Source: an uncultured Actinomycetes bacterium
GTDB taxonomy: Bacteria > Actinomycetota > Actinomycetes > S36-B12 > CAIYMF01
Direction of reading: 5' to 3'
NCBI GenBank assembly: GCA_963843975.1
Contig: CAWJMG010000001.1
Location: 1,385,532 to 1,417,531 of the forward strand
Length of the DNA stretch: 32,000 nucleotides
In this document: piece after piece, positions 1 through 32,000 of the stretch
Layout: the number at the start of each line of letters is the position of its first letter
How positions within the stretch are numbered: position 1 is the first letter of the stretch
The notes under the pieces: model-generated
What the model was told of the DNA's origin: nothing
Seen by the model: only the letters and a program-made list of their open reading frames with translations
Databases searched by the model: none
Translations under genes and position numbers: made by a program

Positions 1-2
1 AC

Positions 3-503
3 GACTCCATCGCCGCACCTGAGCCGAGCGAGCTGAGGATCGAGGTGGCGCGCGAGGGCGTCACGATGGCGCTGTACCAGAGCCTGTCGATCCTCGCGGT
101 GCTGCTCGCGACGCCCACGCCCCGAGCCGACGGCGCGAACGTCCGCGTCGCCGTCACGGTGTTCCTCACCGGCCTCGGCCTGCTTGCGGCACACCACGTG
201 GCCTTCCGTCTCTCCAGCCGCCTCGTCAACCAGGGCCTGCTCAGCGACGTCAGCGTCTCGCTGCTGAGGGCGCAGGCGCTGGGCGGGCTGCCGATCGTCG
301 TCGGCGCGGCCATCCCACCGCTGCTGCTCGGCGCCGCGCTCGGCACCACAGTGAGCGAGGTGCTGCTTCTCGTGCTGGTCGCCCTCGTCGGCTACCGGGC
401 AGTGCGCCCCGCGCGTGACCGGCGTCAGGCACTGGGCTACCTCGCGGGCCTCGTGGTGGTCGTCGGCCTGCTCATGGTGCTCAAGACCAGCGTCGGCCAC
501 TGA
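3..503 (+). CDS. hypothetical integral membrane protein (5' end may lie outside the window)
   Basis: ORF track 45..503. The same frame has no stop back to base 3, so the true start may be upstream of the window. The product is Ala/Leu/Val-rich with several ~20-aa hydrophobic spans, and third positions are G/C-dominated. Confidence 0.55.
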   Translation, partial: DSIAAPEPSELRIEVAREGVTMALYQSLSILAVLLATPTPRADGANVRVAVTVFLTGLGLLAAHHVAFRLSSRLVNQGLLSDVSVSLLRAQALGGLPIVVGAAIPPLLLGAALGTTVSEVLLLVLVALVGYRAVRPARDRRQALGYLAGLVVVVGLLMVLKTSVGH

Positions 504-582
504 CGCAGAATTGCCGTACGCCGCCCCGCGTCGGCTGGGCCCGCGCGCCGACCAGGCCGAGATCACGAATCTGGGCGGGATC

Positions 583-641
583 CGTGCAGTTGAACTGCCG
601 ATTGCTTCCCTTAGGGCAGAAACCTGCAGTTCAACTGCACG
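583..641. terminator. long inverted repeat between convergent genes (possible bidirectional terminator or paired protein-binding sites)
   Basis: CGTGCAGTTGAACTGC (583-598) and GCAGTTCAACTGCACG (626-641) are perfect reverse complements, separated by a 27-nt relatively AT-rich spacer. The repeat lies between the stop at 503 (+) and the stop at 669 (-). Confidence 0.4.
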
Positions 642-668
642 TGTGCTGCCCGGACTACGTGGTCGGGG

Positions 669-2420
669 CTACTCGATCGGCAGGGTGAGGATCAGGGTGG
701 TCAGGCGGTCGGTATCGGCGGGGGTCCAGTTAGGGGGCTGGGTGACGTCGGCCCAGACGGCGGGCATCGAGCCGCCGTAGTTGTGGCCCTCGCCGTCGGG
801 GACCGAGACGCCCATGAACTGGTCGACCGTCACCTGCAGGAACGTGATGATCGGGTACCAGTGCATGTCGGGGCTGCGGCCCGGGCCGGGCGGCTCCATC
901 AGCCAGTCGGGCTGCTGGAACAGAAGCGCCGGGCTCCACCACACCACCGAGTCGTTCGCGTGCTGGACGTACGCCACGCGCGGCGATGTCCACTCGGCGG
1001 CAGGTTTCGCGAGGTCGGCCGCCTCACCGGCGTACCGGATCGTCTTCCCTCCCTGGTAGACCGGCTGCCACTGGGGGCTGCCCGCGTCGCGGTCCGCGGC
1101 GATCTGGCCCCACGGCTGGCTGAAGTTCGGTGTGCCGACGAAGATCGCACCGTCGGTGCGGGCGGACATGTCTGCCGCGTCGGAGAACGCCGACTGAAGC
1201 GAGAACGACCCGAGCGAGAGCCCGTAGGCGAAGAGCTTGGGTCGCTTGCCCTCGGGCAGCGACGACCACTTGGCGTAGACCGCGTCGAACACGGCAGTGC
1301 CGGCCTCGGTGGCCTTGTCGACGTCGACGAGGGTCGAGATCCACGAGGGCAGGTAGGAGTACTGGATGCCGACGATCGCGCTGTCGCCGTTCCACTCGTA
1401 CTCGAACGTGTTCACCGTCTGCGGCTCGAGCCAGCCGGTGCCGGTGGTGCCGGCGACGACGAGCGCGGCGCGGTCGAAGGCGCCCGTGCGCTCGAGCTCC
1501 TGCACGGCGAGGTCGGCGCGCGCCTTCGCGTCGGCCGCGGAGTCGAGGCCGACGTACACGCGGATCGGCTCCTGGGCCTCACGGCCGGAGAACTCCGTGA
1601 GGTCGCCGGGGCGCGGGCCGCGCGCGACGAAGTTGCGCCCCTCCATGCCGAGGGTGTCCCACGCGACGAGCGAGTCGGGCGACCCCGACCGCTCGGGCAC
1701 CTGGGGCTGGGCGATGCCCGGCTGGGTGCTCGCGTTGGTGCCCTCGTAGATGTTGTTCATGAGCGCCGAGAAGCCCTTGAACAGGACGTCGGTGACCGCG
1801 AGGTAGATGACGAGTGCGACGACGAGCACCGCGAGCGAGAAGGCGAACGGCGCCGGGATCCAGCGCGAGAGGTGGCGGCTGACCCACCGGTTGGCCCGGC
1901 GCAGCCCTCGACCGGCGAGGACGCCGAGCACGGCGAACACGAGCGCGACGACGCCGACGACGACCGCGACCCCGTAGCCCTCGTCCTCGAAGCCGACCGC
2001 CTCGCGAACTCCGTTCTGCGCAACGGTGCCGGCGATGAGGTTGACGGCGATGAGCACCGGCGCCCAGACGGCGAGAACGCGCCAGGCCCAGGTCTTGACC
2101 GTCGCCGACCGCTCGCGCAGCGGGGTGGACCGAATCGCCCAGCTGATGAGGCAGCCGAGGCCGTAGCCGAGCGCAGCGCCGAGGCCGGCGATGACGCCCT
2201 CGAAGATCCAGGGTCGGGGCAGCAGTGACGGCGTCAGTGCCCACCCGAAGGTGGTGACGGCGAAGAACACGCCGAGGAAGTTGAGGCGCTTCCACCACGG
2301 GCGGCGCTGCGCTCCCGACGTGGGTTCAACGGTTCCGTCGGCGCTGCCGGCGCCGTCGGGTGCGGGGGGCGCCTCGGGCGCGTTGCTCGTCACGGGGGTG
2401 AGCCTAGGCCGAGACGCCAT
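669..2420 (-). CDS. membrane-anchored alpha/beta-hydrolase family protein (Abhydrolase_9-like architecture)
   Basis: 583-aa ORF. The N-terminal ~200 aa carry multiple hydrophobic helices. The C-terminal domain has a G-x-S-x-G nucleophile elbow (FAYGLSLGSF). Confidence 0.8.
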   Translation of the reverse strand: MASRPRLTPVTSNAPEAPPAPDGAGSADGTVEPTSGAQRRPWWKRLNFLGVFFAVTTFGWALTPSLLPRPWIFEGVIAGLGAALGYGLGCLISWAIRSTPLRERSATVKTWAWRVLAVWAPVLIAVNLIAGTVAQNGVREAVGFEDEGYGVAVVVGVVALVFAVLGVLAGRGLRRANRWVSRHLSRWIPAPFAFSLAVLVVALVIYLAVTDVLFKGFSALMNNIYEGTNASTQPGIAQPQVPERSGSPDSLVAWDTLGMEGRNFVARGPRPGDLTEFSGREAQEPIRVYVGLDSAADAKARADLAVQELERTGAFDRAALVVAGTTGTGWLEPQTVNTFEYEWNGDSAIVGIQYSYLPSWISTLVDVDKATEAGTAVFDAVYAKWSSLPEGKRPKLFAYGLSLGSFSLQSAFSDAADMSARTDGAIFVGTPNFSQPWGQIAADRDAGSPQWQPVYQGGKTIRYAGEAADLAKPAAEWTSPRVAYVQHANDSVVWWSPALLFQQPDWLMEPPGPGRSPDMHWYPIITFLQVTVDQFMGVSVPDGEGHNYGGSMPAVWADVTQPPNWTPADTDRLTTLILTLPIE

Positions 2421-2483
2421 CGGGCCAGGGAGGATCCGGCCGCATGCCGGGACGACGACCGGCGGCGGCAGTGCGGGAGACGG

Positions 2484-3764
2484 TCAGAGGTTGGGTGCGG
2501 GCGGAGCGGGGATGACGTTGCCAGCGTCTGCGGGCGCGGGCGCAGTACTGGTGAGACCAGGCCCCGCTGCTGCGCGCGCGCGTCGGCGCGCCATGTAGAC
2601 GGCGGCCGCGATCGCGCTCGTGGCCGCGGTCAGGATCCCGCCGCCGATGAGGCCCGAGCGCGGACCGTACTGCTCGGCGGCCCAGCCGATGATCGGGGCG
2701 CCGATCGGAGTGCCGCCGAAGAACACGAGCGTGTAGACGCCCATGACGCGGCCGCGCACCCAGCCCGCGCTGCGGCTCTGCAGGTAGGTCTGCACCGACG
2801 TCGTGAACGTCATCGCCGTGATCCCCGCGAACGGCAGGAGCAGCAGGATCGAGAAGTACGTCGGGGCGAGCCCGACGACGATCTCGACGCAGCCGAAGAC
2901 GACCGCGGCGACCACGACGAGCTTCAGCGGCACGTGGACGCGCCGGGCGGCGAGCAGCGAGCCCGCGAGCGCTCCGACGGCGAGCGCCGTCGACATGATG
3001 CCGAAGGCTTCCGCGCCGACGCCGTACTCGAGCCGCGCCATCAGCGCCATCGTCATCTGGTAGTTCAGGCCGAAGGTCGCGACCAGGAAGGCCAGCGTCA
3101 GGGCGAGCACCATGTCGCCGTTGCGGCGCACGTACGCGAGGCCCTGCCGCAGCTTGACCACGCCCTCCTGTCGTCGCGTCGGCCGCAGCTCGGAGGTGCG
3201 CATCGCGAGCAGGGCGCCGATGGTGACCGCGAAGGACAGGCCGTTGAGGATGAAGACCCAGCCGCTGCCGAACACGGCGACCAGCACGCCGGCCAGCGCC
3301 GGGCCGACGAGGCGGGCGAGGTTGAACGACGCGCTGTTGAGGGCGATGGCGTTGGTGAGCTTGTCCTTGCCGACGATCTCGTTGACGAAGGCCTGCCGCG
3401 CCGGGTTGTCGAACGCGCTCGCGACACCGAGCGCGAAGGCGAGCGAGTAGACGATCGCGACGGTGGCGAGACCGGCGAGGGCGAGCACCCCGAGCAGGAT
3501 CGCGAGCAGTCCCATGGCTGCCTGCGTGATGATCAGCAGCTTGCGGCGCGGCACGCGGTCGGCGAGCGTGCCGCCCCAGAGCGAGAACAGCAGGTACGGC
3601 AGGAACTGCAGCCCGGTGGTGATGCCGAGCGCGACGCCGGACGAGCCTGACAGGTCGAGCACGAGCCAGTCCTGCGCGACGCGCTGCATCCACGTGCCTG
3701 CGTTCGACAGGACCTGGCCGCCGAAGTAGAGGCGGTAGTTGCGCACCTCGAGCGCGCGGAACAT
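2484..3764 (-). CDS. MFS transporter (putative drug/siderophore-type exporter)
   Basis: This is the C-terminal 426 aa of track ORF 2484..4535, starting at ATG 3764 (MFRALEVRNYRLYFGG...). It contains the MFS loop motif GGTLADRVPRRKLL and about 12 hydrophobic helices. The part of the track ORF upstream of 3764 is Arg/Pro-rich junk overlapping the marR frame. Confidence 0.85.
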   Translation of the reverse strand: MFRALEVRNYRLYFGGQVLSNAGTWMQRVAQDWLVLDLSGSSGVALGITTGLQFLPYLLFSLWGGTLADRVPRRKLLIITQAAMGLLAILLGVLALAGLATVAIVYSLAFALGVASAFDNPARQAFVNEIVGKDKLTNAIALNSASFNLARLVGPALAGVLVAVFGSGWVFILNGLSFAVTIGALLAMRTSELRPTRRQEGVVKLRQGLAYVRRNGDMVLALTLAFLVATFGLNYQMTMALMARLEYGVGAEAFGIMSTALAVGALAGSLLAARRVHVPLKLVVVAAVVFGCVEIVVGLAPTYFSILLLLPFAGITAMTFTTSVQTYLQSRSAGWVRGRVMGVYTLVFFGGTPIGAPIIGWAAEQYGPRSGLIGGGILTAATSAIAAAVYMARRRARAAAGPGLTSTAPAPADAGNVIPAPPAPNL

Positions 3765-3769
3765 GGGCG

Positions 3770-4204
3770 TCACGAGTCGGCGAGCACCTCCAGCACGGGG
3801 AGGGCGGCGCGCAGGACGTCGCGCTGCTCCGGCGTGAGGTCGATGAGCAGCGCCGCCAGCCACTCGTCGCGACGGCGACGGTCCTCGCGGAGCATCTTCT
3901 GCGCGGCGGGCGTGAGCGACACCAGCTGGGACCGCCCGTCGGTCGGGTCGGCGACGCGGTCGACGTACCCTGCCTCGGCGAGGTTGGCCAGCACCTTGGT
4001 CATGGTGGGCGGCCGCACCTGCTCGTGGTGCGCGAGCGCGCCTGGCGTGAGCGGCCCCATGCGGTCGAGGGTGGCGAGGACGCTGATCTGCCCGAGCGGC
4101 AGACCGGTGTCGGCCCGCTGCTGGCGCAGCCGCCGTGCCAGCCGCATCGTCGCCAGCCGGAGGTCGTGCGCGAGGTCGGTGGTGACGGCGGGGCTGGGAG
4201 ACAT
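3770..4204 (-). CDS. MarR family transcriptional regulator
   Basis: Winged-HTH MarR-like sequence (LGQISVLATLDRMGPLTPGALAHHEQVRPPTMTKVLANLAEAGYVDR). The stop lies 5 nt before the MFS start, so the two genes are probably an operon. Start chosen at ATG 4204 (alternatives ATG 4216 and TTG 4240) because a -10-like TATGCT lies 7 nt upstream, suggesting a leaderless mRNA. Confidence 0.85.
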   Translation of the reverse strand: MSPSPAVTTDLAHDLRLATMRLARRLRQQRADTGLPLGQISVLATLDRMGPLTPGALAHHEQVRPPTMTKVLANLAEAGYVDRVADPTDGRSQLVSLTPAAQKMLREDRRRRDEWLAALLIDLTPEQRDVLRAALPVLEVLADS

Positions 4205-4240
4205 GTTCGTTAGCATAACTAACGATATGCGATCCGCCAA
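4205..4240 (-). promoter_or_regulatory. putative leaderless marR promoter with embedded palindromic operator
   Basis: Read on the minus strand: TTGGCG (4240-4235), 17 nt, TATGCT (4217-4212), 7 nt, ATG (4204). An inverted repeat CGTTAG-N5-CTAACG (4208-4224) overlaps the -10 region. Confidence 0.45.
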
Positions 4241-4263
4241 CCGCGATGCGCTTCGACCGGGGG

Positions 4264-5253
4264 TCAGCCCGCGGAGCCCACGGCGGCGCGACGCAGGCGG
4301 TCAAGCACGGCGTCGGCCAGAGCACCGTCGGTGGGTGCCACCGTGACCACGGTGCGGACCCCGCGGGCGTCGGCCTCGCGGAGCGCGGCGTACAGCGCGC
4401 GGGCGTACGCCGCGGAGCTCTCGGGCTCGGCCAGGCGCAGCACCCCGGACGGGGTAGGGACGTCTGCCGGCGCAAGGAGCGCGACGGGGGCGACGGCGGA
4501 CGCGGCGACCGCCTCGACCTCGCCCGGCTCCACAAGCAGCAGGCGTGCGCTCGGGGCGTAGTGCGCCGCGAGGGTCCCGGGTGCGCGGACGGTGGAGTCG
4601 GCGGGCTCGACGTCGAGGCCGGTGACGGCCTCGATCTCCTCCACGCCCACGGCTCCCGGGCGCAGCAGGCGAGGGTGGCCTCCGGTGCAGTCGACGATCG
4701 TGGACTCGACTCCGACCTCGCTGCTCGCGCCCTCGAGCACAGCGTCGCGCCCGGGCTCGAGCACGTCCGCGAGCTCGTCGAGGACGTGCGCCGCGTCGGT
4801 GGGGCTCACGCGGCCGAACCGGTTGGCGCTCGGCGCAGCCAGGCCGCCGCCGAAGGCGACGAGCAGCGCGTGCGCCACCGGGTGGGACGGCACGCGAAGG
4901 CCGACGGTCTCCTGCCCGCCCGTCACGTGGTGGCCCGCGCGCGGGCCGCGGGGGAGCACCAGGGTGAGCGGACCGGGCCAGCATGCGGCGGCGAGAAGCC
5001 GTGCGTACGAGGGGATCGCGGTCGCCCAGCCGTCGTCGATCGCAGTGACGTCGGCGAGGTGGACGATCAGCGGGTGGTCGGGAGGGCGCCCCTTGGCGGC
5101 GTAGACCCGGGCCACGGCCCCGGCGTCCTCGGCGTCGGCCGCGAGACCGTAGACGGTCTCGGTCGGGATCGCGACGAGCCCCCCCGCGCGCAGCAGCCGA
5201 ACGGCCGTGCCGACGTCGCCGGTGAGCAGCGCGTCACGGCGTCCCTGATCCAC
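4264..5253 (-). CDS. tsaC: L-threonylcarbamoyladenylate synthase (Sua5/YwlC long form)
   Basis: 329 aa with YrdC-domain motifs (AIPTETVYGLAADA, KGRPPDHPLIVH, APSANRFGRVSPT) followed by a Sua5-type C-terminal domain. GTG start at 5253 is preceded by GGGAGGA. Confidence 0.88.
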   Translation of the reverse strand: MDQGRRDALLTGDVGTAVRLLRAGGLVAIPTETVYGLAADAEDAGAVARVYAAKGRPPDHPLIVHLADVTAIDDGWATAIPSYARLLAAACWPGPLTLVLPRGPRAGHHVTGGQETVGLRVPSHPVAHALLVAFGGGLAAPSANRFGRVSPTDAAHVLDELADVLEPGRDAVLEGASSEVGVESTIVDCTGGHPRLLRPGAVGVEEIEAVTGLDVEPADSTVRAPGTLAAHYAPSARLLLVEPGEVEAVAASAVAPVALLAPADVPTPSGVLRLAEPESSAAYARALYAALREADARGVRTVVTVAPTDGALADAVLDRLRRAAVGSAG

Positions 5254-5316
5254 GACGCCATCCTCCCAGGTAGCGCATGCTCAAGAACGCGGCGTCGGGC
5301 TGCCGATGTGCAGGTC

Positions 5317-5433
5317 ATGACCGCTCTGGTGCTCCTCACGCTCGCACTGGCTGCGCTCGTCGTGGGCAAGCATGTCGACGACCACCGGGCGCACGCCCGG
5401 ATGCGCGCCGAGCGCGACCCGCGCGTCCACTGA
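5317..5433 (+). CDS. possible small membrane protein (38 aa)
   Basis: ATG 5317, product MTALVLLTLALAALVVGKHVDDHRAHARMRAERDPRVH: one hydrophobic helix and a basic tail. Third positions are G/C-rich. There is no clear SD and I recognise no homology. Confidence 0.3.
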   Translation: MTALVLLTLALAALVVGKHVDDHRAHARMRAERDPRVH

Positions 5434-5503
5434 CACGCTCGCCGTACGCCGCCGGCTCGTGCCGGCTGCCGCGCCCGGCACCCGGCAGGCCCCGGACACG
5501 ACG

Positions 5504-5531
5504 GAGGCCGGACCCGATCGGGTCCGGCCTC
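5504..5531. terminator. perfect palindromic hairpin, probable terminator downstream of the acyl-CoA dehydrogenase gene
   Basis: GAGGCCGGACCC-GATC-GGGTCCGGCCTC is a 12-bp perfect stem, 55 nt downstream of the fadE stop on the minus strand. There is no U-tract, which is common in high-GC actinobacteria. Confidence 0.55.
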
Positions 5532-5585
5532 GGTCTGCTGCGCGCCCCAGGGGTGGCGGGGTCGCGCGCGTCCGACGAACGCGCC

Positions 5586-7430
5586 CTAGAACGCGGCCTC
5601 GTCGAGGTCCATGAGGTCGTTGTCGGCGGCCTCGGCGATCGTGCGCTCGGCGGTGAGCAGCGGGAAGCGCTGAGCCGCGAAGAACTTCGCGGCCGCGATC
5701 TTGCCCGCGTAGAACTGCTGGTCCTTCTCCGAGACGTCGCCCGCGGCGAGGGCCTCGACCGCGATGGCGGCCTGGCGCAGGAGCAGCCAGCCGATGACGA
5801 GGTCGCCGAGGCACAGCAGCAGGCGGGTCGTGTGCTGACCGACCTTGTAGAGCTCGGTCTTCTCCTGCTGCGACTTCATGGCGTAGCCGCCGAGCGTGCC
5901 GACGATGCCCTGGACGTCCTCGAGGGCCTTGCCGAGCATCTCGCGCTCCTTGGCGAGCTTGCCGTTGCCGGCGTCGCCCTTGGCGAAGTCCTGGATCTCG
6001 CCGCCGACGCGGGTGAGCGCCTGGAACTGGTCGCGCACCATCTTGCGGAAGAACAGGTCGAGGCCCTGGATCGCCGTGGTGCCCTCGTAGAGGGTGTCGA
6101 TCTTGGAGTCACGGATGTACTGCTCGATCGGGTAGTCCTGCAGGAAGCCTGAGCCGCCGAGGGTCTGCAGCGACTGCGCGAGCTGCTCGTACGAGCGCTC
6201 GGAGCCGACGCCCTTCACGATCGGGAGCAGCAGGTCGTTGACCCGCTCGGCGAGGTCGAGGTCGACCTCCGCCTCGCCGCCGAGGCGGTTGAGCTCGACC
6301 TGGTCCTGCCACCACGCGGTGTAGTGCACGAGCGCGCGCATGCCCTCGGTGTACGCCTTCTGCAGCATCAGGCTGCGGCGCACGTCGGGGTGGTGCGTGA
6401 TGGTGACGCGCGGCGCGTCCTTGTCGGCGAACTCGGCGAGGTCGCCGCCCTGCACGCGGTTCTTCGCGTAGTCGAGGGCGTTGAGGTAGCCGGTCGACAG
6501 GGTCGCGATCGCCTTGGTGCCCACCATCATCCGGGCGTACTCGATGACCTTGAACATCTGGGCGATGCCGTCGTGCACGTCGCCGACGAGCCAGCCGACG
6601 GCCGGCTCCTTGTCGCCGAAGGTGAGCTCGCAGGTCGTGGAGACCTTGATGCCCATCTTCTTCTCGACGTTTGTGGCGTAGACGCCGTTGCGCTCGCCGG
6701 TGAGCTCGCCGGTCTCGTGGTCGAAGTGGTACTTCGGCACGACGAAGAGCGAGAGGCCCTTCGTGCCGCCGCGCGCACCCTCGGGACGGGCGAGGGCGAG
6801 GTGGACGATGTTCTCGGTCATGTCGTGCTCGCCCGAGGTGATGAACCGCTTCACGCCGGTGAGGTGCCAGGTGCCGTCCGGCTGCTGCACGGCCTTGGTG
6901 CGGCCGACGCCGACGTCGGAGCCGGCGTCCGGCTCGGTGAGCACCATGGTGGCGCCCCACTGGCGCTCGATCATGATCTCGGCGATGCGCTTCTGCTCGG
7001 CGTTGCCGAGGTGGTCGAGGATCGCGGCGAAGCCGGGGCCCGACATGAACATGAACGCCGGCGGGTTGGCGCCGAGCATGAGCTCGCTCGCGGCCCAGCG
7101 CAGCGAGGGCGGGGCACCCGGGCCGCCGAGGTGCTTGGGGAGGTCGAGGCTCCAGAAGCCGGAGTCCATGAGCGCCTTGTACGACGCCTTGAAGCCCTCG
7201 GGCATCGTCACGGTGCAGGTCGCCGGGTCGTAGACCGGCGGGTTGCGGTCGGCGTCGACGAACGACGCGGCCAGCGGGCCGGTGGCGAGGCGCTCGACCT
7301 CGATCAGCGTGTGCCGCGCGGTCTCGACGTCCATGTCGGCGAACGGGCCGTGGCCCAGCCGGTCCTGCGCCCCGAACACCTCGAAGAGGTTGAACTCGAT
7401 GTCGCGCAGATTGGACTTGTAGTGGCTCAT
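5586..7430 (-). CDS. fadE: acyl-CoA dehydrogenase, long (~610 aa) FadE5-like form
   Basis: 614 aa. The N-terminus [20 protein letters not shown] is typical of the long acyl-CoA dehydrogenases, and ACAD middle and C-terminal domain motifs are present ([16 protein letters not shown]). GGGAGA SD upstream. Confidence 0.9.
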
Positions 7431-7474
7431 GGCCCGGTCTCCCGTGTTCGGCCAGCACGGAAGCGGCTGGCGGT

Positions 7475-7513
7475 TACCCGTCGGTAACTCATGATGCTAC
7501 CGGCGGGTAACTC
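7475..7513. promoter_or_regulatory. tandem operator-like sites TACC-N4/5-GGTAACTC upstream of fadE
   Basis: TACCCGTCGGTAACTC (7475-7490) and TACCGGCGGGTAACTC (7498-7513). Each contains a TACC/GGTA inverted repeat. They are offset by 23 bp and lie 45-83 nt upstream of the fadE start codon. Confidence 0.45.
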
Positions 7514-7573
7514 TGGCAAGGCCATGACGGTGACGAATCCGCTGAGGAGACGTCGTCCCAGGTCAGAGCCCCG

Positions 7574-7633
7574 AGTCACTGCCCCAAGTGGGGCTATGGG
7601 CGCGCTGAACAGCCCGCTTTGGGCAGTAACTCG
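7574..7633. repeat. 60-nt palindromic intergenic element, copy A (imperfect hairpin)
   Basis: AGTCACTGCCCCAAGTGGGGCT...AGCCCGCTTTGGGCAGTAACTCG aligns without gaps to 30951-31010. The arms are nearly identical and the loop has diverged. It lies 16 nt downstream of the ABC permease stop. Confidence 0.7.
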
Positions 7634-7648
7634 CGGAGGGGGCCGAGC

Positions 7649-9307
7649 TCAGCGGGGCATGTCGCGGCGGCGGAGGCCGAGCACGCCCACCGCGACCAAG
7701 GCGACCGTGCCCAAGGTGGGGACGAGCAGCGGGGCCAGCGTCAGCGGCTGCGCGGGCCACAGCGGCAGGTGGCCGAACGGCGAGGTCTGCTGCAGCCAGT
7801 CGGGCAGCCCGATCACCGCGCCGAAGTAGCCCGCCAGCAGGCACCAGACGATCACCAGCCAGGAGACGACCGAGGCCCAGCGGGGCAGGACGCCGACCAG
7901 GGCGAGCGGAACGGCGGCGACCAGCACGGTGGCGGGCGCGCTGACGAGCGCAGCGCCGAGGCCCCGGAGCGCCTGGCCGGCTATGTCGCCCGACGTCGCG
8001 CCGTATACGAGGCCGAGGGACAGGCCGCCGACGGCGAGCAGGAGCACCGACCCCGCGAGCGCGGTGCTGCCGTGGCCGGCGAGCCAGGTGGTGCGGCCGA
8101 TCGCGCAGGTCAGCACGGTCTCGGCGCGGCCGTCCTCCTCCTCGCTGCGCAGGCGCAGAGCAGCCGAGACGCCGTACGCGGCGGCGATGATCCCGAACAG
8201 CCCGGTCATGGTGACGAGGAAGAGGTCGCGGATGTCGGTCACGCCGCCCGCGAGCCTCTGGAGCAGCTCGACGAGCGACGGGTTCTTCGACACGAGGTCT
8301 GCAGACGTGTCGAGCAGCGATCCCTCGAATGCCCCCAGGACGGCGAACCCGATCGCCCAGCCCACGAGGTAGCCCCGGTCGAGGCGCCAGGCGAGGGCGA
8401 CGGGTCCGGAGATCCAGCTCGACGCACGCGCGCGGCTGCGACGTTGCGCGAGCAGACCATCGCCGACGTCGCGGCGGGACTCCACGTGCAGGGCGGCGAG
8501 GGCGAGGGCGCCCGCCACGACCAGCGAGAGGGCGATGAGCCACCACCGTTCGCCGGCGTAGGCGCGCGTCTGCTGCATCCAGCCGAACGGTGTCAGCCAC
8601 GGAAGCGGGCTGCCGTCGGACTGGCCGTTCCCGACCGCGGTGATGAGGAACGCGAGCCCGGCCGTCGCCCCCGCGATGCCGTTGGTCGCGCGCGACGTGC
8701 GTGCGAGCTGGGTGGCGATCGCGGCCACTCCGGCGAAGACGAGGGAAGCCGCCGCCACTGTGGTGGCGAAGGCGATCGAGCCCGCGACGCCGAGGCCCAT
8801 CGCCGACAGCACCACGGCGGTCACGACCGCAAAGAGGCCGAGCATGACCGAGGCGGCCAGCAGTGCGGCGGTCAGCGGCGCCGCGCGTCCGACCGGTGCA
8901 CCCAGCACCAGCTCGGTGCGGCCCTGCGCCTCGTCGGCGCGCGAGTGCCGCACGACGAGGAACGACGCCGCGAGCGAGAGCGCGATCGTGGATCCCGAGC
9001 CCACCCGCCAGGCCGTGAGCCCGCCGGTCGACAGCGGGTCGAAGAGCGGCCCCAGGATCGAGCTCAGCGTGGGATCGCCGGAGAGCGATGCGGCGAGCGA
9101 CAGCCTCTCCTCGGCCGACGGGTAGAGGCGGTCCCAGGACGACGCGACGGACGCGTTGAGGAGTGCGGAGCCGACCGCCCAGGCGGGGATGCGCACGCGG
9201 CTCCGGCGCAGCGCGAGCTTCAGGAGTGCGCCCGCGCCGTAGAACGCGGAGGAGGGCGCCGGCATCGTGAGCAGCGCAAGGCGCGATGGCGCCGTGGTCG
9301 TGCTCAT
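7649..9307 (-). CDS. ABC-2 type exporter permease (12-TM, polyketide-antibiotic-exporter-like)
   Basis: The real gene is the C-terminal 552 aa of track ORF 7649..9991, starting MSTTTAPSRLALL at ATG 9307. That ATG overlaps the ATPase stop (ATGA). The product is highly hydrophobic throughout. Confidence 0.85.
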   Translation of the reverse strand: MSTTTAPSRLALLTMPAPSSAFYGAGALLKLALRRSRVRIPAWAVGSALLNASVASSWDRLYPSAEERLSLAASLSGDPTLSSILGPLFDPLSTGGLTAWRVGSGSTIALSLAASFLVVRHSRADEAQGRTELVLGAPVGRAAPLTAALLAASVMLGLFAVVTAVVLSAMGLGVAGSIAFATTVAAASLVFAGVAAIATQLARTSRATNGIAGATAGLAFLITAVGNGQSDGSPLPWLTPFGWMQQTRAYAGERWWLIALSLVVAGALALAALHVESRRDVGDGLLAQRRSRARASSWISGPVALAWRLDRGYLVGWAIGFAVLGAFEGSLLDTSADLVSKNPSLVELLQRLAGGVTDIRDLFLVTMTGLFGIIAAAYGVSAALRLRSEEEDGRAETVLTCAIGRTTWLAGHGSTALAGSVLLLAVGGLSLGLVYGATSGDIAGQALRGLGAALVSAPATVLVAAVPLALVGVLPRWASVVSWLVIVWCLLAGYFGAVIGLPDWLQQTSPFGHLPLWPAQPLTLAPLLVPTLGTVALVAVGVLGLRRRDMPR

Positions 9308-10200
9308 GCCTCGGCCCGGTCGTAGTAGCGGAGGAACATCTCCTCCAGCGTGGGCGGCCGGCTCTCGAGGCTGACGATCCCTGCAGCCGTCAGGTGGGTG
9401 AGCAGGTCGGCGAGGCCCTTCGGCTCGACGGTGCACCGCAGCGTGCGGTCGACGTACGACACGTCGTGCAGGCCGACGACGTCCTCGAGGCCGTGCAGCT
9501 CGTGGCTCGTCACCGCGACCACCGACATCCGCTGGAGATGGCGGAGCTCTGCGAGCGACCCCGACTCCACGATGCGACCGGCGCGCACGATCGAGATGCG
9601 GTCGCAGACGGCGTCCACCTCGGCCAGCACGTGGCTCGAGAGCAGGATCGTGCAGCCCTTCGCGCCCAGCGCCTCCACCTCGGTGCGGAACACCTCGGAC
9701 ATGAGCGGGTCGAGGCCGTCGGTCGGCTCGTCGAAGACGTACAGCTCGACATCGGCAGCAAGGGCCGCGACGAGGGCGACCTTCTGCCGGTTGCCCTTGG
9801 AGTACGCGGACACCTTCACCGACGGGTCGAGCGCGAACGCCTCGACGAGCCGGTCGCGCCGGGCGGCATCGAGGCCGCCGCGCATCCGGCCGAGGATGTC
9901 GATCGTCTCGCCGCCGGTGAGGTTGGGCCACAGCGAGACCTCGCCGGGCACGTAGGCGAGGCGCGAGTGCAGCGCGACGCCGTCCTTCCACGGGTCGCCG
10001 TCGAGGAGGTGCGCGGTGCCGGAGTCGGCGCGCAGCATCCCGAGCAGGATGCGCAGCGTGGTGGTCTTGCCGGCACCGTTGGGGCCGAGGAACCCGTGCG
10101 TCTCGCCACGGTCGACGACCAGGTCGAGGCCGTCGAGCGCCCGAGTCGTGCCGAAGCTCTTGACCAGCCCGTGCACGTCGATGACCGCGTCGTTGCTCAC
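9304..10200 (-). CDS. ABC transporter ATP-binding protein (DrrA-like)
   Basis: Walker A GPNGAGKTT, signature YSKGNRQKV, Walker B LYVFDEPTDGLD. 298 aa, translationally coupled to the permease. Confidence 0.92.
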   Translation of the reverse strand: MSNDAVIDVHGLVKSFGTTRALDGLDLVVDRGETHGFLGPNGAGKTTTLRILLGMLRADSGTAHLLDGDPWKDGVALHSRLAYVPGEVSLWPNLTGGETIDILGRMRGGLDAARRDRLVEAFALDPSVKVSAYSKGNRQKVALVAALAADVELYVFDEPTDGLDPLMSEVFRTEVEALGAKGCTILLSSHVLAEVDAVCDRISIVRAGRIVESGSLAELRHLQRMSVVAVTSHELHGLEDVVGLHDVSYVDRTLRCTVEPKGLADLLTHLTAAGIVSLESRPPTLEEMFLRYYDRAEA

Positions 10201-10489
10201 GCGTCCTGTCTACTCCTCTGCGGCGCCCGAGGTGGGCGTAGCCGCGACGGCGTATCCGCCAGGGGCCGGAAACGACCGCGACGCCGGTGCCCCCGCGCGG
10301 CTACCGTGGACCCGACAGCGCCCGGCACCCGGTGCGCCGCACCCCCGAGGAGGACGTCATGGCTGCCCGAAACCTGGCCGGCGTCCCCGGGATCCCCTGC
10401 GGCTGAGCCGTTCTCGCTCGTCGTACGACCCGCCAGACCCGGTCTCCCCGACCCCCGCGCGTGCCCGCGCGCCCCTCGATGGAGCAACC

Positions 10490-11536
10490 GTGTCCCTCAC
10501 CGTCCACTCCCTGGCCGACCTCGGCTGGGATCCCTCTCTTCTTCCGAACGACCACCCCTCCGGGCGCCCAGCACGCGTGACGCTGCAGGGCCGCGACGTC
10601 TGGCGGGTGCACGACGGAGCAGCCGAGCACAGCGTCGGCGTACGCGGCCGGCTGCGCGCCGAGCCCGGCTCGCTGCCGGTCGCCGGCGACTGGGTGCTGC
10701 TCGGCGGCGCTGCCGCCGATCCCGTCATCGACGCCGTCCTCCCTCGCCGTACGTCGCTGGTCCGCAAGCAGGCCGGGCAGCGCACGGTCGAGCAGGTGAT
10801 CGCCGCGAACGTCGACGTCGTGCTCGTCTGCGCCCCCGCCCACTCCCTCAACGCCCGGCGGCTCGAGCGCGAGCTCACCGTGGTGTGGGAGTCGGGGGCG
10901 ACGCCGGTCGTCGTCGTCACGAAGTCCGACCTGCTGCAGGACGACGTCGTCGAGACGCTGGCGGAGGTGCGCGGCGTCGCGCTCGGTGTCGAGGTGCTCG
11001 CGGTGTCGTCGTACGACGGCGACGGCCTCGACGAGGTGCGCGCCCTCATGCCCCCGGGCGTGACCGGTGCCGCGATCGGGCCGTCAGGTGCGGGGAAGTC
11101 GACGCTGGTCAACGCGCTCGTCGGGCACGAGGTCCTCGCGACGACCGCGGTGCGCGCGGACCACCGCGGCGTGCACACGACCAGTGCGCGCCACCTCGTC
11201 CCGCTGCCGGGCGGCGGCCTCGTGCTCGACACACCCGGGATGCGCGAGCTGGTCCTGTGGGCCGACGACGACGCGCTCGACGCGACCTTCGCCGACGTCG
11301 ACTCGTTCGCGTCGCTCTGCCGTTTCTCCGACTGCGGTCATCACGCGGAGCCGGGCTGCGCCGTGCTCGTCGCCGTCGAGTCGGGCGAGCTCGACGAGGC
11401 GCGGCTCGAGTCGTGGCGCAAGCTGCAGCGAGAGCTCGCGCACCTGGCCCGCAAGCAGGACGCACGACTGGCGTCCGATGAGCGCAAGCGCTGGGCCCGG
11501 ATGACCCGCGAGGGGCGGTCCCGCGCCCGGGAGTGA
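10490..11536 (+). CDS. rsgA: ribosome small-subunit-dependent GTPase A
   Basis: GTG 10490 is preceded by GGAG. Motifs: circularly permuted GTPase VVVVTKSDL, GPSGAGKSTLVNAL, DTPGMRE, and the zinc motif CRFSDCGHHAEPGC. The part of track ORF 10016..11536 upstream of 10490 is antisense shadow of the ABC ATPase. Confidence 0.9.
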   Translation: MSLTVHSLADLGWDPSLLPNDHPSGRPARVTLQGRDVWRVHDGAAEHSVGVRGRLRAEPGSLPVAGDWVLLGGAAADPVIDAVLPRRTSLVRKQAGQRTVEQVIAANVDVVLVCAPAHSLNARRLERELTVVWESGATPVVVVTKSDLLQDDVVETLAEVRGVALGVEVLAVSSYDGDGLDEVRALMPPGVTGAAIGPSGAGKSTLVNALVGHEVLATTAVRADHRGVHTTSARHLVPLPGGGLVLDTPGMRELVLWADDDALDATFADVDSFASLCRFSDCGHHAEPGCAVLVAVESGELDEARLESWRKLQRELAHLARKQDARLASDERKRWARMTREGRSRARE

Positions 11537-11555
11537 CGCTGGGATCGGTTGGGGC

Positions 11556-12566
11556 TCAGGCAGTCTGGGCGGTATCGGCGTCGTCGTCCGTCACGCAGCA
11601 GAAGTTGCGGCGGTACGCCAACGGCGAGGTGCCGCGGATCCGCCCGAAGTGGTGGCGCAGCACGGTGCCCGAGCCGAAGCCGACCTTCGACGCGATCTCG
11701 TCGACGCCGAGGTTCGTGTCCTCGAGCAGGCGGCACGCGGCGTCGACCCGGCGGGAGAGCAGCCATGAGTACGGCGTGGTGCCCGTCTCCTCGCGGAAGC
11801 GTCGCGCGAACGTGCGGGGGCTCATGAGCGCGTGCGCGGCCATGTCGTCGACGCCGATCTCCTCGTCGAGGTGGCCGAGCATCCAGTCGAGCGTGGGGCC
11901 GAGGCCGTCCTCGCTGGTGACCGGGATCGGCAGCGCGACGTACTGCGCCTGGCCGCCGTCGCGGTGCGGCGGCACGACCATGCGTCGCGCGATGGCGTTG
12001 GCCACGCGAGAGCCGTAGTCCTGCCGCACGACGTGCAGGCACAGGTCGATGCCCGCGGCCGTGCCGGCGCTCGTGAGGATCGGGCCGTCCTCGACGTAGA
12101 GGACGTCCGGCTGCACGTCGACGGTCGGGTAGCGCCGCGCGAAGTCCTCGACGTAGCGCCAGTGCGTGGTGGCCTTGCGGCCCTCGAGCAGGCCGGCCGC
12201 CGCTGCGACGTACGAGCCGGAGCACACGGTGAGGATCCGGGCGCCGCGCGCCACCGCGGCCTGCAGTGCCTCGACGACGTCGGGCGCGAGCACGAGATCG
12301 ACCTCGGGCTCCTTGTCGAGGCCGAGCGCGGGGATGCAGATGATGTCGGCCGTTGCGACGCGGTCGAGCCGGTGCTCCGGGAGCAGGTCCATCCCGCCGT
12401 ACGACGCGTGGACGCGCTCGTGCACCGAGGCGACGGCGAAGTCGAACGCGGGCACGCCGTCGCCGGTGCGGTCGACGCCGAACACCTCGTAGACGACGCC
12501 GAGCTCGAACGGTGCGTAGGTCGAGCCGACGAGCAGCGCGACGACGTCACGGGCGGGTGCGGGCAT
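11556..12566 (-). CDS. GlxA family transcriptional regulator (DJ-1/PfpI domain + AraC-type HTH)
   Basis: 336 aa. The N-terminal DJ-1/PfpI-like fold has TVCSGSYV. The C-terminal AraC HTH reads MSPRTFARRFREETGTTPYSWLLSRRV...VGFGSGTVLRHHF. Confidence 0.88.
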   Translation of the reverse strand: MPAPARDVVALLVGSTYAPFELGVVYEVFGVDRTGDGVPAFDFAVASVHERVHASYGGMDLLPEHRLDRVATADIICIPALGLDKEPEVDLVLAPDVVEALQAAVARGARILTVCSGSYVAAAAGLLEGRKATTHWRYVEDFARRYPTVDVQPDVLYVEDGPILTSAGTAAGIDLCLHVVRQDYGSRVANAIARRMVVPPHRDGGQAQYVALPIPVTSEDGLGPTLDWMLGHLDEEIGVDDMAAHALMSPRTFARRFREETGTTPYSWLLSRRVDAACRLLEDTNLGVDEIASKVGFGSGTVLRHHFGRIRGTSPLAYRRNFCCVTDDDADTAQTA

Positions 12567-12595
12567 GGCAGGAGCATGCCAGGACTGTTGGCAGC

Positions 12596-12654
12596 ATGTC
12601 TACGGGGTATGTCTATCCTGCCACTCGCGGGCAGGATCTACGTGCAGGCAGGAT
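12596..12654. promoter_or_regulatory. cluster of short repeats upstream of the GlxA-type regulator gene
   Basis: ATGTCTA occurs twice (12596-12602, 12609-12615). Inverted repeat ATCCTGCC (12615-12622) / GGCAGGAT (12630-12637), plus a third GGCAGGAT at 12647-12654. The region is AT-richer than its surroundings. Confidence 0.4.
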
Positions 12655-12661
12655 TTCTGCC

Positions 12662-12829
12662 ATGACCACCACTGCATTCCTCCTCCTGCTGCTCGCGGCC
12701 ACCGTTCTCGTCGTGGTCGCCGTCGTCCGGGCCGTGCGCCAGGACCCCGCCCGTGCCATCCCCTGCTCGCACTGCGACACGTTCTCCCCGCGCTGGGCCG
12801 GCGGGTCGACCAGCCGCTGGTCGGTCTAG
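12662..12829 (+). CDS. possible small membrane protein (55 aa)
   Basis: ATG 12662, product MTTTAFLLLLLAATVLVVVAVVRAV...CSHCDTFSPRW. One TM helix, G/C-rich third positions, followed by a strong hairpin at 12846-12877. Confidence 0.4.
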   Translation: MTTTAFLLLLLAATVLVVVAVVRAVRQDPARAIPCSHCDTFSPRWAGGSTSRWSV

Positions 12830-12845
12830 CCACTGGCCCAGCAAT

Positions 12846-12877
12846 GGTCTGCCCGCCTCCTCAGGGGCGGGCGGACC
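12846..12877 (+). terminator. stem-loop downstream of the small ORF
   Basis: GGTCTGCCCGCC-tcctcagg-GGCGGGCGGACC: 12-bp stem with one mismatch, 17 nt after the stop at 12829. Confidence 0.45.
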
Positions 12878-12936
12878 TGTGTCCGGGGGCCGTTCGGCCG
12901 AGATGCCGGACGCCGCATCGGTGGGACGCTCGCGGG

Positions 12937-13776
12937 ATGACCGGCGACGAGATCGGCTCCGAGCGCTCACGGCAAGTGGGCCGACTGTTCGACGCGCTCG
13001 CGGCCACCTATGACGCCGTGGGCGTGGACTTCTTCGGCCCGATCGCCGCGGGGCTGCTCGCGGCCATGCCGCCGGTGCCCGGCGAGCGATGGCTCGACAT
13101 CGGCGTGGGCCGCGGAGCCGTCCTCCTGCCCGCTGCTGCCGTCATCGGCCACGACGGGCGCTCGGTCGGCACCGACATCTCCGCGGGGATGGTCGCCGCC
13201 TGTCGCGACGTCGCCGAGGCAGCGGGCCTCCCGTTCGTCGAGCTCGTGCAGGATGACGCCCAGGCCCCGGCCGTGACCGGGCCGTTCGACACCGTGTCGT
13301 CCTCGCTCGTCCTGTTCTTCCTCGCAGATCCCGCGGCGGCGCTGAGGGGATGGCTGCCGCTGCTCGCCTCGGGCGGGCGGATCGGCGTCACGACGTTCGG
13401 CGCGAACGACCCGCGCTGGGACGCCGTCGACGACGTGTTCACGCCGTACCTCCCGCCCGACCTCCGCGACGCACGCACGACGGGGGCCGCCGGTCCGTTC
13501 GGCTCCGACGCCGGCATGGAGGCGCTGCTCGCGTCGGCGGGCTACGTCGACGTGCGGACCGTGACCGACCGGGTGCCGGTGCGGTTCGCCGACGCCGACC
13601 AGTGGCACGCGTTCACGTGGTCCGTCGGCCAGCGGCGGATGTGGATGAGCGTGCCGGAGGCCGAGCGCGAGAGCGTGCGCGCGGCGGCCTACGAGCGGCT
13701 CACCGAGCACACCGACGCCGACGGCTCGATCACGTTCGTGCAGGGAGTGCGCCACACGTTGGCCCGCCGGCCCTGA
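12937..13776 (+). CDS. class I SAM-dependent methyltransferase
   Basis: Starts at ATG 12937 (MTGDEIGSERS...) within track ORF 12565..13776. SAM motif I WLDIGVGRGAV, then an acidic loop GTDIS. 279 aa. Confidence 0.8.
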   Translation: MTGDEIGSERSRQVGRLFDALAATYDAVGVDFFGPIAAGLLAAMPPVPGERWLDIGVGRGAVLLPAAAVIGHDGRSVGTDISAGMVAACRDVAEAAGLPFVELVQDDAQAPAVTGPFDTVSSSLVLFFLADPAAALRGWLPLLASGGRIGVTTFGANDPRWDAVDDVFTPYLPPDLRDARTTGAAGPFGSDAGMEALLASAGYVDVRTVTDRVPVRFADADQWHAFTWSVGQRRMWMSVPEAERESVRAAAYERLTEHTDADGSITFVQGVRHTLARRP

Positions 13777-13782
13777 CCGGGC

Positions 13783-14400
13783 TCAGCGCGAGGCACGCCT
13801 CGGGCCGACCACCCGCGCCGCGAGGAACATGTCCACGGCGTCGTCGGTGAGCCGGCGCCAGCGAGTGCCGCCGGGGTCGTTGCTGATCTGCTGCGAGGCC
13901 AGACCGGTGAGCAGCGCCGTCCACAGATCGAGGTCCTGCCGGCGCACCGCGCCCGCGGACACCAGCACCTCGCGCGCGCGGTCGAGCATCTCCTCGGCCC
14001 CGGCGTACGAGGGTGCCGACGGCTCGAACCCGGGGATCGTGCGCAGGAACAGCAGCTGGTAGCGCGCGGCGTCTGCGGCGCAGAAGTCCACGAAGAAGTG
14101 CGCGATCCGCCGCAGGAGGTCCGCGTGATCGCCCGAGGCGTCGAGCTCGGCGGCCGCGTCGGCCAGCTGCCGGTTGCCGTCGGCGAACAGCGCGTCGTAG
14201 ACGTCGTTCTTACTGGCGAAGTAGACGTAGAGGGAGGGTGCGCGCATGCCGACGCCGTCGGCGAGGTCCTTCAGGGTCCATCCGGTCAGCCCCCGCTCGG
14301 CGGCGAGCCGCCAGGCGACGTCGAGCACCTCGCGCCGCGTGGCGAGGTGCCGTTCCGCCTTGCGATCCCGTCCGTCCCGGACCCGTTCCTCCGCGGTCAC
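13783..14400 (-). CDS. TetR/AcrR family transcriptional regulator
   Basis: 205 aa with an N-terminal TetR HTH (GWTLKDLADGVGMRAPSLYVYFASKNDVYDAL). The GTG start at 14400 lies 6 nt downstream of a TAAGAT -10-like box, so the mRNA is probably leaderless. Confidence 0.88.
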   Translation of the reverse strand: MTAEERVRDGRDRKAERHLATRREVLDVAWRLAAERGLTGWTLKDLADGVGMRAPSLYVYFASKNDVYDALFADGNRQLADAAAELDASGDHADLLRRIAHFFVDFCAADAARYQLLFLRTIPGFEPSAPSYAGAEEMLDRAREVLVSAGAVRRQDLDLWTALLTGLASQQISNDPGGTRWRRLTDDAVDMFLAARVVGPRRASR

Positions 14401-14464
14401 CTAACGATCTTAGGCAAACCTCTTGACGTGAGGCAATGGTGGAGATCACCCTAACGTCGTTAGG
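14400..14464. promoter_or_regulatory. two related palindromic operators in the TetR / DinB-gene divergent region
   Basis: CCTAACGATCTTAGG (14400-14414) and CCTAACGTCGTTAGG (14450-14464) share CCTAA(C)...(G)TTAGG arms. A TTGACG -35-like hexamer at 14423-14428 lies between them. Confidence 0.55.
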
Positions 14465-14491
14465 AAAACCGCGGACCCTCCGGGAGGCGCC

Positions 14492-15229
14492 ATGACCAGG
14501 ACGACCGACGAGGCGGTGCTCGTCGATCACGCCACCTGGATGAGCCTCGCGACGACCGAGTACGCGCGCCTGCTCGACCCGCTCGGCGGTCTCGGCCCCG
14601 CCGAGTGGGAGCGGCCGACCGACTGCACCGAGTGGGACGTGCGGGCGATGGTCGCCCACCTGGTCGGGGCTGCCGAGGGGAACGCCCGCATCCGCGAGGC
14701 GGTCCGGCAGGCAGCCGTCGGACGCCGCCGCTTCCCGCGGCCGATGCTCGTCGACTCGATCAACTGCGTGCAGGTGGCCGACCGCGCGGACCACGCCCCG
14801 TCCCGCCTTCTGGCGGACCTCGCGGACGCCGGGCGGCGCGGCGTGGCCGCGCGGAGCCGGATCCCCGGAGTCGTCCGGGCCGTGGTGGTGCCGATCGGAC
14901 CACCGCTGGGCACCAAGCCCGTGGGCTACCTGATGGACCGCATCTACACGCGCGACGCGTGGATGCACCGGATCGACATCGCGCGCGCCACGGGACGACA
15001 GCTCGCGGTCACCCCGGAGCACGACGGGCTCCTCGTGGCCGATCTCGTCTCAGAGTGGGCAACGCTGCACGACGCGGACTTCGACCTCCTCCTCACCGGG
15101 CCGGCCGGGCTCCGCCGCAGCCGAGGCACGGCGGGGGAGCGGATCGAGATCGACGCGATCGAGTTCGCCCGTGCCCTGGCCGGGCGGACGTCCGGCGCCG
15201 GACTCCTCGGCGTCGCCGTCCCGTTCTGA
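14492..15229 (+). CDS. maleylpyruvate isomerase family / mycothiol-dependent (DinB-fold) protein
   Basis: 245 aa. The N-terminal DinB/MDMPI-type region (WERPTDCTEWDVRAMVAHLVG) is typical of actinobacterial mycothiol-dependent enzymes. GGGAGG SD upstream. Confidence 0.75.
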   Translation: MTRTTDEAVLVDHATWMSLATTEYARLLDPLGGLGPAEWERPTDCTEWDVRAMVAHLVGAAEGNARIREAVRQAAVGRRRFPRPMLVDSINCVQVADRADHAPSRLLADLADAGRRGVAARSRIPGVVRAVVVPIGPPLGTKPVGYLMDRIYTRDAWMHRIDIARATGRQLAVTPEHDGLLVADLVSEWATLHDADFDLLLTGPAGLRRSRGTAGERIEIDAIEFARALAGRTSGAGLLGVAVPF

Positions 15230-15406
15230 CCGGGCGGCGGAAGGACGGCCACCGACGTCGCGGCGACCGGTGAACGGCCGTCCCGATGCCCAGCGGGTGC
15301 GAGGGCGCCGCGGGACGAGACGTAGGTGCCGGCCCCTCGACGAGGGAACACGCGGGGCGAGGATGGGGTTGACGGTTCAACCACGATCCCGACCGGAAGG
15401 CCTCCC

Positions 15407-16192
15407 ATGACCGAGCCCACGTACGTCGACTGGATCCATGCCGCGCGCGCTTCGCACGAGCGGCTGTCCGGGATCGCCGCAGGTCTGACCGAGGACCAGC
15501 TCGTCGCGCAGTCGTACGACACGGAGTGGACGGTCGCCCAGGTGCTCTCGCACATCGGCAGCGGCGCCGAGATCTTCGGGCTCATCCTCGACGCGTCCCT
15601 GGCCGGCGCGGAGGCTCCCGGCGGCGAGCAGTTCCAGGCTGTCTGGGCTGAGTGGAACGCCAAGTCGTCCGTCGCGATGCGCGACGACGCGATCGCGTCC
15701 AACACGTCGCTCGTCGACAAGCTGGAGGCCGTCACCCCCGAGCAGGCCGAGTCGGTGCTGTTCTCCTTCGGCCCGTTCTCGCTCGACCTCGCCGGTTTCG
15801 TGCGCATGCGTCTCAGCGAGCACGCGCTGCACACCTGGGACGTCGCGGTCTTCGTCGACCCCGAGGCCGCCGTGGCGCAGGACGCCGTGGCCCTGCTCCT
15901 CCCTGGCCTCGGCCAGATGGCAGGACGCGCCGGCAAGGCGGCCGACCCCGCGTTCTCGGTTCGGCTCGCGACGACCGACGGTCTCGGCGCCTGGGCGGTG
16001 CAGGCCAGCGAGTCCGCTGCGTTCGGCCCGGCCGACGACTCAGCGTCGTACGACGGGGAGGTGGCCCTGCCCGGCGAGGCGCTCCTGCGCCTCATCGCGG
16101 GTCGCCTCGACCCAGACCACACACCGGCCGGCGTCACCGAGTCGGGCGCCCGCGGCCTGGCCGACCTCCGCCAGGTCTTCCCCGGCTTCTGA
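15407..16192 (+). CDS. DinB-fold / maleylpyruvate isomerase N-terminal domain protein
   Basis: Start ATG 15407 with GGAAGG SD, within track ORF 15326..16192. Contains SYDTEWTVAQVLSHIGSGAE, a DinB-like metal-site helix. 261 aa. Confidence 0.72.
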   Translation: MTEPTYVDWIHAARASHERLSGIAAGLTEDQLVAQSYDTEWTVAQVLSHIGSGAEIFGLILDASLAGAEAPGGEQFQAVWAEWNAKSSVAMRDDAIASNTSLVDKLEAVTPEQAESVLFSFGPFSLDLAGFVRMRLSEHALHTWDVAVFVDPEAAVAQDAVALLLPGLGQMAGRAGKAADPAFSVRLATTDGLGAWAVQASESAAFGPADDSASYDGEVALPGEALLRLIAGRLDPDHTPAGVTESGARGLADLRQVFPGF

Positions 16193-16198
16193 CCTCGA

Positions 16199-16245
16199 TC
16201 TGGATGCGTGAGAGTCCGGTATCCAGGCCGATCAGCCATCCAGAA
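16199..16245. other. inverted repeat TCTGGATG ... CATCCAGA with internal repeats
   Basis: TCTGGATG (16199-16206) and CATCCAGA (16238-16245) are reverse complements, 31 nt apart. Inside are ATCCAG x2 and GTCCGG x2. The element starts 7 nt after the stop at 16192. The same arm sequence recurs at 29981-30032. Confidence 0.4.
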
Positions 16246-16268
16246 CGGGTCCGGCTAGGTTCGACGGC

Positions 16269-17490
16269 GTGAGCTCACAGCGGGTGGTCGTCGTCGGGGC
16301 TGGGCTCGGCGGGCTGCGGGCGGCCGAGGGGCTGCGCGCTGCCGGGTACGCCGACGAGATCGTGGTCGTCGGCGACGAGCCGCACGCGCCGTACAACCGG
16401 CCGCCTCTGTCCAAGGAGGCCCTGGCCGACGAGATCGCGCACGACCGGCTCGAGTTCCGCCGGCGTCCGTCCGTGGACGACGTGGTGTGGCGCCTCGGCG
16501 AGAGCGTCGAGGCGGTCGACGTCGACGCCCGCACGGTCTCGGTCGGCGGCGAGACGTCGGCGTGGGATGCGCTGGTGCTCGCGACCGGTGTGAGCGCCCG
16601 CCGGATCCGCGTGCCCGGCCCGCCCGCCACCGCCGCGGCCGGGCGTCACGTGGTGCGCACCCTCGACGATGCGGTCGCGCTGCGCGAGGCGCTCACGCCC
16701 GGGGCGCGCGTCGTCGTTCTCGGGGCCGGGTTCATCGGCTGCGAGGTCGCCGCCTCCGCGGTGGCGCTCGGTTGCTCGGTCCGGTGCGTGGCGCTCGACG
16801 CCGTGCCCATGATCCGGCCGCTCGGGCCGGTGCTCGGGGGCGAAGCTGCAGCGTCGGCACGAGGCGCACGGCGTCGAGTTCCACCTGGGCGTCGGAGTCA
16901 CGGAGATCGCGGGGGCCGACCGTGTGACGGGCGTCGTTCTCTCCGACGGCACGGAGCTCGAGGCCGACGTGCTCGTCGAGGCCCTGGGCTCGGTCTGCAA
17001 CGTCGGGCTGCTCGAGGGGCAGGGATTCGACCTCTCCGACGGCGTGCTCGCCGACACCGCGCTGCGCCCGCTGCGCTCTGGCGTCCCGGTCGACGGCATG
17101 GCAGTGGTCGGCGACATCGCGCGCTTCCCCCACCTGCGCTTCGAGGACCCCGCGCACCGCGTCGAGCACTGGAGCATCCCGACCGACACCGGCAAGCGTG
17201 CTGGTGCCGTGCTGGCGGCGTTCCTCGCAGGCGAGGGGTACGACGACGTGGTCGCCGCCGAGTGGGACGTGCTGCCGTCGTTCTGGTCGGACCAGTACGA
17301 CATCCGGATGCAGTCATATGGCATGCCCGGGCTCGCGGACGCCGACGGGATCCGGCTGCTCGAGGGCGACCTCGCCGACGAGTGCATCGTGGGCTACCAC
17401 CGGGGCGACGACCTGGTGGGCGTCGTCGGCCTCGGAATGCTGCGGACGCTCATCGGCTACCGCCCCCGCCTCGGCCGCGGCCGCGCCTGA
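16269..17490 (+). pseudogene. NAD(P)/FAD-dependent ferredoxin reductase, disrupted by a +1 frameshift near 16836-16847
   Basis: The frame from GTG 16269 reads a normal ferredoxin-reductase N-terminal half (VVVVGAGLGGLRAAE, VVVLGAGFIGCEVA) up to ...PLGPVLGG, then becomes Arg/Gly-rich nonsense. The +1 frame continues KLQRRHEAHGVEFHLGVGVTEIAGADRVTGVVLSDGTELEADVLVEALG... to the stop at 17490. Confidence 0.75.
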
Positions 17491-17538
17491 CCCACCAACG
17501 CCCTTGCGCTCAGGGCGCTGCGGCAGGACGTTAGAGGC

Positions 17539-18543
17539 ATGGCATCACTGCAGGCAGCCCTCGACGACGAGGCCGCGAGGACGCGCTTCTCCGGTGTCGT
17601 CCGCGTGGACCGCGGCAGCGACATCGAGGTGGCCTCGGCCTACGGGCTCGCCGACCGCGCCCACGGGGTCGCGATGACGGCGGACCACCAGGTGGGGACC
17701 GCGAGCCTGACGAAGGGCTTCACGGCGCTGACGGTGATGGGCCTGGTGGCCGACGGGGCGCTCGCGCTGGCCACCCCGGCCCGCTCGGTGCTCGGCACGG
17801 ATCTGCCGCTCATCGACGACGGGGTCACGGTCGAGCACCTGCTCAGCCACACGTCCGGCATCGGCGACTACCTCGACGAATCACTGCTGGAGTCCAGCGA
17901 CGACTACATCATGCCGGTCCCGGTGCACCGGCTCGCGACCAGCGACGACTACCTGGCGATCCTCGACGGGCACCCCATGGTCTCGGCGCCGGGCAGCACG
18001 TTCGTCTACAACAACGGCGCCTTCGTCGTCCTCGCTGTCATCGCCGAGCGCGTCGCAGGTGTGCCCTTCGCCGACCTCGTGGCCGAGCGGGTCTGGGCCC
18101 CAGCCGGCATGACGGGCACGGCCTTCCTGCGCATGGACGAGCTGCCGGGCACCGCCGCCCGCGGCTACCTCGGCACCGACGGTCTGCGCACCAACGTGCT
18201 GCACCTGCCCGTGCGCGGCAACGGTGACGGCGGCGCCTACACGACCGTGGCCGACCTGGCCGCCTTCTGGCCGGCGTTCCTGGCCGGGCGCATCGTCCCC
18301 GAGCTGTGGGTGGCGCAGATGCTCGTGCCGCGGCACCTGCCGACCGACGACTCCGTCGGCTGCGGCCTCGGGGTGTGGCTGCACGCGACCGGTGTCCTCC
18401 AGCTGCACGGGTACGACGCCGGGGTGTCGATCCGGTCGATGCACGACCCGGTCTCCTCGACGACGTGGACGGTTGCCTCCACCACCAGCAGCGGCTCCTA
18501 CCCCCTCGAGCGCGTCCTCCTGGCCGATCTGCCCCGTCGGTGA
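17539..18543 (+). CDS. serine hydrolase (class C beta-lactamase / esterase family)
   Basis: 334 aa with the S-x-x-K nucleophile motif (TASLTKGF) and LLSHTSGIGDY, typical of the beta-lactamase-related family. Confidence 0.82.
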   Translation: MASLQAALDDEAARTRFSGVVRVDRGSDIEVASAYGLADRAHGVAMTADHQVGTASLTKGFTALTVMGLVADGALALATPARSVLGTDLPLIDDGVTVEHLLSHTSGIGDYLDESLLESSDDYIMPVPVHRLATSDDYLAILDGHPMVSAPGSTFVYNNGAFVVLAVIAERVAGVPFADLVAERVWAPAGMTGTAFLRMDELPGTAARGYLGTDGLRTNVLHLPVRGNGDGGAYTTVADLAAFWPAFLAGRIVPELWVAQMLVPRHLPTDDSVGCGLGVWLHATGVLQLHGYDAGVSIRSMHDPVSSTTWTVASTTSSGSYPLERVLLADLPRR

Positions 18544-18579
18544 CGCCCGCTGGCGCCGCGGGGAGGGACCCCCAGACCC

Positions 18580-18627
18580 TTGACGGGTCACCCGCCCGCC
18601 ACTAGCGTCCCGTTCGGACCCAAACGA
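18580..18627 (+). promoter_or_regulatory. putative P450-operon promoter plus operator box (copy 1 of the 18-bp palindrome)
   Basis: TTGACG (18580-18585), 17 nt, TAGCGT (18603-18608). Then CCGTTCGGACCCAAACGA (18610-18627), and a GAGGAG SD before ATG 18668. Confidence 0.55.
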
Positions 18628-18667
18628 TTTCCCGCGACCGTGCCGCCGGACCACCCGAGGAGCCCTC

Positions 18668-19930
18668 ATGCAGCCGACCCCCGTGCCCCTGGACCAGGTC
18701 GACCTCGCCGACCTCGACGTGTTCGAGAAGAACGAGGCGTGGGGCATGTTCGACACGCTCCGCCGCGAGGCCCCCGTGCACTGGAACCCCGAGCACGACG
18801 GCGGCTCCGGTTTCTGGTCGATCACCCGGTACGACGACATCGAGATGATCGACAAGGACCCCGAGACCTTCACCTCGATGAAGTTCACCAACCTCGAGGA
18901 GCCCCCGGCCGAGTTCCAGGAGCTGCGCCGCTCGATCCTCGAGACCGACGGTCCGCGGCACATGTCGCTGCGCAAGCTCCTCATGCGCGACTTCAACCCG
19001 GCCCAGCTGCGCCGCTACGAGGACTTCCTGCGCGGCCTCGCCGCCCTCACCGTCGAGACGGCGCTGCAGCATGAGGAGATGGACTTCGTCGACGCCATCG
19101 CCGCCGACTACCCGATCGCGGTGCTCGCCCGCCTCCTCGACACCCCCGAGGAGATGACGCCGCAGCTCATCTCGTGGGGCAACGAGATCGTCGGCTTCTC
19201 CGACCCCGAGTTCGCGCGCGTGCTCGTCAACAGCGAGGAGGCGGAGAAGTACCGCCACCTCCCGTTCAGCTCGCCGGTGTCGCAGGAGATCTTCGAGTAC
19301 GGCCGCAAGCTCGCCGCCGAGCGCAAGGGCGGCGACGGCGAGGACCTCGTCAGCAAGCTCGTGAACCGCATCCCCGAGGACGGCATCCCGCTGTCGAACG
19401 AGCACTTCGACAACTACTTCCTGCTGCTCGTCGTCGCGGGGAACGAGACCACGCGTCAGGCGATCAGCCACTCGATGAAAGCTCTGATCGACAACCCCGA
19501 CCAGATGCAGTGGCTGCTCGACAACCCGGACAAGTACCCGCAGGCGATCGAGGAGCTTCTGCGCTGGGCCTCGCCGGTCTACCACTTCCGTCGTACGGCG
19601 ACCAAGGACGTCGAGCTCCACGGGAAGACCATCAAGGAGGGCGACAAGGTCGTCATGTGGTTCGCCTCGGGCAACCGCGACGAGACCAAGTTCGATGACC
19701 CGTACCGCCTCGACCTCAGCCGCTTCCCCAACGACCACATGACCTTCGGCAAGGGCCCGCACACCTGCATGGGCTCGAACCTCGCCCGGTTCGAGATGCG
19801 GATCATCTTCGAGACGCTCCTGCCGCGCCTCGTCTCGATCTCGCAGACCGGTGACATCCGCCGGGTGCGCAGCAACTTCGTCAACGGCATCAAGGGTTTC
19901 CCGGTGCGCATCGAGTCGAAGCAGGGCTGA
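18668..19930 (+). CDS. cytochrome P450
   Basis: 420 aa. I-helix VVAGNETTR, K-helix EELLRW (ExxR), heme loop FGKGPHTCMGSNLA with the cysteine ligand. Confidence 0.93.
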   Translation: MQPTPVPLDQVDLADLDVFEKNEAWGMFDTLRREAPVHWNPEHDGGSGFWSITRYDDIEMIDKDPETFTSMKFTNLEEPPAEFQELRRSILETDGPRHMSLRKLLMRDFNPAQLRRYEDFLRGLAALTVETALQHEEMDFVDAIAADYPIAVLARLLDTPEEMTPQLISWGNEIVGFSDPEFARVLVNSEEAEKYRHLPFSSPVSQEIFEYGRKLAAERKGGDGEDLVSKLVNRIPEDGIPLSNEHFDNYFLLLVVAGNETTRQAISHSMKALIDNPDQMQWLLDNPDKYPQAIEELLRWASPVYHFRRTATKDVELHGKTIKEGDKVVMWFASGNRDETKFDDPYRLDLSRFPNDHMTFGKGPHTCMGSNLARFEMRIIFETLLPRLVSISQTGDIRRVRSNFVNGIKGFPVRIESKQG

Positions 19931-19932
19931 GG

Positions 19933-20905
19933 ATGAGCGGCACCAAGACGACGGTCCGCGAGCACGAGGCCGAGCTCGTCGTCGAGTCGGTCGAGCGGGT
20001 GGCCGAGGGCGTCGTCGCCCTCACGCTCGTCGACCCCGACGGCGGCACGCTCCCCGCGTGGACTCCCGGCGCCCACGTCGATCTCGAGCTCGGCGACCTC
20101 GTCCGCCAGTACTCCCTGTGCGGCGACCCCGCCGATGCGCGGTCGTACACCGTCGCCGTGCTGCGCGAGCCCGAGTCGCGCGGAGGATCGGCGTACGTGC
20201 ACGAGTCGCTCGCTGCGGGCAGCCGCGTGGTGGTGCGCGGACCGCGCAACCACTTCGCGCTCGTCTCAGCCGCGCGCTACCGCTTCATCGCCGGTGGCAT
20301 CGGAATCACGCCGATGCTCCCCATGATCGCCGAGGCGGAGGCCATGGGCGCCGACTGGCACCTGTGGTACCGCGGCCGCGCCCGCGCCGGCATGGCCTAC
20401 TGCGACCTCCTCACGCAGTACGGCGACCGCGTCACGCTGCTGCCGGGCGACGAGACCGGCCCGCTCGACCTGGCCGCCGTCCTCGCCGACCCGGGCGACG
20501 GCACCGTCGTCTACGCGTGCGGTCCCGAGCGGCTGCTCGTGGGCATCGAGGAGGTGTGCGCGGCCTCGTGGCCGGCGTCCGCCCTGCACCTCGAGCGCTT
20601 CGCGGCCAAGGAGATCGAGGCGCCGGCGGGCGGCGAGCGGAAGCTTCGAGCTCGAGCTCGCGGCCTCGGGCGTCACCCTCACCGTGCCGCCGGACAAGTC
20701 CATCTTCAACGTCGTGCTCGAGGCGGGCATCAGCGTGCTCGGCTCCTGCCACGAAGGCGTCTGCGGCACCTGCGAGCAGATCGTGCTCGACGGCGACGTC
20801 GACCACCGCGACTCGGTGCTGAGCGAGTCCGAGCGCGCGGCCAACGACGCGATGATGGTCTGCGTCTCGCGCTGCTTCTCCGACCGCCTCGTCCTGGACC
20901 TGTGA
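19933..20905 (+). pseudogene. phthalate-dioxygenase-reductase (PDR/VanB)-type flavin + [2Fe-2S] oxidoreductase, disrupted by a +1 frameshift near 20640
   Basis: The frame from ATG 19933 gives flavin and NAD motifs (RQYSLCG, GGIGITPM) up to ...EIEAPAGGER, then Arg-rich nonsense. The +1 frame reads FELELAASGVTLTVPPDKSIF...SCHEGVCGTCEQ...VCVSRC (plant-type CX4CX2C...C ferredoxin domain) to the stop at 20905. The start is 2 nt after the P450 stop. Confidence 0.78.
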
Positions 20906-20909
20906 GGGG

Positions 20910-21971
20910 ATGGCCATGAGCTCTCCGCGCCGCGCCTTCTCCGCCGCCTTCCCGTCCGACTGCTGGTACGCGCTCGCGCGCTCCGGCGACGTCGACCGGG
21001 AGCCGTTCGGCCTTCGGGCCCTGGGCCTCCCCGTCGTGCTCTTCCGCGCAGCCGACGGCAGGGCTGTCGCGCTCGAGGACCGCTGCGCGCATCGTGCCTA
21101 CCCGCTGTCCGCCGGCGTCGTGGTCGAGGAGGGCCTGCGCTGCGGGCTCTGCGGCTTCGTCTACGACACCGACGGCCAGTGCATCTCCGTGCCCACTCAG
21201 CCCCGCGTGCCGTTCGGCGCGAAGGTGGCGTCGTACCCCGTCCAGGAGCGCGACGGCCTGGTGTGGGTCTGGCTCGGCGAGCCCGGCCGGGCCCGCCTGG
21301 CCCGCGTGCCGGAGCTGGCGTGGCTCGACGACGAGGCATGGGCCGGCGTGGGCGGCTCTGCCGTCGTGGCTGCCGGCTACCTCCTGCTCCACGAGAACTT
21401 CGCGGACGTGACCCAGGTGCCGTTCGTCGCACCGGAGATCGCGCCCAGCGTGATCGCTGTCGCGCCGCCGCTCGACGTCGTCGTCACGGAGACCACCGTG
21501 ACGCTGCGCCGCGAGTTCCCGCCCGCGCCGCTGCCGGCCTGGCAGGCCGATCTCCTCGGTGCCGGCGACGCCGCGTTCGAGACGCTGCAGGAGGGCTACT
21601 TCCTCTCGCCGGCGGCATGGGTCGACCACTGGGACGTGACGGGCGCCGACGGCACGACGGCACGCCTGCGGTTCACGCACCTGGTGACCCCGCTCGACGA
21701 GGGACTCTCGCAGCTGCACTGGCAGGTGGACCGCGACTTCGCCGTGGGTGACGAGGGCGCGGACGACCTCATGCTCGAGATGTTCGGCGACTACTACGAC
21801 CGCGTCCTGGCTGCGATGGAGACCGCGCAGGAGGTGCTCGACGTCGACGGCCGAGGCCCCGAGGTCAACGTGGCGGCCGACGTCGCCGCGCTCAAGGTCC
21901 GCGAGATCGTCCTCGCCATGCTCGCCACCGAGTCCCCGGCAGTCGTCACGACCCGCCGAGCCCGCGTCTGA
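20910..21971 (+). CDS. VanA-type Rieske-domain oxygenase-like protein with degenerate metal ligands
   Basis: 353 aa (alternative start ATG 20916, which is better spaced from GAGGGG). The Rieske region reads CAHRAYPLSAGVVVEEGLRCGLCGF, where CxH...CxxH is expected. The catalytic motif reads ENFADVTQVPFVA, where ENxxDxxHxxxxH is expected. Confidence 0.8.
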   Translation: MAMSSPRRAFSAAFPSDCWYALARSGDVDREPFGLRALGLPVVLFRAADGRAVALEDRCAHRAYPLSAGVVVEEGLRCGLCGFVYDTDGQCISVPTQPRVPFGAKVASYPVQERDGLVWVWLGEPGRARLARVPELAWLDDEAWAGVGGSAVVAAGYLLLHENFADVTQVPFVAPEIAPSVIAVAPPLDVVVTETTVTLRREFPPAPLPAWQADLLGAGDAAFETLQEGYFLSPAAWVDHWDVTGADGTTARLRFTHLVTPLDEGLSQLHWQVDRDFAVGDEGADDLMLEMFGDYYDRVLAAMETAQEVLDVDGRGPEVNVAADVAALKVREIVLAMLATESPAVVTTRRARV

Positions 21972-22002
21972 TGCCCGAGAACGACTCGAACGAGGAGAAG
22001 CC

Positions 22003-22803
22003 GTGTCCGAGCTGAAGGGGTTCGCCCCGCCGTACACCGTGAGCGGGCGCAGCGCGCTGATCCCGAACCCGCCGTGGTTCTACAGCGGCGACCTGCTCAC
22101 GGTGGAGTACCGGACCGACGTCGAGAAGGTCCGGGCCCTGCTCCCGGCCGACGTCGAGCTCGCGCCGGAGGACCCGGGCGCGGTCGCGTTCATCTGGGCC
22201 GACTGGCAGTCGTGCTCGACCGGCGGCGAGGAGCTGCTCGACCCCGCGCGCTCGCAGTACAAGGAGGCGTTCGCCGTCGTCCGCTGCCAGTACGAGGGCG
22301 GCACCTACTCGCGCTGCGTCCTCATCTGGGTCACCACCGACTTCGCCATGGCGCGCGGCATCCATCAGGGCTACCCGAAGAAGCTGGCCTCGATCCACCA
22401 GACGCGCCCGATGCCGTACGGCAAGGGTGCGCCGCGTATCGAGGCCGGCGCGAAGTTCGGAGCGACGGTGGCCGCGTACGACCACCGGCTCGCCCAGGCG
22501 GTGATCACGCTGACCGGGCCGGCGGACTCCAACGGATTCGTCAACGCGCTCCCGATGCTGCACCACCGACAGGTGCGGCCGATCGAGCGCGGCGCGGAGG
22601 GCTGGGCCCTCGACGAGGTGCTCACCATGAGCGGCGTCGGCTTCGAGGCCGGTCAGCCGTGGAAGGCCGAGGCGACCCTCGACCTGTTCGACTCCCCGTG
22701 GGACGACGTCGCCTCGACGCTGCCGGTGCGCGAGATCATCAGCGGGTACTACGTGCAGGTCGGCACGAGCTGGGACGGCGGTACGACGCTCGCCCACCGC
22801 TAG
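22003..22803 (+). CDS. acetoacetate decarboxylase (ADC) family protein
   Basis: GTG 22003 with GAGGAG SD, within track ORF 21748..22803. The N-terminus FAPPYTVSGRSALIPNPPWFYSGDLLTVEYRTD is characteristic of the ADC family. 266 aa. Confidence 0.75.
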   Translation: MSELKGFAPPYTVSGRSALIPNPPWFYSGDLLTVEYRTDVEKVRALLPADVELAPEDPGAVAFIWADWQSCSTGGEELLDPARSQYKEAFAVVRCQYEGGTYSRCVLIWVTTDFAMARGIHQGYPKKLASIHQTRPMPYGKGAPRIEAGAKFGATVAAYDHRLAQAVITLTGPADSNGFVNALPMLHHRQVRPIERGAEGWALDEVLTMSGVGFEAGQPWKAEATLDLFDSPWDDVASTLPVREIISGYYVQVGTSWDGGTTLAHR

Positions 22804-22812
22804 GAGGCGCGG

Positions 22813-23313
22813 CTACCTCGGGCGGACGCCCTTGTTCGCCACGATCTCGACGGCGTGCGGTGCCAGGGGCTTCAGCAGCGCCGTGGCGATGGTGCCGAGC
22901 TGGGACATCTGCTCGGGCGTGAGCACGTCCACCAGCAGCCGCCTCACCTCGCGGACGTGCGCGGGGGCGGACTCGACCATCTTGGCGAGGCCGGCGTCGG
23001 TCAGCACGGCCTCCACCGCGCGCGGGTCGACGGCAACCGGACGCCGCACGATGTACCCCTGCGCCTCGAGCCGCGACACGGCGTGCGACAGGCGCGACGG
23101 CGAGCCCGAGGCGAACTGCGCGAGCACGCTCATGCGCAGCGCGCGGTCCGGTGCGTCGCACAGACCAGCCATCACCTGGTACTCGAACGAGTTGAGGCAG
23201 GCGTCGCGCTTGAGCTGCGCGTCGACGGCGGCAGGGAGCGCCTCGAGCAGCATCGACACGGCGATCCACGTGCTCAGCTCGTCCGGGCTCAGCCACGGAA
23301 CGTCATCGGACAT
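22813..23313 (-). CDS. MarR family transcriptional regulator
   Basis: 166 aa with a MarR wHTH (FEYQVMAGLCDAPDRALRMSVLAQFASGSPSRLSHAVSRLEAQGYIVR). ATG 23313 lies 6 nt downstream of a TACCCT -10-like box, so the mRNA is probably leaderless. Confidence 0.88.
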   Translation of the reverse strand: MSDDVPWLSPDELSTWIAVSMLLEALPAAVDAQLKRDACLNSFEYQVMAGLCDAPDRALRMSVLAQFASGSPSRLSHAVSRLEAQGYIVRRPVAVDPRAVEAVLTDAGLAKMVESAPAHVREVRRLLVDVLTPEQMSQLGTIATALLKPLAPHAVEIVANKGVRPR

Positions 23314-23337
23314 GGCGGGAGGGTAGCGGACAGCGGT

Positions 23338-23390
23338 ACTTGAATCTTCAACTCGGGCGGTCTACAGTTCGGCTAACTTGAAGGTTCAAC
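23338..23390. promoter_or_regulatory. two copies of ACTTGAA-N2-TTCAAC operator in the MarR/DoxX divergent region
   Basis: ACTTGAATCTTCAAC (23338-23352) and ACTTGAAGGTTCAAC (23376-23390). Each has a TTGAA/TTCAA inverted repeat. The region is AT-rich. Confidence 0.6.
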
Positions 23391-23403
23391 ACAAGGAGAG
23401 ACC

Positions 23404-23778
23404 ATGAACGTCGCACTCTGGATCGTCGCCGGGCTGGTGGCCGCGGCGTTCCTCGGCGCCGGACTGATGAAGATCACCGGCAAGCGCGAGCAGATGCTCG
23501 AGCGCATGGCCTGGGTCGCCGACTACTCCCCGTCGCAGGTGAAGCTCATCGGCGTCGTCGAGGTGCTGGGCGCCCTCGGCCTCATCCTGCCCGCCGTCAC
23601 CGGGATCGCCCCGATCCTCGTGCCGATCGCTGCGACCGGGCTCGTCATCACCTCGGTCCTCGCCGCGATCATGCACATCCGTCGCGGCGACGGCGTCGGC
23701 TCGGCCGTGCCGGTCCTCGTGCTCGGCCTCCTCGCTGCGTTCGTCGCCTGGGGCCGCTTCGGTCCGTACGCCTTCTAG
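23404..23778 (+). CDS. DoxX-like family membrane protein
   Basis: 124 aa with four hydrophobic helices and DoxX-like sequence (MNVALWIVAGLVAAAFLGAGLMKI...). AAGGAGAG SD upstream. Confidence 0.8.
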   Translation: MNVALWIVAGLVAAAFLGAGLMKITGKREQMLERMAWVADYSPSQVKLIGVVEVLGALGLILPAVTGIAPILVPIAATGLVITSVLAAIMHIRRGDGVGSAVPVLVLGLLAAFVAWGRFGPYAF

Positions 23779-23784
23779 TCCCTG

Positions 23785-23827
23785 CATGACGAGGGGTCCC
23801 GCCGGTTCGGCGGGGCCCCTCGTCATG
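23785..23827. terminator. bidirectional stem-loop terminator between doxX-like and GS-like genes
   Basis: CATGACGAGGGGTCCCGCCG-gtt-CGGCGGGGCCCCTCGTCATG: 20-bp stem with a single U-G position, between convergent stops at 23778 and 23839. Confidence 0.7.
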
Positions 23828-23838
23828 GGCGGATGGGT

Positions 23839-25182
23839 CTACAGGTGGTACGCGTACTCGCGGAACTCCCAGTCGGTGACGAAGCGCGAGAACCGCTCGA
23901 CCTCGTTGCGCTTGTAGGTCAGGAACGAGTTCACGAAGAACTCGCCGACCACCTGGGCCAGCGCGGTGTCGGCCTCGAGGGCGTCGAGCGCCTCGGGCAG
24001 CGACTGCGGCAGCATCGGGGCGCTCTCGGGGTCGTAGCCGTAGCCCTCGAGCGGTGCGGCGGGCTCGAGCTTGTCGCGGACGCCGAGGTAGATGGCGGCG
24101 CTCACCGCGGCCATGGCGAGGTACGGGTTGGCCGTGGCGTCGCCGAGGCGCACCTCCATACGGGCCGCCCCACCGCGCTCCGGCGGGATGCGGACCATCG
24201 CGCTGCGGTTGTCCAGGCCCCAGTCGATGAGCCAGGGCGCGAGGGTGTCCGGCCCGAACCGCTTGTAGGAGTTGATCGTCGGGTTGAGGATCGCGGCGAG
24301 TGCCGGCGCGTGGGCGAGGACGCCCGCGATGGCTGCGCGGCCGATCGCCGACAGCCCGTCCTGGCCCTCCGGGTCGCCGAACACGTTGGTGCCGTCGCTG
24401 TCCACGAGCGAGATGTGCAGGTGGAAGCCGCTGCCGCCCTCGTCGTTGAACGGCTTGGCCATGAACGTCGCGAGCATGCCCTCGTGGCGGGCGATCTCCT
24501 GGACGGCCGACTTCATGCGGAACGCGCGGTCGGCGGCGTCGAGCAGGTCGGAGTGGTTGAGGTTGATCTCGAACTGGCCGGGCGAGAACTCGTGGTTGGC
24601 AGCGGTCACCTGCAGCGAGGCGTCGCGCATGTAGCGCAGCATCGTCAGCAGCATGCCCTTCGGGTCGCCCTTGCGGCCGACGACGTACACGTTGCCGGGC
24701 TGGTCGGCGTACCGCCCCCACCCGGTGGTGCTCGCGGCGTCCTGCTCGAGGAGGTAGAACTCGAGCTCCGGACCGATCACCGCGCTGACGCCGAGCTCGC
24801 TCAGCTTGGCCGAGACGCGACGCGCGACCTCTCGCGGCGACTCCTCCGCCGCGGTGCCGCCGAGGACGGTCGTGTCGGCGAGGCACCAGGCGGCGCCCGG
24901 CTCCCACGGCAGCGTGGTGAGCGTGGTGAGGTCCGGCCGCGCGCTGATGTCGGGCAGGCCGCTCTCGATGCCGCCCTGCACCGGGACGACGTCGCCCATG
25001 GGGGAGGTGTGGTAGACCGCGCGGCAGAACGCGATGCCGTGCCCCATGACGCTCGCCAGCTCGTCGATGAGGACGTCGCGACCGCGGTCGACACCGATCA
25101 GGTCGGGGTACGAGACGCGGATGACGTCGATGCCCTTCGCGCGCAGGTCCTCGACCAGGGCGGACACGTCGACGTTGTCCAT
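23839..25182 (-). CDS. glutamine synthetase family protein (gamma-glutamyl-amine synthetase, PuuA/GlnA3-4-like)
   Basis: 447 aa. Contains the GS catalytic-domain motif GGSGFHLHISL and NHEFSPGQFEIN. AAGGAG SD upstream. Confidence 0.85.
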   Translation of the reverse strand: MDNVDVSALVEDLRAKGIDVIRVSYPDLIGVDRGRDVLIDELASVMGHGIAFCRAVYHTSPMGDVVPVQGGIESGLPDISARPDLTTLTTLPWEPGAAWCLADTTVLGGTAAEESPREVARRVSAKLSELGVSAVIGPELEFYLLEQDAASTTGWGRYADQPGNVYVVGRKGDPKGMLLTMLRYMRDASLQVTAANHEFSPGQFEINLNHSDLLDAADRAFRMKSAVQEIARHEGMLATFMAKPFNDEGGSGFHLHISLVDSDGTNVFGDPEGQDGLSAIGRAAIAGVLAHAPALAAILNPTINSYKRFGPDTLAPWLIDWGLDNRSAMVRIPPERGGAARMEVRLGDATANPYLAMAAVSAAIYLGVRDKLEPAAPLEGYGYDPESAPMLPQSLPEALDALEADTALAQVVGEFFVNSFLTYKRNEVERFSRFVTDWEFREYAYHL

Positions 25183-25219
25183 GCGGATCTCCTTGCCATG
25201 GGGTGCTGACCGGGTCTAG

Positions 25220-25237
25220 TCGTTCGGGTACGAACGA
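25220..25237. promoter_or_regulatory. operator box, copy 2 of the 18-bp palindrome
   Basis: TCGTTCGGGTACGAACGA has perfect 7-bp arms TCGTTCG/CGAACGA. It lies 38 nt upstream of the GS-like start codon. A further GAACGATAG (25243-25251) follows; that 9-mer also occurs at 27541-27549. Confidence 0.55.
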
Positions 25238-25323
25238 TGGGGGAACGATAGTGGCCGTGCCGCCACGGGGGAAGGGGTCGGCGCAAACTGCCCGAGCCCT
25301 TGCGGGGCTGCGGGTCGGGCCAT

Positions 25324-25341
25324 ATGTTCGGACCCGAACGA
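25324..25341. promoter_or_regulatory. operator box, copy 3 of the 18-bp palindrome
   Basis: ATGTTCGGACCCGAACGA (GTTCGG-AC-CCGAAC core), immediately upstream of the GAGGAG SD of the amidotransferase gene. Confidence 0.5.
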
Positions 25342-25353
25342 GAGGAGCCGCCG

Positions 25354-26067
25354 GTGCGCGCGCTGTTCGTCCAGCAGGACCACGTCTCGCCCGTCGGGCC
25401 GGTCGGTGCGCAGCTCGAGGCGCGCGGGTACGACGTCGAGGAGTTCCTCGTCGTCCCCGAGAGCCGGTTCCACGACCCCAATGTGGCAGCGGTGTTCCCC
25501 GACCCGCGCGACTTCGACGTGATCGTGCCCATGGGCGCCCCCTGGTCGGTGTACGACCACGCGACGATCGGCGCCTGGGTGCTCGAGGAGCTGACGTTCC
25601 TGCGCACGGCGCACGACGCCGGCGTACCCGTCCTCGGGATCTGCTTCGGCGGCCAGGCGCTCGCCGCGGCGCTCGGCGGAGCGGTCGAGCGCGCGCCCGA
25701 GGCCGAGGTCGGCTGGTACGAGATCGAGAGCGACGCACCGGGCCTCGTCGAGCCGGGGCCGTGGTTCCAGTGGCACCACGACCGGTGGGTCGCGCCGCCC
25801 GGTGCCGAGGTCATCGCCCGTACTCCCGTCGCGCAGCAGGCCTTCACGATCGGTCGCAGCATGGGCGTGCAGTTCCACCCCGAGCTCACCCCGGAGCAGC
25901 TGCAGGGGTGGCTCGACAACGGCGGCAGCACTTACCTCGAGGCGCACGGCGAGGACGCCGGGGCGCTGCTCGAGGTCACCGAGCGGACGGCGTCTGCCGC
26001 GCAGGCCCGCAGCCGGCTGCTGGTGGACCGGTTCCTCGACCAGGTGGCCTCGCGGCCGCAGGGGTGA
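25354..26067 (+). CDS. class I glutamine amidotransferase-like protein
   Basis: GTG 25354 after GAGGAG. Nucleophile elbow GICFGGQ and VQFHPE (His/Glu of the triad). 237 aa. The track ORF extension back to 25300 has A-ending codons and carries the operator and SD. Confidence 0.8.
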   Translation: MRALFVQQDHVSPVGPVGAQLEARGYDVEEFLVVPESRFHDPNVAAVFPDPRDFDVIVPMGAPWSVYDHATIGAWVLEELTFLRTAHDAGVPVLGICFGGQALAAALGGAVERAPEAEVGWYEIESDAPGLVEPGPWFQWHHDRWVAPPGAEVIARTPVAQQAFTIGRSMGVQFHPELTPEQLQGWLDNGGSTYLEAHGEDAGALLEVTERTASAAQARSRLLVDRFLDQVASRPQG

Positions 26068-26072
26068 TCCGA

Positions 26073-26102
26073 GCGTGCGGGCCCGAACGACTCTCGTAGA
26101 CT
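26073..26102 (+). promoter_or_regulatory. operator box copy 4 plus -10-like element in front of the MarR gene
   Basis: GCGTGCGGGCCCGAACGA (26073-26090), then TAGACT (26097-26102) 7 nt before GTG 26110, which fits a leaderless mRNA. Confidence 0.45.
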
Positions 26103-26109
26103 CGCGGAC

Positions 26110-26790
26110 GTGGCAGCCGTGACCCCGTCGGGCAAGACGCTTCCACGCGCTGCATCCGGCGCCCGCCGGCCGGTCGCCCACGTCGTCCACCCCGACGACT
26201 GCGACCCCAGCAGCTGCCCCTGCGACGACGCGGAGTGCTCGTTGAGCAAGTACGTGCGCGCCACCACCGCCGCCGCCGACCCGAGCCCCACGGGCGAGCA
26301 CACGCTCGAGGCCACCGAGCAGGCCGTCGCCGAGCGCCTCGCGGGCCTCGAGGTCGACATGGCCGCGATGGCCGCCGTCTCGAACATCTACCGCGCCGCC
26401 AACGCCGTACGGAACCACCTCGAGCGCACCGTGCTCGCGCCGCACGACCTCACCTGGACCGGCTGGGTCGTGCTCTGGGTGGTGTGGATCTGGGGCGACA
26501 TCGAGAGCCGCCACGTCGCCGCCGAGGCCGGCATCTCCAAGGGCACGCTGACCGGCGTCCAGAACACCCTGATCTCGCGCGGTCTCGTCAAGCGCCGGGT
26601 CCACCCCGACGACGCGCGCCGCGTGCTGCTCTCGCTCTCGCCCAAGGGTCAGAAGCTGATGGGCGAGCTCTTCCCGAAGTTCAACGCCGAGGAGGCGTTC
26701 GTCGCGAGCCAGCTCGACGACGCCGCCAAGCTCGCGATGGCCCGCAGTCTCCGCACCGTCGTCAAGCAGGCCGAGAACGGCACCGCCTGA
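26110..26790 (+). CDS. MarR family transcriptional regulator (possible HpaR-like) with Cys/His-rich N-terminal extension
   Basis: 226 aa. MarR wHTH (SRHVAAEAGISKGTLTGVQNTLISRGLVKRRVHPDDARRVLLSLSPKG). It is preceded by about 70 extra residues including HVVHPDDCDPSSCPCDDAEC, and third positions across that extension are G/C-rich. Confidence 0.82.
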   Translation: MAAVTPSGKTLPRAASGARRPVAHVVHPDDCDPSSCPCDDAECSLSKYVRATTAAADPSPTGEHTLEATEQAVAERLAGLEVDMAAMAAVSNIYRAANAVRNHLERTVLAPHDLTWTGWVVLWVVWIWGDIESRHVAAEAGISKGTLTGVQNTLISRGLVKRRVHPDDARRVLLSLSPKGQKLMGELFPKFNAEEAFVASQLDDAAKLAMARSLRTVVKQAENGTA

Positions 26791-26796
26791 CGCGGG

Positions 26797-27501
26797 TCAG
26801 CGGGCGGCGTCGACCAGGGCTCGGAAGAGCGCGAGCTGCGCGGGGTCGGTCTCGAAGGTGTCCTCGGGGTGCCACTGGACGGCGAGGAACCAGCCCTTCG
26901 CGTCGATGAGCGCTGCGGCCTCGACCGTGCCGTCGGCAGCATGCGCGATCGGTACGAGGCCGGCGCCGAGGCGGCTCACGCGCTGGTGGTGGTAGCAGGA
27001 CGCCGCCGTCGTGGCGCCGACGACGTCGGCGAGCAACGACCCGGCATCCACGGCCACCTCATGCACCACGTGCCGGTGGGGCTCGGCCATGTGCTGCTCG
27101 AGCTCGCCGCCGAGGGCGACGTTCACGACCTGCCAGCCGCGGCAGACCGCGAGCAGCGGCGTGCCGGATGCGATGGCCCAGCGTGCGACCGCGAGGTCGA
27201 AGGCGTCCTGCTCGGCGTCGACGTCGTAGACGTGCTCGCTGCGCTCGCTCTGCCCGTACGTCGCCGGATCGAGGTCGCCGCCGCCCGGGAGCAGCACGGC
27301 GTCCACGAATCCGAGGCGGGCTGCGACGTCCTCGACGCTCACGACGCCGCCGGGCGCCCACGGATGGATCGTGACCGGCTCGCCGCCGGCGCGCAGTACG
27401 CCCTCGGACAGCGCGCGGGCCGTGCTGATCGCGCGGTTGCGGTGGGCGGACGCCGATGCCGAGAACCGGGCGGGGATCGCGACGATCGGGGACCGCGACA
27501 T
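26797..27501 (-). CDS. gamma-glutamyl-gamma-aminobutyrate hydrolase family protein (peptidase C26, PuuD-like)
   Basis: Starts at ATG 27501 (MSRSPIVAIPARF) with GGAGG SD, within track ORF 26797..27708. Motifs LLPGGGD, AVCRGWQ (Cys nucleophile), VQWHPE. 234 aa. Confidence 0.82.
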   Translation of the reverse strand: MSRSPIVAIPARFSASASAHRNRAISTARALSEGVLRAGGEPVTIHPWAPGGVVSVEDVAARLGFVDAVLLPGGGDLDPATYGQSERSEHVYDVDAEQDAFDLAVARWAIASGTPLLAVCRGWQVVNVALGGELEQHMAEPHRHVVHEVAVDAGSLLADVVGATTAASCYHHQRVSRLGAGLVPIAHAADGTVEAAALIDAKGWFLAVQWHPEDTFETDPAQLALFRALVDAAR

Positions 27502-27504
27502 CTC

Positions 27505-27546
27505 TTGACGCCTCCGCAGCAGGGCCATACGTTTGTGTCCGAACGA
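27505..27546 (+). promoter_or_regulatory. putative hpaE-operon promoter overlapped by operator box copy 5
   Basis: TTGACG (27505-27510), 17 nt, TACGTT (27528-27533). ACGTTTGTGTCCGAACGA (27529-27546) overlaps the -10. It is followed by GAACGATAG and the palindrome CCGGATCCGG (27551-27560). Confidence 0.55.
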
Positions 27547-27598
27547 TAGCCGGATCCGGCTCGCTCGTGCCACCCCCATCCTCGCGGAGGCCCGCCCC

Positions 27599-29071
27599 AT
27601 GACCAACGCAGTCGTCGCCGGTGTCGAGGTCGACACCCGGCACTGGATCGGAGGCGAGCGCGTCGCGAGCGCGACGACGTTCGAGGACGTCTCGCCGCTC
27701 GACGGCACGGTGATCGCCGAGGTGAGCCGCGGGGGTCAGGCCGAGGTCGACGCCGCCGTCGCCGCCGCCAAGGCCGCGTTCCCTGCCTGGGCCGCGCTGC
27801 CGGTGGCCGAGCGCTCGGCCATCCTGGTCAAGGTCGCCGAGGGCATCGAGGCGCGCATCGAGGACCTCGCCCAGGTCGAGACGCGCGACAACGGCTCGCT
27901 GCTGCGCTCGCACCGCCGCGGCGTCATGCCGCGCGTGGCGATGAACATCCGCTTCTTCGCCGAGTACGCCGTGAACGAGCTCTCCCACCCCGACTTCGAC
28001 ACTCGCGGCCACCGCAACCACGTCTCGTGGGACCCGGCCGGCGTCACCGCGATCGTCACGCCGTGGAACGCACCGCTCATGCTCGCCACCTGGCGCATCG
28101 GCCCGGCGCTCGCGGCTGGCAACACCGTGGTCGCGAAGCCGCCGGAGTGGGCGCCGCTGACGGCGTCGCTGTTCGCCGACATCGCCCACGAGGCGGGGCT
28201 TCCCGCCGGCGTCTTCAACATCGTGCAGGGCCTCGGCACCGAGGCCGGCGCACCGCTCGTCGCGCACCCCGACGTACGCCGGGTCTGCTTCACCGGCTCG
28301 GTGCCGACGTCGATCAAGATCGGCGAGTCCGCGGCCCGCAACGTCACCCCCGTGAGCTTCGAGCTCGGCGGCAAGTCGCCGCTGCTGGTCTTCGACGACG
28401 CCGACCTCGACCTCGCGGTCGACCTCGCCGTCGAGCAGTTCGACAACTCCGGGCAGGTCTGCCTCGCTGCCGTGCGCATGCTCGTGCAGGACGGCATCTA
28501 CGACGAGTTCCGCGCGCGGTTCCTCGAGCGCGCAGCCCAGGTGAAGCAGGGCGACAGCCGCGACGAGTCGTCCGACATCGGGCCGCTCGTGAGCCGGACC
28601 CACTTCGACCGGGTCGACGGATTCGTGACGCGCGCGGTCGCGGACGGCGCCCGGGTGATCCTGGGTGGCGAGCCCAACCATGAGCTCAACGAAGCGACCG
28701 GCGGATTCTTCTACAAGCCCACGGTGTTCGAGGATGTCGACCGCACGATGGAGATCACCTGCCAGGAGGTCTTCGGACCCGTCCTGACCCTCCAGCGATT
28801 CGGCACCGAGGAGGACGGCGTCGCGATGGCGAACGACACCGACTTCGGCCTCGCGGCCACCCTCGTCACCGGAAGCCAGGAGCGCGCCGAGCGCGTCTCC
28901 TCGCAGCTGCGCGCCGGCACGGTCTGGATCAACTGCTTCTTCGTGCGCGATCTCTCCGCGCCCTTCGGCGGCTCCGGCCGCTCGGGCATCGGACGTGAGG
29001 GCGGCCTCTGGTCGTTCGACTTCTACTGCGATGTCAAGAACTCTGTGTTCGCCCCGAAGGGATGGAACTGA
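27599..29071 (+). CDS. hpaE: 5-carboxymethyl-2-hydroxymuconate semialdehyde dehydrogenase-like aldehyde dehydrogenase
   Basis: ATG 27599 after GCGGAGG, 490 aa. ALDH motifs FELGGKSP and catalytic Cys GQVCLA. The C-terminus VRDLSAPFGGSGRSGIGREGGLWSFDFYCDVKNSV closely resembles my recollection of E. coli HpaE (VRDLRQPFGGVKASGTGREGGEYSFEVFAEMKNV). Confidence 0.85.
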   Translation: MTNAVVAGVEVDTRHWIGGERVASATTFEDVSPLDGTVIAEVSRGGQAEVDAAVAAAKAAFPAWAALPVAERSAILVKVAEGIEARIEDLAQVETRDNGSLLRSHRRGVMPRVAMNIRFFAEYAVNELSHPDFDTRGHRNHVSWDPAGVTAIVTPWNAPLMLATWRIGPALAAGNTVVAKPPEWAPLTASLFADIAHEAGLPAGVFNIVQGLGTEAGAPLVAHPDVRRVCFTGSVPTSIKIGESAARNVTPVSFELGGKSPLLVFDDADLDLAVDLAVEQFDNSGQVCLAAVRMLVQDGIYDEFRARFLERAAQVKQGDSRDESSDIGPLVSRTHFDRVDGFVTRAVADGARVILGGEPNHELNEATGGFFYKPTVFEDVDRTMEITCQEVFGPVLTLQRFGTEEDGVAMANDTDFGLAATLVTGSQERAERVSSQLRAGTVWINCFFVRDLSAPFGGSGRSGIGREGGLWSFDFYCDVKNSVFAPKGWN

Positions 29072-29072
29072 C

Positions 29073-29966
29073 ATGGGTGAGGTTGTCGGAGCGGGGCTTC
29101 TGTCCCACGTGCCCACGATCATGGCTCCGCTCGAGGAGCGGCTCGCGCTCAACGGCGGCAAGGAGATCTCGCTCGTCCCCGCCCTGCACCAGCTGCGCGC
29201 GGAGAAGTTCGAGCAGCTCGACTACGACACCGTGATCGTGCTCGACTCGCACTGGTTCACGACGGTCGAGTTCATCGTGACCTCGCAGGACCTCCGCGCC
29301 GGCCTGTTCACGGCCGAGGAGCTCCCGCGCGGCATGTGCCGCATCCCGTACGAGTGGAAGGGCGACCGCGAGCTCGCCGAGGCGATCGCAGCCGAGGGTG
29401 AGCCGGCCGGCACCTGGATCACCGCGATCGACGACCCGTACCTGCCGCTGTACTACCCGTCGATCAACCTCTGGTCGTACCTCGGCAAGGGCATGGACAA
29501 GCAGTGGATCTCGATCTCGGTCTGCCAGACCGGTGACACCGACGACTTCCTGCGCGTGGGGCGCGCGATCCGTGCCGCGGTCGAGAAGACCGACCGCAAG
29601 GTGATCATCATCGCGACCGGCTCGATGTCGCACACGTTCTACAAGCTCAAGGAGCTGCGCAAGCACGAGAGCAGCGACCCGTCGCACATCATCACCCAGA
29701 AGGCGCGCGACATGGACCACGAGCGCCTCGAGTGGTTCTTCGAGGGCCGCCACGACCGGGTGCTCGACACCATGCCGGAGTTCCTCACGGTGCGGCCCGA
29801 GGGCATGTTCGCCCACTACCTGATGATGGCCGCGGCGCTCGGTGAGCACGACTTCAGCGCGCCCGGGGTCCAGTACGGCGACTACGAGAACGCCATCGGC
29901 ACGAGCCAGGTCCACGTGTGGTTCGACCGCCCCGAGGCCGGTTGGACCGCGCCCCGCACCGCCTGA
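29073..29966 (+). CDS. hpaD: LigB-family extradiol ring-cleavage dioxygenase, homoprotocatechuate 2,3-dioxygenase (HpaD)-like
   Basis: ATG 29073, 1 nt after the hpaE stop, 297 aa. Contains LSHVPTIM, DTVIVLDSHWF and GSMSHTF, which parallel E. coli HpaD (THVPSM, DTIIVFDTHW, GSLSHRF). Confidence 0.82.
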   Translation: MGEVVGAGLLSHVPTIMAPLEERLALNGGKEISLVPALHQLRAEKFEQLDYDTVIVLDSHWFTTVEFIVTSQDLRAGLFTAEELPRGMCRIPYEWKGDRELAEAIAAEGEPAGTWITAIDDPYLPLYYPSINLWSYLGKGMDKQWISISVCQTGDTDDFLRVGRAIRAAVEKTDRKVIIIATGSMSHTFYKLKELRKHESSDPSHIITQKARDMDHERLEWFFEGRHDRVLDTMPEFLTVRPEGMFAHYLMMAAALGEHDFSAPGVQYGDYENAIGTSQVHVWFDRPEAGWTAPRTA

Positions 29967-29980
29967 CCGACGTACCGACC

Positions 29981-30032
29981 CGCTCTGGATGACTGAAAGG
30001 CACGTTCCCATGCCCTTCACGCATCCAGAGCG
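29981..30032 (+). other. intercistronic inverted repeat (11-bp perfect arms) between hpaD-like and FAH genes
   Basis: CGCTCTGGATG (29981-29991) and CATCCAGAGCG (30022-30032) are separated by a 30-nt spacer. The core TCTGGATG/CATCCAGA is identical to the repeat at 16199-16245. Confidence 0.5.
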
Positions 30033-30053
30033 AGCAACCTTCTGGGAGAGAAC

Positions 30054-30929
30054 GTGACCGAGTACCGCCGGATCCTGCTCGAGGGCAGCGCCGTCCAGGT
30101 CGTCCGCCACGGCGACACCCTCGTGGCTGCGGACGGCCGCGAGGTCGGCGTCGAGGACGCGATCCACCTGCCGCCGAGCGAGCCCACGAAGATCATCGCG
30201 GTGCACCTCAACTACGACAGCCGCACGCAGGAGTTCATGACCAAGCTCCCGCCGGCGCCGACGTACTTCCACAAGCCGATCACGGCGATCAACAGCCACA
30301 AGGGCGCGGTCGTGCGCCCCGAGGGCTGCCGGTGGCTCAACTACGAGGGCGAGATCGTCATCGTCATCGGCCGCACGTGCCGCAACGTGTCGCCGGCCGA
30401 GGCGGGCGACTACATCGCCGGCTACACCGTGGGCAACGACTACGGGCTGCACGACTTCCGCGACACTGACGCCGGCTCGATGCTGCGCGTGAAGGGATCC
30501 GACACCCTCGCACCGGTCGGCCCGGGCCTGGTCACCGACTGGGACTTCCGCGGCAAGCAGATCCGCACTCTGGTCAACGGCGCCGTCGTCCAGGACGACA
30601 CGACCGACGGCATGGAGTGGGACATGAACTACCTCGTGGCCGACCTCGCGCGCACGATCACGCTCGTGCCCGGCGACCTCATCTACTCGGGCACGCCCGC
30701 CAACTCGCGGCCCGTCGTCCCCGGCGACGTCGTCGAGGTGGAGGTCGAGGGCCTCGGGAAGCTCACCAACTACATCGTCACCGGCCCGACACCGATCCGC
30801 ACCGACGTCGGCGCGCAGCCGACCGAGAGCGAGGAGGTCGTGTCCACGGCCCTCGGCGGCGACTGGGAGTTCCGCGGCATCCGCACGCCGTCCAAGGACC
30901 TCTACCCCAGCACCGTCCAGGAGAAGTAG
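30054..30929 (+). CDS. fumarylacetoacetate hydrolase (FAH) family protein, HpaG-like isomerase/decarboxylase
   Basis: GTG 30054 after GGGAGAG, 291 aa. FAH-fold motifs (KIIAVHLNY, NYEGEIVIVIGR, GYTVGNDYG, PGDLIYSGTP). Placement directly after hpaE/hpaD. Confidence 0.82.
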   Translation: MTEYRRILLEGSAVQVVRHGDTLVAADGREVGVEDAIHLPPSEPTKIIAVHLNYDSRTQEFMTKLPPAPTYFHKPITAINSHKGAVVRPEGCRWLNYEGEIVIVIGRTCRNVSPAEAGDYIAGYTVGNDYGLHDFRDTDAGSMLRVKGSDTLAPVGPGLVTDWDFRGKQIRTLVNGAVVQDDTTDGMEWDMNYLVADLARTITLVPGDLIYSGTPANSRPVVPGDVVEVEVEGLGKLTNYIVTGPTPIRTDVGAQPTESEEVVSTALGGDWEFRGIRTPSKDLYPSTVQEK

Positions 30930-30950
30930 CCGCACCGGTCGCAGGCCGCG

Positions 30951-31010
30951 AGCTACTGCCCAAAGTGGGGTGTTGGCGCAGCCCGAAGCCCCACTTTGGG
31001 CAGTAACTCG
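30951..31010. repeat. 60-nt palindromic intergenic element, copy B (perfect 17-bp stem)
   Basis: TACTGCCCAAAGTGGGG (30954-30970) pairs perfectly with CCCCACTTTGGGCAGTA (30989-31005) around an 18-nt loop. It starts 22 nt after the FAH stop. Homologous to 7574-7633. Confidence 0.75.
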
Positions 31011-31031
31011 AAGAATATGGAGGGTGGCGGG

Positions 31032-31967
31032 GTGGCGGACGTGCGGTGGCTCATGGTGCTCACCGAGAACGAGGCGATCCTGGATCCGCGTGACCTCGGT
31101 GCGCTCGTGGACCTCGCCGCGACCGCCGAGGCCAACGGGGTCGACGGCGTCCAGCTCTCCGAGCACGTCGCGCTCGGCCGCGACTCCGGTGCTGCAGGCG
31201 AGATGCACAACCCCCGCGACTACGCCGCCCCCGGCAACCAGTCGCCGGCGTACCCGTGGCCGAGCAGCATCGTGCTGATGTCGGCCATCGCCCAGGCGAC
31301 GTCGTCCCTGCGCCTCGTCGCCGGAGCGATCATCGCGCCGCTCCGGCACCCGCTGCTGCTCGCCAAGGAGCTCGGCACCCTCGATCTCCTGTCCCAGGGC
31401 CGGCTCGTGGTCCTGCCGACGGTGAGCTGGTCGAAGGACGAGTACGCCGCCCTCGGCGTCCCGTTCGCCGAGCGCGGCCGCATCCTCGACGAGCAGCTCG
31501 AGGTGCTCGCGAAGTCCTGGGGACCGTTCCCCATCAGCCACGCCGGCCCCCGGTTCCCCTTCACCGACGTCTGGCTCGAGCCGGGTGCGCACACGCAGGC
31601 CGGTCCGCCCTTCTGGTTCGGCGGCCAGGGGATGCCACCGCACGTCGTACGCCGGATCGCCCGCTACGGCAGCGGCCTCAACCCCTTCGGCCGTCTCACC
31701 GACGCCGACATGGCCGCGCTGGCCGCCGGCATGCGCGAGGCGGGCCGCGACCCCGGCGAGCTCGAGCTCGTGGGCGGGATCCAAGGCACGTTCACCGGCC
31801 CGGACGACGTCGCCGACGTCGACGTCGCCCTCGCCGACCTGCCCCGCCAGCTCGAGCAGGGCTTCACCACGATCTGCTTCAAGCCCTCGATGTTCGTGCG
31901 CTCCGTCGACGAGGTGCCCGCGCTCTGCCGCCACCTCGTCGCCGAGGGTCGCCGCCTCTCGTCGTAG
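31032..31967 (+). CDS. LLM class (luciferase-like) flavin/F420-dependent oxidoreductase
   Basis: Luciferase-like monooxygenase fold sequence (GVDGVQLSEHVALG, LRLVAGAIIAPLRHPLLLAKELGTLDLLSQGRLVV). The start is uncertain: GTG 31032 sits 7 nt after GGAGGG, and the alternatives are ATG 31017, GTG 31041 and ATG 31053. The track start at 30996 lies inside the repeat hairpin. Confidence 0.78.
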   Translation: MADVRWLMVLTENEAILDPRDLGALVDLAATAEANGVDGVQLSEHVALGRDSGAAGEMHNPRDYAAPGNQSPAYPWPSSIVLMSAIAQATSSLRLVAGAIIAPLRHPLLLAKELGTLDLLSQGRLVVLPTVSWSKDEYAALGVPFAERGRILDEQLEVLAKSWGPFPISHAGPRFPFTDVWLEPGAHTQAGPPFWFGGQGMPPHVVRRIARYGSGLNPFGRLTDADMAALAAGMREAGRDPGELELVGGIQGTFTGPDDVADVDVALADLPRQLEQGFTTICFKPSMFVRSVDEVPALCRHLVAEGRRLSS

Positions 31968-32000
31968 GCACCCTCCGCTCACCCTGATCAAACCGTCGCT

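Follow-up and report, generated by a model that had tools for sequence, protein, structure and literature searches.

A palindromic operator shared by oxygenase, gamma-glutamyl-amine and ring-cleavage genes of actinobacteria, and a MarR-family protein as its probable repressor

Five copies of an 18-bp palindrome found in a 32,000-nucleotide stretch of an uncultured actinomycete genome (hereafter the window) are, judging from the sequence, almost certainly bound by a single repressor. The genes they precede, i.e., a P450/Rieske operon, gamma-glutamyl-amine genes and a ring-cleavage operon, most likely form a single regulon conserved in many actinobacteria. As to the protein involved, the palindromes are probably operators of a dimeric winged-helix repressor, with the MarR-family protein encoded at 26110-26790 (MarR2) as the best candidate. 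The operator thus unites genes that automated annotation would place in unrelated blocks. The genes concerned are:

18668-22803, plus strand: target operon 1, coding for a P450, an FNR-like reductase, a Rieske/VanA_C oxygenase and an acetoacetate-decarboxylase-like (ADC-like) protein (profile matches, synteny)
23839-25182, minus strand: target 2, a glutamine-synthetase-like (GS-like) ligase of the gamma-glutamyl-amine synthetase type (Gln-synt_C, 348 bits)
25354-26067, plus strand: target 3, a class-I glutamine amidotransferase-like protein (GATase), co-directional with MarR2
26110-26790, plus strand: MarR2, MarR-family regulator and proposed binder (Pfam MarR; conserved family)
26797-27501, minus strand: target 4, peptidase C26 (PepC26), a PuuD-like gamma-glutamyl hydrolase (PF07722, 160 bits)
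27599-31967, plus strand: target operon 5, coding for an aldehyde dehydrogenase (ALDH, HpaE-like), a LigB-type extradiol dioxygenase, a FAH-family protein (HpaG-like) and an F420-type LLM oxidoreductase (profile matches)

The operators and putative promoter elements are the following, with scores from the position weight matrix (PWM) described below:

18580-18608, plus strand: putative P450 promoter, -35 TTGACG (18580-18585), 17-nt spacer, -10 TAGCGT (18603-18608), from sequence and orthologs
18610-18627, no strand: operator at the P450 promoter, CCGTTCGGACCCAAACGA, starting 2 nt past the -10; 25.7 bits
25220-25237, no strand: operator of the GS-like gene, TCGTTCGGGTACGAACGA, with perfect arms, 38 nt upstream of the minus-strand ATG; 26.8 bits
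25245-25250, minus strand: putative -10 of the GS-like promoter, TATCGT, 7 nt upstream of the operator
25300-25341, plus strand: GATase promoter and operator, -35 TTGCGG (25300-25305), 17 nt, -10 TATGTT (25323-25328), footprint in 26 loci; 26.1 bits
25324-25341, no strand: the GATase operator itself, ATGTTCGGACCCGAACGA, overlapping the -10 and followed by GAGGAG and the GTG at 25354
26073-26090, no strand: weak operator upstream of MarR2, GCGTGCGGGCCCGAACGA, left half degenerate, in the spacer/-35 zone; 10.0 bits
27505-27548, no strand: divergent PepC26/ALDH control region, with -35 TTGACG (27505-27510) and -10 TACGTT (27528-27533) for ALDH; 26.0 bits
27529-27546, no strand: the PepC26/ALDH operator, ACGTTTGTGTCCGAACGA, overlapping the ALDH -10
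27543-27548, minus strand: possible PepC26 -10, TATCGT

The initial annotation had described the palindromes as confined to intergenic gaps. Direct reading of the window returned all five verbatim (at 18610, 25220, 25324, 26073 and 27529), and according to the gene map every one lies in non-coding DNA, which makes up 11.5% of the window. The first lies between the stop of a beta-lactamase-fold gene (18543) and the P450 start (18668), the second and third between the starts of the GS-like gene (25182) and GATase (25354), the fourth between the GATase stop (26067) and the MarR2 start (26110), and the last between the starts of peptidase C26 (27501) and ALDH (27599). Allowing up to two mismatches, TCGTTCG-N4-CGAACGA has five matches in the window against 0.39 expected, a number reached in 0 of 100 shuffles; at three mismatches there is one further match, at 19591 within the P450 gene, which is chance level. 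A weight-matrix scan was carried out on the window and 100 shuffles with a PWM trained on 215 sites, all from other genomes. Shuffle maxima had a median of 5.8 bits, a 95th percentile of 10.3 and a highest value of 18.3, and the next-best match in the window, a coding one, scored 3.1, so that by mismatch count and PWM alike there is no above-chance coding occurrence in the window. Since four sites score ca. 26 bits and 26073 only 10.0 (about the 95th percentile of the shuffle maxima), the former are strong and the latter is marginal on score alone. Its CGTgCGG variant is nevertheless found again at the equivalent position in relatives, identical in L001 and L003 and with two or three mismatches in L004-L006 and L009. 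In several sites the outer bases also serve as a TAnnnT -10 hexamer, and the 26073 site falls within the shuffle range, which could be taken as an indication that the recurrence is due to chance or is a by-product of common promoter hexamers. However, the conserved core reaches well past any -10 hexamer, and the excess of matches, the scores of the four strong sites and the counts in other genomes given below leave this reading with a negligible probability; it was ruled out by statistics and conservation.

We compared 80 genomic loci that were retrieved through the MarR2 ortholog, and the presence of MarR2 in them is therefore by construction. The motif was present in 69 of the 80, its core CGTTnGG-N2-CCnAACG occurring 229 times (3–5 in shuffles). 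When the matches were placed by mapping homologs of the window genes, 0 of 236 fell inside a mapped gene and 177 lay upstream of cluster genes, at no more than 350 bp. Conservation in orthologous promoters, a check proposed with the initial annotation and passed here, extends over Nanopelagicales, Longivirga, Nocardioides, Kineosporiaceae, Streptosporangiaceae and Streptomyces, and in dozens of genomes the three gene blocks for which a common regulation had been suggested show synteny or lie together. The motif occupies conserved positions, on or immediately downstream of likewise conserved -35 and -10 boxes that belong to the GS-like, amidotransferase, peptidase C26/ALDH, P450, ADC-like and permease genes, and in the intergenic gaps only the operator and these flanking boxes are conserved. 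Along the 18 bp, positions 2–8 and 11–18 are conserved, as expected of a two-fold symmetric operator of ca. 16–20 bp; the consensus is TCGTTCGGA/TCCGAACGA, with the invariant core mentioned above. In one lineage (L055, L062, L071 and L072), where MarR2 follows the GATase gene, no site was detectable upstream of the MarR2 homolog, diverged palindromes also being sought, and a degenerate operator, ACGTTTGGACCCTAACGA, was located upstream of the GS-like gene instead.

Being inverted repeats, the palindromes could work as hairpins of the nucleic acid itself: a terminator, an attenuator, an RNA stability element or a REP-type repeat. In fact, in unrelated soil contigs of ~65% GC, longer hairpins with A and T runs on their flanks are built around the 18-mer. 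Here, however, 58 of 178 sites have C and A, which cannot pair, at the mirrored positions 6 and 13, and each target class keeps its asymmetry, indicating that it is the sequence that is conserved and not the pairing. The transcript cannot hold the whole palindrome in three of the promoter classes, as the left arm there overlaps the -10. Neither a T-run nor a called terminator was found at the window sites, and the arms are unextended in the cluster-linked sites. A hairpin function is thus very improbable. The two promoters originally proposed, TTGACG-17-TAGCGT (18580-18608) and TTGACG-17-TACGTT (27505-27533), can be read as stated, and both hexamers are kept in orthologous promoters. At the P450 gene, the operator is kept as CGTTCGGATCCAAACGA in 12 of these, together with CCCTTGACG and TAnnnT at equal spacing. 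The GS-like gene has an upstream site in 47 of 58 loci and its promoter keeps the block ACGATAGTG, while over 35 loci no block but the operator and its -35/-10 is conserved in the PepC26/ALDH gap. According to these phylogenetic footprints the operator overlaps the -10 at ALDH, GATase and PepC26 and directly follows it at the P450 and GS-like genes, and the repressor-type placement (over the -10 or at about +1) postulated beforehand is borne out. For MarR2, a putative -10 (TAGACT, 26097-26102) lies 7 nt ahead of the GTG at 26110, a leaderless-type layout. A generic E. coli-type sigma-70 promoter scan of 18300-27800 called nothing at thresholds set by the E. coli consensus; footprinting was used because such thresholds are ill-suited to an actinobacterium of 72% GC.

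The likeliest model is that, without inducer, the repressor covers the -10 or the start-site region and blocks RNA polymerase. The five sites would serve six promoters (P450 operon, GS-like, GATase(-MarR), MarR, peptidase C26 and the ALDH-LigB-FAH-LLM operon), and the repressor would be released by a substrate or intermediate of the pathway, probably an aromatic amine or the corresponding acid. The sites, their statistical excess, their conservation and placement and their co-conservation with MarR2 are observed; that MarR2 binds them, that it represses and does not activate, and what the inducer is, we infer.

The in-cluster MarR had been put forward as the obvious regulator, and the comparison of genomes favors it. 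MarR2 carries a winged helix-turn-helix MarR domain (PF01047, 37 bits; cutoff 24.6), its AF2 model shows the helix/wing topology of MarR proteins with pLDDT >95 over residues 84–224, and all its PDB matches are MarR proteins. It also has an N-terminal extension of ~85 residues with four conserved Cys at residues 31–43 (nt ~26200-26241), and this Cys-rich N-terminus is unresolved in the AF2 monomer model (pLDDT 45–60). Of all regulators, MarR2 alone recurs in the neighborhoods (71 loci, 6 for the next regulator family), and it stays linked to the same enzymes despite extensive shuffling of gene order. The site precedes its unit in most arrangements: GATase-MarR operons, P450- or GS-like-divergent arrangements and Streptomyces, as well as L029, L031 and L059, where the cluster genes are not adjacent. 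In the window, the weak site at 26073, ahead of MarR2, and the strong one at 25324, upstream of the GATase-MarR2 unit, give a layout of autoregulation. Because every cluster promoter has a site, the one ahead of MarR2 is not in itself enough to point to this protein. Other regulators of the window could be the binder, since all are nearby: MarR1 (22813-23313, inside the cluster), TetR (13783-14400), AraC/DJ-1 (11556-12566) and MarR0 (3770-4240). Yet MarR1 is present in 6 of the 80 loci and TetR in one, against 69 with the motif; MarR1 has no similarity to MarR2 and by PWM the MarR1/DoxX gap has no site. We consider that any of them is a most doubtful candidate.

In a motif-first scan of metagenomes, 20 of 124 exact palindrome matches were cluster-linked; given the other contexts, the exact palindrome is not shown to be exclusive to the cluster. 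In two contigs (L082 and L181) it lies between ALDH and the gene of a MarR of 44% identity, in which the GTLTGV recognition helix is retained, as is the wing; the cluster there is a simpler one, ALDH-LigB-FAH, devoid of GS-like or P450 genes. Another 11 contigs without cluster genes carry it 2 nt before a TTGAC -35 that precedes FTR1 iron-permease or ZIP genes, three of them beside a DtxR-family repressor. The palindrome could then be the operator of a regulator encoded elsewhere (metal-responsive DtxR/MntR-type or other global factor) with MarR2 binding something else, all the more as we infer the binding of MarR2. We regard this as rather unlikely. The DtxR-like gene is absent from most FTR1/ZIP contigs and from all 80 cluster loci, the operator there lies upstream of the -35, unlike the cluster placement, and the motif tracks MarR-family genes in two cluster types. 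Besides, a chance match of an 8-bp half-site is plausible among the many regulons covered by a terabase-scale search. There is also a speculative and quite improbable variant, in which the four-Cys module of MarR2 (CDPxRCPCDDAxC) would be a metal or redox (Zn or Fe-S) sensor and the FTR1/ZIP palindromes would belong to the same regulator family. If so, one MarR-type factor would couple an amine catabolism rich in haem, Rieske and Fe(II) enzymes to metal supply, by repression at -10/+1 sites and possibly activation at -35-proximal ones.

Coming back to MarR2 as the probable repressor, one of the closest described systems is HpaR of E. coli W and Yersinia pseudotuberculosis, also of MarR fold and beside an ALDH/extradiol-dioxygenase/FAH-type meta-cleavage operon. 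HpaR has palindromic operators, one over the -10, and a site near its own gene, as is predicted for MarR2, but its operator is TTAA-N4-TTAA in place of CGTTCGG-N2-CCGAACG (PMC7180172). The possibility that MarR2 is an HpaR ortholog was rejected, owing to the different operator and a TIGR02337 score of 51.4 bits (cutoff 121.2). Similarity to the solved HpaR structure reaches only E=2e-7, and neither the four-Cys extension nor a regulon spanning also gamma-glutamylation, P450/Rieske and permease genes has a counterpart in HpaR. The HpaR analogy originally invoked is thus a weak justification for MarR2. PcaV, CouR and HcaR are local MarR-type repressors that bind a 16–20-bp pseudo-palindrome over a catabolic promoter, are autoregulated and are released by a pathway intermediate. 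MarR2 would resemble them in this general description, although the multi-operon regulon of six promoters and the Cys-rich extension are atypical.

The label of hpa operon given to target operon 5 is tentative: the best hits are HpaE (519 bits, cutoff 638), HpaD (127, cutoff 316) and HpaG-C (196, cutoff 276), but each is under its cutoff. Similarly, the GS-like protein scores under every equivalog cutoff. The GS-like ligase, the gamma-glutamyl hydrolase and the ALDH (Aldedh, 525 bits), the set typical of gamma-glutamylation, occur in one cluster and are co-conserved in >30 loci. A GS-like ligase, an amidotransferase/C26 hydrolase and an ALDH are likewise co-encoded in the Puu (putrescine), GlnA4/EpuRI (ethanolamine), Atd/Tdn (aniline) and 1-naphthylamine pathways. 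Streptomyces glnA4 is controlled by a divergently encoded repressor, EpuRI, to which we draw no link of orthology with MarR2, as the published accounts give neither its family nor its motif (PMC6529630, PMC8998196, PMC11335346). Aniline clusters have two-component Rieske dioxygenases, in contrast to the P450, VanA-type Rieske oxygenase and hpa-like meta-cleavage module found here. Their regulators are LysR-type.

A literature search on the cluster or its regulator retrieved nothing relevant. The mechanism (a MarR repressor with its palindrome over the -10) is conventional, while the pathway, a gamma-glutamylation route that would lead from an aromatic amine to a homoprotocatechuate-like meta-cleavage, has not been previously described and makes a testable hypothesis. 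The operator/repressor pair could serve to find the inducer, and hence the substrate. In relatives, the co-regulated unit includes also an amino-acid permease and a PLP decarboxylase.

All five 18-bp palindromes claimed in the initial annotation were present letter for letter in the sequence. On a gene map built from ORFs, codon-position GC and Pfam/NCBIfam, by which 11.5% of the window (GC content ~72%) is non-coding, each of them falls in an intergenic gap, as had been proposed (start positions):

18610: gap between a beta-lactamase-fold gene (stop 18543) and the P450 gene (start 18668)
25220 and 25324: gap between the divergent glutamine-synthetase-like (GS-like) gene (start 25182, minus strand) and the class-I amidotransferase (GATase) gene (start 25354)
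26073: gap between the GATase gene (stop 26067) and the MarR2 gene (GTG at 26110)
27529: gap between the divergent peptidase C26 gene (start 27501, minus strand) and the aldehyde dehydrogenase (ALDH) gene (start 27599)

The pattern TCGTTCG-N4-CGAACGA with up to two mismatches matched these five positions only (0.39 expected; 0/100 shuffles reached five); at three mismatches there was one more match, in coding DNA at 19591, in agreement with chance. Since the window itself had supplied this pattern, an independent PWM was made from 215 sites of other genomes, with the three closest relatives left out. Four window sites scored 26.8, 26.1, 26.0 and 25.7 bits and 26073 only 10.0 bits, the maxima in shuffles having a median of 5.8, a 95th percentile of 10.3 and a highest value of 18.3. 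By these scores four sites are strong and the MarR2-proximal one, with a degenerate left half, is weak. In the coding DNA of the window the motif does not exceed chance, the next best PWM position being a coding one with only 3.1 bits.

The gene content around the sites is the following:

18668-22803: P450, FNR-like reductase, Rieske/VanA_C oxygenase and acetoacetate-decarboxylase-like (ADC-like) protein
22813-23778: divergent MarR1/DoxX pair, an insertion that separates the oxygenase operon from the GS-like gene
23839-25182, minus strand: glutamine-synthetase-like ligase
25354-26067: class-I amidotransferase
26110-26790, plus strand: MarR2, a MarR-family regulator
26797-27501, minus strand: peptidase C26, PuuD-like
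27599-31967: ALDH, LigB-type dioxygenase, FAH-family protein and F420-type LLM oxidoreductase

The region had been described as running from a P450 operon to an hpa operon. Oxygenase and hpa-like genes are present, but the best matches to HpaE (519 bits, equivalog cutoff 638), HpaD (127, cutoff 316) and HpaG-C (196, cutoff 276) are all under cutoff, and the region holds more genes than that label covers. The GS-like protein also scores under every equivalog cutoff. By its gene content the region corresponds to a gamma-glutamylation amine pathway to which oxygenases and a meta-cleavage module are coupled.

Homologs of MarR2 number thousands, with a tight family at 55–94% identity, and we have compared 80 genomic loci encoding it (1.38 Mb in total, picked through MarR2). 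The nearest ones, from Nanopelagicales MAGs and Longivirga aurantiaca, have 87–91% nucleotide identity to the window. The enzyme set was found beside MarR2 in nearly all of them, with order and orientation heavily reshuffled (Nocardioides, Kineosporiaceae, Streptosporangiaceae, Streptomyces). There were 236 matches to the 18-mer pattern (5–16 in shuffles), and the invariant core CGTTnGG-N2-CCnAACG, with at most one mismatch, gave 229 (3–5 in shuffles) and was present in 69/80 loci. The sites are conserved upstream of orthologous genes: none of the 236 matches lay within a mapped gene and 177 were within the 350 bp ahead of the start of a cluster gene. Loci with a site upstream of the gene were 47/58 for GS-like, 40/65 for ALDH, 32/48 for GATase, 32/49 for peptidase C26, 28/73 for P450 and 16/46 for ADC-like. 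The co-location of the blocks behind a common operator, despite the reshuffling, backs the claim that one regulator serves three gene blocks that seem unrelated. A degenerate form was found in lineages seemingly without the motif, e.g., ACGTTTGGACCCTAACGA, and the Streptomyces form of the operator is TCGTTTGGGTTCAAACGA.

Alignment of orthologous gaps placed the operators over or directly after conserved -10 boxes, bearing out the placement first noticed on sigma-70-like promoters. Between peptidase C26 and ALDH (35 loci) just two blocks are conserved, TTGACG, directly next to the start codon of the peptidase gene, and aATACGTTTGnnTCCGAACGATAnC, with a variable 17-nt spacer between them. The left arm of the operator overlaps the rightward -10 TACGTT, and the right arm plus ATA reads TATCGT on the other strand, plausibly the -10 of the peptidase C26 gene. 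The P450 promoter is conserved as CCCTTGACG-N17/18-TAnnnT with the operator directly after it. At GATase, TTGC/TTGAC-N17-TA(T/C)GTT runs into the left arm, and after the right arm come AAGGAG and the start codon; at the GS-like gene CACTATCGT lies ~7 nt ahead of the operator. The outermost left bases of several sites depart from the palindrome (ATG..., ACG...) because the same bases serve as the TAnnnT -10. These placements are of the repressor type, on putative promoters recognized by their conservation; a generic sigma-70 scan did not call the conserved promoters of the cluster. The GS-like/GATase gap also has a GGGAAG(G/A)G box conserved in ~25 loci (window GGGAAG at 25269-25274, within 25267-25277), 18 nt from a minus-strand TATCGT and not a TTGACA-type -35. 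In window 26097-26112, a TAGACT hexamer (26097-26102) stands 7 nt ahead of the MarR2 start codon (GTG, 26110) and suggests that an internal promoter gives a leaderless MarR2 mRNA; its counterpart in one lineage (L042, L061, L062, L071) is TAGGAT-N7-GTG, without operator.

Palindromes could also act as nucleic-acid structure and not as protein sites. However, in a matrix of 178 promoter-proximal sites, in which positions 2–8 and 11–18 are information-rich and the centre variable, the mirrored positions 6 and 13 are an unpairable C/A in 58/178, an asymmetry kept within target classes, e.g., the P450 sites. Together with the overlap with the -10 and the absence of T-runs at the cluster sites, this argues against structure and for recognition of the sequence by a dimeric protein.

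Unbiased clustering of all ORFs left MarR2 as the sole recurrent regulator of the 80 loci, which were picked through it (71 loci vs. 6 for MarR1); no other regulator family recurs in more than 6. MarR1 (starting at 22813) is unrelated to MarR2, and the MarR1/DoxX pair, found in only 6/80 loci and with no palindrome in the gap between the two, probably forms a small module of its own. The MarR2 transcription unit has a site ahead of it in GATase-MarR2 operons, in loci where it is divergent from the P450 or GS-like gene, in Streptomyces, and in L029, L031 and L059, where it does not adjoin cluster genes. Metagenome contigs were also scanned motif-first, independently of MarR2, which gave 120 contigs, 20 of them cluster-linked. 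In two of the contigs, L082 and L181, the exact palindrome stands between ALDH and a MarR of 44% identity, with LigB and FAH next in line, and the GS-like and P450 genes are lacking. Their MarR has retained the GTLTGV recognition helix along with the wing, without the Cys-rich N-terminus. Hence the palindrome tracks this MarR family plus the meta-cleavage core, a strong association, not proof. The sites are almost certainly operators of a regulon conserved in actinobacteria, with MarR2 the best and quite probable candidate for the repressor; the palindromes observed initially are confirmed, and their overall interpretation is supported.

The majority of exact matches in the motif-first scan were not cluster-linked. 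About 33 are in coding-like ORFs and are probably due to chance. Another 22 are cores of longer hairpins with A- and T-run flanks in soil contigs of ~65% GC (L108, L188, L170, L134, L167, L107, L172, L099, L103 and others), e.g., AAATCGTACGGA-TCGTTCGGATCCGAACGA-TCTGTACGATTT, which look like an unrelated repeat, a hairpin/terminator-type family of unrelated soil bacteria; therefore, the 18-mer alone is not diagnostic outside this lineage. In 11 more there is a TTGAC -35 ahead of FTR1 iron-permease or ZIP genes beside polA, with the exact palindrome TCGTTCGGnnCCGAACGA at a distance of 2 nt on its upstream side:

L140: 5649-5666
L150: 2144-2161
L142: 3666-3683
L164: 3341-3358
Further contigs: L115, L192, L087, L089, L121, L153, L163

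A DtxR-family repressor is adjacent in 3/11, and none of the 11 has cluster genes. This class may be the operator of another regulator, identical by coincidence. It may also be part of a wider, metal-linked regulon; inside the cluster regulon, the permease promoter has a second site that is also -35-proximal.

MarR2 had been likened to HpaR, and it is similarly a putative MarR repressor whose gene adjoins a meta-cleavage operon and whose presumed palindromic operator covers the -10. However, it scores 51 bits (HpaR cutoff 121), matches solved HpaR only at E=2e-7 and carries an N-terminal extension that is conserved; the operators of HpaR are of the form TTAA-N4-TTAA (PMC7180172). The sub-cutoff score and the different operator type rule out orthology; the in-cluster MarR stands as the most likely regulator. 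EpuRI, the repressor of Streptomyces glnA4, is a functional analogue, for which neither family nor motif is given in PMC6529630 and PMC8998196. The literature searched contained no account of the cluster or the regulon. Mechanistically this is conventional regulation; regulon, operator and the pathway that they unify appear undescribed. The extension (CDPxRCPCDDAxCSLSRYVR), which the AF2 monomer model did not resolve, has a four-Cys part, CDPxRCPCDDAxC (residues 31-43, window 26200-26241), followed by SLSRYVR, at least 90% conserved in 69 homologs, and may be a metal or redox site.

Some further genes accompany the cluster. A ferredoxin-reductase-type flavoprotein (Pyr_redox_2; best matches HcaD and AndAa reductases) at 16269-17534, upstream of the P450 operon and found in 23 related loci, has no operator ahead of it in the window and may be a redox partner for P450 or Rieske enzymes. 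Two genes past the right edge of the window have recurrent "orphan" sites upstream, one for an APC-family permease and, in some genomes, one for a EutQ-like cupin. The permease, of the amino-acid/amine type, is in 47/80 loci with one or two operator sites, and a group-II PLP decarboxylase (aromatic amino-acid decarboxylase type) lies between the ADC-like and GS-like genes in 9. Related-locus genes for these three are:

L001 16091-17617, minus strand
L012 14915-16450, plus strand
L011 16653-17012, plus strand
L015 6278-7702, minus strand

Their joining the neighbourhood hints at a substrate that would be an amino-acid-derived aromatic amine, e.g., tyramine or dopamine.

Follow-up and report, generated by a model that had tools for sequence, protein, structure and literature searches.

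The window, a 32,000-nucleotide stretch of DNA from an uncultured Actinomycetes bacterium, contains a gene cluster that we read, tentatively and with confidence a little short of even, as one MarR-controlled catabolic regulon in which a primary aromatic amine of the tyramine/dopamine (arylethylamine) type would be degraded by way of a glutamate tag. As judged by sequence comparison, the cluster is a conserved, jointly regulated gene set of many actinobacteria, and not a chance neighbourhood. What the sequences show directly is which genes are present, how they are conserved and co-occur, the operator, and conserved catalytic residues in the ADC-like and LigB proteins; from these we infer the substrate, all of the reactions and their sequence. 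We found no description in the literature of such a glutamate-tagged route to arylethylamine ring cleavage. The genes and operator copies are as follows:

16269..17534, + strand: Pyr_redox_2 ferredoxin-reductase-type flavoprotein (Pfam; frame broken near 16843)
18610..18627: operator copy 1, CCGTTCGGACCCAAACGA, 41 bp 5' of the P450 start
18668-19930, + strand: cytochrome P450, CYP124/125/153-like clan (Pfam, 89.8 bits)
19933-20905, + strand: PDR/FNR-type reductase with a C-terminal [2Fe-2S] domain (weak NCBIfam matches; two frames)
20910-21971, + strand: VanA-type Rieske protein (Pfam Rieske and VanA_C)
22003-22803, + strand: ADC-family protein, MppR/Sbi00515 type (Pfam ADC, 170 bits; start later than the longest ORF)
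22813-23313, - strand: MarR1 (Pfam)
23404-23778, + strand: DoxX (Pfam)
23839-25182, - strand: glutamine-synthetase-family (GS-like) ligase (Gln-synt_C, 348 bits)
25220..25237: operator copy 2, TCGTTCGGGTACGAACGA, a perfect palindrome between the GS-like gene and the amidotransferase gene
25324..25341: operator copy 3, across the probable ATG of the amidotransferase gene
25324-26067, + strand: class-I glutamine-amidotransferase-like protein (Pfam GATase, 48.5 bits; start later than the longest ORF)
26073..26090: operator copy 4, 5' of MarR2
26110-26790, + strand: MarR2, a MarR-family regulator (Pfam MarR; top model HpaR)
26797-27501, - strand: Peptidase_C26, PuuD-like gamma-glutamyl hydrolase (Pfam, 158.6 bits; start later than the longest ORF)
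27529..27546: operator copy 5, in the 97-bp C26/ALDH gap
27599-29071, + strand: HpaE-like ALDH (Aldedh, 524 bits; start later than the longest ORF)
29073-29966, + strand: LigB-family class III extradiol dioxygenase, single subunit (Pfam LigB, 82.7 bits; start later than the longest ORF)
30054-30929, + strand: FAH-family protein resembling the C-terminal half of HpaG, decarboxylase/isomerase type (Pfam, 176 bits)
about 31017-31967, + strand: F420-type LLM (luciferase-like) oxidoreductase (Pfam, 121 bits)

All of the gene families named in the preliminary description were recovered with Pfam, NCBIfam and third-position GC. The genes are real, then, and it is in the details that the earlier reading needs correction: several starts lie further in, and the reductase is interrupted by a +1 frameshift, one extra base near 20641. 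Relatives encode this reductase in a single intact frame, and the extra base is absent from the contigs of two other public runs, X1 and X2, so the frameshift is probably an assembly error. In the flavoprotein, the frame breaks near 16843, where a base is missing from one contig of X4, a relative of ~93% identity. Homologues of the flavoprotein occur in some related loci only; it is a possible, accessory redox partner for the P450. The window ends where its contig, C1, ends, and the cluster continues on a second contig, C2, with an APC amino-acid/amine permease.

Specific NCBIfam matches fall consistently short. The ALDH scores 519 bits with HpaE (cut-off 638), 466 with OH_muco_semi_DH and 346 with PuuC; the second of these models represents 2-hydroxymuconic semialdehyde dehydrogenase. 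LigB matches one NCBIfam model, HpaD_Fe, at 127 bits (cut-off 316). The FAH protein reaches 196 bits with HpaG-C-term (cut-off 276), MarR2 51 with HpaR (121), the C26 protein 61 with PuuD (266), the class-I amidotransferase 109 with PRK07053 (250), and the ADC-like protein 163 with MppR (380). For the GS-like ligase, one of eight GS-family genes in the genome and 36.8% identical to IpuC, every equivalog model is under its cut-off. Because these matches all lie below the equivalog cut-offs, no enzyme of the cluster is a canonical Hpa or Puu enzyme. The LLM oxidoreductase, which scores 168.2 bits with TIGR03619 (cut-off 166.9), is a frequent accessory that recurs in many loci.

LigB conserves the His/His/Glu set and the catalytic His, its histidines and glutamate aligning with the conserved His/His/His/Glu of 3vsg_B and 8iq8. 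The ADC-like protein, encoded in 55 of 77 sources, conserves the catalytic, Schiff-base lysine, which aligns with K156 of MppR and K122 of Sbi00515. MppR-like ADC proteins in S. solfataricus are co-induced with catechol meta-cleavage genes, and an aldolase role was suggested for them there (PMC7820114). The late hpa steps had been noted as absent; probably, the ADC/MppR-like protein fills in for them as a hydratase-aldolase. The cluster has no HpaF-type isomerase. The VanA-like protein has the C-x-H...C-x-x-C pattern and lacks both mononuclear-iron histidines (alignment to DdmC, 3gb4), and its orthologues carry identical substitutions. It is probably not a catalytic oxygenase, and the O-demethylation once proposed for it is unlikely because the catalytic iron ligands are missing. 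The top PDB matches of the P450 are CYP125, CYP124, CYP268 and CYP153; these nearest solved P450s act on aliphatic termini rather than phenol rings.

The operator, an 18-bp palindrome of the form TCGTTCGG-nn-CCGAACGA, occurs in five copies where 0.39 are expected; allowing up to two mismatches there are five sites, a number reached by none of 100 shuffles. The whole genome (4.19 Mb) has 31 sites, of which five fall within this 9 kb and two more lie upstream of the APC permease on C2. In relatives, 155 sites were counted over 1.42 Mb, almost all of them in promoter gaps of the cluster, with homologous sites upstream of the P450 and at the MarR2 gene. The shared operator claimed earlier is thus real. 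MarR2, found in 48 of the 77 sources, is proposed as its putative repressor. A different palindrome, CTTGAAnnTTCAA, occurs twice in the MarR1/DoxX gap and nowhere else in the window, and the MarR1/DoxX pair is confined to close relatives; probably, the two form an interposed, separate unit. The preliminary description had joined three blocks—oxygenase, gamma-glutamylation and meta-cleavage genes—into one route. As operators and neighbourhoods read, the blocks are a single functional and regulatory unit, from which MarR1 and DoxX probably stand apart.

The blocks also stay together in relatives. The earlier reading was to fall if they were never co-localised there, and this is plainly not the case. 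Fifteen loci at genus and order level retain GS-GAT-MarR2-C26-ALDH-LigB-FAH, and all have ADC and a P450 nearby. Across 80 GS-anchored loci from many actinobacterial families (Longivirga, Nocardioides, Kineosporia, Blastococcus, Streptosporangiaceae, Actinomadura, Embleya, Streptomyces and others), GS, ADC/MppR-like, P450, HpaE-like ALDH, LigB, FAH and MarR genes recur, their order shuffled. P450 orthologues (56-97% identity) adjoin the GS-like gene in most of these 80, and P450 number and type differ among lineages. Among 301 evenly drawn Actinomycetes genomes, 24 have the LigB orthologue, 22 the GS orthologue, and 21 both, no more than 8 kb apart in 17 of the 21. LigB occurs alone in three genomes and GS alone in one; all four are fragmented or incomplete assemblies, with the gene at or near a contig end in three. 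The cluster is found, too, in small-genome freshwater actinobacteria (2.1-4 Mb), and on plasmid pSLUN1 of S. lunaelactis, where decarboxylase, FAH, LigB, ALDH, PuuC-like ALDH, PuuD-like hydrolase, ADC, MarR, GS and permease genes lie together. This otherwise whole set on pSLUN1 has no P450, and so the P450 step is not universal.

Relatives add clues to the substrate. APC permeases, generic amino-acid/amine carriers with no specific model match, are present in 36 loci. A PLP decarboxylase is present in 14, often immediately 3' of FAH; its top models are tyrosine decarboxylases, matched weakly at 111-138 bits. The phenylethylamine-type substrate envisaged earlier fits these permeases and the tyrosine-decarboxylase-like enzyme. 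Beside the C26 hydrolase, relatives have a second ALDH whose top model is PuuC (500-568 bits). GabT, above cut-off, occurs within ~10 kb of the GS-like gene in only five of the 80 loci, all Actinomadura, and immediately after the P450 in two of these. Orthologues of the PuuC-like ALDH and of the cluster-type decarboxylase are missing from the present genome, where the best matches reach 45-47% and 34% identity, respectively. The homoprotocatechuate pathway yields pyruvate, succinic semialdehyde and CO2; traced carbon by carbon along it, gamma-glutamyl-dopamine would give gamma-glutamyl-gamma-aminobutyraldehyde, the substrate of PuuC. Free homoprotocatechuate had been put forward as the intermediate. 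We find no support for it: the cluster has no amine oxidase or transaminase to remove nitrogen before cleavage, and the PuuC-like ALDH beside the PuuD-like hydrolase in relatives suggests that the ring is opened while the gamma-glutamyl amide is still intact.

Essentially the earlier version survives in an alternative, unlikely though not negligible, in which the tag serves P450 hydroxylation only and is removed at once by one of the two hydrolases, deamination is performed by an enzyme encoded elsewhere, and LigB, ALDH, FAH and ADC degrade a free acid such as homoprotocatechuate. The known Ipu pathway uses its tag in this way (PMC6776027): it has a GS-like ligase and a permease, its P450 works on the gamma-glutamyl amide, and an amidotransferase-type enzyme serves as hydrolase. 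The cluster has two hydrolase-type genes, the C26 protein shares 36% identity with the amidotransferase beside the Ipu P450 of P. aurescens TC1, and the top models of LigB, ALDH, FAH and MarR2 are HpaD, HpaE, HpaG and HpaR. The scores with those Hpa models are all under cut-off, however, no deaminating oxidase, transaminase or dehydrogenase recurs in the 80 loci, and the PuuC-like and PuuD-like genes beside the ring-cleavage operon point to a late gamma-glutamyl aldehyde. That the same logic serves another substrate (tyrosine or DOPA tagged on the alpha-amine, a benzylamine type, or octopamine, tryptamine or histamine) is rather unlikely. The generic permeases, the decarboxylase's presence in 14 loci only, and the lineage-dependent P450s would allow it; but the decarboxylase, where found, is inside the operon, so that the amine would be tagged and not the amino acid, and a C4 amino-aldehyde, as expected from a two-carbon side chain, suits the PuuC/PuuD-like pair and GabT.

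Aniline and 1-naphthylamine pathways have as their hallmark the pairing of a GS-like ligase with an amidotransferase-like hydrolase (PMC11335346, PMC4539516). The cluster has both, and LigB also matches 2-aminophenol 1,6-dioxygenase beta subunits. A Tdn/Atd/Npa-like route, which would gamma-glutamylate and oxygenate an aniline-like compound before LigB cleaves an aminophenol or catechol, is nonetheless improbable: the best match of LigB is HpaD rather than AmnB, the two-subunit Rieske dioxygenase, an AmnA-type alpha subunit and 2-aminomuconate deaminase are absent, the sole Rieske protein lacks its catalytic iron ligands, and the APC permeases, tyrosine-decarboxylase-like gene and PuuC/PuuD-like pair fit poorly. 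In betalain logic, a tyrosine-hydroxylating P450 is paired with a DOPA dioxygenase of the LigB family, and alkylproline biosynthesis involves an F420-type LLM reductase. The P450, LigB and LLM genes recall these, and the pSLUN1 copy lies ~12 kb from an NRPS gene. Biosynthesis of a gamma-glutamylated or ring-opened (betalamic-acid-like or alkylproline-like) secondary metabolite is very improbable, however, for the ALDH, FAH decarboxylase and aldolase-type genes would break the product down, MarR repressor control has operators at every promoter, carriers include the small-genome freshwater species, and the loci contain no tailoring, export or core biosynthetic genes. Finally, every block resembles a known independent system, and the genome has seven other GS-family genes, as if three unrelated modules merely adjoined: one of GlnA4/Puu type for aliphatic amines, one of hpa type, and a P450 operon. 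This has the slightest probability of all, and is already contradicted by the almost perfect co-occurrence of GS and LigB across the 301 genomes, their closeness (within 8 kb), the gene set retained despite shuffling, and the one operator common to all blocks.

In the glutamate-tagged arylethylamine route that we favour, an APC permease, encoded on the next contig, would take up the amine or, in some relatives, an amino acid that the tyrosine-decarboxylase-like enzyme would convert to the amine. The GS-like ligase, acting as a gamma-glutamyl-amine synthetase, would use ATP to join the amine to the gamma-carboxyl of glutamate. The P450, with the adjacent reductases, would hydroxylate the gamma-glutamyl amide to a catechol, much as IpuD acts on gamma-glutamyl-isopropylamide, and LigB would cleave the ring while the amide is in place. 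The 2,3-seco product of L-DOPA is known to cyclise spontaneously in the biosynthesis of lincomycin and pyrrolobenzodiazepines; here, the acyl group would keep the side-chain nitrogen from closing as a pyrroline onto the new aldehyde. The semialdehyde would be oxidised by the HpaE-like ALDH, and the product isomerised and decarboxylated by the HpaG-like FAH protein. The route has no assigned step for the LLM oxidoreductase or the degenerate VanA-like protein, nor a firm one for the class-I amidotransferase-like protein, which would perhaps hydrolyse surplus tagged amine as a safety valve. Against the route count these unplaced proteins, the NCBIfam scores under cut-off, the aliphatic substrates of the nearest solved P450s, the P450-less set on pSLUN1, the lack of an HpaF-type isomerase and, in the present genome, of the PuuC-like ALDH and decarboxylase orthologues, the rarity of GabT, and the weak decarboxylase matches. 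From the decarboxylated product, the ADC/MppR-like protein would release pyruvate and gamma-glutamyl-gamma-aminobutyraldehyde. And an ALDH (in many relatives the separate, PuuC-like one), together with the PuuD-like C26 hydrolase, would yield GABA and recycle the glutamate, so that the route would end as the Puu pathway does.

All gene families named in the preliminary description of the region are present on the strands it gave, by Pfam and NCBIfam models and by third-position GC. A GS-family ligase diverges from a class-I amidotransferase and a second MarR regulator (MarR2, 26110-26790), and a Peptidase_C26 hydrolase (C26) diverges from genes for an ALDH, a LigB-type and an FAH-type protein. 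The remaining genes encode a P450, an FNR/PDR-type reductase, a VanA-type Rieske protein, an ADC-family protein, a first MarR (MarR1), DoxX and an F420-type, luciferase-like (LLM) oxidoreductase. Five genes start later than the longest open reading frame would suggest, at these positions:

25324, corrected start of the amidotransferase gene
27501, corrected start of the C26 gene
27599, corrected start of the ALDH gene
29073, corrected start of the LigB gene
22003, corrected start of the ADC gene

In the gap after the FAH stop and ahead of the LLM start lies a ~17-bp perfect inverted repeat (ACTGCCCAAAGTGGGG...CCCCACTTTGGGCAGT, 30954-31005), likely a hairpin or terminator, which gives rise to a false TTG start at 30996.

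These genes keep company well beyond the source genome. Of 15 genomes from the genus and the order, each examined over ~20 kb surrounding its GS-like orthologue, nearly all retain the set GS–amidotransferase–MarR–C26–ALDH–LigB–FAH, and an ADC gene and at least one P450 are always nearby. A wider scan, one genome per species, yielded 80 named loci, from Longivirga, Nanopelagicales-labelled MAGs, Nocardioides, Kineosporia, Blastococcus, Streptosporangiaceae, Actinomadura, Spirillospora, Embleya, Streptomyces, Microtetraspora and others. There, the GS-like gene (62-95% identity) is accompanied by ADC, P450, HpaE-like ALDH, LigB, FAH and MarR genes; order and orientation vary widely, and the same core was recovered by de novo clustering of all ORFs in the 80 loci. 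As an unbiased test of co-occurrence, LigB and the GS-like protein were searched for separately in 301 evenly drawn Actinomycetes genomes. Orthologues occurred in 24 and 22 of these, respectively, and in 21 they occurred together, no more than 8 kb apart in 17. The four genomes with a single gene are all fragmented or incomplete, and in three the gene lies at or near a contig end. The gene set thus occurs in about 7% of this even sample, and so is not a one-strain curiosity. The proposal that the blocks co-localise in relatives is clearly upheld, both by the 80 loci and by the 17 of 21 genomes. Upstream of the cluster, at 13783-18543, are a TetR regulator, two MDMPI_N/DinB-type proteins (14492-15229 and 15326-16192) and a serine beta-lactamase-like hydrolase (17539-18543). 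These do not recur with the cluster in other taxa, except for one MDMPI match in a single related locus (L037).

Regulation, too, appears to be shared. The palindrome TCGTTCGG-nn-CCGAACGA, recognised by reading promoter gaps, occurs in five copies with at most two mismatches (at 18610, 25220, 25324, 26073 and 27529), all of them in a promoter gap or over a start codon. The expectation is 0.39 copies, and five were not reached in any of 100 shuffles; the shared operator of the preliminary description is, in this respect, borne out. A repeat search of the region returned nothing beyond GC-rich chance repeats. Genome-wide there are 31 sites, five of them within the cluster's 9 kb, and a further two, 70 bp from each other, precede the gene for an APC-family permease on another contig of the source genome, C2. 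One operator-like site on the window's own contig, C1 (C1:1112722, one mismatch), has CopD-like and unknown genes as neighbours, and was taken as chance. In the related loci, 155 sites fall within 1.42 Mb (a density ~15 times that of the genomic background), and almost all of them are in gaps flanking GS, ADC, P450, MarR, amidotransferase and C26/ALDH genes. A second palindrome, CTTGAAnnTTCAA, is probably the operator of MarR1: two copies lie in the MarR1/DoxX divergent gap (23339-23390) and none elsewhere in the window, where none are expected. MarR1 and DoxX are present only in close relatives and, on account of their own palindrome and this restricted distribution, we treat them as an interposed unit.

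NCBIfam models place four of the genes closest to homoprotocatechuate (hpa/hpc) catabolism, all below the equivalog cut-offs. The top specific model is HpaE for the ALDH (519 bits vs a cut-off of 638) and HpaR for MarR2 (51 vs 121); HpaD_Fe is the sole specific model for LigB (127 vs 316), and HpaG-C-term the top named model for FAH (196 vs 276). The naming of the ALDH, LigB and FAH genes as HpaE-, HpaD- and HpaG-like holds, then, insofar as no specific model fits these genes better, and does not hold at equivalog level. As was also described, the later hpa steps are missing: HpaF isomerase, HpaH hydratase and HpaI aldolase are found neither among the window ORFs nor among the recurrent families of the related loci. 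Like the hpa/hpc systems (HpaD, E, F, G, H, I and R), the cluster combines a LigB-type extradiol dioxygenase, a semialdehyde dehydrogenase, an FAH-type decarboxylase/isomerase and a MarR-type regulator. Unlike them, it has an ADC-superfamily protein in the place of hydratase and aldolase, and its proposed substrate is an N-gamma-glutamyl catecholamine rather than the free acid. The LigB histidines in the motifs SHVP, DSHW and SMSH, together with the PEG glutamate, fall on the conserved His/His/His/Glu positions of 3vsg_B and 8iq8. LigB therefore appears to retain a 2-His-1-Glu iron site and a catalytic His, the division between them following the CnbC/LigB structures.

The ADC protein matches the solved structures of MppR and Sbi00515 at 145 and 133 bits, and the lysine of its YPKK motif aligns with K156 of MppR (4jm3) and K122 of Sbi00515 (6eej; both chain numbering), so that it has the fold family and the Schiff-base lysine (G-x-P-K motif) of these enzymes. 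It is not MppR itself: model TIGR04460 scores 163 bits vs a cut-off of 380, no MppP or MppQ genes occur near the ADC gene, and MppR, unlike the protein proposed here, is biosynthetic (enduracididine). For Sbi00515 we know of no physiological role. The two enzymes join pyruvate to an aldehyde and then dehydrate it, giving a 2-oxo-3-enoate. The ADC protein is proposed to run this reaction backwards, which would supply the hydratase-aldolase step otherwise missing from the cluster. In Saccharolobus solfataricus, induction of the catechol meta-cleavage genes is accompanied by that of MppR-like proteins (PMC7820114).

Consider what such enzymes would do to a catechol bearing a -CH2CH2NH-gamma-Glu chain. 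The homoprotocatechuate pathway ends in pyruvate, succinic semialdehyde and CO2. Traced through the same scheme, the carbons of the tagged catechol would end as pyruvate, CO2 and gamma-glutamyl-gamma-aminobutyraldehyde. This aldehyde is the substrate of PuuC, after which PuuD would yield GABA. The tag may have a chemical rationale as well. The 2,3-seco product formed from L-DOPA on the way to lincomycin and the pyrrolobenzodiazepines cyclises to a pyrroline. That of a free catecholamine would close in the same way, and N-acylation would prevent the closure. The plant betalain entry (CYP76AD and the LigB-family DOPA 4,5-dioxygenase DODA) offers a parallel, in that a P450 makes a tyrosine-derived catechol and a LigB-family enzyme opens its ring. 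There, ring closure between the free amine and the aldehyde yields betalamic acid, whereas in the cluster route the gamma-glutamyl group would block cyclisation and leave the chain degradable.

The PuuC-like ALDH of relatives, the layout of the Streptomyces lunaelactis plasmid pSLUN1 and GabT were found after this carbon-trace prediction, and fit it. In the related loci, the second ALDH adjoins the C26 hydrolase, and its best model is PuuC (500-568 bits vs a cut-off of 850). In five Actinomadura loci, a GabT that scores above cut-off lies no more than ~10 kb from the GS-like gene, and in two of these loci it is the next gene after the P450. Two types of APC permease occur in 36 loci, and a group II PLP decarboxylase in 14, often immediately downstream of FAH. 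The decarboxylase has two tyrosine decarboxylases as its top NCBIfam models (all scores under cut-off) and Enterococcus and Lactobacillus TyrDC among its PDB neighbours. The source genome holds orthologues of neither the PuuC-like ALDH nor the decarboxylase. On pSLUN1 (51645-76976), the cluster takes a compact form without a P450, in four blocks: decarboxylase–FAH–LigB–ALDH, PuuC-like ALDH–PuuD-like hydrolase, ADC–MarR and GS–permease. A SpoIIE-family phosphatase lies there between the hydrolase and ADC genes, and an NRPS gene ~12 kb away.

Several known systems gamma-glutamylate amines, and the cluster resembles each in part. With the Puu pathway of E. coli (PuuP, A, B, C and D), it shares an APC-type permease, a putative GS-family gamma-glutamyl-amine ligase, a putative Peptidase_C26 gamma-glutamyl hydrolase, in relatives a PuuC-like ALDH, and the predicted final two steps, gamma-glutamyl-gamma-aminobutyraldehyde to gamma-glutamyl-GABA to GABA. 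It differs in that its tagged amine is thought to be aromatic, with the amino-aldehyde reached via ring hydroxylation and meta-cleavage, and in lacking a PuuB-type oxidase: neither the cluster ORFs of the window nor the families that recur in the 80 loci include an amine-oxidase or DAO family. Its proteins also score far under all Puu model cut-offs. The GS-like protein reaches only family level (269 bits vs 650 for the PuuA-type model NF045547; Gln-synt_C, 348 bits), C26 scores 61 vs 266 for PuuD (158.6 bits for Pfam Peptidase_C26), and the window ALDH 346 vs 850 for PuuC. In the Ipu route (Pseudomonas sp. KIE171 and Paenarthrobacter aurescens TC1), a GS-like ligase works together with an amidotransferase-type hydrolase and with a P450 whose substrate is the gamma-glutamyl amide (PMC6776027). 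The architecture of this route is found here in one cluster—permease, GS-like ligase, multicomponent P450 with redox partners, amidotransferase-type hydrolase—and in many relatives GS and P450 are directly adjacent on the same strand. Identity to the pTC1 proteins of P. aurescens TC1 is, however, that of any family member (GS 37%, P450 32%, C26 36%), and so the likeness is one of analogy, not orthology. The Ipu substrate, moreover, is a small aliphatic amine, and Ipu has no dioxygenase, FAH or ADC-like genes. The aniline and 1-naphthylamine routes (TdnQ/AtdA1/NpaA1 with TdnT/AtdA2) likewise gamma-glutamylate an aromatic amine before oxygenation and employ an amidotransferase-fold hydrolase. 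Their nitrogen, however, is ring-borne and removed by a two-subunit Rieske dioxygenase; the cluster apparently keeps its nitrogen to the end of the route, and has a single-component VanA-type protein only, with no functional Rieske oxygenase.

PDB searches place the GS-like protein about equidistant (~185-207 bits) from true GS, glutamate-methylamine ligase and the type III ligases, and these matches give no clue to specificity. That it might be the ethanolamine ligase GlnA4, or IpuC, was considered and rejected: the source genome has eight GS-family genes, identity to IpuC is 37%, and orthologues occur only alongside the LigB/ADC set.

The closest solved relatives of the P450 (CYP125, 124, 268 and 153) are aliphatic omega-hydroxylases, so that ring hydroxylation by this enzyme is an assumption. 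The VanA-like protein (20910-21971) departs from VanA/DdmC-type Rieske oxygenases at both metal sites. It has CAH...CGLC in place of C-x-H...C-x-x-H, one Rieske histidine being lost to leave a 3-Cys-1-His site, and ENFADVTQVPFVA at the D-x-x-H-x-x-x-x-H iron site, where Gln and Ala replace both histidines. The CxxC change is common to ten orthologues (loci L037-L110 compared); distant orthologues (L099, L105 and L110) retain one or both iron histidines. O-demethylation, a reaction that the preliminary description lists for P450s and VanAB-type enzymes, is unlikely for this protein, since the iron histidines are replaced, likewise in orthologues. The protein seems to be a catalytic oxygenase that has changed its function, and may serve electron transfer, perhaps as a carrier for the P450.

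The source genome (4.19 Mb, 71.5% G+C, three contigs, 92.9% complete) is actinobacterial, and Longivirga aurantiaca belongs to its genus. Apparent lesions in it look like assembly errors. The PDR-type reductase is frameshifted near 20641 by an extra base that is absent from contigs of two other public runs, one of which holds an almost identical strain, and a ferredoxin reductase is frameshifted at 16843 by an extra base missing from a relative's contig in another run. The GabT orthologue, on the third contig (C3:147869-149117), is likewise broken, across four frames. True gene decay, the other explanation of such frames, was rejected on these grounds; the assembly probably carries many long-read indel errors. 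The window is the terminal 32 kb of contig C1. Contig C2, of 15 kb, bears the APC-family permease, whose counterpart in the closest relatives lies within 2 kb of the LLM gene. The cluster therefore runs past the window's end, and C2 probably joins the end of C1. After the permease, C2 (1-8205) encodes a DabB/DabA-type inorganic-carbon transporter pair and a methyl-accepting chemotaxis protein. Among public runs searched, none contained more than 35% of the sampled words. Contigs of one freshwater metatranscriptome (run X19; window 18692-30907), 90-97% identical, span parts of seven cluster genes (P450, reductase, VanA-like, ADC, GS, LigB and FAH). This is weak evidence that related populations may express the cluster in situ; DNA carry-over is also possible.

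The gene combination was put forward as one not known from a described pathway, and our literature search likewise found no description. The full-text literature searched, largely outside the subscription journals, describes neither the combination nor any bacterial catabolism via gamma-glutamyl-tyramine or gamma-glutamyl-dopamine. Judged by its genes, the cluster would join two known kinds of pathway, gamma-glutamyl amine catabolism and meta-cleavage, over a wide distribution. Taken together, we read the gamma-glutamyl group as a removable protecting group in the extradiol cleavage of catecholamines, the ADC 'aldolase-dehydratase' as the hydratase-aldolase, and the final steps as a Puu-type tail, all forming one complete pathway, widespread and so far undescribed, that would turn tyramine or dopamine into pyruvate, CO2 and GABA. 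We offer this joint reading tentatively, and give it somewhat less than an even chance of being right in full.

The proposal is readily testable. Cultured carriers exist (Longivirga aurantiaca, Actinomadura spp. and S. lunaelactis, on pSLUN1), the substrates are cheap, and the putative conserved MarR operator offers a simple induction read-out. If true, soil and freshwater actinobacteria would have a new route for biogenic aromatic amines—tyramine, dopamine and phenylethylamine—that departs from the textbook path through amine oxidase to phenylacetate, and the gamma-glutamyl tag would gain a chemical rationale, protection of the amine while the ring is cleaved. Within the acetoacetate-decarboxylase superfamily, the MppR/Sbi00515 branch would acquire a physiological role, as would one of the GS-like paralogues that actinobacteria carry in large numbers as orphans.
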